Positions 1 through 58,888 of a stretch of DNA of 58,888 nucleotides are shown here, in pieces. Source of the DNA: a virus. Its lineage: Duplodnaviria > Caudoviricetes. The notes beneath the pieces were generated by a model. That model was not told the origin of the DNA. It ran no database searches and saw only the letters and a list, made by a program, of their open reading frames with translations. The stretch covers positions 1 through 58,888 of IMG/VR virus record IMGVR_UViG_3300044691_000290. One strand, given 5' to 3'. Position 1 is the stretch's first letter. Each line of letters starts with the position of its first letter. The position numbers and the translations under genes were made by a program.

Positions 1-849
1 AGGTCTTGGACAAAGGACGAAGACGCAGAGTGGCAATCCTTGCCTCGCGCCATGCAACAGAAGATCGTTGCACGCGAACAGGAACGCGACTCAGGCACTC
101 GCCGAAGTCAGAACGAAGCCGCTGAAGCTCGAAAGGCTGCACAGGCCCAAGTAGCGCAGGCGGAACAAACACGGCAGCAGTACGAAGGTAAGCTGAAGTC
201 GGTTGTGGAGGTTCTTGAAAAGGAACAGCTACGCGACTTTCCGGAAATTCGCTCGGTCGCGGACCTCGAAAAGATGTCCACCGACATGATGCGACTGGTG
301 GAAACCGACCCGCTGGAGTCCCTGAAATTACAGGCACGCCTCCGAGCTTGGGATACCCACCAGCAGAAGCTCGCAGCGGCGCATCAGGATTTGAAGCAGG
401 CCGACGAGCGCAAGGTGCAGACAGCGCGATCCGACTGGATGAAGTTCGTCCAGGAAGAGAACGCCAAGGCAGCCGAGCACATCCCGGATTTGGCGGACAA
501 AGCCAAGGCAGCAGACCTCACGAACAAAGCGGCGACCAAGCTGCGCGACGTTGGTTTCACCGACGAAGAACTCCAAGGGTTCGAGAAGGGCGAGAAGGTT
601 TCGCTTTTCGATCATCGAGTCCAGCGACTCCTCTTCGATGCAGTGAGATACACGGTCGCGAAAGTAGCGCCCAAGCCCGTTGCCAAGGTTGTTCCTCCCG
701 TACAGCGACCCGGAGTCACCCAGCCTCGCAGCTCGGAAGCTTCCGTCCGTATCCAGACCCTCGACAAACAATTCAACAATTCCGGCAAAGTCGACGATGC
801 CGTTGCGCTACTCCTAGCGCGCCGCAACGCGAGAGCCCGAGCATCCTAA
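1..849 (+). CDS. Capsid scaffolding protein (5' partial)
   Basis: Frame open from position 1 (RSWTKDEDAEWQSLPR...); charged helical protein with Pro-rich C-terminus directly upstream of the major capsid gene. Confidence 0.75.
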   Translation, partial: RSWTKDEDAEWQSLPRAMQQKIVAREQERDSGTRRSQNEAAEARKAAQAQVAQAEQTRQQYEGKLKSVVEVLEKEQLRDFPEIRSVADLEKMSTDMMRLVETDPLESLKLQARLRAWDTHQQKLAAAHQDLKQADERKVQTARSDWMKFVQEENAKAAEHIPDLADKAKAADLTNKAATKLRDVGFTDEELQGFEKGEKVSLFDHRVQRLLFDAVRYTVAKVAPKPVAKVVPPVQRPGVTQPRSSEASVRIQTLDKQFNNSGKVDDAVALLLARRNARARAS

Positions 850-860
850 GGACCACCTAA

Positions 861-1820
861 ATGGCACTCCCGACCAATACCCTCGCCACCTACGAATCGG
901 TGGGCAACCGCGAAGACCTTTCCGACGTGATCTATCGTATCGATCCCGTCGATACCCCGTTCACGACCGGCGCCGCCAAGGAAAAGGCAACCGCCGTCAA
1001 CCACGAATGGCAAACACAGAATCTCGCTGCTGCCTCCACCGCGAACGCGCAGCTCGAAGGCGACGATCCGACCACGACCGCGACCACTCCGACCGTGCGT
1101 CTCGGCAACATCATGCAAATCTCCTACAAGGTGGCTCGCGTTTCGGGCACCCAGCAGGCGGTTGACCATGCCGGCCGCGACAACGAACTCGCCTATCAGG
1201 AAATGCTCAAGGGCCTCGAACTGAAGCGCGATATGGAGAGCATCCTGCTCACCAACCAGGCCAAGGCAACCGGCTCGGATACGGTCGCACGTACCACTGC
1301 GTCGATTCTGTCGTGGATCAAGTCCAATACCTCGAAGGGCACGGCGGGCGGCGCGGCCGATCCGGCTGCTGCGGACGGCACTGGCACCCGCACGGACGGC
1401 ACGCAGATCGCGTTCACCGAAGCGCGTCTCAAGACCGTTCTGAACTCGATTTGGGTCAACGGCGGCAAGCCAAACAAGGTCATGACCGGCGCCTTCAACA
1501 AGCAGGTGTTTTCGACCTTCACCGGCCGTGCCACCCCGATCGAGGAAGCCAAGTCCAAGAAGATCGTCGCCAGCGTGGACGCTTACGAGTCCGACTTCGG
1601 CCTTCTGAAAGTCCTGGCTAACCGTTTCTCGCGCGCCCGCGACGTGCTGGTGCTCGAAGACGACAAGTGGGCGATTGCCCATCTCAATGGCCGTAACATG
1701 ATCTCGATCCCGCTCGCCAAGACCGGCGACTCGGATCGGCGCCAGATCCTCTCGGAGTATGGCCTGGTCGCGCGCAACGAGAAAAGCTCGGGCGGCGTTT
1801 TTGACAACACAACGAGCTGA
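861..1820 (+). CDS. Major capsid protein (SU10-MCP/DUF5309-like, HK97 fold)
   Basis: N-terminal GNREDLSDVIYRIDPVDTPF, HEWQT, KGLELKRDME and YESDFG motifs typical of this capsid family; RBS AAGGA upstream. Confidence 0.9.
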   Translation: MALPTNTLATYESVGNREDLSDVIYRIDPVDTPFTTGAAKEKATAVNHEWQTQNLAAASTANAQLEGDDPTTTATTPTVRLGNIMQISYKVARVSGTQQAVDHAGRDNELAYQEMLKGLELKRDMESILLTNQAKATGSDTVARTTASILSWIKSNTSKGTAGGAADPAAADGTGTRTDGTQIAFTEARLKTVLNSIWVNGGKPNKVMTGAFNKQVFSTFTGRATPIEEAKSKKIVASVDAYESDFGLLKVLANRFSRARDVLVLEDDKWAIAHLNGRNMISIPLAKTGDSDRRQILSEYGLVARNEKSSGGVFDNTTS

Positions 1821-1826
1821 TGAACC

Positions 1827-1863
1827 GGGGCGCTTCGTAAGGGGCGCCCCCTCTTTCTTTTTC
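1827..1863 (+). terminator. Rho-independent terminator after capsid gene
   Basis: GGGGCGC...GCGCCCC hairpin followed by a T-rich tract (CTCTTTCTTTTT). Confidence 0.7.
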
Positions 1864-1889
1864 CCGTTCGCCCGAGGGGCTCCTGAACC

Positions 1890-2264
1890 ATGTCACTTCC
1901 TGGTCACCACACGCTCAATACAATCGACCAAACGGCATACACGCCGTCATGCGGCACGACTCCCGTTGCGGCGTACCTGCGCTCCCCAATGCGCGGCACG
2001 GTGCGAAAATTCACCGGCATCCTTGGTGGTGTAATCACGGCTGCGGATTGCATCGTGACCGTCGCTAACGTCACGCAGGGTACCACGATTGGTACCTTTG
2101 CCATGACGCAAGCGGGCTCGGCTGCGGGCCTCCTTTTCTCGGGCACGCCTACCACTTTCACCTCTGCCCAAGTCAACGAGGACGACGTGATTTCGCTCAC
2201 GCCGGCCGGCGCGACTGGCACCACCATTCCCGCGCACTTTTGCGTGGCGATTCGGGAAGGCTAA
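1890..2264 (+). CDS. Small virion (head decoration-like) protein
   Basis: T/A/G-rich beta-type composition; position after capsid gene. Confidence 0.6.
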   Translation: MSLPGHHTLNTIDQTAYTPSCGTTPVAAYLRSPMRGTVRKFTGILGGVITAADCIVTVANVTQGTTIGTFAMTQAGSAAGLLFSGTPTTFTSAQVNEDDVISLTPAGATGTTIPAHFCVAIREG

Positions 2265-2270
2265 AGCCAG

Positions 2271-2579
2271 ATGTCTGGTTTTTCGAAACAGTCCGCCAGC
2301 CGTCAAGGCGCAGTTCAGGCGATTCCGTATACTGCCGCCGCAGCGGCGTTTACGGGCGTCTTTGGCCCCGAGACGTATCAGATTCGTCTCGCATGCACTA
2401 CGGCGTGCCATTACCTCATTTCAGGCGGCAACGCGCAGGCAGCGACAGCGGCAACGCTGGCCAACGGATCGCTGTTGCCCATCAATTGGGTTGAGTACGT
2501 CATCGTCACGCCGGGTCAGACGCTTTCCGTCATTCAGGATTCGGCCGCGGGCACGCTCAACGTCACCGAACTCTCCTAG
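2271..2579 (+). CDS. Small virion protein
   Basis: Co-oriented ORF; C-terminal GTLNVTEL seen in small phage virion proteins. Confidence 0.6.
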   Translation: MSGFSKQSASRQGAVQAIPYTAAAAAFTGVFGPETYQIRLACTTACHYLISGGNAQAATAATLANGSLLPINWVEYVIVTPGQTLSVIQDSAAGTLNVTELS

Positions 2580-2587
2580 AGGAACAC

Positions 2588-2893
2588 ATGACCGTAACCG
2601 TTACCGATACCACGACCACGTTGACCGCAAATACTCCGGTTCAGATTGCGCCGGTAAGCTCAGGCTGCAATCTGTTCATTATCGCCAATAACGGAACGGG
2701 TTCGTTGGTCTGGAAATGCGGTTCTGCTCCCGCTTCCGCATCCGATGGGACGCCGCTCGATCCTGCCTCTGCGGCCGGTGGTCAAGGCGGCTCTGTTGTT
2801 CTGACTGGAGACGATGCAATCGGCGATGCGATCTATGCGTGGAGCACGGCGGGAACGACCGTCAACGTGAAGCAGGGCGCGAAACGCCCGTGA
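2588..2893 (+). CDS. Small virion protein
   Basis: RBS GAGGA; T/S/G-rich beta protein; GTGA overlap with next gene. Confidence 0.6.
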   Translation: MTVTVTDTTTTLTANTPVQIAPVSSGCNLFIIANNGTGSLVWKCGSAPASASDGTPLDPASAAGGQGGSVVLTGDDAIGDAIYAWSTAGTTVNVKQGAKRP

Positions 2894-4653
2894 TCCGCAG
2901 CCCTTCAAGTGGCGCTGGCGCCATCATCAGGCCGGGCGCGCAACGCATCGGCGTGCGCGGCGAGTATCGAGCCGGCGCGAGCCGTATAGGTGGTTATGAC
3001 GGGCTGCTAGGACGTGGGGGAACGGTCTATGTTCCTCCCCTTACCAGCCAAACCAGTGTCTTTGCTGCGTTCTCGCTGCGTCAGTTGGCGCCTCAGTATG
3101 CCGGGCCACTCGTCCGTCTTCAGGCCGCAGATACCATTCAGCAAGATTTCAGCGCGGGGAGCGACGGTTTTGTCAGCGCGTCCGCAATTGCTGCATTCGT
3201 TGCAGCCCACGGGGCGGTCAAAGTTGCAAAATGGTACGATCAGAGTGGCCATGGTCGTGACGTAGCGCAAGCAACGGTCGCTAATCAGCCGACCTTTATA
3301 GCCAACAGGTTTGCAAAACGTCCGTCACTCCAGTTCAACGGAGCCGCTGGTAACGGTCTGACGAATGCCTCCGTCGCCTGGACTGCAAACGATCTCCAGC
3401 TATTTGCTGTTTTGTTCTATTCGGAAGGTGCTGGCGCCAATTGGCGGGGCTTGTTCTCTTTGGGAGTATCGCCCGAATATATCGGGACTTATATCAATAC
3501 TGGCTCCTCGGGCACTGATTGGACGGCAGGGGATGGGCTGGCGTTTGGAAACCAGTCAACTACTGGCGTTCCACCGCGCAGCGCAGTGACCGCGCCGAAT
3601 TTTGGTATAAACGGGTATGTCTCACAGCATGATCTGACCCTTTCCGCCGCTTCCGTCGATTGGGTGCAGGACGGCACAACGAAGGCGCTGCGGACCGCTG
3701 GCACGAGTCAAGTCCCTGCCCATACGGGAATCATGAGTATTTCCCCAGCCAGCGCATTCTTAGGTGCCGTATCGGAAGTCATCGTGTTTAATTCCGTCTA
3801 TGCCCAAAGGACACAACTAAGAGCCAACCAGAAAGCCGCTTGGGTTAGCCTGGGCGTTAACGCCATCGATTGTTGGGGCGACAGTCTGACGGCTGGAGGT
3901 CAAGACGGCACTGCAACCACCTACCCATCCGTGATTGCTTCTAAATTTCTACCGGAGGTCAGACATGTAGCCAATGACGGTGTCGGCGGTCAGACAAGTT
4001 CGCAAATCATTACGCGATTCCAGGCTAAGACCAGCGCGTGGCCCTTAGGAAATATCTTTTGGACAGGTACGAACGGAGGTGATGGCCCCGCGACAATTCT
4101 ATCCAACGTCGCGACCATGACTTCTGACGTGGCCGGGGCAAATGGAAACTACTTTGTGCTATCTCCCCTGACCCCGGTAACATCACCCTCAGGGTCGTCT
4201 GCGTATAATGACGTAATCACCGTCAGTAACGGTTTTGCAAGCGCCTATGGTTCAAAATACATCGATATCCGCTCGATGCTTGTTGCAGCGTACAATCCCG
4301 CTAATCCGGTAGACGTTCTCAACCACGCCGCCGATGTAACCCCGTTCACAATGCGAGCTAAGCTCTCTGGAACTATAACTCCAGCGATTCTAGCAACCGA
4401 TCAAAGCTTTACAACGTCGTTTGTTACCGTATTGGCGGGTTCAGTCCTCCAAGTCGGGACAGAATATATTAACGTCCTTACAGCCACAGGCAACCAAGTC
4501 GTGACCTGTACCCGAGGGTATGCCGGAACGACTGCTGCAAGTTATGCGGCGGGCCAAGCAGCGACAATGACGGATTGGCTTCATCTCGGAGCCAACGGGT
4601 ACACATTCGTCGCCAATGCAATTTATGCCCAAATGCAGGCGCAGGGCTGGTAA
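2890..4653 (+). CDS. Fibre/spike protein with concanavalin/LamG-like region and SGNH/GDSL hydrolase domain
   Basis: GTG start overlaps previous stop; WYDQSG motif; SGNH blocks WGDSLT, GVGGQTS, GTN and DWLHLG. Confidence 0.75.
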   Translation: MIRSPSSGAGAIIRPGAQRIGVRGEYRAGASRIGGYDGLLGRGGTVYVPPLTSQTSVFAAFSLRQLAPQYAGPLVRLQAADTIQQDFSAGSDGFVSASAIAAFVAAHGAVKVAKWYDQSGHGRDVAQATVANQPTFIANRFAKRPSLQFNGAAGNGLTNASVAWTANDLQLFAVLFYSEGAGANWRGLFSLGVSPEYIGTYINTGSSGTDWTAGDGLAFGNQSTTGVPPRSAVTAPNFGINGYVSQHDLTLSAASVDWVQDGTTKALRTAGTSQVPAHTGIMSISPASAFLGAVSEVIVFNSVYAQRTQLRANQKAAWVSLGVNAIDCWGDSLTAGGQDGTATTYPSVIASKFLPEVRHVANDGVGGQTSSQIITRFQAKTSAWPLGNIFWTGTNGGDGPATILSNVATMTSDVAGANGNYFVLSPLTPVTSPSGSSAYNDVITVSNGFASAYGSKYIDIRSMLVAAYNPANPVDVLNHAADVTPFTMRAKLSGTITPAILATDQSFTTSFVTVLAGSVLQVGTEYINVLTATGNQVVTCTRGYAGTTAASYAAGQAATMTDWLHLGANGYTFVANAIYAQMQAQGW

Positions 4654-4672
4654 TGCAAGAAAAGAGCAAGAT

Positions 4673-5203
4673 ATGACTGTTACGTGGAATACCGCAGACA
4701 AGTCTGCAAACATCACCCTGTCGAACAATAACTTCACGGCAACGGCAAGCTCAAGCGCCGTTTGGGCATTAGTGCGGGCCACACAGAGCCAGATAGCGGG
4801 ACTGCGGTACGCCGAGTTCACGATGTCCCCTGCGTCCGGTAGTGGGAATAAGACTGGCATTGGTGTCGCAAACGTCAATGAACTTTTAGACAACGAGTAT
4901 CTCGGAGGAACCAATAATTCAATCGGATACTACAATACGGGGTCTGTTTATCTGAATGGTGCCCTTGTCGCCACTCTTGCATCCTATGCGGCTGGCAATG
5001 TTGGTCGCATGGCCTATGATTTCCTCCACCAAAAAATATGGTTTAGTGTGGATGCAGGTGGATGGAATAATGCCGCGCTAACTAGCCAAGATCCAGCTAA
5101 CAACATAGGCGGCATCAGCACGACGGCGATTGCAGGCGCACTGTTTCCTGCGTTTTGTTGTTGTAGCCTAAGCTCCACAGTTGCGAATTTTGGTGGCACA
5201 TGA
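4673..5203 (+). CDS. SPRY/B30.2-like beta-sandwich protein
   Basis: TWN..DK..NITLSNNNFTAT, GLRYAEF, KIWF and ANFG pattern of phage SPRY domains. Confidence 0.65.
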   Translation: MTVTWNTADKSANITLSNNNFTATASSSAVWALVRATQSQIAGLRYAEFTMSPASGSGNKTGIGVANVNELLDNEYLGGTNNSIGYYNTGSVYLNGALVATLASYAAGNVGRMAYDFLHQKIWFSVDAGGWNNAALTSQDPANNIGGISTTAIAGALFPAFCCCSLSSTVANFGGT

Positions 5204-7602
5204 CCTACGTGCAGCCAGTTCCAGCAGGCTACACCAATTGGTCAGTCTATGCAGAGATAGTTCCAGCGGGTTATGTCAATTGGTCGGTTACGACTTCATG
5301 GGTTCCTGGACAGCGTCCGTTCGCGGCAACAGCACCGTGTAACCAACCTCTTCCAGCAAATAGTATCCTGACGCCATGCTTGTGGCCTGCCGTAAGCAAC
5401 GCAAACTACTACGCCCAAGCAAAATTCTATATCGATCAGCCAGCAGCCAGTGCGCCCGTTTGCAGCATGACGACGGCAAACGGAGGATGGGGTACTCCTT
5501 CTGGAACTGTAATTAACGTTCCGATGACATCGGGTTTTACCAACACTGGCGACCCCATCGATAAAGAAGCCATATCGGTGATCGGCACTACATGCTGGAG
5601 TTGGTATTATCTTGTTCGGCAAACGGACACGACGGCAGTTCTAGGCACCGTCGGCAGTTGTGATATCCTCAACAGCGACGGGCTTGGGCATTTTAATTCC
5701 ATCCCGCCATTTTACCTGCATGGCGCAGGTGTCGTTGCGACGGGCTCTAGTTGCCTGTTGGGTGCTCTTGTCAAGGAAGAATTCACGGCGGGGGAGATCA
5801 ATCATTGGGTTTCTTTCAGTGGAGGCTACATCGTCAATCAAGGTAGCCCTAATGATTACTTTGGTCCGTGGGCAATCTCCGGTGACGGCCATGTTTACAA
5901 TGGCTTCATCATGGAAGGCATGCTTATGGCCATTCCAAAGACGACCGCAATGCCAAGTGGCCTGTCTACTTACGGCCAGAAAATATTCAGGGCCATGCAA
6001 AACTACGGTGCGTTTTGCAATGATACCAGCGGATCGACCGATTTTTATCTGGCCTACAATTACAACAACCCCGCCACAACATGGACGGCTGGAGATTTAA
6101 CGGCGATTATTGCGGACTCCCATATTCTCTTTCCGTTGATGCAAAAGGTCGGCGGTGTGCTGGATGGTCTTACTTTTGTCATTGGTGCCTATGTGACATG
6201 CGCCCCGCAAGCGCAAAACAGCCTCTATGCTGGCGCCGCAATGCACATCACCCGTGATAGCGACAGCACGGGAACGGATATTGCTTTTGGTGCCGCTCCC
6301 CAATCACTATTGAATACTTCCGCGATCACGTCGTTTTGCTCCGGCACCATCGGGCGCGTCTCGACCTATTACGATCAGCTTCAGGTTCCTACTCCTTACA
6401 TCACTACCAATGGTTATGCTTTTGCCTCGGCCGGTTCGACCGCTCCGATCATCTATCAATCCGGTGCGCTGAAGACAATCAATGGACATCCAGCGATTTC
6501 GTTCGACGGCAGCACAAATTACCTCAAGGCTATGGGTACATCTGGCAATTTCCCTAGTACGACTTCAGGTCAATCAGTCAGTGTCTATATAAATTGGGTC
6601 GGTCAACTTGTTGACTTCGCAGCAAATTACTGCCTCGTCGGGCCGGACACAGCGGGCGGTCTTGAGCTTAGAGTAGACTCGACAACCGGGTTTGTGCGGC
6701 TGCTTAAAAACGGCGGCGCAACCATCGGGGTTACCTCCGTGGCGGCATCATTAACCAGTCCAATGTTTGTTGAAACCTATTACAATCCGGACGGGTCATG
6801 GTCTATTTGGTTTAATGCTACGAATGTAGCGAGCGGAACGGGAGCTGCTCTTGTCGCAGTCAACACTGCGAATATCCAGATTGGTGCTGGTCCGGGCGGA
6901 ACGGAGTTGTTCAAGGGGTTGATTGGATCCTGGTTTATCTGTTCAGATTGGGCCGCCAGCGGCGGTGGCGCGCCGGGGAATGTTCCGCAATATTCGATCC
7001 AGCAATATAACAAAAATCTCTGGGGACCGTTCGGCGCGGTCACTCTGTTGCAAGACGGATTTGTCGGCACCAACGGAGCGGACCTCGCTGCACACACGAT
7101 GACGCGCGGTTCTGGATGGACCGATCAAGTCGGAAGTCACTACATCCAATCGAACTCGGCGCAACCGAACGCACTGGTCGGCAGCGTCGCGATAGCAACA
7201 ACTCCCGGCTACGCCAACGGAACATATTCCTGCACGCTGACGCCCTACTATGACGGATCGTTCGCCCAGTTCGAGCCGGGCATGGTGTTTCGCTACACCG
7301 ACAGCAGCAATTTCCTGTTGCTTCAGCTTGAGGTCACCAACGGAAAGGTTAATTTGTATAGCTGCGTCGCTGGCACGTTCACGGTCCTGGCCACGCTATC
7401 GATGACGCTCGTATCCGGAACGGCCTATGCGATCGCCGTGACATTATCCGGCAACAACGTCAGCTTTACGGTGAACGGCGCAAATCTGACGACGGGAACG
7501 AGCAGCTTCAACAATACCGCTACGCTGGTCGGATTCAGAAGCGGAACGATCGGTTCGCCCGGAATCAAGTGTTCATTCAACACTCTGACGTTCACGACGT
7601 AG
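5200..7602 (+). CDS. Large beta-rich carbohydrate-binding/fibre protein (LamG-like domains)
   Basis: 800 aa, T/S/G/N-rich; RDSD..GTDI, YYDQ and ISFDG motifs related to the 2890 protein. Confidence 0.65.
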   Translation: MTYVQPVPAGYTNWSVYAEIVPAGYVNWSVTTSWVPGQRPFAATAPCNQPLPANSILTPCLWPAVSNANYYAQAKFYIDQPAASAPVCSMTTANGGWGTPSGTVINVPMTSGFTNTGDPIDKEAISVIGTTCWSWYYLVRQTDTTAVLGTVGSCDILNSDGLGHFNSIPPFYLHGAGVVATGSSCLLGALVKEEFTAGEINHWVSFSGGYIVNQGSPNDYFGPWAISGDGHVYNGFIMEGMLMAIPKTTAMPSGLSTYGQKIFRAMQNYGAFCNDTSGSTDFYLAYNYNNPATTWTAGDLTAIIADSHILFPLMQKVGGVLDGLTFVIGAYVTCAPQAQNSLYAGAAMHITRDSDSTGTDIAFGAAPQSLLNTSAITSFCSGTIGRVSTYYDQLQVPTPYITTNGYAFASAGSTAPIIYQSGALKTINGHPAISFDGSTNYLKAMGTSGNFPSTTSGQSVSVYINWVGQLVDFAANYCLVGPDTAGGLELRVDSTTGFVRLLKNGGATIGVTSVAASLTSPMFVETYYNPDGSWSIWFNATNVASGTGAALVAVNTANIQIGAGPGGTELFKGLIGSWFICSDWAASGGGAPGNVPQYSIQQYNKNLWGPFGAVTLLQDGFVGTNGADLAAHTMTRGSGWTDQVGSHYIQSNSAQPNALVGSVAIATTPGYANGTYSCTLTPYYDGSFAQFEPGMVFRYTDSSNFLLLQLEVTNGKVNLYSCVAGTFTVLATLSMTLVSGTAYAIAVTLSGNNVSFTVNGANLTTGTSSFNNTATLVGFRSGTIGSPGIKCSFNTLTFTT

Positions 7603-7771
7603 GCAATTTTGGCACTATACCCAAAGAGACGCGCTCGCCCGCCTCCATCTGCTCCACAATATCATCATAGAGCACGCGGGCGAGGTAGGCGTCCCCGCAT
7701 TTGATCTCGATGGTGACGGTATCGGCCAGCACGCCGATTTCCACCTTATTTGCTATCAGATCATTTGGCAT
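7592..7771 (-). CDS. Small hypothetical protein inserted antisense in the structural operon
   Basis: ATG with GGGAGG RBS; 59 aa. Confidence 0.5.
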   Translation of the reverse strand: MPNDLIANKVEIGVLADTVTIEIKCGDAYLARVLYDDIVEQMEAGERVSLGIVPKLPTS

Positions 7772-7841
7772 GCAATCCTCCCATCCGCGCGCACCCCATT
7801 TGTGCCACAAGTGCGCCCTACCAGCAAGTCCCGTCACCCGG

Positions 7842-7870
7842 TTGACTTTCCGCATTAAATCGGCTATCTT
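7842..7870 (+). promoter_or_regulatory. Repeated promoter/operator, copy 1
   Basis: TTGACT-ttccgcattaaatcggc-TATCTT. Confidence 0.8.
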
Positions 7871-7938
7871 GCACGTTCCGCCCCGTCAGAGCGCCCCGCG
7901 CCGGCCCCGGAAACCCCTCCCAGCCGCCCGGACCCGCC

Positions 7939-8277
7939 ATGCTCAACGCACGTATTTACCTTGATTCCAACGGCAAAGACATTGCGATCGAGCATTCGCA
8001 GGACGTAGAACCGATTCTTGAGTGGAACAAGGAAGCGCGCCGGGAGACCCAGCACTCCGATTGGGGACGACATGTCGCGCGCATCCCCAACGTCATTTAT
8101 GTGAAATGGCTGGACGACGAGCACCGCAAGGGCAACACGTCCCTGAAGCTGTTCACGCCCGAGTTTGACGCGATCGTGCATCGCCACCTCGCCGATCCCG
8201 AGTGGGCATATCTCCGTGTGGATCGTCCCGCGCTGCAAGCCGGGTACTATAGCGGCACCAAGTGGGGCAGGTCGTGA
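7939..8277 (+). CDS. Hypothetical phage head-region protein
   Basis: QDVEPILE..K and HVARIP motifs recognised from podophage structural operons. Confidence 0.7.
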   Translation: MLNARIYLDSNGKDIAIEHSQDVEPILEWNKEARRETQHSDWGRHVARIPNVIYVKWLDDEHRKGNTSLKLFTPEFDAIVHRHLADPEWAYLRVDRPALQAGYYSGTKWGRS

Positions 8278-8311
8278 CCATGATCAGCCAAGACGAGTTT
8301 GCGAGGTTTGC

Positions 8312-8974
8312 ATGACCACGCAGATCGTCGATTACGCCTCGCTACAGAGCGCAGTGATTGAGTGGCTTGGAAGGGACCAGGATACGACGCTGATCGCCCG
8401 CATCCCGACCTTTATCCAGCTCTCGGAAGCCAAGTTCAATCGCGACCTGTTCGTCCGGCAGATGGAGCAGCGCTCTACCGCCCTCACCGATATCACCTCG
8501 CTCGAACCGGAAATGATCGCGCTGCCTGCGGACTTCCAGTCCATGCGCCGGGTGCGCCTCAAAAGCGTGACGGGCAAACCGTGCCTTTCATTCCGGTCAG
8601 CCACCCAGATGGATGAGTTGCGGTTCAACATCCAGAACACGGCTTTGCAGCCGCTCTATTTCACCATTTTCGGCAATGAGCTTGAACTGCTTCCGACGCC
8701 GGACATGGCCTACACGGTCGAGATGGTCTACCGCGCCAATATTCCGCCCCTCGCCTCCGCGGCGGGAGGAACGAACTGGCTCCTGACTCTGGCGCCCGAC
8801 ATTTACCTCTACGGCGCTCTGCTGGAAAGCGCTCCGTACATCAAAGAGGATGCGCGGATCCAGACATGGGGCCTGGGTTTCAAAACCGCGCTCGATGAGC
8901 TCAACGCGCTGGGTCTCACATCAACATTTAATGCCGGGCCAGTCCAGGTCAGAGTATCCGGAGTTACCCCCTAG
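8312..8974 (+). CDS. Head-tail adaptor protein
   Basis: IPTFIQLSEAKFNR, LPADF and TNWLL..APDIYLYGAL motifs. Confidence 0.8.
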   Translation: MTTQIVDYASLQSAVIEWLGRDQDTTLIARIPTFIQLSEAKFNRDLFVRQMEQRSTALTDITSLEPEMIALPADFQSMRRVRLKSVTGKPCLSFRSATQMDELRFNIQNTALQPLYFTIFGNELELLPTPDMAYTVEMVYRANIPPLASAAGGTNWLLTLAPDIYLYGALLESAPYIKEDARIQTWGLGFKTALDELNALGLTSTFNAGPVQVRVSGVTP

Positions 8975-9102
8975 TGGCACACACTCAGGAACATGACTGG
9001 CGAGATGCCGGATTTTGTGGACCACGAGAACCGTGTTCGATCTGTCATCAAGACGCACGCGAAATGCATCACAATTTTGCTAGAACAAACGGAGTCGCGT
9101 AA

Positions 9103-9534
9103 ATGGCGGCGTTTAATAAGTTTCAGTGTTTTTGTGGCGATATCGCGCACGCGCTGCACGACATGAAGACCGGCACTTCGCAGGTGTACAAGGTCTATTT
9201 GACCAACACCGCGCCGTCCGTGTCGAATACCGTTTACAACACGCCGGCCGATCTTGCGACAGCGAACGGGTACACCGCGGGCGGGACCACGATCGGCACC
9301 ATCGCAGGCGCGCAGTCCGGTGGCGTGTTCAAGCTCACTGCAGGAACGCAGCCCTCTTGGACAGCGAGCGGCGGCAGCATCGGACCATTCCAATACGCCG
9401 TGCTCTATAATTCGACTTCAGCCACCACGCCGCTGATCGGCTGGTGGGATAACGGCGCGCCCGTCACGCTGACTTCGGGCAACACCTTCACGGTCACCAC
9501 CGACTTGACCAACGGCATCTTGCAACTGACATGA
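9103..9534 (+). CDS. Virion protein
   Basis: NGYTAGG and GSIGPFQYAVLYN motifs of a common phage virion family; RBS GGAG. Confidence 0.7.
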   Translation: MAAFNKFQCFCGDIAHALHDMKTGTSQVYKVYLTNTAPSVSNTVYNTPADLATANGYTAGGTTIGTIAGAQSGGVFKLTAGTQPSWTASGGSIGPFQYAVLYNSTSATTPLIGWWDNGAPVTLTSGNTFTVTTDLTNGILQLT

Positions 9535-10355
9535 GCGCTGGCGGCTATCTCGACGCATGCGGATTTATCGCGACCTCTTCCGGGTCGGGAAACTTTGTCG
9601 TGTCCGCTGCAGTCTTGGGATGTCAGACGCCGGCAAGTGCGGGTGCGGCCAACACCGCCGTCTATTCGTATCGCGCGGAGAGTGCCGACAAGAGCCAGTG
9701 GGAAGAGGGATTTGGCGCATACACCGTATCCGGCACGACCCTGGCACGGACGACCATCACGGCGAACTCTTCCGGCGGCACGAGTGCCATTGTCTTTTCG
9801 ACCGTGCCGAATGTCTACATCACGGCGCTCTCGCAGGACTTAGCCAATGCGTCTCTCCTGACGAGTGGCACGCTGTCCCTCGCGCAGCGCGGCTATACGA
9901 TGCCGGATGCCATTATTGAGGAACAGCAAGCTTCCGGGACTGGCGGTGGCACCAACACAGCAGGTGCGTGGTTCACGCGCGTGCTCAACATGCTCGTGAG
10001 GAACGCCAATTCCATTGCGTCGCTGGCGACCAATCAGGTGACGTTGGGCGCGGGGACATATTACATGGCGTGGTCGTCCCCCTGCGGCTTTTCCGATCAA
10101 CATCAATCGCGTCTTTTCAACGTCACCGATGCCGCGGTGGTTGCGTATGGATCATCCGAATATTCCACAAGCAGCAGTGTCACCGCGGCCACTAGGTCCG
10201 TTGGAGGAACAGTAGTTACGATTGCTGCATCAAAAGCATTCAGAATTGAGCATCGCGTGTTGACATCGTCGCCAAACGTCAACGCGCTCGGCGTTGCCAA
10301 CGCCTTCGGTAATACACAAATCTATTCGCGTCTCGAAATAACGCAGTTGGCATAA
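9531..10355 (+). CDS. Virion/tail fibre-like protein
   Basis: ATGA-coupled; QWEEGFG..TLAR N-terminal motif. Confidence 0.65.
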   Translation: MSAGGYLDACGFIATSSGSGNFVVSAAVLGCQTPASAGAANTAVYSYRAESADKSQWEEGFGAYTVSGTTLARTTITANSSGGTSAIVFSTVPNVYITALSQDLANASLLTSGTLSLAQRGYTMPDAIIEEQQASGTGGGTNTAGAWFTRVLNMLVRNANSIASLATNQVTLGAGTYYMAWSSPCGFSDQHQSRLFNVTDAAVVAYGSSEYSTSSSVTAATRSVGGTVVTIAASKAFRIEHRVLTSSPNVNALGVANAFGNTQIYSRLEITQLA

Positions 10356-10910
10356 ATGCCCGGCTTTGGTGCGATAGGCGTTGCCCCGATCGGTATAGGT
10401 CCGACGCAAGCGGCAACCGGGAGCATCATCCTCGTCGGGGCGCAAGGCTCTTTCGTCGAGACCGGAAAAGCGGCGACTTTCCTGGAGTTGCTTGCGGCGG
10501 CGGAAGGCGCCTTCGTTGAGACTGGCAACGCCGTTATGCTGGGGTACGCGCTCAACGGCGCGGAAGCAGCGTTCATCGAGACTGGCAAAGCCGCAACCTT
10601 CCGGGAGGCGCTGACAGCCTCAAAAGGTTCGTTCACCGAGACCGGCTTTACCGTCACGTTTTCCAGTGGCGGCGCCATTTTCGCAACCGGCCACTACACG
10701 TTCACAGGCTTTGCTGCTTCGTTTTATGAAAGCCAACTTGCCGCACTCGGCGGCCAGTACCTATTGACTGGATTCCCTTCGACGTGGTCACGAGACTTCA
10801 ACGCTTGGACCAAGGAAGGCATCCCCGCAGCACCATGGACCGTGGAGGGTGCGCCCACCTCGATCTGGACTCCCGTCAGCGCTCCCGCGCCCATCTGGAT
10901 TCGTGAATAA
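10356..10910 (+). CDS. Virion protein with internal G(S/A)FxETG repeats
   Basis: Four imperfect repeats visible in translation; abuts both neighbours. Confidence 0.6.
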   Translation: MPGFGAIGVAPIGIGPTQAATGSIILVGAQGSFVETGKAATFLELLAAAEGAFVETGNAVMLGYALNGAEAAFIETGKAATFREALTASKGSFTETGFTVTFSSGGAIFATGHYTFTGFAASFYESQLAALGGQYLLTGFPSTWSRDFNAWTKEGIPAAPWTVEGAPTSIWTPVSAPAPIWIRE

Positions 10911-12640
10911 TGCCGCTTTTGAAATGGGGAGCATGGAGTCCGGACACCGCCGACTATGAAGGCACTGCGGTACACAACATTCTGAACGTGATCCCGCGTG
11001 GCGATGGCTATGGTCCGTTTCCGTCCCTATCGCCCTACACGGCGGCGCTTCCGGGTCCGTGCCGCGGCGCTTTCTACGCGCTGAAGTCGGACGGATCGGT
11101 CGTCACGTTCGCCGCTACTGCAACGAACCTCTATCAGCTCAACAATACGAACTTCACCTGGATAAACGTATCTCTTTCAGGCGGTCCCTACAGTTCCCTT
11201 TCCACGTCGGCACAGTGGCAGTTTGCACAAACCGGCAATTTTGTCTTCGCGACGCAGGCGAACGTCGTGCTTCAAGTGTTCGATATGTCCAGCCCCACGA
11301 CATTCGTCAACGCGCTGGGCAGCCCGCCGCAAGCCGCCTATATCAGTGTCGTTGGTCGCTTCCTGGTTCTCTCTGGCCTCCTCTCGCAGCCGTACCGTAT
11401 TCAATGGTCCGGTCTCAACAGTTTCAATGCTTCCGCGAGCTGGACATCGGGAGTGAACTCTTCCGACTTCCAGGATTTTCCAGATGGCGGCCTGGTGCGC
11501 GGTGTGGCGGGCGGCGATCAAAGCGGGATCGTGTTCCAGGATCAGGCTATCCGGCGCATGGCTTACGTTCCGGGTTCGCCGATCATTTTCCAGATCGACA
11601 AGATAGCGCACGACAAAGGGCTGTTTGCGCCGTATTCGATCGTCAGAGCGGGCGAAAACATATTCTTCTATGCTGGTCAAGGATTTCACAAGATCCCGCC
11701 CGGCGGCTTTCCCATGCCGATCGGCCGCGAGCGCGTCGACCGTTCGTTCCTGATCGATCTGGACATCGGCAATTTACAACTGTTCATGGGAACGGCCGAT
11801 CCGCGCTCCACGCGCGTTTTTTGGGCTTACAAATCAGCATCGGGCGTCACGGGCGCGTTTGACAAGCTCTTGGGATACGACTTCCAACTGGATAAATTCT
11901 TCCCCGTGGCGAGTGTTGGCGAATATCTGCTCGGCATGTCGCAAACCGGCCTCACGCTGGAGAGCCTGGACGCTATCGCGCCGACGCCGCTGACGGTGAC
12001 GGGAACGGGAGCGGGAACGGGTGGTGTAGTGCGGTTGACACTCTCTGCCGAAAGCGCAGGAACGCCGCCCTACAACGGTTTTACCATCTTGGGGCAGAAC
12101 AGCGTGGAGGTTTACGGGATCGTTGGAACCACGGAAGCCAACGGCAATTTCAAGTTCAACGTGATCGATGGCACGCATATCGACCTGATCGGGACCACAT
12201 ATGCAAACGCCTATGTGAGCGGCGGTGCGATCGGCGGCTCGCTGGACTCGATGACGCTTTCGCTGGACGCCTACGCAACCGCCGTGCAGCCCGAGCTTTC
12301 GCAGTTCTCGTCGGCCCACGCACTTGGCTTCTTCCGCGGTCCTACCCTGGAAGGCACGATGCAGAGCGCCGAGCAAGGCGCGGACGGCGATCGATTGACG
12401 GTCAAGGGCTTCCGTCCGATCACGGATGCGCCTGTCTGTATGGGCAGCATCTCCTACCGTGACACTCAACAGGCGGCGGTAACGGTCGGGCGCGAGGTTG
12501 GCCTTTCGAGCCGCACGGGACGCTGCGACATGATGCGGGACGCTCGCTATGTGCGTTTCCAGACGCGCATTCCCGCCGGAATCGCGTGGACTTTCAGCGC
12601 TGGCGTTGAACCCGATACTGCCACGAACGGAAGCATCTAG
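10910..12640 (+). CDS. Tail nozzle/DNA stabilisation protein (beta-propeller type)
   Basis: 576 aa; RIQWSG, SDFQDFPDGG and PIGRERVD motifs; position between adaptor and ejection genes. Confidence 0.75.
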   Translation: MPLLKWGAWSPDTADYEGTAVHNILNVIPRGDGYGPFPSLSPYTAALPGPCRGAFYALKSDGSVVTFAATATNLYQLNNTNFTWINVSLSGGPYSSLSTSAQWQFAQTGNFVFATQANVVLQVFDMSSPTTFVNALGSPPQAAYISVVGRFLVLSGLLSQPYRIQWSGLNSFNASASWTSGVNSSDFQDFPDGGLVRGVAGGDQSGIVFQDQAIRRMAYVPGSPIIFQIDKIAHDKGLFAPYSIVRAGENIFFYAGQGFHKIPPGGFPMPIGRERVDRSFLIDLDIGNLQLFMGTADPRSTRVFWAYKSASGVTGAFDKLLGYDFQLDKFFPVASVGEYLLGMSQTGLTLESLDAIAPTPLTVTGTGAGTGGVVRLTLSAESAGTPPYNGFTILGQNSVEVYGIVGTTEANGNFKFNVIDGTHIDLIGTTYANAYVSGGAIGGSLDSMTLSLDAYATAVQPELSQFSSAHALGFFRGPTLEGTMQSAEQGADGDRLTVKGFRPITDAPVCMGSISYRDTQQAAVTVGREVGLSSRTGRCDMMRDARYVRFQTRIPAGIAWTFSAGVEPDTATNGSI

Positions 12641-12963
12641 TGACAGTCTACGTTCCCGGCACAACGGAAACCGATCTGACCAAGATCATCTTGGCCATAC
12701 AGCAGATCGCGGCGGGACGGTCGAACGCAACGGGCACAGTGACCCTGAGCACGGGCGCGACCTCGACCGTGGTGACGACGAAGCAGGCTGGCGTGATTGC
12801 GGTGGGATCAACGCCGCTCCTGACGCCCAACACGGCGGCGGCGGCAACCGAGGCAGCAAGCGGAAATATGTACGTGTCGGCGGTCGCGAATGGATCTTTC
12901 ACCATCAGCCATACCAACAGCGCGACGGCGGGGCGGACGTTCCTTTGGGCGATCTTGGGATGA
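12640..12963 (+). CDS. Small virion protein
   Basis: NATGTVTL...GSFTISH motif; coupled to neighbours. Confidence 0.65.
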   Translation: MTVYVPGTTETDLTKIILAIQQIAAGRSNATGTVTLSTGATSTVVTTKQAGVIAVGSTPLLTPNTAAAATEAASGNMYVSAVANGSFTISHTNSATAGRTFLWAILG

Positions 12964-13367
12964 CGCAGCCGGAACTGCTCTGCATCCCACCGGGTCGTGT
13001 GCGGGAAGTTTGGCCACATGTCGAACCGCTTCTCAGGTCTGCACTCGACGCCACGGGCCTCGGCAAGTTTCAGGATGTTGAAGACGACATTCTCTTTGGC
13101 AACGCCCTAGTGTGGGTCGCATGGTCGTCGCGGGGAATAGAAGCCGCTGCAAGCACGGCGCTCGTGGCGACCGATGCGGGCCTTGTGTGCCTCATCACGG
13201 CATGCGGCGGGACGGACCTGCACCGATGGCTCCCGCTGTTGAGACGCATCGAGGACTACGCCAAAGCCGAAGGCTGCAAGCGTACACGGATCATCGGACG
13301 CAAAGGGTGGATGCGCGTCCTGGACGGCTACCACTCGGATTATGTAATTCTGGACAAGTCGCTGTAG
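12960..13367 (+). CDS. Acetyltransferase-fold tail assembly protein
   Basis: IEDYAKAEGC..IIGRKGW motif; typical position before ejection proteins. Confidence 0.65.
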   Translation: MTQPELLCIPPGRVREVWPHVEPLLRSALDATGLGKFQDVEDDILFGNALVWVAWSSRGIEAAASTALVATDAGLVCLITACGGTDLHRWLPLLRRIEDYAKAEGCKRTRIIGRKGWMRVLDGYHSDYVILDKSL

Positions 13368-13382
13368 CGCGCTGCGCAAAAG

Positions 13383-13403
13383 TTGACTTTCCGCACTAGA
13401 AGG
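13383..13403 (+). promoter_or_regulatory. Repeated operator, copy 2 (no clear -10)
   Basis: TTGACTTTCCGCACTAGAAGG. Confidence 0.7.
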
Positions 13404-13414
13404 AAATTTGAGAA

Positions 13415-14356
13415 ATGGGCTCTAGCTCACAGGATACTAAGCAGTCACAGCAGTCGACCACGTCGCCTTGGGCGGAATCTAGTGGGACCACTAGCGGCCT
13501 TTTCGGCGCGTTGAACCCGCTCATTGGCAATTCGGGCCTCACAGGCGCGGAAAGCGGCGCGATCAACGGCATCACGAACATGGCTGCGGGCGGCAATCCC
13601 TATGCCTCGCAAATCGGGGCGAATGCATCCAGCCTCCTTGCAGGCGGCGGTGCGCAGAACCAGGCCGGCGCGGTGAACCAGAACTATCAGAACTACCAGG
13701 CGCAGACACAGCCGCTCGCCTCGAACACGAACTATGACCCGAATCAGAATCCGGGAACAGCGGCCCTTCTGGCGCAAATCCAAGGTGACGTGGGCAATTC
13801 CGTGAACAGCCAGTTTGCGGGGGCCGGCCGTGATATGTCGGGCGCTAACCAGATGGCCTACGGTCGCGGCATCGCGCAGGGCGAAGCTCCCGTGCTGTTC
13901 AATCAGTACAACGCCAACCGAACCGCGCAGCAGGGCGCCGCTGGCAATCTCTACAACGCCGGCAACACGAATGCGGGCATCCTGTCAGGCATGCAGCAGC
14001 AGGCGAACGCCAACACGCAAGTTGGAACGCAAGCCGCGACCGATGCGTGGAACGCGCAACTCCTGCCGTACCAGACCCAGCTTCAGGCGCAGCAAATGGG
14101 CCAGCAAATCCCGGCGCAGAATTTGGGAATGCTGGCGCAGATCGGAATTCCGCTGGCGGGGTTGGGACGCACGAGCAGCGGAAGCGGCACGTCAAATACG
14201 ACGAACAATCCCTCCTTGCTTACGCAAATCGGACAGGGTGTGGGAATCGCGGGAAGCCTTTTCGGTGCGCCCGCTGGCGGCACGTCGGCTGCGGCGGGCA
14301 TGGGACAAGCCGCCTCCGGCGGTCTCGGCGCGCTCGCGGGCCTCTTCGGACTCTAG
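13415..14356 (+). CDS. Internal virion (DNA ejection/pilot) protein
   Basis: Q/N/A/G-rich; VNSQFAGAGR motif; Gly-rich hydrophobic C-terminus. Confidence 0.7.
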   Translation: MGSSSQDTKQSQQSTTSPWAESSGTTSGLFGALNPLIGNSGLTGAESGAINGITNMAAGGNPYASQIGANASSLLAGGGAQNQAGAVNQNYQNYQAQTQPLASNTNYDPNQNPGTAALLAQIQGDVGNSVNSQFAGAGRDMSGANQMAYGRGIAQGEAPVLFNQYNANRTAQQGAAGNLYNAGNTNAGILSGMQQQANANTQVGTQAATDAWNAQLLPYQTQLQAQQMGQQIPAQNLGMLAQIGIPLAGLGRTSSGSGTSNTTNNPSLLTQIGQGVGIAGSLFGAPAGGTSAAAGMGQAASGGLGALAGLFGL

Positions 14357-14365
14357 GAAAATACA

Positions 14366-15955
14366 ATGGCTGGACTCCTCGATTCACTTTTCGGCAGCGG
14401 TAGTGACGCCAATAAGGGGTTGCTGGACTTCTTGCGCGGGAACGCGATGAACCAGCAGATGCCCTCGGGATTGCCCTCGGATACGGCGCAGTACGGTCCC
14501 TCGGCGGGGGCGCAGCCACCCGTCTTTGCGCCGCAAGCCGCCCCATCAGTTACGCCGCAGTTCAACCCGCAGCCGAGTCCGATGGACAATGCTCAGTGGC
14601 CTACTGGCCCCGTGGGTGCGCCGTCACAGGCTAACGCGCAGATACAGCCGCCCGTGCCGCAGCAGCCTCCCGCCGTCATCCCCGCGCAACCGGCACAGCC
14701 CGCTCCTGCTCCCGAACACCGTATATCTGATGCTCTAGCCAGTATCTCACACGGCGGTTCACTTTTAGGCGCCGTCCGTGGTCAGTATGATGACCCCCGA
14801 GCACAAGCCGCGCAAGTCGCGAGCATGACCGAGAAAGCGCTGATCGCCAAGGGTGTTGACCCGAGCGTCGCGCGTGCTGCCGTACAGCCTGGCAACGGCG
14901 AAGCGTTAAAGGAGTTGTTCAAGACCGCACTTACGGGGGGAACACACTCGCAGGAGACGGACAAAGACGGTAACGTATGGGATATCAACAAACAAACCGG
15001 CCAGAGAACAATTGCGCTCGCCGCGAGGGACGATAAATTCCAGCACTACGTGGTCAAGAACCCTGATGGCAGCGAAACAGAGAGAAGTTTCAACACCAAA
15101 ACGGGAGAGACTACCGGCGCACCGCCCCCACCACAGGGAAGATACGCGGTTGATCCAGAACTAACGGGTCCAGCACGACTCGATGCACTCAAGAAAGTCG
15201 ATCCAGACTATGCTCGGAGAATTGAGAGCATGGTCAATGGCGACATTCCGCTACCCACGGGAGTTGCCGCGCTAAAGCCCAACGCTGATCGAATGATCAA
15301 AGACGTGCTTGCCGTGGACGGCGCCGTCAGTGCCTCTGACTTTGCCACACGCGCGGCGACGCGAAGAGACTATGCGTCGGGCATGGCGTCACGCGTTACC
15401 AAATCACTTAATACCACCATCGAACACGCCGCCAATTTGGACGGTGCGATCGACAAACTCAAAAACTATTCGTATTTTCCGAGCCTCGCAAACTATGTTC
15501 ACGATAAAGTTGCGAACAACACCGACCCCGAATATCAAAAAGCAAGATCTCAATTCGAATCTGCGAAAGAGGCGTTCGTTAAAGAACTCGACTTTACGCT
15601 TTCCGGTGGCCATTCATCGGTCTCTGGTTCGGCTCAGTTGCGCGACAATATTCGCCGCGCCGATTCTCCGGAGGCATTGCATGCCGCTGTCCAGGAGGAT
15701 TTGCACCTCTTGAGCGCACGACTCAACTCTCACGCTAAGGGATTCGCGGAGGGCACCAAGTCGCAACGCGACGGACAAGACTTCCTTTATCCGAAGAACA
15801 AGGCCACGTTCAATCGATTGATGGGTTCACAGGACACAAGCACGGGACAACCCGTTCCGGGTGTTTCCGCAGAGCCCGCACCCGCTGCGGCTCCAGCCCT
15901 TCAACCCGGTCAGTCGACCAACATCGGCGGCATTTCCATTAAGCGGGTGAACTAG
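14366..15955 (+). CDS. Internal virion (ejection) protein
   Basis: MAGLLD start, Pro/Gln-rich N-terminus, helical C-terminus; synteny. Confidence 0.65.
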   Translation: MAGLLDSLFGSGSDANKGLLDFLRGNAMNQQMPSGLPSDTAQYGPSAGAQPPVFAPQAAPSVTPQFNPQPSPMDNAQWPTGPVGAPSQANAQIQPPVPQQPPAVIPAQPAQPAPAPEHRISDALASISHGGSLLGAVRGQYDDPRAQAAQVASMTEKALIAKGVDPSVARAAVQPGNGEALKELFKTALTGGTHSQETDKDGNVWDINKQTGQRTIALAARDDKFQHYVVKNPDGSETERSFNTKTGETTGAPPPPQGRYAVDPELTGPARLDALKKVDPDYARRIESMVNGDIPLPTGVAALKPNADRMIKDVLAVDGAVSASDFATRAATRRDYASGMASRVTKSLNTTIEHAANLDGAIDKLKNYSYFPSLANYVHDKVANNTDPEYQKARSQFESAKEAFVKELDFTLSGGHSSVSGSAQLRDNIRRADSPEALHAAVQEDLHLLSARLNSHAKGFAEGTKSQRDGQDFLYPKNKATFNRLMGSQDTSTGQPVPGVSAEPAPAAAPALQPGQSTNIGGISIKRVN

Positions 15956-18042
15956 TGGCTACTTTTGAACTCACCGGGCCGGACGGCGGCACGTATCACG
16001 TTGATGCGCCGGACGAGCATGCGGCCGTCGCGGCGTTCTCTGCGTTCCATGGTGCAAAGGCACCTGCCGCTGCTGCGCCCGCCGCGCCGCCGCCCGACAA
16101 ATATCAGCAAGCCGCGATCGATGAGCAAGCGAACCTAAAAGCGGCAGGCGGCGACGAAGGCGCCGGTTTCACGCGCAGGTTAGCGCACGGTGCGACGCTC
16201 GGCGCGGATAGCACAATCCTTGCCGGGCTACAGACGCCCTTGGAGATGATCAAGCGCGGCGTTGGTCCTGGTGAAGGCTACAACTACGCCAAGGCCCGAG
16301 AAGATCAGATCATGGGCGACGCCCGCAAGAATACGGGCGCGCTCGGAACGGGTGCGGAAATTCTAGGTGGCGGCATTGCGGGCGCGGGCTTGGCCAATGC
16401 CGGCGTGACCGCAGGACGCCTCCTCGCACCAGAGGCCGGCTTGCTGGCCCGCTCTGCTGCTTCTGCGGCGGATGCCGGTGCGCTCGGTGGTGTCTCAGGC
16501 GCCATGGAAGGCAACGGGTTGCAAGAGCGTGCGACGAATGCCCTCAAGGGCGCGGCGTTAGGTGGTGCCGTTGGCGGTGTGTTGCCGGGTACGCTCGCCC
16601 TCGCCGGAGGTGCTGTGAAACCAATCGCGAGCAATCTCAGGGCATGGCACAATCCCGAAGGCGTTGCACAGTCGCAAATTGCCCGCGCTGTTTCAGAGAG
16701 TGGTCAGACTCCCGCCGCCCTTGGCCAACAGGTTGCCGACGCAAACGCAGCCGGACAGCCGTTCACGCTCGCCGATGCCATGGGCAACCCTGGTCAACGC
16801 ATGTTGTCGGCGGTCACGCGCGCCCCCGGCGAAGGTCGTACCGCCGCAGTACAGTTCCTTGAGAAGCGGCAGGCAGGGCAAGGTGAACGTGTCGGAGATA
16901 TTGTTGACCAAGGCTTGGGCGCGGGTAACACCGCACGCCAAACAACGGATCAACTTACGCAAACTGCACGCAATGAATCTGCACCGTTCTATCAAAAGGC
17001 GCTCAACAACAAGCCGGTATGGAACGACAGAATTCAGCAATTCTTCGATGATCCAGTCACTACAGGTGGTTTGCGCGAAGGCGTAGCGGTGCAGCGCTTG
17101 GAGTCGCTGGCGGCCGGAAAGAAATTCGACCCGAACGATTATGCAATCACGCATTTCAATGAAGCAGGCGACCCCGTTCTCGGTGCGGTCCCGAACATGC
17201 GCACCATCAACCTTATCAAAAAGGGTTGGGATAATCAGTTAGAGGGATACAGGGATAGCACGACTGGCAAGTTGATGCTTGACGAAAAGGGACGCGCACT
17301 CGATGCAGTTCGTCGCTCTTTCCTCAAAGAAGTGGACGCGGTCAACCCCGACTATGCGACAGCTCGGGCTCTATACGCTGGTCCTGCTCAGGTACGCGAT
17401 GCAGTGACGGCAGGAGGCAAAGCGGCAACGCGTGGTCGTGCAGCGGATAACATCGCGCGCTTCAAAGCCCTGACCGATCCAAGTCAGCAGGGTTTTCGTG
17501 GAGGATATGCGGATACGCTCGCTGGTCAGATCGAAGGTGCCTCGCCCGGCAGGAACAAGGTTATGCCGCTATCCTCCCCCAAGCGCACGGACGAACTCGC
17601 GGCGTTGTCTCTGCATCAAGGTCCGGTACAGCCCGGCGCGTTGGATCCAATGGCGCAGCGCTTGGCGCGCGAGCAAACGATGTTCGAAACGCGCAACGCC
17701 GCGCTCGGAGGTTCAAAGACGGCAGACAACCTAAATGACCATGCTGCGATGGGCGTCGATCCCCACTTGGTTGGTCAAATTGTCACAGGCAACTGGCATG
17801 GCGCAGTGCGCTCTGTGCTCTCCGCTGGTCATACCGCAATGACAGGCAACACGCCCGCAGTCCGCGAGGCTGTGGGGCGGATGTTGCTTGACCAAGGGGT
17901 GACGCCCGCAGCATTGCAGGATGCAATCGGCAAGACGGTGGCACGCATCCAATTCGTGCAGAACATCGCGCGCAACATGGGCCGCGGCGCGGCTGGCGGT
18001 TTGGCTGTGACAGGACCGGGACAGCAACGCTCGGGACGCTAG
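15955..18042 (+). CDS. Large internal virion (ejection) protein
   Basis: ELTGPDG..Y.V N-terminus, Gly/Ala-rich segment, GGSKTA C-terminal motif. Confidence 0.7.
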   Translation: MATFELTGPDGGTYHVDAPDEHAAVAAFSAFHGAKAPAAAAPAAPPPDKYQQAAIDEQANLKAAGGDEGAGFTRRLAHGATLGADSTILAGLQTPLEMIKRGVGPGEGYNYAKAREDQIMGDARKNTGALGTGAEILGGGIAGAGLANAGVTAGRLLAPEAGLLARSAASAADAGALGGVSGAMEGNGLQERATNALKGAALGGAVGGVLPGTLALAGGAVKPIASNLRAWHNPEGVAQSQIARAVSESGQTPAALGQQVADANAAGQPFTLADAMGNPGQRMLSAVTRAPGEGRTAAVQFLEKRQAGQGERVGDIVDQGLGAGNTARQTTDQLTQTARNESAPFYQKALNNKPVWNDRIQQFFDDPVTTGGLREGVAVQRLESLAAGKKFDPNDYAITHFNEAGDPVLGAVPNMRTINLIKKGWDNQLEGYRDSTTGKLMLDEKGRALDAVRRSFLKEVDAVNPDYATARALYAGPAQVRDAVTAGGKAATRGRAADNIARFKALTDPSQQGFRGGYADTLAGQIEGASPGRNKVMPLSSPKRTDELAALSLHQGPVQPGALDPMAQRLAREQTMFETRNAALGGSKTADNLNDHAAMGVDPHLVGQIVTGNWHGAVRSVLSAGHTAMTGNTPAVREAVGRMLLDQGVTPAALQDAIGKTVARIQFVQNIARNMGRGAAGGLAVTGPGQQRSGR

Positions 18043-18203
18043 TGATGAATTGCCCAATAAATGACTGAGACCGTAAAGAGCCAACCCACCGCGTAAGCGA
18101 GAGCGCCGGGAAGTCCGGGACCAAAGATCGGTTCTTTTGGCTTCGGACGTTCCGACTTCCAATCTCGCGGTAATAACTCAATTTCAGGACGCATACGCTT
18201 CAT
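18039..18203 (-). CDS. Small membrane protein inserted antisense between ejection genes
   Basis: ATG with GAGG RBS; C-terminal hydrophobic helix (ALAYAVGWLFTVSVIYWAI). Confidence 0.5.
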   Translation of the reverse strand: MKRMRPEIELLPRDWKSERPKPKEPIFGPGLPGALAYAVGWLFTVSVIYWAIHH

Positions 18204-18945
18204 GTCTACCTCTGACTCAATCATATCCGCCGAATCGGGCGGCAACCCGAACGCCACCAACCCGAACAGCACAGCCACGGGTCCGGGCCAGTTCCTGTCC
18301 AGCACGTGGCTTGACACGCTCGCCAAGCACCGCCCGGACATCCAGGGGACGCCCGAGCAGCTTCTTGCCCTCCGTAACGACCCCGCACTTTCGCGGGATA
18401 TGACCGCTGCATATGCATCGGACAATCAAGGCACGCTAGCAAAGGCGGGGCTGCCTGTCACCCCCGGAACGACCTATCTCGCCCACTTCGCCGGCCCCGG
18501 TGGCGCTCTTAAGGTGCTCCAAGCGGATCCGGGTACGCCTGTGGAGTCGCTGCTGGGCGCGGAAGCGGTGGCTGCAAATCCATTCCTGAAGGGCATGACG
18601 GCGCAGGGCTTGCAGGCTTGGGCCGCGAAGAAGATGGGCACCACGAGCCCGGCAGCGGGGCCTCAGGGCGCGCCTACCGCCGCGGGGGCGCCATCCGGTC
18701 CGCAAACGCTTCCAGCGGGCGCGACTGCCAGCGCAGCGCCGCCCCTGCCCGCTCCGGGGCAAGCTCCTATTTTCGCTGGTCAGCCACAACAGGCGCCGCA
18801 AGGGCAGCAGATGGCGCAAGCCGCTCCCGCCGCGGCTCCCATGGCACCAATCTTCGCACCCGAGCCCGCGCCTGTCGACCTTTCGGGGCTGCGGGCCGCA
18901 CTGGCCGCGCGCCGGGCGCCTCCGCTTTTTGCACGTCGCGGTTGA
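18202..18945 (+). CDS. Lytic transglycosylase/lysozyme-like virion protein
   Basis: AESGGNPNA..STATGPGQF catalytic motif, YLAHFAGPGGA; Pro/Ala-rich tail. Confidence 0.8.
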   Translation: MSTSDSIISAESGGNPNATNPNSTATGPGQFLSSTWLDTLAKHRPDIQGTPEQLLALRNDPALSRDMTAAYASDNQGTLAKAGLPVTPGTTYLAHFAGPGGALKVLQADPGTPVESLLGAEAVAANPFLKGMTAQGLQAWAAKKMGTTSPAAGPQGAPTAAGAPSGPQTLPAGATASAAPPLPAPGQAPIFAGQPQQAPQGQQMAQAAPAAAPMAPIFAPEPAPVDLSGLRAALAARRAPPLFARRG

Positions 18946-18971
18946 CTTTCCGCATTAGAACGAATTAGAAT
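18942..18971 (+). promoter_or_regulatory. Repeated promoter/operator, copy 3
   Basis: TTGACT-ttccgcattagaacgaat-TAGAAT; contains the TGA stop of the upstream gene. Confidence 0.8.
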
Positions 18972-18983
18972 GAGGACTTAACA

Positions 18984-19955
18984 ATGGCTTTTTGGTCTTG
19001 GTCGCGCGTTGCCAATAACAATGCAACCGCCGACACAACGATTAACTACCAGGAGGGTCAGGCGCCTTCCTCTCTCAACGACTCGGCTCGTGCCGCCATG
19101 GCACGTTTGGCCGAATATCGCGATGATATCAGCGGTGCGATCGTCACAGCCGGCACTTCGACTGCGTACACCGTCGCGTCTTATCAGGGGTTCGATACTC
19201 TCGCCCACACGGACAAGCAGATAATCGCCTTTACGCCGCATGTGACTAATGGCGACACGGTGACACTAACGACCGATGCGCTAGGTACCAAACCGCTGCG
19301 CTCGGCGCCTAGTGTCGAATTGATCTCCGGAACGATGGTGCAGGGTACGCCTTACACCGCGCTCTATAACAACACAGACGGCGCTTGGTATCTGCACGCC
19401 TTTTATTCCAGCCCGTACAATGTTCCGTTTCTGGGTGGCCTCGATTATTGGGATACGGTAACCCCGAACAGCACGTTCATTTTTCCGGCGGGGCAGGCGA
19501 TCTCGCGATTGATCTATTCGCGAGCCTTCGCGCGGTGGGGAACGACGTTCGGCATAGGTGACGGCTCCACCACTTTCAACGTCCCGGACAAGACGGAGCG
19601 TGTTTCCGTGATGAAGGCCGCGGCGGCGGCGCGGCTAACGTCCACCTATTTCGGCGGCAACTCAACGGTAATCGGAGCGGTGGGCGGCGGCCAGACTTCG
19701 GCGCTGACCTCGGTCAATCAGATGCCACCCTATACGCCATCGGGCGGACTTGTCGGCGGTACGAACCAGATACCGACGACGCCGATTGGCGTCAGCACAA
19801 CTTCCAATAACGTACCCGTTTGGCAAGCCAGTGGCTACGGTAGCGTCCCAATCCTCAGTGAACCGACATTCCAAGGCACGCCCGTTGGCGCAAGCGCCCC
19901 GTTTGGCGTCGTGCCGCCTACCATCGTCTGCAATTATATACTCCGCATTATCTAG
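18984..19955 (+). CDS. Tail fibre protein with collar domain
   Basis: EGQAPSSLNDSARA N-terminus; GQAISR..Y and GDGSTTFNVPD collar motifs; CNYILRI end. Confidence 0.85.
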   Translation: MAFWSWSRVANNNATADTTINYQEGQAPSSLNDSARAAMARLAEYRDDISGAIVTAGTSTAYTVASYQGFDTLAHTDKQIIAFTPHVTNGDTVTLTTDALGTKPLRSAPSVELISGTMVQGTPYTALYNNTDGAWYLHAFYSSPYNVPFLGGLDYWDTVTPNSTFIFPAGQAISRLIYSRAFARWGTTFGIGDGSTTFNVPDKTERVSVMKAAAAARLTSTYFGGNSTVIGAVGGGQTSALTSVNQMPPYTPSGGLVGGTNQIPTTPIGVSTTSNNVPVWQASGYGSVPILSEPTFQGTPVGASAPFGVVPPTIVCNYILRII

Positions 19956-20235
19956 CGGAGCACCCATTTGTTGGGCGCTCCATACCGGCCCATCAAGATC
20001 GGAGGCGCTGAAAGATGGCTGCGATTTGCGCCATCCGTCCACGATCAAAATTAGGACTTCTACCGATCTTGCCCACTTCTTTTCGGCATAGAGACCTGTG
20101 GTTGCGTCCCTTAATTCGGCACGGAGAACATTAACGAGAATATCGACTTCGGCGGCGTCAATCATTCCATCATTCCCATTCCAATTGCCGCGCGAACTCT
20201 ACACCCCACAACACCGACGCGCAAGCGCCACATTG

Positions 20236-20264
20236 TTGACTTTCCGCATTAAAACGGCTAAGGT
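20236..20264 (+). promoter_or_regulatory. Repeated promoter/operator, copy 4 (before lysis cassette)
   Basis: TTGACT-ttccgcattaaaacggc-TAAGGT. Confidence 0.8.
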
Positions 20265-20272
20265 ACATTCAA

Positions 20273-20491
20273 ATGCATCTAATCCCCAACGTTCGCGCCG
20301 ACATTCACCGTCTTTGGACCATTCGCGTCGCCTTGTTTTTCGGGGTGCTGAATGGCGCCGTGCTGGGTTTGGCGGCCTTCGTGGACGTGTTCAATCCGTG
20401 GCTATTCATGGGGCTTAACGTGTTCGGGTACGCGTTGCTGGCCAGCGTGCGGCTCCTGAAGCAGGTAGACCCTGTGGGGGAAGCCAAGTGA
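20273..20491 (+). CDS. Holin
   Basis: 72 aa, two hydrophobic helices, immediately upstream of endolysin. Confidence 0.7.
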   Translation: MHLIPNVRADIHRLWTIRVALFFGVLNGAVLGLAAFVDVFNPWLFMGLNVFGYALLASVRLLKQVDPVGEAK

Positions 20492-21084
20492 CCGTCCGCA
20501 AAAGCACCATCACATTCGCCAGTGCCGCAGCTCTTGCATGCGCGCTTCCGATCACCAAGGCGTGCGAGGGCTATTGGCCAACTGCCAAGGTCGACACGAT
20601 CGGCACCGGCCGACCCTGTACGGGTGGATACGGTGAAACCGAACACGTTAAATGTGGCGAAAGCCACCCCGAGAAGTATTGGGCCGACCTGTTGGTGGTA
20701 AAGCTCAAGCGATACGACGCCGAGATTGGTCACTGTATCCACGTCGAACTACCGGACCAGACCCGCGCTGCCGTGGTTATTTTCGCTTATAACGTCGGTT
20801 CTGCTGGTGCCTGCCGTTCCACCACCATCCGCAAAATGAATGATGGTGATATTCGCGGCGGCTGCGATGCGTTGATGCAGTGGACGCGGGCGCAGGGCCA
20901 TGTGGTGCCCGGCCTCGTCAATCGCCGCGCCAAAGAACGCAAACTTTGCTTGGCGGGGTTGGACGCGCCCAAAGTGGTTCCCATTCCCGCGCCGGCGCCA
21001 GGCTATCCCTGCGGCAAGTTCCATTGCGAACCGCCCGTCGTTCCGTCCTTCTGGCAACACTGGTTCGGATGGATGTTCAAATGA
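20488..21084 (+). CDS. Endolysin (GH24 lysozyme, possibly SAR type)
   Basis: E-G...D...T.GYG catalytic pattern, FAYNVG and GLVNRRAKE motifs; Ala-rich N-terminal anchor. Confidence 0.9.
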   Translation: MTVRKSTITFASAAALACALPITKACEGYWPTAKVDTIGTGRPCTGGYGETEHVKCGESHPEKYWADLLVVKLKRYDAEIGHCIHVELPDQTRAAVVIFAYNVGSAGACRSTTIRKMNDGDIRGGCDALMQWTRAQGHVVPGLVNRRAKERKLCLAGLDAPKVVPIPAPAPGYPCGKFHCEPPVVPSFWQHWFGWMFK

Positions 21085-21160
21085 CCATGTGGTGGCCCCT
21101 CTACTGCTGGCTCGTGTTCTTCCTCGTGATGGGCCTGATTTGCCTTGCGGAGCCTGCTGA

Positions 21161-21634
21161 ATGATCACGCTCACCTGGATACTCGGTATTGTCAGCACAC
21201 TTGGAATTGGCGGCGTCATCGCTGCGTACTTCCTGCTCCCGGCCGCCGCGCCCCTGATCACGAGCGCCGTGCGCGCGCTGCTTCGCTGCCGCCCCTGCCT
21301 ATACGCCCTCGCCATCCTCGCCGCCCTTCTCGCGGCTTTCTGGAGTGGCCACCACGTTGCCGTGGTCGCGTGCCGCGCCGATGAGATGGCAGCAGAACTG
21401 GCCAATAAGCAAGCCGATCTGGACAACGCCGTCCAAGCCAAGAACGACGCCGCCAAGCGAGCCGCACTCATAGAGGCCACAGCCAATGACCAGCAGACCA
21501 AAGACGCGAAGTACATCGCTTCGCTCAAGAAGCGCCCTAATGCCGCTTGCGCTCTTGATGATAGCGACATCGGGACTGGCGGGATGCGTAACCACGGGTT
21601 CAACCTCCCGCACGCTACCCCCGGCGCCCGCTAA
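21161..21634 (+). CDS. i-spanin (Rz-like)
   Basis: N-terminal TM segments plus coiled coil, downstream of endolysin. Confidence 0.65.
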   Translation: MITLTWILGIVSTLGIGGVIAAYFLLPAAAPLITSAVRALLRCRPCLYALAILAALLAAFWSGHHVAVVACRADEMAAELANKQADLDNAVQAKNDAAKRAALIEATANDQQTKDAKYIASLKKRPNAACALDDSDIGTGGMRNHGFNLPHATPGAR

Positions 21635-21797
21635 TCTGATGGCGCCCGTGACAGTGCCAGTGCTTCACCGAGGACAGGACGCGCGGGCCGCGCTGCGGCT
21701 GACGCGCTCGGCACTGTTTCAGGCCAACTCGCGCCTTCTGGCATCGGACGGCTGGTATGAGTCCGTGCGAAAAACCTATCTCAGGGGAGCAAAATGA
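21540..21797 (+). CDS. o-spanin lipoprotein (Rz1-like)
   Basis: Overlaps the Rz-like gene in another frame; lipobox LAG-C; Pro-rich after the Cys. Confidence 0.7.
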   Translation: MPLALLMIATSGLAGCVTTGSTSRTLPPAPANLMAPVTVPVLHRGQDARAALRLTRSALFQANSRLLASDGWYESVRKTYLRGAK

Positions 21798-21870
21798 AAG
21801 CCTCAGCAGCCGCCACCTTCGAATACATCGTCGCCTTTGGCCTCGTCATCGGGACACTTGAACTCTTCCT

Positions 21871-22191
21871 GTGGACAGTAGGGTTATTGTGAACGCACTG
21901 GAATGGACCGCTCTCGGCGTTACCGTGACGATTTTGTCCACGATCATCGGGCTTGTCGTGCGGCTGATGGATCGTATCAACCAAGGCGAATCCAAAGCGG
22001 ACGCTGCAGGGAAACAAGCCAGTACCGCACTTTCGCGGGTTATCGATGCTGAAAAAGGACTGGTGGATATTCGCGTAGAAGTAGCCAAGGAGTACGTTTC
22101 CAAAGACACTCTGGCCTCTCTGGAAAACCGCATTGTCCAAGCGATCAACAATCTCGGCGATCGTTTAGACAAGCTGTTGCAGACGCGCTGA
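21871..22191 (+). CDS. Membrane-anchored coiled-coil protein
   Basis: One TM helix; VAKEYVSK..L..LE.RI motif common near lysis genes. Confidence 0.6.
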   Translation: MDSRVIVNALEWTALGVTVTILSTIIGLVVRLMDRINQGESKADAAGKQASTALSRVIDAEKGLVDIRVEVAKEYVSKDTLASLENRIVQAINNLGDRLDKLLQTR

Positions 22192-23426
22192 TGGCGATCA
22201 ACAGCCCCACCGACGAGTCGCTACGGGCTGCGGTGGACATGCTCAAGGAGTGCGGCGGTAACAAATCCCACGCTGCCATTGCGCTGAAGCTGGACAGGGG
22301 CACGTTTCGGTCCCGGTTGGAACAGGCCGCGTGCCGGGGCTTGATGCTGGATGCCGCCCCCGCGATGCCGGGGTTCGAAATCTCCAAGGTGACAACCGCT
22401 CCGGACGGCGGTCAGCACGTCACGCAGAAACAAGAGCACGGCGACGTGTTCGAAATGCCGGGGACACATCTACTCGGTAAGGTGACGATGCACCTCGACG
22501 CCCAAGGGCGCACGGTGCAGAGCTGGCCCCGGCTTATGCCCGACGCAGCAGCGCGCGACGCCGCGATGCGTGCCACTGTCGACGCACTCAAGGAAGAGTT
22601 GCCCCGCGCTGAGTCTGTCCCGGCCCCAGCCGCTTCCAATCCAGCACTGCTCAATCAGTACACTGTCACCGATCTTCATTTCGGCATGCTCGCCTGGAAA
22701 GAAGAAACCGGCGCCGATTATGATTTGAAGATCGCGGAACAGCTTCTCCTAGATTGGTTTGCTGCCGCAATCAGGCAGTCCCCCGACGCGTCGACCGCTA
22801 TCCTCTGCCAGCTCGGCGACTTGCTGCACCACGATTCGCACGACAGCGTGACACCGCTGCACCGGAACGTCCTGGATGCCGACAGCCGCCTCCAGAAGAT
22901 GATTCGCGTGGTTATCCGCACCATGCGGCGCATCGTGACCATGCTCCTAGAGAAACATCAAGTCGTCCATATCATCATGGCGGATGCCAATCACGACCCG
23001 GCCAGCGGCGCGTGGTTGCGCGAGATGTTCGCGGCATTTTACGAAAACGAACCGCGCGTGACCGTCGATAGCAGCGCGAGCACCTATTACGTCTATGAAC
23101 ATGGCGAAACGTCGCTGTTCTATCACCACGGGCACAAGCGGAAGATCAACACCGTTGATTCGGTGTTCGCCGGCAAATTCCGCGAGACCTACGGGCGCAC
23201 CAAATTCTCCTACGCCCACATTGGCCACCTGCATTCCGACGAATTGAAATCCACCAATCTCATGAAGGTGGAGCGCCACGAAACGCTCGCCTCGCCTGAC
23301 GCTTATGCGGCCAACGGCGGCTGGCTTAGCGGGAGGTCGGCGAAGGTCATCACGTACAGCAAGAGTTTCGGCGAGGTGGGGCGCATCACGCTCACGCCCG
23401 AGATGGTCTCCTCTGTAGGATGTTGA
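22191..23426 (+). CDS. Calcineurin-like metallophosphoesterase with N-terminal HTH
   Basis: TDLHFG, LGDLLH, ANHD, HHGH and HIGHLH metal-binding motifs. Confidence 0.8.
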   Translation: MAINSPTDESLRAAVDMLKECGGNKSHAAIALKLDRGTFRSRLEQAACRGLMLDAAPAMPGFEISKVTTAPDGGQHVTQKQEHGDVFEMPGTHLLGKVTMHLDAQGRTVQSWPRLMPDAAARDAAMRATVDALKEELPRAESVPAPAASNPALLNQYTVTDLHFGMLAWKEETGADYDLKIAEQLLLDWFAAAIRQSPDASTAILCQLGDLLHHDSHDSVTPLHRNVLDADSRLQKMIRVVIRTMRRIVTMLLEKHQVVHIIMADANHDPASGAWLREMFAAFYENEPRVTVDSSASTYYVYEHGETSLFYHHGHKRKINTVDSVFAGKFRETYGRTKFSYAHIGHLHSDELKSTNLMKVERHETLASPDAYAANGGWLSGRSAKVITYSKSFGEVGRITLTPEMVSSVGC

Positions 23427-23450
23427 CTTTCCGCATTAGAACGGTAGAGT
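23423..23450 (+). promoter_or_regulatory. Repeated promoter/operator, copy 5
   Basis: TTGACT-ttccgcattagaacgg-TAGAGT; contains the upstream TGA stop. Confidence 0.8.
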
Positions 23451-23457
23451 AACGCGC

Positions 23458-23688
23458 ATGTACCAATCCGATCTTGACATGCCGAACCAGTTGCGCCTCG
23501 CCGCGCAAAACGAACGTGATGAACTGGTCCGTTTCAAATTGCATGAAGCGGCGGACGGTATCGTCACTGCACTGAGAGCGTTCCGCTTGATGCCCAGCGG
23601 CGACAACCTGACCCGTCTCCAGTGTGTTTGGGCTTCCGGCGTGCGGGCACTCGGCAACGCCGGCAAGAATGTACACCTACACATATAG
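23458..23688 (+). CDS. Hypothetical protein
   Basis: ATG just downstream of promoter copy 5. Confidence 0.55.
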   Translation: MYQSDLDMPNQLRLAAQNERDELVRFKLHEAADGIVTALRAFRLMPSGDNLTRLQCVWASGVRALGNAGKNVHLHI

Positions 23689-23698
23689 GAGCGATTAC

Positions 23699-24202
23699 AT
23701 GGCGTGGCCAAAGACCGATCGCGAATGGGCGCGCAACGCCCTAGAGGGCCACTTCGGCTGCAACGTGACGGCATGTCCGAAGAGAGAGTGTCGCAATAGC
23801 GGAGATTGTGCCCTGCAAGCACTTGCTCGTGCACACGTCGATATTGCGCAGCGGCACGAGCCCAAGATGCGCGTTTTCACAACCGGCGCGAACCGTGACT
23901 TGGACGACTCCAAGCTCGACTTCGACGGTTTTCTATCCCCACTAGTCATTGAGCGGTTTGCTCAGTACATGCACAAGAATCGCCACACCGCGAACGGCCT
24001 CCGCGATTCCGACAACTGGCAAAAGGGAATTCCGGTCGACGTGTATCGGAAGTCCGGCTGGCGTCATTGGTTCGAGTGCTGGCAACTAGGGCGTTCTGGA
24101 GCGACCAGCGACGCCCTGGAAGAGGCGCTGTGCGCGCTCCTGTTCAATGTCCAGGGTTGGTTGCACGAGATCATCAAAGCGCGCAGCACGGGCGCTCGCT
24201 AG
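23699..24202 (+). CDS. dATP/dGTP diphosphohydrolase-domain protein (DUF5664-like)
   Basis: F.TGA.RD...K.DF..LSP and DNWQKGIP motifs; RBS AGGAG. Confidence 0.7.
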   Translation: MAWPKTDREWARNALEGHFGCNVTACPKRECRNSGDCALQALARAHVDIAQRHEPKMRVFTTGANRDLDDSKLDFDGFLSPLVIERFAQYMHKNRHTANGLRDSDNWQKGIPVDVYRKSGWRHWFECWQLGRSGATSDALEEALCALLFNVQGWLHEIIKARSTGAR

Positions 24203-24314
24203 CCCCCGCCGAGTAATTTTTATTCAAATTAGAGCGAAAAGTGGTCAAATTTGACCATACGACGCAACCTGAACGCGCTAAACGTGACATGGGTCTGGCA
24301 AACAGGAGGCACCC

Positions 24315-24503
24315 ATGACAAGACGCCCTCGCCAAATAGCCGCAGGAAGCGAGGGCGCGTCCCGGCAAGAGATCATCAACATGCTTTGGAACGGCGAGAT
24401 CGGCGACGCCGATTTTGTTGAACTTGGCCTTACGGAAGGTATGACGGTTGAACAGGTCGGCCATGTCTTAATGGCCATTCGCGTCAAGGATGGGACGCTA
24501 TGA
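24315..24503 (+). CDS. Hypothetical protein
   Basis: Strong RBS AGGAGG. Confidence 0.55.
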   Translation: MTRRPRQIAAGSEGASRQEIINMLWNGEIGDADFVELGLTEGMTVEQVGHVLMAIRVKDGTL

Positions 24504-25098
24504 CCAAGGGACCAAAGCGACGATCCCAAGGCTTTCAACTCTTTTTTGAGCGCATCAACTGGCGGCTTACTTTCGTCGATGGTGTCGTGGTCTCAGTACT
24601 TCTATGGTGTGGCGTCTACCTGGCGATTGTTTCGCTTTGGATGCTGTGGGCTTAGAATCAAAAAGCAGCATTTGCGCTGCAAAAGGTCGGTACCAATAAT
24701 ATACCAGCGAAATTTTAAGATCGCGCCCCCACGCGCTTTAGTCTAACAACTTCGTTGCTTCGAACGCTGATGTTACGCTTACCCCTGCCGACACTGCGAG
24801 CGTCTGAAAGATGACGCACGCACGATCCATGTTTCGCTTACCTTCTGCCATTTCAACAGCCATTGACATGATAAGGCGAGTAGTCAGTCCGTCGTCTTTA
24901 TTTTTCTTGCCACGCACTTCCCAATTCCCCTGCACGTTCCGCGGTTGCGACATTGCCGCCGCACCACCTAGCTACGCCTTGAACAAAATACGGTCAAGTA
25001 AGAACCGCATTTGTTCAAATATAATTTACCTGTGGTATTTCGCGTAAAACCCCGTAAACATACGATTATTCCGATGGAACTTTTGTATTGGTGTGGGA

Positions 25099-25413
25099 AT
25101 GATCGAAGCGCTGACGGCCTGTCAGGCACGAGGGGCGCGAGCGATGCTGACGTGGTCAGTTCGCCAATTGGCCAAAAGGTCCCGAATATCGGAAAGTTCC
25201 ATTCGCCGCGTCGAAGTCGGGTTCGGCGTGCCCGAAAACGTGTCGCTCGATCTGCGAGTGAAGCTCCAGACGTACTTTGAGTCGAGAGGGTTCACCTTCA
25301 AATGGTCGGAAGAGTTAGGCGCCGGCGTCCACTGGCGCAAACCGGGGCGAACGGAACGGCGTTCGGGCAAGGATCGGCGGGGCGCGGGGGAAGTGCCATC
25401 GGAGCCGTTTTAG
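25099..25413 (+). CDS. XRE-family HTH transcriptional regulator
   Basis: Q.RGARAML.WS...LA..S.IS.SSIRR.E pattern of alphaproteobacterial XRE proteins. Confidence 0.8.
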   Translation: MIEALTACQARGARAMLTWSVRQLAKRSRISESSIRRVEVGFGVPENVSLDLRVKLQTYFESRGFTFKWSEELGAGVHWRKPGRTERRSGKDRRGAGEVPSEPF

Positions 25414-25439
25414 CGTCCCCGCGCACTCGCGTTCCCCAT

Positions 25440-25463
25440 CCATTCTTTGGCCCATTCTTTGGC
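25440..25463. repeat. Tandem 12-bp repeat, candidate integrase arm-type sites
   Basis: CCATTCTTTGGC twice beside the attP core; related TCTTTGGCG near 25621 on the other side. Confidence 0.5.
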
Positions 25464-25490
25464 GAACGCACCTCGGAAATTCAAGTTATG

Positions 25491-25541
25491 TGGTAGGCGG
25501 TGACGGATTCGAACCGCCGACCCTCTCGGTGTAAACGAGAG
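25491..25541 (-). other. attP core: 3' half of tRNA-Val(UAC)
   Basis: Minus strand reads CTCTCG-TTTACAC-CGAGAG, GGCGG-TTCGAAT-CCGTC and a CCA end; no 5' half; 9 bp from the integrase stop. Confidence 0.85.
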
Positions 25542-25550
25542 CGCCTTACC

Positions 25551-26744
25551 TTAGATATCAATGTTTACGGGCGTTTCTGGTACTCTCTGATCGGTTGAAA
25601 TCGTCCTTTGTTCGCTCTTATCTTTGGCGGTTCGTTGGCGGTGCGCTCTAAACGCGCTGTGAACTTCCGCCGAATGGTCCGGGTGGTGATGTCCATAAGT
25701 CGAGATCAGCACCTTCACATCCATGGCCAAGTAGTCGGCCGCTTTCCATGGATCGGCGCCAGCCTGCATCATCCACGTGGCCAAGGAATGCCGCCACGTG
25801 TGCTGCGTTACACCGTCGAGCCCTGCGGCAAAGACGGCCTCCTGGTGCGCCCGCTTGACCTTGGCAACTGGCTTGCCTGCGCGCTCCACGACGAACCGCT
25901 GCCCGTTCGCTCGCCAGCGGCGAAGGTGCGCCAGCAACTCAGGTGGCACTCGCACCGTCTGCTTTCGTTTGGTAGTCTCGCGCTCGCCCGTGGGGCGTCC
26001 ATAGAAGACGCCGTTGGTCAAATCAATCCAAGCGCGGTCTTTTGGTCGCTTCGGTTCAATCGATGCCGATGCGATGACCGACGCGCGGGATCCCATATAG
26101 CGCGCCACCACCATGAATCGCGCCACGTGTCGCCGTGGCCGCTTATTGGTCACAACCCCGTCCCGCACTTCCCGGTCCCGCCAAGCTCCTAGAATGAGCC
26201 GCGCGGCCTCGCCCTTGGTCATCCAGCGTTCCCGCGGCAGCGACTTGTCAGGTAAGACTACGGACACGATTCGATCGTGCAACCCTTCCTTCCGATGGTG
26301 ATTGATGGCCGATCGTAAGTCCTCCAGCTCGCGGCGCGCGGCGGCATCGCTGCCCCGCTGGCGAGCATAGGCGCGGCATTCCGGACCCGTTACCTTGTCC
26401 AGGGTCTTGCCTGACCAGAATGCATCGAGGAACCCGATTCGGCTGTCGGTCTTTTTAGGGTCGGCGTGGTTCGGTGCGACATCACGCGCATAGAGTGCGA
26501 GCACGTCGTCGACCAGGATGGCGGCGGGGTCCCGCGTGGTGGCTGTGGCCGTCTTGGTATGCTTAGAACCTAAATGCTTGCCGAGGGCTTTTTCTGCGCC
26601 CGCAAGGTCGCTCGCGCTGCAGCCAGTTCCGATTTGGCGAGCGCCGTCGAGGACAAGCCAAGTTGATTCATGGGTGATTCGGCCGGCGCTATCCCGGCGC
26701 GTCGGTCGGAGCCACAGTCTCGGACCTTTGGAACGACGCGACAT
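25551..26744 (-). CDS. int: Tyrosine integrase
   Basis: Catalytic R (MGSR), HTWRH and TYGHH; next to tRNA-derived attP. Confidence 0.9.
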   Translation of the reverse strand: MSRRSKGPRLWLRPTRRDSAGRITHESTWLVLDGARQIGTGCSASDLAGAEKALGKHLGSKHTKTATATTRDPAAILVDDVLALYARDVAPNHADPKKTDSRIGFLDAFWSGKTLDKVTGPECRAYARQRGSDAAARRELEDLRSAINHHRKEGLHDRIVSVVLPDKSLPRERWMTKGEAARLILGAWRDREVRDGVVTNKRPRRHVARFMVVARYMGSRASVIASASIEPKRPKDRAWIDLTNGVFYGRPTGERETTKRKQTVRVPPELLAHLRRWRANGQRFVVERAGKPVAKVKRAHQEAVFAAGLDGVTQHTWRHSLATWMMQAGADPWKAADYLAMDVKVLISTYGHHHPDHSAEVHSAFRAHRQRTAKDKSEQRTISTDQRVPETPVNIDI

Positions 26745-26902
26745 GCGCGAATGGCTTCCTGTACGTCAGCCGCCGTGGTCAAATAGGCTTTGCCGGGGCG
26801 GTACGTCACAAGCTTACCCCGACGCGCGAGGCGCTTCAAGCTGTCGCGGGTGGCACCAGGGATAAGTGCGGCGGCCTGGTCGAGGGTGAGGAGTTCATCC
26901 AC
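26570..26902 (-). CDS. Excisionase-like HTH protein
   Basis: LLTLDQAAAL...LARRGKL..YRPGK pattern; overlaps the integrase 5' end. Confidence 0.65.
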   Translation of the reverse strand: MDELLTLDQAAALIPGATRDSLKRLARRGKLVTYRPGKAYLTTAADVQEAIRACRVVPKVRDCGSDRRAGIAPAESPMNQLGLSSTALAKSELAAARATLRAQKKPSASI

Positions 26903-27776
26903 AGCGGGCACGCAACCGGGACTGCAAGGCGTGGATGACTGGCACCAAGGCCATTTCGCGCCGAAAGAGGGAAATGTCCAGAACGTTGCGAGTGGGGCGT
27001 GCTTCGTGGATGCGGCGCTGGGCAATAGCGAAATATGTCGGGTCGCGTTCGATGCCGATGAAGCGGCGGTTGGAGAGGGCCGCGGCGACTCCGGTGGTGC
27101 CGCTACCGAGAAACGGGTCAAGCACCACGTCATCTGGGTTTGACCAACTGGCTATGTGGTCGACGGCGATAGCGAGCGGAAACATGGCCGGGTGGCCATA
27201 GCGCTTGCTTTGCTTCTCGGTCGGAATCAACCAATAATTTAGGCGCGATCCAAAATCCTTAACGACGCGGCCAGTCGTGTTTCGGATTGCTGCCATAGGC
27301 TTTGTGCTGCCGTCTGCCGCTCTATCTGTTCCGTGAACAGCAACGCCTGCGTGCTTATTAGCCTTGTCGGCTATGATGTTGATGGTCTTAGGTTGTCCCT
27401 TGCTCCACACAAACATAAACTCAAACGCTTGACTGTATCGAACGGGCGTCGGGAAAGGTGTACCATCTTTCCCCCAAATCATCGTGTCGTGCAGACGAAA
27501 GCCACATGCAATGGCGTGAAGCGCTTGACGGAAACTCGTTCCGGTTTCACTTCCATTCGCGGTCGCGTCACCAACCACCCACACGACAACGCCGCCGTCT
27601 TTGGTCACGCGATACAATTCTGCGATGATCGCTTGCCACTTCGTAGCGTTCCAGTCGTTCAGGCTATCGTTGTATGTCCGCAGATTGTCGTAAGGCGGAC
27701 TCGTGACGGTCAGATCGACCGATGCCGCCGGAAGCGTGGCCATCACTTCCAAGCAGTCCCCGCAGTGGAGCGTCAC
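26895..27776 (-). CDS. DNA methyltransferase (N4/N6, beta class)
   Basis: TSPPY, HPAMFP and LDPFLGSGTT motifs. Confidence 0.9.
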   Translation of the reverse strand: MTLHCGDCLEVMATLPAASVDLTVTSPPYDNLRTYNDSLNDWNATKWQAIIAELYRVTKDGGVVVWVVGDATANGSETGTSFRQALHAIACGFRLHDTMIWGKDGTPFPTPVRYSQAFEFMFVWSKGQPKTINIIADKANKHAGVAVHGTDRAADGSTKPMAAIRNTTGRVVKDFGSRLNYWLIPTEKQSKRYGHPAMFPLAIAVDHIASWSNPDDVVLDPFLGSGTTGVAAALSNRRFIGIERDPTYFAIAQRRIHEARPTRNVLDISLFRREMALVPVIHALQSRLRARCG

Positions 27777-29179
27777 AGCGCCACCCTCCCCCGGCGCAAC
27801 CGGGACTGCAAGGCGCGTACCTCTTCCAGTAGGGCCGCTTCGCGGCGGAAGGTGGCGAGGTCTATGATGGGGCGTTGGGGGCGATCTAAGCGTCGCGCCA
27901 CCGTCCCGTCTTGTCCCGATTTGTCAGCAAAGGTTCCATAGATTCTTCGACCGGGCGCCGTGGGCGTGTCGCGCACCGAACCGTCAAACCTTGCCTTGAT
28001 GTCCGCGACGTATTCCACTTCCCTCTCGCACAGCACTACGCGAAAGCCGCGGCGCGTGGCTGCAATGCCCGTGGTCCCCGAGCCGGCGAACGGGTCCAGC
28101 ACGGTCCCACCGGGCGGCGTGATCAGCGTGGCAAGCCATTCCATGAGGGCGATGGGCTTGACGGTCGGATGGCGACTTCCTGCTCGATCGGCTTTGCTCG
28201 CTTTTGCTGAGTAGTGGAAGGAGCGCTCCGTTTCGTCGGGTGGGCACGATTTGAAAAACCGGGCTGCCGAACCCGTCGACGCGCCGTGGTTGGTCAAGGA
28301 CCGTTTGCCGAATTTGCCATAGACTTCGCCGTTTCGATCGCCCGCCGTAGGGACGCCGCTGCTCGTATGCGGAAATGCCGCAATTACTTCCGCTTCGCCT
28401 GAGTGCACCACGTTGGCGGGCCAGCGTCCGAGCGCAGCGCGCCCCTCTGCGTCGTCGGGCATCCCAACGAGACTCATGTTGTAACTGTTGCCGCCAGCCT
28501 TGTTTCCGGCGGGAGCATTGACGCGCGCCTCATTGCCAACCCTACTAGCCCCAATATTCAGCGCCCCCGTCCGCCACCGCAGCACGTTCGCGGCGACAGT
28601 CGGCTCGGAGAGCGGCTTGCGCGCCAGTACGATCGGCTCGAATGCTGGTTTCAGGGCGGTGCCCCAGCCTTCCCATTCTTTTGCGGCGGGAGTGGCGGCC
28701 TTGGTTACGGTCGGTACGAATTCGCGACCGTCGTCTTTTATCCATCCATCTTTATTCTGATCAGCACCGGGGATCATGCGCTTCTGCAGTGCGCCTTGCG
28801 ATACTATCTCGCGCTCGGCGCCGAACATCTTGTCGATTCCCTTTGATACATCGTGACTTTTCGGAAACCCCGTGCCATACACCCACATCAACGAATCGCG
28901 AATCTCAAATCCCGCATCCTCGATCGCGCACGCCATACGGTGATATTGCCTGCTCGCGCCGAATGCGGCGACAAACGCGCCGGGCTTCAGCACGCGATAC
29001 ACTTCGGCCCAAAAAACGGCATCCATCGCCACTTCCGACGTGTCCCACGCTTTGCCCATGAAATTGAGATTGTACGGCGGATCCGTGCAGCACGAGTCCA
29101 ACGAATCGGATGGCAGCCCCCGCAACGCCTCGCGGCAATCGGCGTGAAACAGCGTCGCGTCGGGAGAGAGACGGATCAT
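27773..29179 (-). CDS. DNA methyltransferase (N6/N4, beta class)
   Basis: TDPPY, HPTVKP and LDPFAGSGTT motifs. Confidence 0.9.
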   Translation of the reverse strand: MIRLSPDATLFHADCREALRGLPSDSLDSCCTDPPYNLNFMGKAWDTSEVAMDAVFWAEVYRVLKPGAFVAAFGASRQYHRMACAIEDAGFEIRDSLMWVYGTGFPKSHDVSKGIDKMFGAEREIVSQGALQKRMIPGADQNKDGWIKDDGREFVPTVTKAATPAAKEWEGWGTALKPAFEPIVLARKPLSEPTVAANVLRWRTGALNIGASRVGNEARVNAPAGNKAGGNSYNMSLVGMPDDAEGRAALGRWPANVVHSGEAEVIAAFPHTSSGVPTAGDRNGEVYGKFGKRSLTNHGASTGSAARFFKSCPPDETERSFHYSAKASKADRAGSRHPTVKPIALMEWLATLITPPGGTVLDPFAGSGTTGIAATRRGFRVVLCEREVEYVADIKARFDGSVRDTPTAPGRRIYGTFADKSGQDGTVARRLDRPQRPIIDLATFRREAALLEEVRALQSRLRRGRVAL

Positions 29180-29364
29180 GCGGGCAGCCCGACTGCAGCG
29201 TTGTGGTCGGCACAAGCCCACCCAGCAGCTTCCATGCGCTCGAACAGTGCGACGCGAACCTGATGCCGCCCATCAACGTAGCGCTTACCATCCGGCGCGG
29301 GACCGTCGCGGATGATGATGACTTCGCACAAGTTGAAGCCGTTTTGGTGCCAGCGCTCGTTCAC
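29176..29364 (-). CDS. Hypothetical protein
   Basis: Stop/start overlaps with both neighbours. Confidence 0.5.
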   Translation of the reverse strand: MNERWHQNGFNLCEVIIIRDGPAPDGKRYVDGRHQVRVALFERMEAAGWACADHNAAVGLPA

Positions 29365-29615
29365 AGTCCGAGCGCCTTCCGAATTTCTGCGCGTGCCGTA
29401 TAGTCGCCAGACGACGCAGCCGCGTGCATCAAGTGAATCAGTTTGTCAAAATCATGCCGCTGCTCTGGTAGTTCAAAACGAAACTCTGGATAGTGTTTGC
29501 CGATTGGACATACGTGCACCAGGTTCGCCGTATCAGTCTCGGCAGCAATGCTGTCGTGTTCGCCGTCGCGCCAATATGAGATTCGGCAACCGTGAAGAAT
29601 ACTAGAATGATTCAC
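29361..29615 (-). CDS. Hypothetical protein
   Basis: Stop/start overlaps with both neighbours. Confidence 0.5.
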   Translation of the reverse strand: MNHSSILHGCRISYWRDGEHDSIAAETDTANLVHVCPIGKHYPEFRFELPEQRHDFDKLIHLMHAAASSGDYTARAEIRKALGL

Positions 29616-29953
29616 AGCACCCGCTCCACCGACACACGCCCCACCCCGCGCCCAACCAACCCAATCGCGACCGCCGCCCCGCGCGAGAGGTCAAGCGACC
29701 GCCCCTTGATGAACGGTCCCCTATCCGTAACCACCACATTCACACACCCCCGCAGACACACGCGCAGACGCGTACCAAACGGCAGCGTCCTGGAGGCCGC
29801 CGTCATTCCTTCCGGCCTAAAGCGCGCACCCGATGCAGTCCGCGTTCCGGACTCGGCGCCGTAGTAGGAGGCCACCATTTCCGAGCCGTGTGCGGCCCCG
29901 CACGCAAGGAGCAGCACGCCGAGAGCAAGGGCGCACCAGAGAGTGCGGATCAT
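29612..29953 (-). CDS. RlpA-like (DPBB) lytic transglycosylase domain protein, exported
   Basis: Signal peptide; ASYYG, TASG, TAASRTLPFGT and DRGPF..GR.LDLS motifs. Confidence 0.85.
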   Translation of the reverse strand: MIRTLWCALALGVLLLACGAAHGSEMVASYYGAESGTRTASGARFRPEGMTAASRTLPFGTRLRVCLRGCVNVVVTDRGPFIKGRSLDLSRGAAVAIGLVGRGVGRVSVERVL

Positions 29954-30231
29954 GCGGCCACCTCATCATCTACTGTGGTAAATCGCTTCTCAGTCGCTTC
30001 CATTTCGTCGGCGTATTCCTCAAGGCTTTTGATGAAAGCCCGCAGCGAATGAGTGCCTACTGAGAATCTGAAATGGTCCATCTGACGTTGCCGGATCATT
30101 TCGCCAGCGGGACTAATCGTATATGTCGGTTCACTGACAACCACGATCAATTCAGACTGTGCGCGATAATTACCGTCTTCTAGTTTGATCAAAGAAATAT
30201 TGATCGAATTGCCCATGTACTCTTTCATCAC
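29950..30231 (-). CDS. Hypothetical protein
   Basis: Coupled ORF, lower GC than neighbours. Confidence 0.55.
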   Translation of the reverse strand: MMKEYMGNSINISLIKLEDGNYRAQSELIVVVSEPTYTISPAGEMIRQRQMDHFRFSVGTHSLRAFIKSLEEYADEMEATEKRFTTVDDEVAA

Positions 30232-30542
30232 GCCGCAATCCCTGCAGCAGGGGCCGCGCCCGTGCGCTCCAGCCGATAACCATGGCTGCGGCGGTGGACA
30301 ACGCGTTGACCGACCGACGCCAACTTACGGTTCAACACATGGAGTTGGACATAGACCGACTGGCGGGCACAAAGCGGGCCGCCGTCTTTTACGCCAATGT
30401 AAACCTGATTGGTCAAAGCTGGCCCCGGAATTCCATCCTTGGCATGACGCACGATCTCAAAAATGCGACGTTGCATCATTGATAGCGGAACCGGCGCGGA
30501 AGTCTCATACTGGCCGGTACCGTCGCAGCAGGGGCACTTCAT
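30228..30542 (-). CDS. Winged-HTH protein with N-terminal CxxCxGxG
   Basis: CPCCDGTG; VYVQL..LNRKL..GYRL resembles the OmpR C-terminal wHTH. Confidence 0.6.
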   Translation of the reverse strand: MKCPCCDGTGQYETSAPVPLSMMQRRIFEIVRHAKDGIPGPALTNQVYIGVKDGGPLCARQSVYVQLHVLNRKLASVGQRVVHRRSHGYRLERTGAAPAAGIAA

Positions 30543-30856
30543 GCGTCACGTCCCGACAGCGTATTGCGCAGCGTGTAGCCTTCGAGCGCCCAAATCTTTT
30601 GCCGGGCGTTGTCACGCGCAATGCGGCGGCCGATCGCGGGGTCGAAGTTCTCGGGCGAAGCGGCAGCGCTCTCGCCGACCACGACAAAACCGTTGCGCAA
30701 AGAAAGCGCGCAAATGGTCATCGTTGTACCGGGGAATATATGATACGCCTCGCCGACGATCTGAACGTCGATCAGATGCGGCGAAAGGCGCGGGGCATTT
30801 AGGCCCTTGGTGACGAGTTCGGCTTCGATCGAAGCTTCAGAGGCGGAAAGTGTCAT
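30539..30856 (-). CDS. N4 gp49/Sf6 gp66 family protein
   Basis: APRL, TIC.L.LRNGF.V.GESA..SPENFD..IGR.IA..NA..KIW.LEGY signature. Confidence 0.85.
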   Translation of the reverse strand: MTLSASEASIEAELVTKGLNAPRLSPHLIDVQIVGEAYHIFPGTTMTICALSLRNGFVVVGESAAASPENFDPAIGRRIARDNARQKIWALEGYTLRNTLSGRDA

Positions 30857-30857
30857 T

Positions 30858-31094
30858 TCAAACCTCCAAGAGCGGGCTGATGCGCGAGGCGCCGCTGCTG
30901 AGAAAAGTCCCCGGCAATGAGCCTTTCAGATCGTGCAGGGACTTGAGAAGCCGCTCGGCTTTTTCGATGCGCCGATCCAGCAATTCGCCGACTGTGAACT
31001 CGCCAGTGAGTCCGACGCAGCCGGTTTGCCCTTGATTGAGTGCATTCTGCACGCCGAGCTGTTTCAGAGCAGCGGCATCTAGTTGGTGTGCCAT
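30858..31094 (-). CDS. Hypothetical protein
   Basis: ATG with GAGGA RBS downstream of promoter copy 6. Confidence 0.55.
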   Translation of the reverse strand: MAHQLDAAALKQLGVQNALNQGQTGCVGLTGEFTVGELLDRRIEKAERLLKSLHDLKGSLPGTFLSSGASRISPLLEV

Positions 31095-31121
31095 TCAGTG
31101 ATCCTCTGTGGGTGTGGATGC

Positions 31122-31150
31122 AACGTATCGCCTCTAAAGCGGAAAGTCAA
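31122..31150 (-). promoter_or_regulatory. Repeated promoter/operator, copy 6
   Basis: TTGACT-ttccgctttagaggcga-TACGTT; contains the TGA stop of the VRR-NUC gene. Confidence 0.75.
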
Positions 31151-31521
31151 CATAAAACTAAACGCCAGCGCCGCAAGACTTCCTTGGCTCCTTCCAACGA
31201 ATCGCACGTCACACATGCGACCATTCCTGCAGCAAGCAATCGTGGATGCATCAACCTTTGCGCGGGGTTCAAAACGCCGCCAGGCCGCTTCATTTCCAAG
31301 CCGTAGAGACCGCCCCAAAGGAAAAGCAAATCCGGAATCCCCGCCTTGACACCCTGTTGTTTCAAAACCTTTCCTTGAAACGCCGATCTCCCCTCGCCGC
31401 TATTCGGCGTATGCCAATAGACGACACCCGGCAGGAGCGCAGGCGATTGCGTGCTGTGCCCATCGAGCCAGAGGCATAGCGCACGCTGAATGTCGGCCTC
31501 GTCGGGAGCGCGGGCCACTAC
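31147..31521 (-). CDS. VRR-NUC nuclease
   Basis: E.DIQ, HTPN, GVKAGIPDL and LEMK..G..Q motifs; start inferred from overlap with the polymerase stop. Confidence 0.8.
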   Translation of the reverse strand, partial: VVARAPDEADIQRALCLWLDGHSTQSPALLPGVVYWHTPNSGEGRSAFQGKVLKQQGVKAGIPDLLFLWGGLYGLEMKRPGGVLNPAQRLMHPRLLAAGMVACVTCDSLEGAKEVLRRWRLVLC

Positions 31522-33509
31522 GCAATCACCAGCTTTTTCGCAGCCGCGACATACCAGTCGTAATTGACGTTGCTCCAATCGAAGTCCGACGCCCTGTTGC
31601 ACTCCTGCACGAGGAAGCCAGATTCGATCGACATCTCTCTTGTCTCATATTTGCTCTTGTTCTTAGTGTGCCAGCGCGGATCCCATTCGGCCGGCGCTTG
31701 CGACCACTCAAAGTCGCTGAGACCACTGCGCCGCTTGTACGTCCCTTCCACACCAATCGGCGGGCTGACCTTCTTCATCGCCCCACCGTCGTTGGCGACG
31801 TAGTAGCGGCAAATGCGCTGCGTCTGCTGCTGCCCGATCCAGAGGCTAGATGCGCGATCGACCTTGGCGCGGCACATAAAATCGAACTTGTCGGCGTGTC
31901 CGTACACGAACTCCTCCACACCAACACCCGTGACCATATGCTTGACGGCGGCCATGGTGGCAACTTGCGCCGAAAAATCCTTGTGCCATGCTGGGGGCGA
32001 ACTGTTCGAAATGTCATCGGGGAATTTGCGCGGAAACCAGAATGCGCCCTTCTGCTTCAGCTTCCCGTCCGTGGTCTCCGAGATATACGAATTCACGTCC
32101 CTGATCCACATGCGGGAGTACGAGACCGACTCCAGGTCCAGGAGCGTGTAGCGCTCCCACGCGGTCTGCATCGCCCTCGCCGCCGCAAGGTGCTTGCGCC
32201 TGACACGATATGTGATGCCGTCCGTGTTGATCGCAATGAGCGACAAGGAAGGCACGGTCAGCAACCACTCGGCGAGCATGCACAACAGCAGTTGTCCGTT
32301 GATGGTAATGGTCATAGTGAACTTCGGATCGTAGAAGACCGAATAGCGATTGTTCGAATTGCCATAGGTGCCGTTCGCCGCCAACTTGAACGCCGCGTTT
32401 TCCACGGTGCCTTTCTTATGACGGGCGCGTTCCAGCGGCAATTTCGCGTACTCTTCGACGAACCGTTCCCCAAGGTGTTCGGGCGCCAGTCTGTTCTTAA
32501 TGGCAATTGCAGGATACAATCCCGCCACGTCGATATCCTCGATCGTCCACTCGCTGTCGCTCTGGAACCTCTGGCTCGTCACGCTGCCGTGAATGCCGCC
32601 CGTTCCGAAATGGAAATCGATTCCACCCACGTTCGCCGACACGCCAGTAAAGACACCCTTGGTCTTGATGTTTTCCGTCACCTCGTCGGCGCTGAGCACC
32701 TGGTCGCGCATCCACGTCAGAATGCAGTTGAACTCTGCATTGCGGAATTGGATGTACGGGAAGATGATGCTGGCGAGAGGGATGCGCTCGCGTGGTGTCT
32801 GCCGCGGCTGGTTGCCGTCGTAACAGATGTCACGGCCTAGTCGCTGTTCGAGGATCTTGGACCCGATTTTGGAATCGTTGAAGTTGAGGCAATCCCCACG
32901 CAGCGTTTCGGATAGGCCCACGCGAAACTTAATCGCGTCCATGATCAGGTGCGCAAACTTCTTGGTCTCCTTTACGTCGTGTTTATTGTAGGGGATCAGA
33001 TCGCGGTCAATCTGATCGCGTGTGAGCGGCGTTCCGAACGGGATCGGCATCTCCATGACCGACTCGGAGCGCATGTTGACTTCAAGCGCCTTCAGGCTGG
33101 TCGACTTGGCGAAATTGTCAAAGTGGCAGATTTTGAAAAGATCGATCTGCGGCGCGAAACGGTCGTCTGCAAACACCTGTCCGCCGTATTTGCCGAACGC
33201 GCCGCGAATAAGGGACATGGCAAATTGATAGATATCCTCCACGCTCGCGTGGGGGTTCTGCCACAGAAAATGGAGGACAGGGTAGTCGAAGGCGATCGAG
33301 TTGTAGCCAACCATCGGCGTTTCCGTGACGCTCCAATGGTCGAACCAAGCCAAGAGCTGGTTGCGGTGGTCCCTCCCCTGTCCGTCCGTGGGGTTCGATA
33401 TCTCGAACGTCATGTCCAGGTCGGAGTGCAGCCCGAGCACGTTCAGGGTAAACACGTTTGGAAAAGTTTCCAAATCGTATACCACTGTATGGTCGAGGCA
33501 GATGGTCAA
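31518..33509 (-). CDS. Family B-type DNA polymerase with 3'-5' exonuclease
   Basis: Exo motifs YDLET, GYNSIAFDY, YNKHD; polymerase motifs DVAGLYP, KLAANGTYG, INTDGI. Confidence 0.9.
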   Translation of the reverse strand: MTICLDHTVVYDLETFPNVFTLNVLGLHSDLDMTFEISNPTDGQGRDHRNQLLAWFDHWSVTETPMVGYNSIAFDYPVLHFLWQNPHASVEDIYQFAMSLIRGAFGKYGGQVFADDRFAPQIDLFKICHFDNFAKSTSLKALEVNMRSESVMEMPIPFGTPLTRDQIDRDLIPYNKHDVKETKKFAHLIMDAIKFRVGLSETLRGDCLNFNDSKIGSKILEQRLGRDICYDGNQPRQTPRERIPLASIIFPYIQFRNAEFNCILTWMRDQVLSADEVTENIKTKGVFTGVSANVGGIDFHFGTGGIHGSVTSQRFQSDSEWTIEDIDVAGLYPAIAIKNRLAPEHLGERFVEEYAKLPLERARHKKGTVENAAFKLAANGTYGNSNNRYSVFYDPKFTMTITINGQLLLCMLAEWLLTVPSLSLIAINTDGITYRVRRKHLAAARAMQTAWERYTLLDLESVSYSRMWIRDVNSYISETTDGKLKQKGAFWFPRKFPDDISNSSPPAWHKDFSAQVATMAAVKHMVTGVGVEEFVYGHADKFDFMCRAKVDRASSLWIGQQQTQRICRYYVANDGGAMKKVSPPIGVEGTYKRRSGLSDFEWSQAPAEWDPRWHTKNKSKYETREMSIESGFLVQECNRASDFDWSNVNYDWYVAAAKKLVIA

Positions 33510-33520
33510 CGGGACACCTC

Positions 33521-33557
33521 AAAAAGAGGCGGCGGTGCAGTTTCCCACACCGCCGCC
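33521..33557 (-). terminator. Rho-independent terminator between SSB and polymerase genes
   Basis: Minus strand GGCGGCGGTG...CACCGCCGCC followed by TCTTTT. Confidence 0.7.
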
Positions 33558-33588
33558 ATGTCACGCGGTACGCAAAACCAAGCCGCGG

Positions 33589-34455
33589 TTAGCGAGGAGC
33601 CGGAAACGCCGGCAGCGGGGCCATGCCGGGAGACATCGGCGGGGCTGGAGGAGCTGCATAGGTAGGTGCAGCCGGTGCCACGGGCGCGGGCGACATTGGC
33701 GCAGCCGGTCCCGGTAGCGGAAGCGTATCCGCTCCATATTGTGCAGCCGCCATGACCGGCGACATGCCCTGTTGAATGTATTGCTGCGCCTGTGGTGGCA
33801 TCACTTCCTTAGGAACTACCACAGCACCGAACATCTGCGACGCGCTACGTGGACCACCCGCTCCGATCAGTTCGCCCGGCTTGGTATAGAGCACGCCTTC
33901 ATAGCCGAAGTTGACGCCGAAGGTTTTGTTCTGAAACGTGTACGCGTTGAGCGATACATACCCGTAATCGCCCGACTTGTAGAGCTGCTGGCCCGCGACG
34001 ACCTTTGCGGGAATCTCCTGCGCAACGCCATTCTGCAACACGCACACGCGCGGGCCGAGATCAAGATTGGTGGACACCTCCACAACCCAACACCCCTTGC
34101 GCCACTTGTTCTTTTCCGCCTGCTGCTCCGGTGTGAGCGGTACAACGCCGGGTTTCGGCTTCGACGTATGCGGCACGTCTCCGTCCTGGATCGGCCACTT
34201 GCCCCCCTGCGGGAACGAGCCCCATGCTTTGTTGGCGGCTTCCATGCAGAGCCCGGCGAGCTTGGTGTAGTTGGCACACTGCGCTGGATCTTGGGAGAGT
34301 TTTGGAACGAGGACGACGCAATCATTCCGGGGCTTGTCGAGCGGATCGCCGCCGGCCGACATGGTGCGCTTCTCCTGATGGAACGGGAAAGCGATACGGG
34401 CTTCACCAATCAGCGCCGTCTCCGAACGCTGCGACTTATGCTTAATTTCAGTCAT
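33589..34455 (-). CDS. Single-stranded DNA-binding protein (DUF2815/gp2.5-like) with Pro-rich tail
   Basis: RIAFP, PIQDGD, Y.SG.YG and N.TFGVNF motifs; strong RBS AAGGAG; lies between the Cas4-like and polymerase genes. Confidence 0.75.
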   Translation of the reverse strand: MTEIKHKSQRSETALIGEARIAFPFHQEKRTMSAGGDPLDKPRNDCVVLVPKLSQDPAQCANYTKLAGLCMEAANKAWGSFPQGGKWPIQDGDVPHTSKPKPGVVPLTPEQQAEKNKWRKGCWVVEVSTNLDLGPRVCVLQNGVAQEIPAKVVAGQQLYKSGDYGYVSLNAYTFQNKTFGVNFGYEGVLYTKPGELIGAGGPRSASQMFGAVVVPKEVMPPQAQQYIQQGMSPVMAAAQYGADTLPLPGPAAPMSPAPVAPAAPTYAAPPAPPMSPGMAPLPAFPAPR

Positions 34456-34488
34456 TTCTAACTCCTTTTGCTACGACGTAATAGAGAC

Positions 34489-34516
34489 ACTGTACCGCAT
34501 TAAAACGGAAAGTCAA
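34489..34516 (-). promoter_or_regulatory. Repeated promoter/operator, copy 7
   Basis: TTGACT-ttccgttttaatgcgg-TACAGT; contains the upstream TGA stop. Confidence 0.8.
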
Positions 34517-34713
34517 CTGGATTTTGGGGTCTCGCGCTGTGCCGGAGACAGCGCGGCGCGCCTGTTTTTCAAATCCTTGTAGGCGTCATGTAGTTCGCGC
34601 CACGCGCGATTGGCGGCGTACATGGTCGGAAGATCGCCGTTTGCCTTGGCGAGGCACGACAGCGCATTCACTTCAAGCATCGCCCGATCTAGTTGAGCGT
34701 CTATCGTGCTCAT
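34513..34713 (-). CDS. Hypothetical protein
   Basis: ATG with GGAG RBS; stop lies inside promoter copy 7. Confidence 0.5.
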   Translation of the reverse strand: MSTIDAQLDRAMLEVNALSCLAKANGDLPTMYAANRAWRELHDAYKDLKNRRAALSPAQRETPKSS

Positions 34714-35281
34714 GTCGCATCTCCCCGGTGGAGCCCTCATAGGCCCGCAGCTTTTCTTTGTAGTCGCGGGCAATTGTGATGGCGTTGTCCAATTGCGTGA
34801 GGACGCCGATCAATTCGGGCAACGGCTTCCAATCTGGATTGTGCGGAAAATGCTCGGCAACGAAATGCTCCAGTAGCCGAGTTGCATAGCCAAGCTCATC
34901 GGGGTTCGGCGCTGATTGGGCAACACCACTGCGGCGCTGCTCAACCAGCCATGCAATCAACTTGGCCTGCGCCTCGATCAAGTCGGCATATTTCTGCCGA
35001 TGGTGATCGTCGATATAGGACATCCAATTGCGAATATGTTTGACGGCATCGGCCACGTCGATTTTGGTCGCGGCAGCGAATAGTTCTTTTTCCTCTGCTG
35101 TCGCAGGTACTTGGGCAACATCGGGGACAGGCCCCAACTTCTCAAAAGTCTTCTTGGCATCATTCCAGCCAGCGCGGAATCCTTCTTCAAAGTCCGTTTG
35201 GCTGGGGACGCCGCGCCCGCACGAATGGCAGTACCATCCGGCCTCATGCTCAATTCCAGGAGAACACTTGGGAGAGGTCAT
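34673..35281 (-). CDS. Hypothetical protein
   Basis: 202-aa coupled ORF in the leftward operon. Confidence 0.55.
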   Translation of the reverse strand: MTSPKCSPGIEHEAGWYCHSCGRGVPSQTDFEEGFRAGWNDAKKTFEKLGPVPDVAQVPATAEEKELFAAATKIDVADAVKHIRNWMSYIDDHHRQKYADLIEAQAKLIAWLVEQRRSGVAQSAPNPDELGYATRLLEHFVAEHFPHNPDWKPLPELIGVLTQLDNAITIARDYKEKLRAYEGSTGEMRHEHDRRSTRSGDA

Positions 35282-35487
35282 AGGCGCTTCTCCAGAGCAT
35301 CGACCCGAACCTCAAGCGCCTTTATGCGCTGCTCATAATCGAACATGTCGAGTTCGGTTCGCCGGATTGTCGCGTCGCGCTTCTCATTTTCATGATATTC
35401 GGTCGCGCTTTCACCGCATCCGGTAAGCGTCAGCGCGGCTAGCAGGAGCGCTACGGTAGTTCCAGGAGAACAGAGAGTATCAGTCAT
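35278..35487 (-). CDS. Small lipoprotein
   Basis: Hydrophobic signal and lipobox LTG-C. Confidence 0.55.
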   Translation of the reverse strand: MTDTLCSPGTTVALLLAALTLTGCGESATEYHENEKRDATIRRTELDMFDYEQRIKALEVRVDALEKRL

Positions 35488-35658
35488 AACCCCTCCCGCG
35501 TTCATATTCTGCCCAATCTTCCTTGGTGACCATCACGCCCTGCCTATCGACATGCCCCGCTGATACAGATGGCGCGGGCGGACGAAACCTCGGGTTGCCG
35601 CCGAGATGGCCGAGCTGATCTCGGGTTACTTCGCGCGGGAAAAAGAAATCGAGGATGC

Positions 35659-36735
35659 TCATGCGCCCGGCCCCGTCACGCCCGCGAACATCTCCGCGGC
35701 GCTCTTGGGCGTCCACGGTTTCCTTTTATCCGATGCAAACGCCAACACGGGACCACCTTCGGGCCGCGGTGCCATCGCGTTCACGTCCGCTTCTGAAATG
35801 CCACGCTCGATCGCTTGTGCTGGCGTCGGCACATCCATGGCGTCCGGTCCCAGCTTCTCCAGCACCATGTGCCGCGCCGCTACTTCGTCTTTCCACGTCC
35901 TGTGGCGCGTGGTCGTGACGATCGCCATTCCGGGCGCGACTGCACCACTCAGAGCGCGCTTCAATTGCACTTTGTCCAAGGTTTTGAAAAAATCCGCGAT
36001 AGGCTTTTCCAGTGCCTTGAACGGCGCCACCTGTTCGGGCCGCACCTCTTCCGCCGACAGACACATGACCGCGGCGAGTTGTGCGAGCAAATCAGAAGAG
36101 GCGGGGCACTTGCCGAAAACGGGGCAGTATTTGCACTGCTCGCCGGCAACAAACGTGAGCGGGCCGGCTGGGATCGCCGCAATGCGCTCTGACCACATAA
36201 GAAGGTCCGCAGCGGGCTCCATCCACTGCTTCACGCGCGGACCCGGACGGAAGTCGTTCGGTTGCACAATAACGTAGCGGATCCAGTTGGCTGCAAGGCG
36301 GTGTGTCAGCAGAGAAGCCGCGGCATAGATTCGGAGCTGTTCGTTTTCCTCCACATCGACGCCGACAAATCCATCTTTCAAGTCGAGCACTGTGAGGGTT
36401 TCGCTGGGGGCGTCCCAATGCGCCACGTCACAGCGGCCCCAAATCTGGTCAGTGAGGTGCACACGCTGCTCCACCCACATCTTTCCCGGCGGTAGGCCGC
36501 GCAGATAGGCGAGCGCAAGCGCGACAGCATAGGCGGATGCGTGGTCGGAGTCGGGCTCGGCTCCCGCTAGGCAGCGTTCCAGTTCTTCATGCGCCGCGGT
36601 GCCTTTCTTGGCAGCGTCGCCCTCTTCCTGTTGTGGAAGCGCGGCGATGGCTTGCGCCGAAGCGGTGCAAACAGTCCAGCGGTGTGCCGAGCTGGGGGCG
36701 TAGGTGGCGTGAAGGCTCGTGGGGTGGGCGTTCAT
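35659..36735 (-). CDS. Cas4-like PD-(D/E)xK exonuclease (DUF2800)
   Basis: PSSAHRW..C, GTAAH, GRCD, LDLKDG, QLRIYA and CKYCP..C motifs. Confidence 0.85.
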   Translation of the reverse strand: MNAHPTSLHATYAPSSAHRWTVCTASAQAIAALPQQEEGDAAKKGTAAHEELERCLAGAEPDSDHASAYAVALALAYLRGLPPGKMWVEQRVHLTDQIWGRCDVAHWDAPSETLTVLDLKDGFVGVDVEENEQLRIYAAASLLTHRLAANWIRYVIVQPNDFRPGPRVKQWMEPAADLLMWSERIAAIPAGPLTFVAGEQCKYCPVFGKCPASSDLLAQLAAVMCLSAEEVRPEQVAPFKALEKPIADFFKTLDKVQLKRALSGAVAPGMAIVTTTRHRTWKDEVAARHMVLEKLGPDAMDVPTPAQAIERGISEADVNAMAPRPEGGPVLAFASDKRKPWTPKSAAEMFAGVTGPGA

Positions 36736-37172
36736 GCTGCCCTCCGAGCACGACGGCGCGGCATTTCCTGCGCCTCGCCGCCTGTCTCTTCCGCCGCTAC
36801 TGCTTCCGGCGGGATGTTCGAAGCGATCTCTTCCCAATTGAAATCGATCGCGTTGTTGATCTGCTCGACGCAGTAACCGGCGCCCGTCGCCTGACGGCGA
36901 AATTCTGCGGTGTCGATCTCACCACTCAAAAGAAGGTCAAGGAGATATTCCCACGCCTCGTCCTCGACGTGCGGCGATGGCTTGAGCATATCGGCGCGGA
37001 GCCAAGAGCTAGGAGCGCCATCGTCCCACTGAACGAGAACCCGGCCTGCAACGTCGCTTCCGGCCTTGGTTTCAAGAACCGTTCCGATGTCGCGCTGACA
37101 GTCGCTAGCCATCACGCGGTCGCCGGGATTGAAGTCAGTCCAAATCTTGAGTGCTTGGCGGGTCTTTGCCAT
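36732..37172 (-). CDS. Hypothetical protein with SH3/Tudor-like N-terminal barrel
   Basis: FNPGDRV..IGTV..VLVQWDDG..W pattern; RBS GGGAGA. Confidence 0.55.
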   Translation of the reverse strand: MAKTRQALKIWTDFNPGDRVMASDCQRDIGTVLETKAGSDVAGRVLVQWDDGAPSSWLRADMLKPSPHVEDEAWEYLLDLLLSGEIDTAEFRRQATGAGYCVEQINNAIDFNWEEIASNIPPEAVAAEETGGEAQEMPRRRARRAA

Positions 37173-37199
37173 CTGGTCTCTCCCGTTGTTGATGTCGCT

Positions 37200-37227
37200 A
37201 CATTATCGTTCTAAAACGGAGAGTCAA
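37200..37227 (-). promoter_or_regulatory. Repeated promoter/operator, copy 8
   Basis: TTGACT-ctccgttttagaacga-TAATGT. Confidence 0.75.
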
Positions 37228-37284
37228 CAACTATTTTCGTCCGCAGCGGGCCACCCCGGATCGGATGGCCCCTTCCCTCTCATC

Positions 37285-37962
37285 TCAGAGACCCAACGGC
37301 CCCAATAGCCCAGCCACTTTGGCATCGCCGAGCTGATGCAGGACAGCCACCGCCTCGTCGAACGATGCGCCGGGCACCACGAAGCCGCCCGTTGCAGGAT
37401 GCGCCAGCCATGTCACGAGCGCCTGCCCGCCGTCTGGTGCGCCAGTTGCGCGTTTGGTCAGTTCGGCGACGACCTTGGCAGTCACCGGGCCGGATACGGG
37501 TGGCGCGACCGGCGGGCTCGGGGGTGCGGGAGGAGCCGGGGTGCGGGCTAGGAATGCTGGAATGCCTTCGTCTGCTGCGGCTGGCGCTGCGGGAGCGGCT
37601 GGGGGCGGTGTCGGCGGGCTCGGAGGAGCGGATGGCGCGCTTGGCACCGGGAGCGGCGCAGGCGCTACCGCTTCGACAGCCTTGGGCTTACGGCCCGGCT
37701 TGGCCTTGGGCGCTTCGGGTGCCGCTTCCGCAGTCGCCTCGCCGCCTGTCTCTTCTGCCGCTACCGCTTCCGCGAAATCGATCTTGGCCAATATGGAGCC
37801 ACCGAAAATTCTTGTCAGCTCGGTATCTTCATCGGCGAAGACGGCCACTGCTTCTTTGATCGAACCAGTTTCGAAATGCAACTCCACGCCAGGTGAAGAC
37901 ACGCTGACATTATCGAGTTGCTGGGTCTGCGCCGCACGCAGTATCTTCCAATTGAACGTCAT
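37285..37962 (-). CDS. Pro/Ala-rich hypothetical protein
   Basis: ATG with GAGGA RBS; long Pro-rich linker containing IPAFL. Confidence 0.65.
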   Translation of the reverse strand: MTFNWKILRAAQTQQLDNVSVSSPGVELHFETGSIKEAVAVFADEDTELTRIFGGSILAKIDFAEAVAAEETGGEATAEAAPEAPKAKPGRKPKAVEAVAPAPLPVPSAPSAPPSPPTPPPAAPAAPAAADEGIPAFLARTPAPPAPPSPPVAPPVSGPVTAKVVAELTKRATGAPDGGQALVTWLAHPATGGFVVPGASFDEAVAVLHQLGDAKVAGLLGPLGL

Positions 37963-38008
37963 GTAATAGGGTTCCTCTGCCCGTGTGTGATACCTTGGTG
38001 TACGCGCA

Positions 38009-38036
38009 GTCATATCGCATCAAAACGGAAAGTCAA
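38009..38036 (-). promoter_or_regulatory. Repeated promoter/operator, copy 9
   Basis: TTGACT-ttccgttttgatgcga-TATGAC. Confidence 0.75.
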
Positions 38037-38138
38037 CAAGAAAAGAAAGCCGCCCCGCCGCTCTAGTGCGATTCGCCCGCAAAGCGCGGTACGGTAGACA
38101 CATTCCGAATCAAAGCATGGTCTGTATTGCTCACTTTT

Positions 38139-38158
38139 GAAAATATGCGGAAAGTCAA
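38139..38158 (-). promoter_or_regulatory. Repeated operator, copy 10 (half-degenerate)
   Basis: TTGACTTTCCGCATATTTTC in the divergent intergenic region. Confidence 0.6.
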
Positions 38159-38237
38159 ATAAATTTCGCGAGGCGGCAAAAGATTTTTATTGCGGAACCG
38201 TCGCATTAGTCCTAGAAAGGGACATTAGCGCGCCAAC

Positions 38238-38693
38238 GTGCACAGGAGGTATTCAGTGAGAAAGCGAACTCTCAGGCCGAATGAGCCCAGCCAGATTACA
38301 GAAAAGGTCTTAGTCCGTATTGCGGAGGATCTGAAGGCGGGCAAGCCGCCGTTGCCGAAACTGGCAGTTGTCGACGACATGGTTCCGGGGTTGCGATTCA
38401 TCATCTATAAGAATGGCGAGATCGCGATTCACGCATCATACGTCGTCGGCGAACGTCGTCCTTTCTTGAAATTAGGAGTGCTTAAAGCCAGTCCTGATCG
38501 TCGTCAGGAGGGACTTCCCCCGCAAGAACTCTCTTTGGCTGAGGCCCGCCAACTGGTCAGAGACATAAAATCGATCGGCTTGCGCGGGATCGATATCCAA
38601 GAGGGCCTAGTTACACGCCTATTGGCGGAACTAAAAAGGGATGGCGCGGCATGGCGCCCCGCAATGAGTCCGCCGGCATCACGCAAGGGCTAG
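38238..38693 (+). CDS. Stand-alone integrase arm-type DNA-binding domain protein
   Basis: D..VPGLRF.IY.NG...Y..G.R..LKLG...LSLAEAR resembles the P4-type integrase arm domain; no catalytic domain. Confidence 0.6.
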   Translation: MHRRYSVRKRTLRPNEPSQITEKVLVRIAEDLKAGKPPLPKLAVVDDMVPGLRFIIYKNGEIAIHASYVVGERRPFLKLGVLKASPDRRQEGLPPQELSLAEARQLVRDIKSIGLRGIDIQEGLVTRLLAELKRDGAAWRPAMSPPASRKG

Positions 38694-38718
38694 TGGTAGG
38701 GCGTGCGGCGCCCCGCTA

Positions 38719-39159
38719 CTAGCGCCACGGCTTCTTCACCTTATGCCGTTCCAATTCTGGCTCCGGGCCAGGATCAAACCATCGCGCTCCCGCCGCTAAC
38801 CATTCGATACGACTTGGTTTCCCGCTCTTGAGGCTACCCGCTGCTTTCGGGCGCCGAGAAGCAATTCCCTGACATTGAACCGAGCAGAACTTCCTCGCTC
38901 CCGTATTCCACTTGTCCAGAGTTGGACGCCCGCATTGCTGACACGATATCGTCGCGCGAGACTTCACTGCGGCCAATCCTGCACATTTGGAAGAACAGAA
39001 TCGCTGTACTGTGTTCCACCGGAGAGGGAACGTCTCACCACAATGTTCGCACGCCTTGGTGGGGAGAGCGTCCGTGCGGCACGAAGTAGAGCAAAAACGT
39101 TGATTAGGATGGGCGAGAGGATCGCCGCAGTGTCGACAAGCTTTCATGGGTAGTACCAT
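38719..39159 (-). CDS. Repeated zinc-finger protein (three CxxC...FCSxxC units)
   Basis: Three repeats visible in translation. Confidence 0.65.
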   Translation of the reverse strand: MVLPMKACRHCGDPLAHPNQRFCSTSCRTDALPTKACEHCGETFPLRWNTVQRFCSSKCAGLAAVKSRATISCQQCGRPTLDKWNTGARKFCSVQCQGIASRRPKAAGSLKSGKPSRIEWLAAGARWFDPGPEPELERHKVKKPWR

Positions 39160-39189
39160 AACGGGAGCAGCACGCTAGGTCTAGTCGTG

Positions 39190-39217
39190 TTGACTTTCCG
39201 CATTAATGGGGTACATT
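39190..39217 (+). promoter_or_regulatory. Repeated promoter/operator, copy 11
   Basis: TTGACT-ttccgcattaatgggg-TACATT. Confidence 0.8.
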
Positions 39218-39227
39218 GCCCCTCCCC

Positions 39228-39413
39228 ATGCAAAATATCCCCGAACTTCTCAACGCGCAGTGTTCCCACTCGCTGTCCCTCGTACGCGTGTCGGGCGGCT
39301 GGCAAGCGTCCCTAGAGGTGCGCACCGGATCGTTCCGCGTCCGCCACGGCGCCACGCCGAGTGAGGCGCTTTTGGACGTGCTGGGCGCGTCTGCGCCCCC
39401 GCCGCCGTACTGA
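39228..39413 (+). CDS. Small protein ending PPPPY
   Basis: Follows promoter copy 11; TGATG overlap with the primase gene. Confidence 0.6.
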   Translation: MQNIPELLNAQCSHSLSLVRVSGGWQASLEVRTGSFRVRHGATPSEALLDVLGASAPPPPY

Positions 39414-42085
39414 TGTCGTCCCCAGTGCTCACGCAAGATGCCCTAGACTACTACGCGCGCCACTCTTGCGCCTTGTTTCCGATTCCGGCCGGGCAGAAGT
39501 TCGGACACCTCGTCGCATCCTTTGCCCATGATTGGAGCCGGGACCCCGCACAGTGGGCGCGCTGGCAGGCAGAGCATCCCGGCTGCAACTTTGGGATGGT
39601 CGCTGGACCGTCCAAACTCATTGTCGCAGACATTGACATTGTAAAGGATGAAAAGGCTTGGGATAACTATTGCTACTTCTGGACTTCTCGCGGGCTGACC
39701 GTTCCTGTGCCGCAGGTGCGTTCTGCGCGCGGCGGATATCATGTTCTCTTCGCGGTCCCCGAAGATTTTGACACGGGCAATCTTCGCCAGGTGCCTTTGC
39801 TTCTCAATGTCGATATTCGAATCAACAACGGCTATGTTGTTGCAGCTGGGTCTTATTATGACGGGACTCAGAAAGGTGAAGCGTCCGGTCACTATCAGCT
39901 CATAAAGGATGCTTTTCCCCCTCACACGGACTCGGCGTGGTTCGCCGCACTGTTTGAAGTTCTACAAAAGAAAGCTGTTGTTTCAAAAGAAAACCTTCCG
40001 CCGCCCTCAATCGAAGAAATGCGGGAACGGTTGGTTCTGTTGCGCGACAAGGGTCTAGGTCGACGCGAAGGCGATAAATGGATCGCCGATTCTACAATTC
40101 TCGACGATATGCCGGATGGTCGCGAAAAAGAAGAAAAACGCGAAGTCGGTTTTTTTGCCCAGCATGATCAATGGTATAAAGCCGTTTTCGCGCTCCGTCG
40201 CGCATATGGACAACAAGGCTTCGAATTAGCGCAATCGATCAGTAAATATCGGGAAGAAAAGCTAGTCGCGGTATGGGGACAATCAGAAAGTACGACAGAT
40301 AATCCCGCCACAATCGGGACATTAATAAGAGCGTCGAACGATCTCGGATATCGCGGAGAAAAAGTAATCCGTGAAATGGCCGCCGCAGTCGGCGCGCGAC
40401 TGTCGTCTGCTGGTCCAATGCCGCTCATGGACACTCAGTATTTCGTTGCAGCCCTGGGTCAGGGTTACTTGGACAATTTCCTCGCCGGTACGAAAGACGC
40501 GCCTGGCCGACATGGCGGGGATCATCCCACACTTCCTGACAATCAGAACACCCATCCGCTTTACGAACAAATGTGCGCGGCAATCGAGCGCATCATGACA
40601 ATGACGGACGGGGGAGCCAAAGTATTCAGGCAAGATCGGGTGTTCAACGTTCTAAAAGTGCTACACCACATGCACCCGCCGACATGCATCAGTCTTTGTC
40701 AGCGAATCACATCGCTTCCGGGCTGCGTTATCACGCCTGGTAAACTAGATTCGGCGATTAAGAATTTTGAATGGGAAGTTCGATCGGAGCAGAACACACA
40801 GGCCGGATTCATCACGGACAGCAAGGGCAATCCTGCTCCCGAGAACTCAGACAACGTAAGGGCATTTGCGCGGCAGCGCGCCGTCGCACTACGTTACAAT
40901 GTCTGGAGGGAACAGGTTGAAGTGTCAGACGGAGGAGATTTCCTACAACTCACAGATCACATTTTTGGAGACTTACTCATGGACGCGAAGAACAGCGCAT
41001 TCAATTATCACCCGTCAGAGAGTCTGTTCCGCCGCGGAATGGTAAGCATCGCGCGCCGCAACCAGTTCGACCCTATCGTGGAAAAATTGGACACTCTCGC
41101 CGCTGCATGGGATGGAAGCGCGCGCCTCGACACCTGGATTTCCAAATGTTGCGGGACGCTGGACGACGCCTATCACACAGCCGTCTCGCGTAATCTTATA
41201 GGTGGCCTCGTGCGGCGAGCGCGGCATCCCGGTTGCGAGCAATCGGAGACAGTCATATTCATTAGCCCCACGCAGGGGACGGGTAAATCAACGCTTTGCA
41301 AGATCCTCGCGCTTGACTCAGCCTGGCACACGGACTCATTCAAATTCGAAGGTTCCGCACAAAACACTATACCACAGCTTGCAGGAAAGTGGCTGATCGA
41401 ATTGAGTGAGCTAACGGGCCTTGCGCAAAAAGATGTGGAGCACGTCAAAAGCTTCCTGTCCGCCACAAGTGACAACTTTACGCGTAAATATGAGGCTTTC
41501 GCCACGGACCACCCGCGCCGCTGCTGCTTTGTCGGCACCTCGAACTCGCGCCGGCCGCTCCAGGACAGTTCGGGAAACAGGCGCTTCCTTCCCGTCCAGG
41601 TCCAGGGTGAGGTTAACACAGATTGGCTGCGCGCCAACGTGGAGCAGATCATGGGAGAATGTGCAACGCGAGAAGCGCAAGGGGAAATCTTTGCTATCCC
41701 ACGGAGCGTATGGGAAGCGGCTGGGAAGCATCAAGAGGCGGCCCGCGCCATGTCTGCCACGGAGGAACTTTGCCAAGAATGGTTTGATCGCCCGGCTGCC
41801 CCTTGGGGGTACTACATCACCGCAACAGACATTGGCCGCGCGCTCAAGATGGCGGGACAGTCACAGCACGCACGCTATGCGTCGTTCCTAGACAAGATGG
41901 AATGGCGCAACGAGAATTTGATCGTGCCCGGCACTGGGCGCAAGGCTAGAGTGTGGGTGCGGCACGCGAACAACCAACTCGATCAGTGCGCGCATCTGGA
42001 ACCGCTTCAAAGGCAAGTGAACGCCACGGTCGAGATGCGTTTAACGATGCCGGCAACCAAGGGGCTTCCAACTCCACCATATTGA
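39413..42085 (+). CDS. Bifunctional primase-polymerase fused to a VirE/VapE-type helicase
   Basis: Prim-Pol motifs VADID, SARGGYH, VDIR..NGYVV; Walker A QGTGKST, IELSEL, GTSN and GNRRF. Confidence 0.9.
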   Translation: MSSPVLTQDALDYYARHSCALFPIPAGQKFGHLVASFAHDWSRDPAQWARWQAEHPGCNFGMVAGPSKLIVADIDIVKDEKAWDNYCYFWTSRGLTVPVPQVRSARGGYHVLFAVPEDFDTGNLRQVPLLLNVDIRINNGYVVAAGSYYDGTQKGEASGHYQLIKDAFPPHTDSAWFAALFEVLQKKAVVSKENLPPPSIEEMRERLVLLRDKGLGRREGDKWIADSTILDDMPDGREKEEKREVGFFAQHDQWYKAVFALRRAYGQQGFELAQSISKYREEKLVAVWGQSESTTDNPATIGTLIRASNDLGYRGEKVIREMAAAVGARLSSAGPMPLMDTQYFVAALGQGYLDNFLAGTKDAPGRHGGDHPTLPDNQNTHPLYEQMCAAIERIMTMTDGGAKVFRQDRVFNVLKVLHHMHPPTCISLCQRITSLPGCVITPGKLDSAIKNFEWEVRSEQNTQAGFITDSKGNPAPENSDNVRAFARQRAVALRYNVWREQVEVSDGGDFLQLTDHIFGDLLMDAKNSAFNYHPSESLFRRGMVSIARRNQFDPIVEKLDTLAAAWDGSARLDTWISKCCGTLDDAYHTAVSRNLIGGLVRRARHPGCEQSETVIFISPTQGTGKSTLCKILALDSAWHTDSFKFEGSAQNTIPQLAGKWLIELSELTGLAQKDVEHVKSFLSATSDNFTRKYEAFATDHPRRCCFVGTSNSRRPLQDSSGNRRFLPVQVQGEVNTDWLRANVEQIMGECATREAQGEIFAIPRSVWEAAGKHQEAARAMSATEELCQEWFDRPAAPWGYYITATDIGRALKMAGQSQHARYASFLDKMEWRNENLIVPGTGRKARVWVRHANNQLDQCAHLEPLQRQVNATVEMRLTMPATKGLPTPPY

Positions 42086-42087
42086 AG

Positions 42088-42115
42088 TTGACTTTCCGCA
42101 TTAGAACGGTAAACA
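42088..42115 (+). promoter_or_regulatory. Repeated promoter/operator, copy 12
   Basis: TTGACT-ttccgcattagaacgg-TAAACA, 2 bp after the primase stop. Confidence 0.8.
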
Positions 42116-42143
42116 TACGCTCCGAAACCGGAGACCCCCACCT

Positions 42144-42845
42144 ATGGCTAAAGTCACATTAGACGGCAGAGAGTTCCGCACGGTAGGGGAGGCGAAACAA
42201 TTTCTTCAAACCAAAATGAAGGGATACGCTCTAAATCAACCTGTTCCGGACGAAGATTGTCCGATTTGGTTTAGTTATCTCCAAAAACACGAATGGTTCG
42301 AGAAGTATGTCGAATTCGGCATTCATCGATTTGTCTTTGTAAAAAACGAGAAATTCCCAACAAGCGGAATGGCCGTTGAGAATCGATCGGGAGAAAGATG
42401 GCCGTTTAGCTATCACAAATATCTCGACGGAAAGCCGCTAACGAAGTTGACCAGGGTCAAAGTGGCCCTTCGTATGGAGATCACGTCGCAGATCGACGAA
42501 TTCAGAAACAAGATTTTTGAAGGTAATCCGATCGTTCCGTGCGCACTCACCGGCCAACTATTGAACATGGGCCAGTGCGATGTGCATCACAGCGGCAAGC
42601 CGTTCGTACAAATAGCGGACGAATTTCTTGAAATGAACAGACACGTTTGGTGCGGGATAGAGACGGAGTCTGTCGGCAAGACCGGACATCGTTTGCTCGA
42701 TCGGAACATTGCTGCCGCGTGGGCAGACTTCCATCGAGCCAATTCGGTTCTTCAAATCACCTCACGAAAAGTGAACCAAAAAATCGGCTCCGGCGGATAT
42801 CGGATGCTGTTCGAGGAGCCTATTCCGATTCCGCCGCCATATTGA
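42144..42845 (+). CDS. DUF3223/DCL-like protein with HNH-like C-terminus
   Basis: KH...K, FSY.K, C.LTG, DVHH and WADFH motifs; low GC; RBS GGAG. Confidence 0.6.
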   Translation: MAKVTLDGREFRTVGEAKQFLQTKMKGYALNQPVPDEDCPIWFSYLQKHEWFEKYVEFGIHRFVFVKNEKFPTSGMAVENRSGERWPFSYHKYLDGKPLTKLTRVKVALRMEITSQIDEFRNKIFEGNPIVPCALTGQLLNMGQCDVHHSGKPFVQIADEFLEMNRHVWCGIETESVGKTGHRLLDRNIAAAWADFHRANSVLQITSRKVNQKIGSGGYRMLFEEPIPIPPPY

Positions 42846-42869
42846 AAACTTATATGTTGAATTTACGAC

Positions 42870-42900
42870 GAGCCGCTCCGAGATGGGCGGCTTTTTCTTT
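42870..42900 (+). terminator. Rho-independent terminator
   Basis: AGCCGCTC...GGGCGGCT followed by TTTTCTTT. Confidence 0.7.
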
Positions 42901-43261
42901 GGCTGCCGGCAGTATGCGTTTTGCAACCCATGTGAGGTATACATGATGATATGCCTCCCACTGGTTGTCAACATTTCCGTTTTTGGCTGTCAACATGTAT
43001 TTGGTGTTCCGTCGTTTCCTTTGTGATTTCAATGCTTTGGACGTCTGGACACCTAGAACGTCTATTTCCTAAGGAGGCCCAGCCACGGGGCGATATGTAC
43101 CCCCTAGTACAGAACTATTTCTACTCCCATAAACTTCTATAGAAAAGGTGGTTCTAGGTGTTCTAGACGTCCAACCCACTGAATGGAAAAAGGAATTCGG
43201 TGGACACCTAGCAGAATCTAGCCGTTCCAGGCGTTCCGGCCCTCCGAAGCAAACTTACCTG

Positions 43262-43289
43262 TTGACTTTCCGTTTCGGCGCGATAAAGT
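43262..43289 (+). promoter_or_regulatory. Repeated promoter/operator, copy 13
   Basis: TTGACT-ttccgtttcggcgcga-TAAAGT. Confidence 0.75.
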
Positions 43290-43320
43290 CCCACTAGGTT
43301 CACAGAGGAGGCACCAGGCC

Positions 43321-43512
43321 ATGGTATGCGACACATGCGAAGCATACACCGCTAACCCCGAAGACGAGTATGGCGAGCACATCTGCGACAACTGTGCACA
43401 GAACGCCGCCGAGCGTGCATGGGAGCGCCACTGCGAAGATTTCCACGACGGGGGCGCGTCAGGGTGGCGCACGCTGGCCGAGCGGCAGGCAGACGCTAGG
43501 AGGCTGAAGTGA
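43321..43512 (+). CDS. Small zinc-finger protein
   Basis: Two CxxC; RBS GAGGAGG. Confidence 0.6.
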   Translation: MVCDTCEAYTANPEDEYGEHICDNCAQNAAERAWERHCEDFHDGGASGWRTLAERQADARRLK

Positions 43513-44000
43513 CGCCCCCCGAACTCGCCCAGCGCCTCGCCGCCCTAGACTGGTCCAACACGAGCCTGCAGCACCAGCTCGCTGTGGCGTGCGCAATCTC
43601 TAGCCTCAAAGGAATGCCCCATGACGATTCGCTACGAGATCAATACGAAACAGCGCAGCGGGAAGAGGGTCGCGCCATGACCGCAACCATCCTGCCCTTC
43701 CCCTCTCGAGTGCCCCAGCCCGCGCGTCCCAGCTTCCCCCCTCCCCTCGCCGTGCCCCGCCCTCGCACTGTCACCCTCCTGACCTTGGAGGGCGCCCCGT
43801 TCGCCAGCGCCGGCTTCCTGCCTGGCGATCCCGGCGCCCCGTGGGCATGGATCCAGAGCGTGGTGGCGGAACAGTGGGGCGTCGAGGAGGACGCTGTGGG
43901 CACGTTGGAGTCGGAAGAGGGGGACTTTGTGACGGTCGACGGGCTGCCGATGTATCGGGTGGCGCTGCCCGCCCCTGCCGCCCCCAACCTTTCCTGTTGA
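43509..44000 (+). CDS. Hypothetical protein
   Basis: Coupled start; stop lies inside promoter copy 14. Confidence 0.55.
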   Translation: MTPPELAQRLAALDWSNTSLQHQLAVACAISSLKGMPHDDSLRDQYETAQREEGRAMTATILPFPSRVPQPARPSFPPPLAVPRPRTVTLLTLEGAPFASAGFLPGDPGAPWAWIQSVVAEQWGVEEDAVGTLESEEGDFVTVDGLPMYRVALPAPAAPNLSC

Positions 44001-44024
44001 CTTTCCGCATTAATGCGATACAAC
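43997..44024 (+). promoter_or_regulatory. Repeated promoter/operator, copy 14 (palindromic core CGCATTAATGCG)
   Basis: TTGACT-ttccgcattaatgcga-TACAAC. Confidence 0.8.
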
Positions 44025-44047
44025 CTTTCCAAACCTAAGGAACGACC

Positions 44048-44866
44048 ATGCAAATCACGATAGAAGTAGCGCGCAAGGTACTTGAAATCATAGACGCTGG
44101 CCTCGTGCGCGGTGTCGGCGATCCCCGCCCCGGCGCCATGTGTGTCGAGGCAGCGGTTTGTTTCGCTCTCGATTTGCCGCATGGTGACGATCCGCAGTGT
44201 GTATCGCGCGCCCTCCGAGCGCTCAAGATCAAACTCAACGATTCGAACTGGTCATCGCCGGGCGCGCGAGCCAAAGGGTTGCGCCGACTCGCAGTTGCGC
44301 AGCTCGGTTCGCGTGACGCGCTTGACGATCGGGAATTTACGAAGCGGGTCGCAAAACTCGCTATCCAAACGAGTGTGCCGATTGCGCTTCGGGCTGCGGC
44401 ATCGATTCACAAAAACCCGATTCATGCGCAAGCACTGCGCGATGCGGCGAATGTATGCGAGCGTGAAGGGACGCGCGATTCAGTTTTAGCGGCAAAGAAA
44501 ATCACCAACGCCGCCTACGCCGACGCCGCCGCCGCCTACGCCGACGCCGCCGCCGCCTACGCCGACGCCGCCGCCGCCTACGCCGACGCCGCCGCCGCCG
44601 CCTACGACGCCGCCGCCGCCTACGCCGCCGCCGCCGCCGCCGCCTACGACGCCGCCGCCGCCTACGCCGACGCCGCCGACGCCGCCTACGACGCCGCCGC
44701 CGCCTACGCCGCCGCCGCCGCCTACGCCGCCGACGCCGCCGACGCCGCCTACGCCAACACACGCGACAAGCACCTTAGCGAATTCGCAGAAGGCGTCGTG
44801 CAAATCCTGATCGAAATGAAAGTGCCGGGCTGTCAGTGGTTGCCACTAACGGAGGTTGCGGCGTGA
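44048..44866 (+). CDS. Hypothetical protein with Ala/Tyr/Asp low-complexity tract
   Basis: MCVEAAVC..PHGDDP.CV N-terminus; YADAAAA repeats. Confidence 0.75.
   Translation: MQITIEVARKVLEIIDAGLVRGVGDPRPGAMCVEAAVCFALDLPHGDDPQCVSRALRALKIKLNDSNWSSPGARAKGLRRLAVAQLGSRDALDDREFTKRVAKLAIQTSVPIALRAAASIHKNPIHAQALRDAANVCEREGTRDSVLAAKKITNAAYADAAAAYADAAAAYADAAAAYADAAAAAYDAAAAYAAAAAAAYDAAAAYADAADAAYDAAAAYAAAAAYAADAADAAYANTRDKHLSEFAEGVVQILIEMKVPGCQWLPLTEVAA
44510..44755 (+). repeat. In-frame GCC/TAC/GAC tandem repeat
   Basis: About 245 bp built only from GCC, TAC and GAC codons. Confidence 0.95.
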
Positions 44867-45220
44867 CCAGCCAACAGCAAGCCGACGAAATGCTCGCCGA
44901 GCACCGCGCTCGCAGGGAGGCCGTCATCGCAACCGTGATGCGCACCGGCATCACCTGCTACCCAAGTGGCTACGCCAACAAGGAAGGCTGTCTGCTGTGC
45001 CGGAAGGGACCGTGCCGCGGACCTGTGGAGAAGTACGAGTCGTGACGCTTCATCAGCTCCGAGAATTGGTGGCTATTCAGGCCGAAGATGAAGCGTTGTG
45101 GGCGCCAGCCGCACGGATTGAAACGGGATACGCGCAACAAGCCTTGCGCTATCTCACTCGCGCCATTGAGGGCGAATGGACGTTTGAACAGACACGAGAC
45201 GCAATTCGGGAGATGATGCC

Positions 45221-45448
45221 ATGACACGAGATGAAGCACTAAAGCGGGCGCGCTCGCGCGGATTTACCAGTAGCGCAAATGATTGGATCGGCCTTTTTGA
45301 AGACCTCGGTATGCTCGAACTGGAGGATCCAGTCGAGAAGAGGCTGATCACGATAATCCGCGATAATCCGCGACTCGACCACATCGCGCCGGTTGATGTA
45401 TTGAACGCGATCGCGTTGGCTGGTCTCAAACTGGTGGACGCGAAGTGA
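45221..45448 (+). CDS. Hypothetical protein
   Basis: ATGA-coupled ORF in the early gene array. Confidence 0.5.
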   Translation: MTRDEALKRARSRGFTSSANDWIGLFEDLGMLELEDPVEKRLITIIRDNPRLDHIAPVDVLNAIALAGLKLVDAK

Positions 45449-45843
45449 CCCCCGGCCGACGCGGTTGGATCGTTCTCGCCCTCCTCGCCTTTGCCGCCAC
45501 TGGCGCGGCATGGGGCCACGACCACGAGCACCCGGAGCTTGATGCGTGGTACGCCGGCCTGATGCAACCGGATCAGCCGCTTGTGTCGTGCTGCGGCGCT
45601 GCAGACGCCTATTGGGCGGACGAGATTCACGTTCGCGACGGGAAGACGTTTGCAGTGATTACGGACGACCGGGAAGACGCGCCGCTCGGAAGGCCACACG
45701 TCGACGTGGGGACGGAAGTCGAGATTCCGAATTACAAGCTGAAGTTCGATCGGGGTAATCCTACGGGTCACGGCGTGCTGTTCATGCGCCATGGCATCTA
45801 TGGCGACTACGTATTCTGTTTTGTGCAAGCGGGAGGTGTGTAG
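45445..45843 (+). CDS. Exported Cys-containing protein
   Basis: Signal peptide ending AWG; SCCG.AD, GNPTGH and CFV..G motifs. Confidence 0.7.
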   Translation: MTPGRRGWIVLALLAFAATGAAWGHDHEHPELDAWYAGLMQPDQPLVSCCGAADAYWADEIHVRDGKTFAVITDDREDAPLGRPHVDVGTEVEIPNYKLKFDRGNPTGHGVLFMRHGIYGDYVFCFVQAGGV

Positions 45844-46393
45844 CCGTGCTGACATGGGCATTCGTCTGGTACATGGTCAAAACCAGTAGCCACAGCTCAA
45901 TGGGGCACATCATCCCCATGGGCTGCGACGTGGCCATTTTCTATTACATCGCATGTGCGGCGGGGCACACGTGACACCACCTCTCTCTCCCACCCAAACC
46001 GCCTTCCTCGCTTTCCACACCCAGCCACCCGAAGCGTGGCGCTGGCACTTTCTTGGCACGCAGCTCCGTGCGTCCCGTGCTGGCGCCTCTGCCACGATCT
46101 GGCATGGCGACCTGGAGCACCTGGTCCGGCTGGGCCTGATGACGTTCGGCTTGGGCTGTGCCGACGTTCACCTGACGCAACGTGGTGCGGATACGCTGCA
46201 CGAGATGGAGGAAGCGTGACACGAATCAAACGAGTCACTCTGAAGAATCGGAGCGATGCGGTTGCGCCGATTTGCTTTCGCGGCGTTATTGAAGACGGCG
46301 ATTTGGGCATGGCTGAGTTTCGCTTTGAGAGACTTATTTACATATTTGAGCGGGACGGCTCGACTTCTGCCTATCCGCAGTACGTGAGGGCCG

Positions 46394-46639
46394 ATGCGTA
46401 GCCCTCTACGCGCGTTCATCGATGCTGTTGAATTGCCAAACCACGAAACTGCGATTCGCAATCTGGACTACTCAAATCCGCGTTTGAGGATCGAGCGACC
46501 CGGCGGCATCGTGTACGTCCGCGCGATGCCTCTCGAATGGTTGCGACAGAATAATCCATTGTATCGGTCGCTGCTCGCTAGAAGCGTACCCAACCGCCTC
46601 TACGGCACAACCCTAACCGACGAAGGTGAAGCGATATGA
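46394..46639 (+). CDS. Hypothetical protein
   Basis: Coupled ORF; ends DEGEAI. Confidence 0.5.
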   Translation: MRSPLRAFIDAVELPNHETAIRNLDYSNPRLRIERPGGIVYVRAMPLEWLRQNNPLYRSLLARSVPNRLYGTTLTDEGEAI

Positions 46640-46824
46640 CCCCCGAACCCGTTTGGGAAATAGTAACTACTGCTGCGGATGCACCACATACCACGCGACT
46701 CCCCGTTCCCGGTGGCTGGTTGTATGTGATCGGCTATGGCAAACCAACCGTGTGTTTCGTTCCGCGTCCGCCCGAACGCTTGTTCCATTTCAAAAGCAAG
46801 TTCGACGAAGGTGAAGCGATCTAA
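46636..46824 (+). CDS. Hypothetical protein flanked by 18-bp direct repeats
   Basis: RLPVPGGWLY motif; ends KSKFDEGEAI. Confidence 0.55.
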   Translation: MTPEPVWEIVTTAADAPHTTRLPVPGGWLYVIGYGKPTVCFVPRPPERLFHFKSKFDEGEAI

Positions 46825-47198
46825 TGGACAAACTGCGCGCTCATAGTCTCGTATATCTGGCAAGCCCCTACACCAAATACCCTGCCGGATTTCACATGGC
46901 GGCGGTCGACGCGGCATGCATCGCAGCGAATCTGATGCGCGAAGGCGTCAAGATATATTCGCCGATCGCACACACTCACCCGTTGGCGCTTTACGGCAAT
47001 CTAGACCCGCTTGACCATTCCATATGGCTGCCGTTCGACGAGACAATCATGAACCTGGCCGATGCTTGTTGCGTCGCTGCGGATATGACCGGATGGGAAA
47101 CAAGCTTCGGCGTTGGGCACGAGATTTCGCATTTTTGGAAACGAGAAAAGCCGGTCTATCGCCTGTGCGGAGGTGTCGTTTCGATTCACGCTAAATAG
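46824..47198 (+). CDS. DUF1937/nucleoside deoxyribosyltransferase-like protein
   Basis: VYLASPYT, SPIAHTH and GW.TS.GV..E motifs. Confidence 0.75.
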   Translation: MDKLRAHSLVYLASPYTKYPAGFHMAAVDAACIAANLMREGVKIYSPIAHTHPLALYGNLDPLDHSIWLPFDETIMNLADACCVAADMTGWETSFGVGHEISHFWKREKPVYRLCGGVVSIHAK

Positions 47199-47201
47199 TT
47201 G

Positions 47202-47229
47202 TTGACTTTCCGTTTTAATACGGTACGTT
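47202..47229 (+). promoter_or_regulatory. Repeated promoter/operator, copy 15
   Basis: TTGACT-ttccgttttaatacgg-TACGTT. Confidence 0.8.
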
Positions 47230-47334
47230 CGAAACGACACCGCAACCCTCGGAGGCTCCCATGAACTGGCCACTGATTGACGCTCTCGTGCTGAACGCGG
47301 CGGTTTGGTTCGTCGTGGTGTGGTGGGTGACGGC

Positions 47335-47901
47335 ATGACCCACATCATGTGCGACATAGAGACCTTGGGCACACGCCCCGGCGCGATCATCCTTTCCTGC
47401 GCGTTTGTCCGCTTCTCCGACGAGGCGCATACGACGCTGAACCTGTCTGTGCCCGACCAGGAGGCGTTGGGCCTGACTCGCGATCCCAGCACCGAAGCAT
47501 GGTGGGCGCAGCAGGATCCCGCTGCGTGGGCACACGCGACGCAAGGAGCGGTCCCGCTCCGCGACGCGCTACAGCACTTCGCAACGTGGCTCGCTTGGGC
47601 CGCGCCGGCAGGAGACGCGCTGATCTGGTGCCACGGCGCAGGCTTCGACGCGCCGCTCTTGGAGGCCGTCTACCGCGCTGCGTCTCTACCGTGCCCGTGG
47701 AAGTTTTGGGGCGTGCGCGACACACGAACGCTGTACGACCTCGCCGGCATCAACGTGAAAGACTACGCGGTCCCGCCGCCGCATGTCGCGCTCAATGACG
47801 CGATCGGACAGACGCGGGCTGCGAATGCGGCACTGGCTGTGTTGGCTGGCAAGAGAGGCTTGGTTTGGTGGTCGCATGAACGCTTACAACATGGGTGTTG
47901 A
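47335..47901 (+). CDS. DEDDh 3'-5' exonuclease
   Basis: HIMCDIETLG, W.HGAGFD, RDTRT and HVALNDA motifs. Confidence 0.85.
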   Translation: MTHIMCDIETLGTRPGAIILSCAFVRFSDEAHTTLNLSVPDQEALGLTRDPSTEAWWAQQDPAAWAHATQGAVPLRDALQHFATWLAWAAPAGDALIWCHGAGFDAPLLEAVYRAASLPCPWKFWGVRDTRTLYDLAGINVKDYAVPPPHVALNDAIGQTRAANAALAVLAGKRGLVWWSHERLQHGC

Positions 47902-48137
47902 TTTGGAAATGTTCGACGTGGTGGCGATTGGCGGCCTCGTGGCTCTTTTTCTCCTCGCCGTACTGGTACTCTTATGGGGGCTACGTGGCTGATTGCAGCG
48001 CCAGAGCGACACAAGACGGCTACCGCTGCGAGCGGTGCAATATCCGCTGGGATCGGGATGACGCGCGCGAGTGCGTGCTGGTGGAAGCGGCGCTGCCCTA
48101 CAAGAGCGCGCTGGCGCCGGATTGGAGTCGCCCGGCA

Positions 48138-48370
48138 TGACACGCGGCTACATGCAAATCGTCGAAGGTGATTGGATCGAGCCGGCGCAGGAAGGTTTCG
48201 TTGACCAATGCTGCGATTGCGGGCTCGTGCATGTGATTGACTTTGCCGTGATCGATAAGCGGACGCGAAAGCGTGTGCCATATGTCCAGGTGCAATTCAA
48301 ATTACACGTTGACCGTCGAAAGACCGCAGCGTCGCGTCGGAAGCTGAAATTTAGTAAGGAGCGGGAATGA
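48138..48370 (+). CDS. Hypothetical protein
   Basis: CCDCGLVH motif; RBS GGAG. Confidence 0.6.
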
Positions 48371-48481
48371 AAAATGGCACGCATCTTAAGTGAGCGAGAT
48401 AGCGCCAATTGCACGCATGGCATTTCATTCTCAGAGAGATGCGGTCAATGCGTGACTGAGACAGAGCGCCGCTATCCGAAT

Positions 48482-48952
48482 ATGAACAAGCCCGATTCGC
48501 CATACACCATCCAAGAGGTGGACGCGACTCGGCCCGAGTATGCTGCGGCAATCCACGCCTTCAACGCCCTTTTCCCCGATGACTTCGTACCGCTCCAGCC
48601 GCGTCACCTTGGCGCTGGCACGTATTGGTGGCTGGTCACGGTTGGCCCCGCGATCATCGCATTCGCAGGCATGGTGCCGTTTGAGCCATTCCCGCGGTGC
48701 GGCTACCTGAAGCGCGCGGCTGTGCTGCCGGCGTACCGTGGCAAGGGGCTGCAGGGACGCCTGATGGCTGCGCGTCTCACCCGCGCGGCAGAGGCCACGG
48801 ACTGGACGCATATCGTATCAGAATGCGCCGTGACGAACGTCGCGAGCGCTAACAACTTCATTCGCGCCGGGTTTCGCCTCGTCGAGCCCGAACGTGTTTG
48901 GGACAAGGAAAATCTGGTGTGGAGCCGGGCGGTGGATCGGGGTGCGACATGA
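48482..48952 (+). CDS. GNAT acetyltransferase
   Basis: V.P.YRGKGLQ acetyl-CoA motif, N.ASANNF.RAGF; start uncertain (alternative 48374). Confidence 0.8.
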   Translation: MNKPDSPYTIQEVDATRPEYAAAIHAFNALFPDDFVPLQPRHLGAGTYWWLVTVGPAIIAFAGMVPFEPFPRCGYLKRAAVLPAYRGKGLQGRLMAARLTRAAEATDWTHIVSECAVTNVASANNFIRAGFRLVEPERVWDKENLVWSRAVDRGAT

Positions 48953-49121
48953 CCATGCCATATTTATACAACGGACAAGAGTTCGTCGATTTGAGCGCGG
49001 ATGAATTCAGGCGAGTAAACAGGGCCGCGAATAATCTCGGTTTGATGGCGTTCGTCACGATGATTCGCGAAAGGGACGAAGGCAAACTGATTTCGTTCCA
49101 TCTCAAAAGCAAGTTCGACGC

Positions 49122-49316
49122 ATGACGCCCCTAACGCACCGCACCTGCTCAACGTGCGGCCATTGGCGCTACCCAGCGCCCGCCACCGCGCCGGACGAGG
49201 ATACCGTGAACGCGCTTTGCTCCATCCAGAACGTGCTTAAGAGAGGCGGCGACAAGTGCAGCAAGTGGACCAAAGTGGAGCCGGAGCCGGTCGAGACGTG
49301 GGAGACCTGGCTTTAG
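49122..49316 (+). CDS. Small Cys-rich protein
   Basis: TCSTCGHW...C...C.KW. Confidence 0.5.
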   Translation: MTPLTHRTCSTCGHWRYPAPATAPDEDTVNALCSIQNVLKRGGDKCSKWTKVEPEPVETWETWL

Positions 49317-49429
49317 CGGCCGGAGCCACGGTGCTGGGCGACCCTCCGCACTACCTCCTGACGGCCGAGCAGCTTGCTGCGTTCGTGGTTTTGGTGGCGC
49401 CCCTGGCCGTCCCTGCGCCTCCATATTGA
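49298..49429 (+). CDS. Small protein ending VPAPPY (below the ORF-track cutoff)
   Basis: Manual translation (V)GDLALAAGATVLGDPPHYLLTAEQLAAFVVLVAPLAVPAPPY*; fills the gap between genes; start uncertain (49256-49298). Confidence 0.5.
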   Translation: MGDLALAAGATVLGDPPHYLLTAEQLAAFVVLVAPLAVPAPPY

Positions 49430-49447
49430 CCGAACATTGAGGATACC

Positions 49448-49729
49448 ATGGACAATATACGGCGAGCCTGCCTTCTTATTTCCCGTTCGAACGGTGGCAT
49501 AAATCGCGACCGAAGCGAATCAAGGGTGCTGCGCGAGATGCAGCATTTTCTTGATCTATGCGCCTACCGAGACGAATTGCCAGCCATTGATGCTTGGCTT
49601 GGCACCTTAGGAGCAGAACAATTCGAAACGGTCTGCGACGGCGAAATGTCGGAGGCGGACGCGATCTTGACGAGCGCGCCGCCCTTCACGAACACTTTGC
49701 TGAATGACTACTTCGAAGAAGTTTGCTGA
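49448..49729 (+). CDS. Hypothetical protein
   Basis: RBS GAGGA. Confidence 0.55.
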   Translation: MDNIRRACLLISRSNGGINRDRSESRVLREMQHFLDLCAYRDELPAIDAWLGTLGAEQFETVCDGEMSEADAILTSAPPFTNTLLNDYFEEVC

Positions 49730-50139
49730 TCAGCGGTCTCAAAAGCAAGTTCGACGCATAAACCGAGGAGCGAAAATGGATGACGAATATTTAGAACTTC
49801 GCGCGGCTGTGAAACGGCTTTACTATGCCGCTTATTGGACGCCGGACCGCCCCTGCGATGAAGTAAAACTGTGGGAGGATGTGCGGGAAGCCGCTGGATT
49901 TACTCCCGGAGAGACGCGCAAGCGCCTTGGGGCTACCCGGTCTTGATCAGAAACCAAGGATACAAAATGATGGACCCGACCCTCCGAGGCGAATGCGATC
50001 ATGAACTTACACTTTTGCGCCGTCCCGTGACAACCGCGCCTCCCAGGTTCGACCGCTTCTCTTGCAGTAAGTGCCTGGCGGTTTTATGGGTGCCTATAGA
50101 GCATCCTCAGTTCATACACGCTTCGGACAAAATTAGCTG

Positions 50140-50167
50140 TTGACTTTCCGTTTTGGTGCGGTAATGT
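50140..50167 (+). promoter_or_regulatory. Repeated promoter/operator, copy 16
   Basis: TTGACT-ttccgttttggtgcgg-TAATGT; contains the upstream TGA stop. Confidence 0.8.
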
Positions 50168-50190
50168 TGCGGCGGAAACGGGAGAGCGAC

Positions 50191-50364
50191 ATGACCAAGA
50201 CGCGCAAGAGCACCCCAAAATACGAAGTTTATCACACTGACGGGCTGGTGATTCTGAGCGGCATTTCCCATACTGAAGCCACCAATTTCGCTCGCCAGAT
50301 GGACGAAGGCTCGAAGAAAAAGCGCTTCGCAGTGCGGCCCGTAGAGCGGCAGGCTGCAGCGTGA
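50191..50364 (+). CDS. Small hypothetical protein
   Basis: RBS GGGAGA after promoter copy 16. Confidence 0.55.
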   Translation: MTKTRKSTPKYEVYHTDGLVILSGISHTEATNFARQMDEGSKKKRFAVRPVERQAAA

Positions 50365-50741
50365 CATTCAGAGGCACACAAGACGAGATCGCGTCGCTAA
50401 ATATCGGTGACACGCTCTATCATTTCGACGGCAACCGGCGCGTCTACCATCCTGACCGCCACAGTGGACCGATTTACGAAAGGCATTTCGAACTTGTCGT
50501 GATTATCGGCGAAACCAAATTATCTTGGATAATGGATCGTTACAAAAATAAGGTGAACAAGAAGACGCTAGAATCCGCTTGCCAGTTCGCGGAGCGCGGC
50601 TACTTCACCAAAGCAGGTATGGATGCCGATATCTGGAGCCATGACCATCGTCACAAAATTATCGATGGGGTCCGACACGTTGATACAGAGCGATTAAAGG
50701 AAATCGCGCGAATCCTTGGCTACGACGCGACGCGCCCGTGA
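50361..50741 (+). CDS. Hypothetical protein
   Basis: FD.NRRVY and IIGETK.SWI motifs; coupled start. Confidence 0.6.
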   Translation: MTFRGTQDEIASLNIGDTLYHFDGNRRVYHPDRHSGPIYERHFELVVIIGETKLSWIMDRYKNKVNKKTLESACQFAERGYFTKAGMDADIWSHDHRHKIIDGVRHVDTERLKEIARILGYDATRP

Positions 50742-50854
50742 CCGTCCAACTCCGTCCCAACCAAATCGAAGCGGCCGACGCCGTGGAGGACGCCTTCCGG
50801 GCCGGCATCAACCGCCCCTTGGTCGACTCCTGCGTCGGCTTCGGACAAAATTAG
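50738..50854 (+). pseudogene. Truncated duplicate of the helicase N-terminus
   Basis: MTVQLRPNQIEAADAVEDAFRAGINRPLVDSCVGFGQN* versus helicase MTLTLRPNQLAAADAVEDAFRAGINRPLVDSCVGSGKS. Confidence 0.85.
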
Positions 50855-50857
50855 TTG

Positions 50858-50885
50858 TTGACTTTCCGTTTTGGTGCGGTAGGTT
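50858..50885 (+). promoter_or_regulatory. Repeated promoter/operator, copy 17
   Basis: TTGACT-ttccgttttggtgcgg-TAGGTT. Confidence 0.8.
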
Positions 50886-50911
50886 CGCTTTACCAGCAAC
50901 GGGAGAGCGAC

Positions 50912-51097
50912 ATGAGGCTAAAAACAGCAACGGCACGGTTTGAGGGTGATAGCGTCGCAGTCGATACCAGCGAGCGACGCTGCGTTTATATGGCGTCCCC
51001 TCTCGCAGGAATGCGAAGCCCCGTGGAGCGCGCCAATATGTATTTGCGCTCGTTACGTCCGCTTGGTTATGACGTGACGTTACTGGATGAGGTATGA
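50912..51097 (+). CDS. Small hypothetical protein
   Basis: Same RBS block as 50191; ATGA-coupled to the helicase. Confidence 0.55.
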   Translation: MRLKTATARFEGDSVAVDTSERRCVYMASPLAGMRSPVERANMYLRSLRPLGYDVTLLDEV

Positions 51098-52710
51098 CCC
51101 TAACCCTCCGTCCTAACCAGCTAGCCGCAGCCGATGCGGTCGAGGACGCCTTCCGGGCCGGTATCAACCGGCCCTTGGTGGACTCCTGCGTCGGCTCGGG
51201 TAAGTCGCTGATCATGGCGGAACTGGCGCGCCGCGCCATAGAGCGCGGCGAGCGCGTCATCATCGGCGCCCATACTCGCGAGCTGGTCGAGCAGAACGCC
51301 GCGGCCTGCCGCTCGTTGGGCCTGCAGTGCGGTATCAACGCCGCCAGCCTTGGCGAGCGCACCTGGCGCGCTCCGGTCATCTCAGCCGCGATCCAATCCG
51401 TTTACAAGTCCGCGCAAAGCTTCGGTCCGATCGGCATGTTCCTTGGGGACGAGGCGCATCTCTGGCCCCACTCCGAGGCTGGCATGTACCGCGCGCTGGT
51501 GCGCGACCTTGGCAACCCGCGCGCAGCCGGCTTCTCGGGCACTGTGTTCCGCTTGCAGGGCGGCAGCCTGGTCGAGGGCGAAGGCGCCCCATTCGATCGC
51601 GTGGTGTATCGCTACGGCATTGTTGACGGGATCCGCGACGGCTATCTCGTGCCTGCGTTCAGTGTCACGGCCGACGACAAGATCGACCCGACCAAGCTCA
51701 AGACGCGGCAGGGCGAGTTCACAGGGGACTCGCAGGACGCGCAAATGCTTGACCTGATGGACAACCATTTGGCGCAGATGTGCCACCACGGACGCGCCCG
51801 CCGCGCATGGCTGGTGTTCGAGGCATCGACCAAGGCAGCTCGGGCGATGGCGGAACGTTGCAACGAGTGGGGCGTGCCCACGGGCCTAGTGCTTGGCGAG
51901 ACGCCAGCGGGAGAGCGGGCGCGCACCATTAGCGACTACCGAGCGGGGCGCCTCAAATGCTTGGTCAACGTCGCAGCGCTTACTACGGGTTTCGACGTGC
52001 AGCAGTGCGATATGCTTGTGATGCGGCGTCGTACCAAGTCGCTCGGGCTGTACCTGCAGATGACCGGCCGCATCCTCCGCACGATCGGCGGCAATATCGA
52101 AGCTTCCATCGCGGCCGGCAAGCCCGACGCCATCGTTTTGGATTTTGCCGGCAACATCGACGCGCACGGCCCGCTTGATTTTATAAGGCCAAAAGACACC
52201 GCAGCGCGGCTGGTGAGTTGCGAGGAGTGTGGCAAGCGCAACGCAGCGGCGGCCATGAAATGCTGGTCCTGCGACGAGCCCATGACGAAACTGTGCCCGG
52301 CGTGCCTCGTGGCCGTGCAGAAAGGCATACTGGATTGCCCCGGATGCGGGTATGACATGCGCGTCGGTGGCGGGGCGGAAGGGGGGAGGCCGGCGCAGAA
52401 GCTTCTGGACACGCCTAGCGGTGCGGCTTTGATTAGTTCCTACAAGCCTGCGAGTGAGAGGGCTGGCGGTTGGTTGCCCGTGCGGCGGGTATGGGAACGG
52501 GACGGCGTGGTGACGGTGGCGACGGCGGACGAGACGTGGGAACTGCCCGAAGCACTCCGGGACGTGGCACAGGATGCGCGATACGTGCGCGTCGGCGTGG
52601 GGCTGTTGGTGCCAAATGGTCTGAATCGCAACAGTATACGACAGTACGGTCCAGACGGCGCAATGCTTTTGGTTCCGATGCCGTCCGCCGCTCCCGAAAC
52701 TATTGGTTGA
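51094..52710 (+). CDS. SF2 DEAH helicase (RadD/YejH-like) with zinc ribbons
   Basis: GSGKS, DEAH, SGT, LTTGFD and QMTGR.LR motifs; four CxxC. Confidence 0.9.
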   Translation: MTLTLRPNQLAAADAVEDAFRAGINRPLVDSCVGSGKSLIMAELARRAIERGERVIIGAHTRELVEQNAAACRSLGLQCGINAASLGERTWRAPVISAAIQSVYKSAQSFGPIGMFLGDEAHLWPHSEAGMYRALVRDLGNPRAAGFSGTVFRLQGGSLVEGEGAPFDRVVYRYGIVDGIRDGYLVPAFSVTADDKIDPTKLKTRQGEFTGDSQDAQMLDLMDNHLAQMCHHGRARRAWLVFEASTKAARAMAERCNEWGVPTGLVLGETPAGERARTISDYRAGRLKCLVNVAALTTGFDVQQCDMLVMRRRTKSLGLYLQMTGRILRTIGGNIEASIAAGKPDAIVLDFAGNIDAHGPLDFIRPKDTAARLVSCEECGKRNAAAAMKCWSCDEPMTKLCPACLVAVQKGILDCPGCGYDMRVGGGAEGGRPAQKLLDTPSGAALISSYKPASERAGGWLPVRRVWERDGVVTVATADETWELPEALRDVAQDARYVRVGVGLLVPNGLNRNSIRQYGPDGAMLLVPMPSAAPETIG

Positions 52711-52734
52711 CTTTCCGAATTGATGCGGTAGTGT
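52707..52734 (+). promoter_or_regulatory. Repeated promoter/operator, copy 18
   Basis: TTGACT-ttccgaattgatgcgg-TAGTGT; contains the helicase TGA stop. Confidence 0.8.
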
Positions 52735-52755
52735 GCCGCAAGAGGAGCTTACACA

Positions 52756-53199
52756 ATGAAGTGCTACCTGTTCGACATTGATGGCACGGTTGCAGACCTG
52801 TCACATCGTCTTCACCACATTCAAGGGGAAAAGAAAGACTGGCCGGCATTCTTTGCCGATTGTCACGGCGATGCGCCGATCCCACACATAATAAAACTGG
52901 CACATGATTTGGCGCTAGAAACAGATATAGTTTTCGTTTCTGGTCGTTCAGATCAGGTACGAGAGCAAACGCTGGCGTGGCTTCAAACACATTTTGGCGA
53001 CTTGATTCATTCGCCCGGCATTTACATGCGTCGCGAAGGCGATCACAGGCCCGATAACTTGGTCAAAGCCGAACTGCTCGACCGCATTCTAAAAGATGGG
53101 TACGAGCCTATCATGGCTTTCGACGATCGCGATCAAGTTGTGAAAATGTGGCGCGAGCGCGGCATACCGTGTGCTCAGGTAGCCGAAGGCGCTTTCTGA
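52756..53199 (+). CDS. HAD phosphatase (polynucleotide kinase-phosphatase type domain)
   Basis: FDIDGT, VSGR, MR..GD.RPD..VK and FDDR motifs. Confidence 0.85.
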   Translation: MKCYLFDIDGTVADLSHRLHHIQGEKKDWPAFFADCHGDAPIPHIIKLAHDLALETDIVFVSGRSDQVREQTLAWLQTHFGDLIHSPGIYMRREGDHRPDNLVKAELLDRILKDGYEPIMAFDDRDQVVKMWRERGIPCAQVAEGAF

Positions 53200-53223
53200 T
53201 TCACCCAACCCCCACGAGGTACC

Positions 53224-53532
53224 ATGTCCAAACCCACCTTCCAACGCCCCCCGCTCACCCTCCCCGCCGACCGCGCCCCGGCCCCCGCTGTGCCCCTCCC
53301 ACCCCTCCTACTCCAATTTCCCACGCCCTGGATCGTCGGCGCCTATGGCGACATTTGGGTCGCGGCGGACATGGAGCGCGCGCCCTCGGAGCCGTCCAGC
53401 TGGCGTGCCATCTCTCCGATGCCGCGGCTTGTGATGGAGTGCTCGCTATGGGAAGATAAGATGCTGCCGGGGCTCGCGGAACTGATCGTCGAGGCTGTGA
53501 ATACCTTGGGCGCAGCGCGTCCCCCATACTGA
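53224..53532 (+). CDS. Hypothetical protein ending RPPY
   Basis: RBS GAGGT; TPW and AELIVEAVN motifs. Confidence 0.6.
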   Translation: MSKPTFQRPPLTLPADRAPAPAVPLPPLLLQFPTPWIVGAYGDIWVAADMERAPSEPSSWRAISPMPRLVMECSLWEDKMLPGLAELIVEAVNTLGAARPPY

Positions 53533-53643
53533 GCCCCAAGGCCCCGAGGAGCGCTGAGATGCCCTGCGTCGAAACAACTCTATTGCGGTTCGCGTTTTTG
53601 CTTGCGATGTTTACGCTAATTGTGAATTGGCTCGGATAGACGC

Positions 53644-53922
53644 GTGACTGACGCCGCCCAAATACTCTCGCTCTGCGACGCTGGCGAAACCCCGGCCGCG
53701 ATCGCTGCTGCCCTGTCCCTGCCACCGGGCCGCGTCTATGCCATCCTGCGGCGGGAGCGGCCCAACCGCACCCGCGCCCCTCGCAGTCCCACGTCGGACA
53801 AGCCGCGAATGATGCGGGGCTTGGCGGCTGCGGGCATTGCGCCGAAGCGGATCGCGGTTTTGCTGGAGGTGGCGCCGGCGTATGTCTACCGGGTATTGGC
53901 GCAGAATGGAGACCGAGCATGA
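53644..53922 (+). CDS. Tandem HTH protein
   Basis: Two units: G.TP.AIAAAL.LP..RVY.IL and GIAP.RIA.LLEV..AYVYRVL. Confidence 0.65.
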   Translation: MTDAAQILSLCDAGETPAAIAAALSLPPGRVYAILRRERPNRTRAPRSPTSDKPRMMRGLAAAGIAPKRIAVLLEVAPAYVYRVLAQNGDRA

Positions 53923-54140
53923 GCCGCGAATTCAAAGTCACGCTTACGCCAGCCGATGAAGCCCTGTTCAAGTTCGACGCCGAAAACAACGTCGAGCCAG
54001 CGCGGACGATTGCGGAGCGGCTTGCTCTGAAATGGAGCACCTATCTCCGGCCCGAAATGGTTGACGACATCGCGTGCGCGATCGAGGATGCCAGAAATTT
54101 AGGAGAACGCCGCGGTATCTTCACCGCCCCGCTCTCCTGA
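53919..54140 (+). CDS. Hypothetical protein
   Basis: ATGA-coupled, RBS GGAG. Confidence 0.5.
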   Translation: MSREFKVTLTPADEALFKFDAENNVEPARTIAERLALKWSTYLRPEMVDDIACAIEDARNLGERRGIFTAPLS

Positions 54141-54156
54141 GCGCTTCAAGTAGTTG

Positions 54157-54184
54157 TTGACTTTCCGCATTAGAGCGGTACACT
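54157..54184 (+). promoter_or_regulatory. Repeated promoter/operator, copy 19
   Basis: TTGACT-ttccgcattagagcgg-TACACT. Confidence 0.8.
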
Positions 54185-54206
54185 CTCTCTCTCTCTAAAG
54201 GACACC

Positions 54207-54446
54207 ATGACGCAGCCCCACCCTGCCACAACTGATTGCTTCTCCAAGGCCGGCGCTTCTCAGCTCGCCGAGACCATCACAACGTACTGGCACAGCCGCG
54301 GCTATCCGTGGGTAGCAGTCGAGCGCTACGTGCTGCCGGATCGCCCGAGCATGTGGGGCGTGCGGTCGAACCTGGTGGACGGCTTGCCGCCGACGCGCCG
54401 GCCCGGCAGGACGCTACGGGAGAGAAGAATGGAGTTTTTGAGGTGA
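54207..54446 (+). CDS. Hypothetical protein
   Basis: GA..LA..I..YW..RG and VRSNLVDGLPP motifs; RBS AAGGA. Confidence 0.65.
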   Translation: MTQPHPATTDCFSKAGASQLAETITTYWHSRGYPWVAVERYVLPDRPSMWGVRSNLVDGLPPTRRPGRTLRERRMEFLR

Positions 54447-55068
54447 GCGGCATCTACGTGTACACCTGCGCCTTTGGCGAGGTGCGGCTCCCTGAAGCGA
54501 CCACGGTTCGCATGAACAAGAACGGCTGGCCCGATCGTCGGTTCGCCGAAGGACGACGGTATACGGCGTACTTACGTCATATCGACAAAAAGGCGGAACG
54601 AGAGTTTCTTGCGGGACGTTACCTCGAAAGCGCACCACCGTATAGCACTTGGAAATGGAGCGATGCGTCGTGAAAATATTCCCTCGGGATCAATGGGGGC
54701 GAATCCCCGCGATATGCGCGCCCCGCTGGACGCTCACATGGTCGTGGCCACGCGGGAAAGTGGCTTGGTTCTTTTGGAATTTGGGTGGAATGTATCGCAT
54801 CGGTCCAATTACGCTTTGGTTGGGCAGCAAGTGAGCGGGCCAAAGAAAATCGATCCAAACTTCGCTCCGGGCTCGCATGGCTGTCACGAAGCCCTGCACA
54901 TGACGAGCTTTCTAATCAGCGCGATCGACAACGAGCTTTGCGAGCACGAAGCCATAAAGGCCAATAAAGAATGGCGCAAGCTGGCTGTTCTAGCCGCCGA
55001 ATCCTTGGAGAGGCTGTATAGCGCAATCGGCAAGGATCATATTAGGTCAGCTTCCGAAACGCAGAGCG

Positions 55069-55090
55069 TTGACTTTCCGCACTAAAACGA
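55069..55090 (+). promoter_or_regulatory. Repeated operator, copy 20
   Basis: TTGACTTTCCGCACTAAAACGA immediately upstream of a separate canonical promoter. Confidence 0.75.
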
Positions 55091-55094
55091 CGTG

Positions 55095-55123
55095 TTGACA
55101 AACCCCGTCCCTCCTGCTAGAAT
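55095..55123 (+). promoter_or_regulatory. Near-consensus sigma70 promoter
   Basis: TTGACA-17 bp-TAGAAT. Confidence 0.8.
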
Positions 55124-55132
55124 GGAACCACA

Positions 55133-55327
55133 ATGAAAGCTTTTCTGTTCGTCATGATTCTGATGACCCCTGACGGCAAGCTGCCTCCGCAACAGGAGCC
55201 GATGGACACCATGGAAGCCTGCGTGGCCCGCGTCGCGGAGATGCAGACCAAAATGGCTGCCGTGAATGAGAATTTCGGCTTTCAGACGACATGCGTCCAA
55301 ATGTCCAAGAAGGCCGATCCGGCTTAA
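55133..55327 (+). CDS. Small exported/membrane protein
   Basis: Hydrophobic N-terminus, two Cys. Confidence 0.55.
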   Translation: MKAFLFVMILMTPDGKLPPQQEPMDTMEACVARVAEMQTKMAAVNENFGFQTTCVQMSKKADPA

Positions 55328-55344
55328 GCCTAAAGCGTTCCTGT

Positions 55345-55829
55345 GCGCCGCTCACCAAGTCAGTATAGTCCCCGTGGGGATAGAGCGGCGTTCAAGAGTG
55401 CTAACGTAATTCGGAGCGGGTACCGGCCGGTAAACCCACGCGCCGCCCTTCGCCACAGAGGGCGCTCCGGATACGCGGCGGCTATCCCTCTGCGGAGGCG
55501 AACCGTAACGTCGGGCATCCTGTGGTCCCGACCGCCGCGTTTTCAATCTAAACCCCCTCGGGGGTCACGCGGCGACCAGCGCGGAACGTAGAATGACGAT
55601 CACGCGAGGCGGGGCCTGACTACACGGGGATGTCCCGGTCACGGAATCACCGCACGATAACCAAAGGTCGCCGTGTGCGGCTCGCTGGCGCCGCGTTTTC
55701 AATCAGGTGGGGAAGTCGGAAGTAAGCGCAGGGGAATCCCCAACCCTGCTACGAAGGCGGATGGGTGCTCGAATTGACGAGACAGCACGGCTAAGGCGGT
55801 GACTGCTGCCAAGACGTAACCCACCTGAT
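55345..55829 (+). ncRNA. Candidate array of structured non-coding RNAs
   Basis: Five consecutive segments each closed by a 7-14 bp stem; no convincing ORF; strand inferred from the upstream promoter. Confidence 0.55.
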
Positions 55830-55870
55830 GCTCACTCTAGCTTCCGCGGAGGCGGCTAACAGCGCGCCCC

Positions 55871-56314
55871 ATGGCGACAACCCTAACAGACGAGCAGCGC
55901 GCCTTCATCATCTGGTCGATCGCGCACTGCAAAGAGCCTGAACATATCGTCTACAGTTTCAACGAGCGGTGGAAAGCGAAGCCACCTTGCACCATCGGCG
56001 ATGTCGGTGCTTGTGATCCCAAACGCTTGACCGGCGAGTGGCTGGCCTATTTCAACGAAGAGCGCGAGACGTTTCTAGCAGCGCCAACCACAGACAAGCG
56101 CATTCGTATGGCGCTGCTTAATCGCGTTATCATGGACCTGGAAAGCCGCGGCATGTACCGGACGGACCCGAAAGGGTTCCTTCAAGCCGTCGAGCTGATG
56201 GCCAAGGAGGATGCTGGGTTCTTTGCGCCCAAGGCTCTGCCGGGGGCGAAGGCGTCGGGCCGCATCGAGTTTAGCTTCGAGGCGGATCCGCTGCCGCCTG
56301 TGCCGCCTTACTGA
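55871..56314 (+). CDS. Probable terminase small subunit (DUF2280-like), ends PPVPPY
   Basis: MATTLTDEQRAFII..IA, DP.R, W..YFNE.RE.F and AKE motifs; upstream of the large terminase. Confidence 0.65.
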   Translation: MATTLTDEQRAFIIWSIAHCKEPEHIVYSFNERWKAKPPCTIGDVGACDPKRLTGEWLAYFNEERETFLAAPTTDKRIRMALLNRVIMDLESRGMYRTDPKGFLQAVELMAKEDAGFFAPKALPGAKASGRIEFSFEADPLPPVPPY

Positions 56315-56320
56315 TTCGTG

Positions 56321-56349
56321 TTGACTTTCCGCATTAAAGCGGGTAGGGT
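56321..56349 (+). promoter_or_regulatory. Repeated promoter/operator, copy 21
   Basis: TTGACT-ttccgcattaaagcggg-TAGGGT. Confidence 0.8.
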
Positions 56350-56402
56350 GCACGCTTCCCGTACCGGGGATCGGGACCGGACTAACTTTTCACAGGGGCC
56401 AC

Positions 56403-56603
56403 ATGCCCGATCCGAGCGAATATCGCATCGTTGTGATGAAGGACAAAGTGTCGCTGTTCATGCGGACGCTTCGCATTTGGCCCGCCGAACTACAGGCCAC
56501 GGAACATAAAGGTATGCAAATCGGTATGGAATTGGCACGAGACGCCATTCACCACGCTGGTTTGTGGGACTCTTTCGAGACGCAGAGAAAGAAACCAACG
56601 TGA
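56403..56603 (+). CDS. Hypothetical protein
   Basis: ORF following promoter copy 21; coupled to next gene. Confidence 0.5.
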   Translation: MPDPSEYRIVVMKDKVSLFMRTLRIWPAELQATEHKGMQIGMELARDAIHHAGLWDSFETQRKKPT

Positions 56604-56800
56604 CCAAACTCACCGCTGGCAAACGCGCCAAGATGCCGAAAAAGGATTTTGCAGGTCCCGGTAAGTCGTTTCCCGATTCGGACAAGGTTCACGCCCGGCT
56701 CGCCATTTCAGGCGCCACGCGCTCCGAGCGCGCCGGCAACATTTCACTGGCAGAAGCCGTCAAGATCAAGGCCAAAGCGCGGGCCAAACTCGCTTCCTAG
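56600..56800 (+). CDS. Small basic protein
   Basis: KLT..KR..MP...FA.P..FP..D..HAR.A motif; Lys/Arg-rich. Confidence 0.65.
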   Translation: MTKLTAGKRAKMPKKDFAGPGKSFPDSDKVHARLAISGATRSERAGNISLAEAVKIKAKARAKLAS

Positions 56801-57318
56801 TGCCCGTCACACAAAACGACCTCGATTGGATCGCCGCAAGGCTGCTCCCTGACATTTACGACATAAACCAGGCGTGGCGCCGAGAGCAGATGGGCATTCA
56901 CGAACTACAAACGTCCTTACGCCAGAGCGGAACGCCCGGTGCCGAATCGCTGACGATGCAATACGGCCCCGCCGGGGTTCAAAACTTCATCATGGGCGAC
57001 GTAAACGTGACGTTGCCCCCGAACGCCAGCGAGGCGGACATCTTGGCCGCCCTTTCCAATCCTTTCCTGTACAACGCGAGCCCCCCGAACATGTCAATTA
57101 CTGGTTTCCAGCCTGGCGCAATCAAAGCGGCGATCGATGCTGCAAAGGCGAAAGCCAAGGCGGACATGGAAGCGGCCATGGGCAAGCTTGCGGCGGCGTC
57201 CGCCAAGTCGGCCACGGTCCCCGACGCAATCGCGCAGGTAGCCGCTTCGATGGAGAAGGAAGCGGACGACGCGCTGCAGGAATTGGCAACCTTCACGAAC
57301 GGCGGCCCTGCGCTCTAG
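56800..57318 (+). CDS. Hypothetical protein
   Basis: Coupled ORF; Ala-rich helical C-terminus. Confidence 0.55.
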   Translation: MPVTQNDLDWIAARLLPDIYDINQAWRREQMGIHELQTSLRQSGTPGAESLTMQYGPAGVQNFIMGDVNVTLPPNASEADILAALSNPFLYNASPPNMSITGFQPGAIKAAIDAAKAKAKADMEAAMGKLAAASAKSATVPDAIAQVAASMEKEADDALQELATFTNGGPAL

Positions 57319-57343
57319 CCCCGTTTCATTTTGAGGAGTACCT

Positions 57344-57688
57344 ATGGACGAAGTTATTGCTGCGATTGCCAAAGTTTGCCATGAGGTTAACCGCGCCTAC
57401 TGTGCGAGCATCGGAGACCACTCCCAACCGACTTGGGAAAATGCACCGGAATGGCAGCGCGCGAGCGCCATCAACGGTGTGAAGTTTACCCGAGCAAATC
57501 CCGACGCGCCGCCTTCAGCATCGCACGAAAGCTGGCTGGAAGAGAAACGCCGCGATGGGTGGAAGTATGGTCCCCTGAAAAACCCTGATGCGAAAGAGCA
57601 TCCTTGTTTCGTTTCTTACGATGAACTTCCGATCGAACAGCGTACAAAAGACTATCTGTTTCAGGCAGTCGTGCGTTCCATAGCGTAG
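57344..57688 (+). CDS. RyR-domain protein
   Basis: IAKVCHEVNRAYC, H.SW...K..DGWKYG..K...KEHPC.V.Y.ELP..Q..KD. Confidence 0.8.
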   Translation: MDEVIAAIAKVCHEVNRAYCASIGDHSQPTWENAPEWQRASAINGVKFTRANPDAPPSASHESWLEEKRRDGWKYGPLKNPDAKEHPCFVSYDELPIEQRTKDYLFQAVVRSIA

Positions 57689-57689
57689 C

Positions 57690-58888
57690 GTGACCTCTCT
57701 TGTAATCCCCTATTTGCCGCGCGAGCAGTTCAAGCCCTACCACGCGCGAAAAGAACGTTTTGCCAAGATCGTGGCGCATCGCCGGTTTGGTAAGGCACTG
57801 GACGTTGATACGCTAATTCCGATCTATTGCGGCGGCTTTAAGCGAATGGGCGATCTTGTGGTCGGAGATTGTATCTTCGATGAAACCGGCGCACCTACGA
57901 AAGTGCTTGAAGTGCACGAGGTTCAAATCGGACGCCCTTGCTACGCGGTAAGATTCGATGACGGATCGGAAGTTGTTTGTGACGAAGATCATCTTTGGGT
58001 CACACAGACGAAAGCGGATCGCACCCGTCGCCGTGGACGATACGTTTTAGGTGCGGGACGCGAAGGAACGCGGGTGGTAGGCGTTCAGCAGCGACGACAA
58101 GGCAAAATAAAGACCACGCTTGAAATCGCGCAGACACTCAAATCACGCGGAGAAAATAACCATTCGATCGGGTTTAGCGGCCCTCTTCAATACCCACCGC
58201 AGCGTCAGCCAATCGATCCTTATATTTTAGGACTTTGGTTAGGTGACGGTCATTCGAGAGTGCCGCATTTCACGACAATGGATGAAGAAATCGTTGTTGA
58301 GTTGAAGCGATACGCTGATGCAATTGGCTGTACGTTTCAGAAAATCGAAAGTTCAAACGCGGGCCGAGCGACGACATATTCGATAACCGCATCTAAAAAG
58401 GATGTGCCATTTTCGCGCACACTCAATCAGTGCGGTTTGATCAACAACAAGCACATTCCATCGTGCTATCTCTACGGCTCTAAAGAGCAGCGAATGGCGC
58501 TTCTTCAGGGGTTGATGGATACGGACGGGTCTATTACTCCGAAGGGACGTGCTTGTGAGATTACGCAGAAACGGCGCGGACTTGCCGAGCAGATAGTACA
58601 ACTTATCGTAAGTTTGGGCGAGAAAGCGAATCTAACAGAGAAGGTCATAAACGGACGCTCGTATTGGCGCATTACCTTTTGTCCAGCATTTAATCCATTC
58701 CGTCTGCAACGCAAAGCGGGTCTGTTTAAGGAACCAAAAGAAACGGCATTCGGTAGGGCGCGACGTATCGTTGCTGTTGATCCGGTAGAGACAAGGCCAG
58801 TTCGTTGCATCACGGTGGACAGTCCGAGTCGGCTTTATCTCGCGAGCGAACGATTAATTCCAACACACAATACGGTAGGTTGCATCAC
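57690..58888 (+). CDS. terL: Terminase large subunit (3' partial), intein-containing
   Basis: GTG start; IPY.PR.QF...H...RF...VAHRRFGK/T Walker A; frame open to window end, hence absent from the ORF track. Confidence 0.85.
   Translation, partial: MTSLVIPYLPREQFKPYHARKERFAKIVAHRRFGKALDVDTLIPIYCGGFKRMGDLVVGDCIFDETGAPTKVLEVHEVQIGRPCYAVRFDDGSEVVCDEDHLWVTQTKADRTRRRGRYVLGAGREGTRVVGVQQRRQGKIKTTLEIAQTLKSRGENNHSIGFSGPLQYPPQRQPIDPYILGLWLGDGHSRVPHFTTMDEEIVVELKRYADAIGCTFQKIESSNAGRATTYSITASKKDVPFSRTLNQCGLINNKHIPSCYLYGSKEQRMALLQGLMDTDGSITPKGRACEITQKRRGLAEQIVQLIVSLGEKANLTEKVINGRSYWRITFCPAFNPFRLQRKAGLFKEPKETAFGRARRIVAVDPVETRPVRCITVDSPSRLYLASERLIPTHNTVGCI
57795..58871 (+). mobile_element. Class 3 intein with LAGLIDADG homing endonuclease (359 aa)
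   Basis: Starts ALDVDT after GK; DHLW (block B), LGLWLGDG and LQGLMDTDG (LAGLIDADG), VRCITV (block F Cys); ends IPTHN followed by T. Confidence 0.9.

Follow-up and report, generated by a model that had tools for sequence, protein, structure and literature searches.

Genes ending in Pro-Pro-Tyr in the rightward arm

Within the window (the whole stretch of phage DNA analyzed here, 58,888 nucleotides), six plus-strand open reading frames close with Pro-Pro-Tyr followed by a TGA stop, at the coordinates given in a preliminary description of this DNA. As that description had also held, all six lie in the rightward, non-structural arm (39216-56314, + strand) and none in the structural block (1-24.5 kb), and the carriers are unrelated early or non-structural proteins. 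The six genes are listed below together with the evidence behind each call.

39216..39413, + strand: FamA, 65 aa, ending ..GASAPPPPY; first gene past a promoter-like 17-mer at 39189
39413..42085, + strand: primase-helicase (PrimPol, PriCT-2 and VapE/D5-type helicase), 890 aa, ending ..ATKGLPTPPY; Pfam and PHROG matches
42144..42845, + strand: phrog_28887 protein with no assigned function, 233 aa, ending ..EEPIPIPPPY; PHROG match
49256..49429, + strand: FamC, 57 aa, ending ..LAVPAPPY; BLASTP cluster with homologs in the related genomes G003 and G007
53224..53532, + strand: open reading frame of 102 aa, ending ..LGAARPPY; length, codon score and the tail itself
55871..56314, + strand: DUF2280-like protein, 147 aa, ending ..DPLPPVPPY; weak Pfam and PHROG matches

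The gene set comprised 87 genes from a crude home-made caller, and short open reading frames such as 53224-53532 are thus less secure; for this frame no homolog or family was found, and none of the relatives' proteins clustered with it. The frame at 49256-49429, at first described as unannotated, is, to judge from its tailed homologs in two relatives (..QAPPPPPY in G003 and ..PPCPVPLPK in G007), a real conserved gene. The product of 55871..56314, initially labeled a probable small terminase, is possibly that: a sub-threshold DUF2280 match (E 0.0015) and gene order are all that stand behind the name, and we refer to it here as TerS-like. FamA, whose stop codon overlaps the primase-helicase start (TGATG), was modeled by AF2 as an alpha-beta3-alpha fold in which the final ~10 residues have low pLDDT. 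The polymerase, SSB and DUF2800 nuclease of the window are without the tail. An integrase-like gene is also present in the window, and IMG/VR labels the related genomes G005 and G008 as proviruses.

The codons for the terminal tripeptide differ among the six genes (CCG CCG TAC, CCA CCA TAT, CCG CCA TAT, CCT CCA TAT, CCC CCA TAC and CCG CCT TAC). The DNA pattern CCNCCNTAYTGA matches the plus strand of the window six times and the minus strand never, and dinucleotide-preserving shuffles (n = 100) averaged 0.17 matches, with 1 as the highest count and none of the 100 reaching 6. CCNCCNTAY occurs 11 times on the plus strand and twice on the minus strand; TGA comes next in six of the 11, TAA or TAG in none. 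Among the 87 called genes, six terminal PPY were observed versus 0.0072 expected (binomial P = 1.7e-16), which bears out the earlier statement that the tails are far above chance. All six window proteins with a final Tyr end in PPY, and the tripeptide occurs 11 times in the called proteome, six times terminally and five times internally, two of the internal cases being the S/D-PPY catalytic motif of two amino-methyltransferases. An origin by chance or base composition, or in a DNA element (promoter, linker or repeat) that reads as PPY-stop, could draw on a genome of 55-62% G+C in which disordered tails are rich in Pro and Ala, and on the promoter-like 17-mer repeat, which begins 2-6 nt past the stop at two of the six genes. 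The wobble bases differ, however, the 17-mer accompanies those two stops only, and G+C-rich host genomes show no excess of the tail; the shuffles, the binomial test and the tails kept by divergent FamA and primase-helicase homologs (see below) refute explanations of this kind for practical purposes.

Conservation, variants and anatomy of the tail

Homologs of FamA were present in seven of the nine related genome records compared first, each with a proline tail, and all 39 database homologs carry one as well ([PL]PY end, 19; PPC, 9; CPV-type, 10; PPPPY plus four further residues, 1). For the primase-helicase, the closest 50 of 103 homologs end in PPY in 15 cases and in xPY in 6 (21/50 together), with PPC (2), PPH (1), CPV-type (6), other proline-rich ends (9) or no tail (11) in the others; 45 of the next 53 homologs have no tail. 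In two distant homologs of the primase-helicase the final residues are ..DDIPF and ..DDAPF, sequences that resemble the bacterial SSB docking tip and may therefore offer a precedent at the same position. The phrog_28887 protein has a PPPPY end in 2 of the 150 listed representatives of its 969 homologs, both within the top three scores. For the TerS-like protein the tail is confined to the window and the closest kin: six close database homologs divide into three PPY ends, one PPC end and two tail-less proteins, and the more distant orthologs in G001, G002, G003, G006, G007 and G008 are tail-less. An HTH family is tailed in G001, G003 and G007 and tail-less in the window. Orthologs thus gain and lose the tail, behavior typical for a short linear motif. 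Absence of the tail from homologs had been named beforehand as part of what would count against the proposal; homologs keep it (39/39 for FamA, 21/50 PPY/xPY for the primase-helicase), and the proposal is therefore not refuted on that ground.

Tail carriers in relatives also include a C5 DNA methyltransferase, the HTH protein and several tiny proteins, so that the original wording, "replication and packaging proteins", is too narrow. Carriers of recognizable family act on DNA (the primase-helicase and the DUF2280/terminase-small-like protein; in relatives, the C5 methyltransferase and the HTH protein), and the remaining carriers, beyond recognizable families, are tiny proteins.

Each genome uses a single variant for all its tails (PPPY, PPPPC or CPVPL[R/K/P]); this holds despite mosaic cores, and similarity in none of the core proteins follows the variant. 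CPVPL invariably comes before a C-type end, CPV units frequently occur in duplicate, and the CPVPLR sister variant contains no Pro-Pro. PPY-stop ends number six in the window, six in G003 (DNA matches) and four each in L007 and L016; distant VapE loci have one such end in 1.9 Mb. The tail is the mark of a temperate phage clade with named relatives in Nitrobacter, Bradyrhizobium, Afipia and Pseudolabrys genomes, and the named prophage copies (one or two cases each) have a Y tail in Nitrobacter, a CPV-type tail in Bradyrhizobium and a C-type tail in Afipia. Across 61 host-family genomes (293 Mb) there is no excess of the tail (182 pattern matches versus 485 control matches), and no accessory genes specific to Y-type genomes were found.

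To describe the motif, a logo was drawn from 51 distinct tails chosen for a PY end, positions -1 and 0 being fixed by that choice. The consensus is [LIVMA]-P-P-P-P-Y-COOH, with L (24), I (7), A (6), V (6), M (4) or P (4) at position -5, Pro at -4 in 32 tails, at -3 in 41 and at -2 in 44, and P, A and G at positions -8 to -6. In the window, the last four residues are PPPY (39413 and 42845), TPPY, APPY, RPPY and VPPY. The motif is strictly C-terminal in 6/6 window tails and 38/39 FamA homologs; strictness is not absolute, because homolog P0137 extends four residues past PPPPY. Relatives close the tail with Y or C, in one case with H, and hardly ever with F; the one Phe end among the relatives' gene ends inspected is ..GIPEPPF in L017. 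The same tail stands ahead of TGA, TAG or TAA in relatives, with all three in G001 alone. Furthermore, the C5-methyltransferase gene of L007 and L016 has two PPPY-stop signals at its end, in two reading frames 17-20 nt apart, with different stop codons and with particular Val/Leu codons that are rare in GC-rich genomes. Given that wobble bases vary and that relatives use three stops, it is the peptide that is under selection rather than the DNA or the stop codon, as the differing codons had been taken to argue.

The same data bear on a translational role, in which Pro-Pro-Tyr ahead of the stop would slow termination or stall the ribosome (EF-P, or RF2 at TGA), tuning expression or next-gene coupling. 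Polyproline runs are EF-P-dependent stall sites, PPPPY occurs in many relatives' tails, and at one of the six genes the stop and the following start codon overlap. Runs of at least three consecutive prolines are nevertheless found in only two of the six window tails (and in most tails of relatives), the equivalent CPVPLR/K tails of orthologs are without Pro-Pro, and a stall needs neither the conserved last residue nor the conserved position -5, whose aliphatic side chain suits recognition in a binding groove better than an effect at the peptidyl-transferase center. The context past the stop also varies, the next start lying -1 to about 100 nt away. All six stops are indeed TGA, which had prompted this alternative; the agreement is uninformative because 27 of the 36 called genes in the arm stop at TGA (probability of six in six, ~0.18), and with TAG and TAA in use among relatives we regard a termination or pausing effect as very unlikely.

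Comparison with known peptide signals

Partly comparable docking tails close bacterial SSB (..DDDIPF) and T7 gp2.5 and gp4. They too are disordered and recur on different proteins of the same replication system, and they put an aromatic residue at the free C-terminus, a position that the phage fills with Tyr and its sister lineages with Cys; T7-type SSBs with acidic, Phe-ended docking tails are described in PMC5686142. Where those tails are acidic and Phe-ended, the phage one is a rod of prolines closed by Tyr or Cys. Acidic residues number 0-2 among the final 10 of the six window tails and are missing from the final 5, with the acidic run of the SSB tip absent, and 6/6 end in Pro-Tyr-COOH. 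Unlike SSB and T7 tails, moreover, the phage tail is also found on tiny proteins and on proteins of the methyltransferase, HTH and TerS-like kinds, and the T7/Enc34-type SSB that the phage encodes has a conserved proline tail of another sort, LPxFPxxR. The T4 clamp gp45 binds tails on the polymerase gp43 and on the late-transcription proteins gp33 and gp55, a case in which similar C-terminal peptides dock unrelated replication and expression proteins on a single DNA-bound hub, though their sequences are unrelated to the phage tail. Family scans of the window returned no clamp or clamp-loader gene, and the bacterial clamp motif (QL[SD]LF / QLxLxL) is absent from the six tails, none of which contains Gln; some relatives' tails have Q upstream, inconsistently. 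The ssrA/ClpX C-motif 1 (..LAA-COOH) was rejected as a candidate, the tails ending in PPY.

PPPY is also a canonical PPxY, the late-domain motif of animal viruses that is read by WW domains. The P-P-x-Y spacing is found only in the 39413 and 42845 tails (2/6), the PPPPY logo fits the core, and the three variants are similar to three classes of WW ligand (PPxY, PPLP and PPR). In contrast to animal-virus PPxY, the phage motif is bound to the C-terminus, the host is bacterial, and the phage scans gave no WW/SH3-like domain: among 86 of the 87 called window proteins plus an open-ended ORF, none had a Pfam match to SH3, WW, GYF, PDZ or TPR.

Docking, degradation and chemistry as possible functions of the tail

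The tail is very probably a recognition tag that acts at the peptide level. As to what the tag does, we tentatively suggest, without holding it to be the probable answer, that a C-terminal short linear motif docks the tagged early proteins on one common receptor, probably encoded by the host. The six tails would be copies of a clade-specific motif, joined through a short disordered linker to unrelated early proteins; the receptor would meet a stiff polyproline-II rod with an aliphatic side chain displayed at -5 and, at its tip, Tyr with a free carboxylate (or Cys, in the sister lineages), and would gather tagged proteins at a shared site. Docking is read from the anatomy of the motif, as scans of the phage proteins gave no receptor. 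A receptor of this kind is more likely host-encoded than phage-encoded, because each genome has one variant, no core protein tracks it, no accessory gene is Y-specific and no reader domain was found, and also because the variants of named prophages differ by host genus (one or two cases each, so that this link comes from very few named records). Several observations count against docking: the carriers form no single known machine, a polymerase, SSB and DUF2800 nuclease without the tail are odd for a replisome hub, the FamA homolog P0137 continues past PPPPY, and Phe ought to suit a pocket that is simply hydrophobic, yet Cys and His are what replace Tyr.

We slightly favor docking over a degradation tag, a reading we hold to be rather unlikely, in which the tail is a C-terminal degron for a host AAA+ protease, for example through a Lon N-domain pocket for the last residue and carboxylate, so that tagged early proteins would be short-lived and their levels would follow host state. 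In anatomy the tail resembles a degron: it lies exposed and disordered at the very C-terminus of heterogeneous proteins in a temperate phage. Among the carriers, regulator-like small proteins occur beside a replication initiator-type helicase and the HTH, methyltransferase and TerS-like proteins. In the alphaproteobacterium Caulobacter crescentus, a hydrophobic pocket of the Lon N-domain holds LarA His89 while Arg29 grips the carboxylate, an amidated LarA peptide did not bind the N-domain, and the preference of this domain is described as differing between bacteria (PMC11882793); for Yersinia Lon, the reported C-terminal degron is x-[LI]-[LIV]-H, with large or charged final residues weakening recognition and Arg among the worst (PMC11986505). 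By analogy, both may serve as precedents: these degrons are likewise strictly C-terminal, with an aromatic or hydrophobic last residue and a free carboxylate (the need for which was shown for LarA), and they act autonomously across unrelated proteins, much as the phage tail sits on unrelated proteins. However, Lon degrons have a terminal His preceded by aliphatic residues, whereas the phage tails have Pro at -1 to -3 and end in Tyr or Cys, or often R/K in the CPV variant, and Yersinia Lon recognizes large or charged ends weakly; a conserved position -5 further implies a groove longer than a one-residue pocket. Unlike Lon degrons, the tail is not used by the host-family genomes themselves, although the lack of an excess there is also the expectation for a destabilizing tail.

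A preference for Y, C and once H over F could instead mean that the terminal Tyr or Cys serves chemistry, as would Cys-Pro in the CPV variant, and is not simply a side chain for docking: it would be a metal/haem ligand or a modification acceptor/nucleophile. The constant CPVPL ahead of C-type ends and the duplicated CPV units agree with this, as does an enrichment of Cys-ended proteins in tail-bearing genomes (24 versus 9.6 expected, P 6e-5; tail-less relatives, 0/153; distant loci, 41 versus 45.8 expected), and a Cys-Pro haem-regulatory motif is known, including in Bradyrhizobium Irr. Yet a single nucleotide separates the codons for Y, C and H (TAY, TGY, CAY), so that the pattern may partly reflect mutational neighborhood; Cys is present in 0/6 window tails; the C-P-[hydrophobic] unit is absent from all six and occurs only in the relatives' CPV and C variants; no modifying enzyme co-varies with the tails; and the idea, being wholly inferential, strikes us as very unlikely. 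Less remote, though still unlikely, is a C-terminal code of the clade's own, read by a receptor that is not an SSB-tip pocket, a clamp, ClpX or Lon, in which the Tyr hydroxyl or Cys thiol does chemistry (metal/haem ligation or covalent modification) rather than packing.

In agreement with the preliminary description, we found no account of such a phage tail in the literature searched. Six unrelated early proteins of this phage of a soil bacterium, and many proteins of its relatives, carry what looks like a common address label. If this is true, these phages would have an addressing code of their own, with a tag important enough for the dual-frame methyltransferase gene of two relatives to keep both ends.

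Proline-tailed proteins of the rightward block

The preliminary description had listed six rightward open reading frames (ORFs) ending in Pro-Pro-Tyr-TGA, and all six were recovered exactly as described within a record (58,888 bases, rated 100% complete by CheckV) that is made up of three gene blocks.

Gene blocks and tailed proteins of the window
1-24.5 kb, + strand: structural block
861-1820, + strand: SU10-type major capsid protein, in the structural block
24.7-38.0 kb, - strand: leftward block, with an integrase-like gene, two amino-DNA-methyltransferases, DNA polymerase (phrog_1252), an Enc34/T7-type SSB and a DUF2800 PD-(D/E)XK nuclease
39.2-58.9 kb, + strand: rightward block, with a PrimPol-VapE primase-helicase, Rv2179c-like exonuclease, GNAT, SNF2/DEAD helicase, PNKP-type phosphatase, HTH_23 protein and DUF2280-like protein
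39216-39413, + strand: tailed 65-aa protein (FamA)
39413-42085, + strand: tailed primase-helicase
42144-42845, + strand: tailed 233-aa protein
49256-49429, + strand: tailed 57-aa protein (FamC)
53224-53532, + strand: tailed 102-aa ORF, for which no homolog was found
55871-56314, + strand: tailed TerS-like (DUF2280-like) protein

The corresponding 12-base pattern, CCNCCNTAYTGA, occurs six times in the window, always on the + strand, against a mean of 0.17 in shuffled sequence (none of 100 shuffles got to six), and TGA directly follows 6 of the 11 + strand sites of CCNCCNTAY. Across the 87 genes called with our own simple, home-made gene caller, 0.0072 terminal Pro-Pro-Tyr tripeptides were expected and six observed (P = 1.7e-16); five further copies are internal, two of them being the S/D-PPY catalytic motif of methyltransferases. 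The uniform TGA at the six stops, earlier put forward as a possible signal, is uninformative because 27 of the 36 genes of this arm stop with TGA. Read-through was likewise rejected, the next in-frame stop lying 1 to ~40 codons past each TGA with no conservation there.

A DNA element as the source of the tails was also considered, in the form of a repeated 17-mer, GTTGACTTTCCGCATTA, and was rejected, as it comes after only two of the six stops. This 17-mer is present in 20 copies at up to three mismatches (10 exact; 0.07 expected), all of them intergenic and oriented like the genes around them. Its parts can be read as a -35 box (TTGACT), a CCGCATTAATGCGG-like spacer that is in part palindromic and a -10-like TAnnnT; it resembles a promoter used across the phage, for early and structural genes alike, into which an operator is built.

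Sites of the 17-mer in the window
7841, 13382, 18941, 20235, 23422: + strand
31135, 34501, 37212, 38021, 38143: - strand
39189, 42087, 43996, 47201, 50139, 50857, 52706, 54156, 55068, 56320: + strand

Megablast against the phage collection returned no close named phage for positions 39000-57000, and tblastn of the primase-helicase gave only distant matches there (<30% identity among the 30 matches listed). Because organism-named homologs of this protein come from Nitrobacter, Bradyrhizobium and Pseudolabrys, and loci related to the window sit in genome bins of Pseudolabrys and Afipia, the host probably belongs to the Nitrobacteraceae or Xanthobacteraceae.

Several other features of the record were observed alongside the tails. 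The window holds no tRNA genes. Upstream of FamA, a 151-aa protein (38238-38693, + strand) has a counterpart in each of the 13 records compared and groups, in BLASTP clustering, with integrases that are full-length in relatives. To the eye it looks like the DNA-binding N-domain (arm-type) of a P4-type integrase, and it could act as a regulator in its own right or be excisionase-like. A 124-aa protein (46824-47198, + strand) gives a nucleoside 2-deoxyribosyltransferase-like match (phrog_355, E 1e-8), and a 114-aa protein (57344-57688, + strand) carries a RyR domain (E 4e-9). The ORF that follows (57690-58886, + strand), whose 3' end is missing from the record, bears LAGLIDADG_3 (E 9e-12) and Hom_end (E 2e-6) domains, which suggests an intein or homing endonuclease where the large terminase would be expected. 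As family scans matched no terminase or portal family anywhere in the window, the record may be cut at its 3' end.

Conservation and shape of the tail

G001, the closest relative (64.7 kb; its primase-helicase is 53% identical to that of the window), has ORFs that end in ..APPPY-TGA, ..CPPPY-TGA, ..GPPPY-TAG, ..PPPPY-TGA and ..PPPPY-TAA, which shows that selection acts on the tail peptide. Counting ORFs of at least 40 codons that end in PPY-stop gave 6 for the window, 5 for related locus L023, 4 each for L007 and L016, and 1 each for L015 and L028, against a single case in 131 distant VapE-containing loci (L043-L173, 1.9 Mb). The whole record of L023 (G003) holds six DNA matches, all on one strand and inside its first 13.4 kb. 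An exact 18-mer encoding PPPPY-TGA was found in 43 IMG/VR stretches, where 12 matches are ORF ends (at most one per stretch) and one of the 12 falls in this clade, an exact 18-mer missing other codon choices.

The individual families differ in how consistently they carry the tail. FamA homologs occur in seven of the nine first-compared related records and are proline-tailed in all seven (PPPPY 5, PPPPC 1, CPVPLR 1), as are 39 of 39 homologs in a 5.8-billion-protein collection ([PL]PY 19, PPC 9, CPV-type 10, and PPPPY plus four more residues 1). Among 103 classified primase-helicase homologs, the closest 50 end in PPY (15), xPY (6), PPC (2), PPH (1), CPV-type (6), other proline-rich (9) or no tail (11), and the next 53 mostly lack one (none 45, CPV-type 3, other proline-rich 3, ..DDIPF and ..DDAPF one each). 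FamC homologs end in ..PPPPPY in G003 and ..CPVPLPK in G007. For the TerS-like protein, six close homologs comprise three with PPY, one with PPC and two without a tail, and distant orthologs in six relatives are tail-less; the 233-aa family (969 matches) shows PPPPY on two of the 150 representatives listed, both in the top three by score. Members of the HTH_23 family have the tail in G001, G003 and G007, and the window's member lacks it. This pattern of tailed and tail-less homologs indicates that the tail is a clade-specific addition, gained and lost protein by protein in the manner of short linear motifs.

To define its shape, 51 distinct tails were gathered from all fetched proteins, positions -1 and 0 being fixed by the sampling itself because only tails ending in PY were collected. 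Proline occupies positions -4, -3 and -2 in 32, 41 and 44 of them, and position -5 is Leu (24), Ile (7), Ala (6), Val (6), Met (4) or Pro (4). Judged from these tails, the motif is a short linear one of six defined residues: an aliphatic residue as anchor, then a rod of four prolines, then Tyr at the terminus. AF2 models FamA as an alpha-beta3-alpha fold that stops ~10 residues short of the C-terminus, with the tail at low confidence; fold searches for FamA gave nothing better than weak rows of dsRBD-like or Acb4-like type (E at least 0.1). Across variants, Tyr or Cys closes the tail, His does so once, and Phe hardly ever. Furthermore, tail-bearing genomes have 2.5 times as many Cys-ending proteins as expected (24 of 776 vs 9.6, P 6e-5), an excess seen neither in tail-less relatives (0 of 153) nor in distant loci (41 vs 45.8 expected); the window has four (22191-23426, 43509-44000, 47305-47901 and 49448-49729). 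Given this near-exclusion of Phe and the excess of terminal Cys, a chemical role for the terminal hydroxyl or thiol is possible.

That the tail acts during translation, for instance on termination, is unlikely: tails in relatives precede TGA, TAG and TAA alike, runs of at least three prolines occur in only two of the six window tails, CPV-type tails lack Pro-Pro altogether, and position -5 and the last residue are conserved.

A further carrier, a C5 DNA-methyltransferase gene in two related loci, ends with a PPPY-stop signal in each of two reading frames, the two signals lying 17-20 nt apart.

Two-frame C5 DNA-methyltransferase genes
L007, 11582-12550: nearly coextensive open frames of 323 and 273 codons
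L016, 7891-9303: nearly coextensive open frames of 471 and 458 codons

The N-terminal part matches the Pfam C5-methylase in frame 0, and frame 0 is also conserved between the two loci over the C-terminal ~100 aa; in the middle (WPTP repeats), conservation and GC by codon position (GC3) fit the +1 frame. At the tail, frame-0 Val and Leu codons are what we take to be rare codons in GC-rich genomes, and the stops differ between the two phages (TAG vs TGA, and TAG vs TAA). The arrangement points to programmed frameshifting or overlapping genes, and in either case both products would end in the tail.

Lineage variants and the putative receptor

Every genome uses one variant across all its tails.

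Tail variants by genome or locus
Y-type: G000 (the window), G001, G002, G003, G004, L016
C-type (PPPPC): G005, G006, L027, L095
CPV-type (CPVPL followed by R, K or P): G007, G008, G009
No tails: G010 and G011, both more distantly related

Whenever a FamA homolog has a C-type tail, a CPVPL unit stands before it. The core genes of these genomes are mosaic, and no core protein co-varied with the variant when 13 core families were compared with the window by bit score per residue; the best SSB matches to the window, for example, come from G003 (Y-type) and G008 (CPV-type). No accessory gene specific to Y-type genomes was found, nor did Pfam reveal an SH3, WW, PDZ, TPR or similar module in 86 of the 87 called proteins and the open-ended ORF.

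Individual candidates fared no better. DNA polymerase, suggested by analogy to T7, is weakened as a receptor, since the window encodes phrog_1252 and G001 phrog_17, yet both are Y-tailed. A capsid-targeting role, as in encapsulin cargo, was rejected because these two genomes share the Y tail and, by BLASTP, no structural genes. By presence and absence, the best candidate is the family of 43509-44000 (in six of seven complete tail-bearing genomes and L016, missing from two tail-less relatives and from G006); AF2 models a beta-beta-alpha-beta-beta-beta domain for it, Foldseek gave this model no more than weak rows of Roadblock/LC7-like type (E at least 0.03), and we do not claim it as the receptor. 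In the leftward block, a 113-aa protein (29612-29953, - strand) with an RlpA-like double-psi beta-barrel (DPBB_1, E 2e-20), common to G001, G002, G003 and G008, is probably a secreted lysogenic-conversion or cell-wall protein; its apparent N-terminal signal peptide, judged by eye, makes it an unlikely cytoplasmic receptor. Co-folding of the primase-helicase with FamA gave an ipSAE of zero in both runs, which counts neither for nor against binding. Ultimately, phage scans and comparisons yielded no receptor for the tail.

Host-family genomes themselves do not appear to use the tail. In 61 of them (293 Mb), CCNCCNCCNTAYTRR gave 182 matches vs 485 for the reversed control, many of the matches listed ending in TGG, which is not a stop, and two host-like bins gave 4 vs 15. 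Named prophage copies are Y-type in Nitrobacter, CPV-type in Bradyrhizobium and C-type in Afipia (1-2 cases each). That a single variant runs through each genome despite its mosaic core is accounted for most simply by a receptor outside the phage, namely a host protein, and the few named prophage copies are consistent with this.

Possible roles and significance

The tail is built like a C-terminal recognition peptide, in which a disordered linker presents two hydrophobic anchors, a polyproline rod between them and a free carboxylate. Docking is tentatively, and only slightly, favoured over a degradation signal, though computation cannot separate the two. The clamp-binding tails of T4 are one precedent for docking; others, which end in Phe, are found on SSB and on gp2.5 and gp4 of T7, as described in the available text of PMC5686142. 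Docking is supported by the ..DDIPF and ..DDAPF ends of two distant primase-helicase homologs, which resemble the SSB docking tip at the same position as the tail, and all carriers of recognisable function act on DNA. The tail may instead be a degron, the slightly less favoured of two readings that both fit. The available portion of PMC11882793 describes, for an alphaproteobacterium, a pocket in the Lon N-domain that holds the last residue and carboxylate of LarA, with a preference varying between species, and that of PMC11986505 a Yersinia Lon degron ending in His; according to the latter, however, Yersinia Lon is poor on large last residues and Arg, and in the tails prolines precede the last residue.

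The phage's own SSB (33589-34455, - strand; Enc34/T7 gp2.5-type) lacks the usual acidic tail and has a Pro/Ala/Met-rich linker of ~80 residues with a conserved end, LPxFPxxR (..PLPAFPAPR in the window). Orthologs occur in G001, G002, G003, G006, G007, G008, L019, L024-26 and L030, and this end persists even in relatives without PPY tails; the G001 primase-helicase end ..GLPPLPRL is a look-alike. A PxxP/OB-fold idea for SSB is favoured in the available text of PMC8881015 and PMC7290993 and examined or questioned in that of PMC7145534 and PMC10164576.

In the literature searched, no bacteriophage PPPY tail was found, and those 'phage' matches that were examined by title concerned animal viruses or phage display. 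Docking tails and degrons at the C-terminus are familiar in kind; the searches turned up no description of this motif, its variants, its restriction to one clade or the spread of one such motif over up to six unrelated proteins per genome.

Much of the DNA metabolism of bacteria and their phages is organised by C-terminal peptides that different proteins share (protease degrons, clamp-binding tails and the SSB tip are examples), and what is known of them comes, to our knowledge, almost entirely from a handful of model organisms. The sharp definition of the tail [LIVMA]PPPPY-COOH, and the fact that it can be tested directly, give it real interest: it is a distinct peptide on up to six unrelated early proteins per genome, in phages of nitrifying and nodule-forming alphaproteobacteria, with lineage variants and evolutionary gain and loss. 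Counting C-terminal k-mers genome by genome can reveal such codes. Once found, the receptor would turn the tail into a portable tag of 6-10 residues with which to recruit or destabilise proteins in these hard-to-engineer alphaproteobacteria, would assign a common property to several 'hypothetical' phage proteins together, and would reveal either a new host hub exploited by these phages or a new degradation signal in Nitrobacteraceae.
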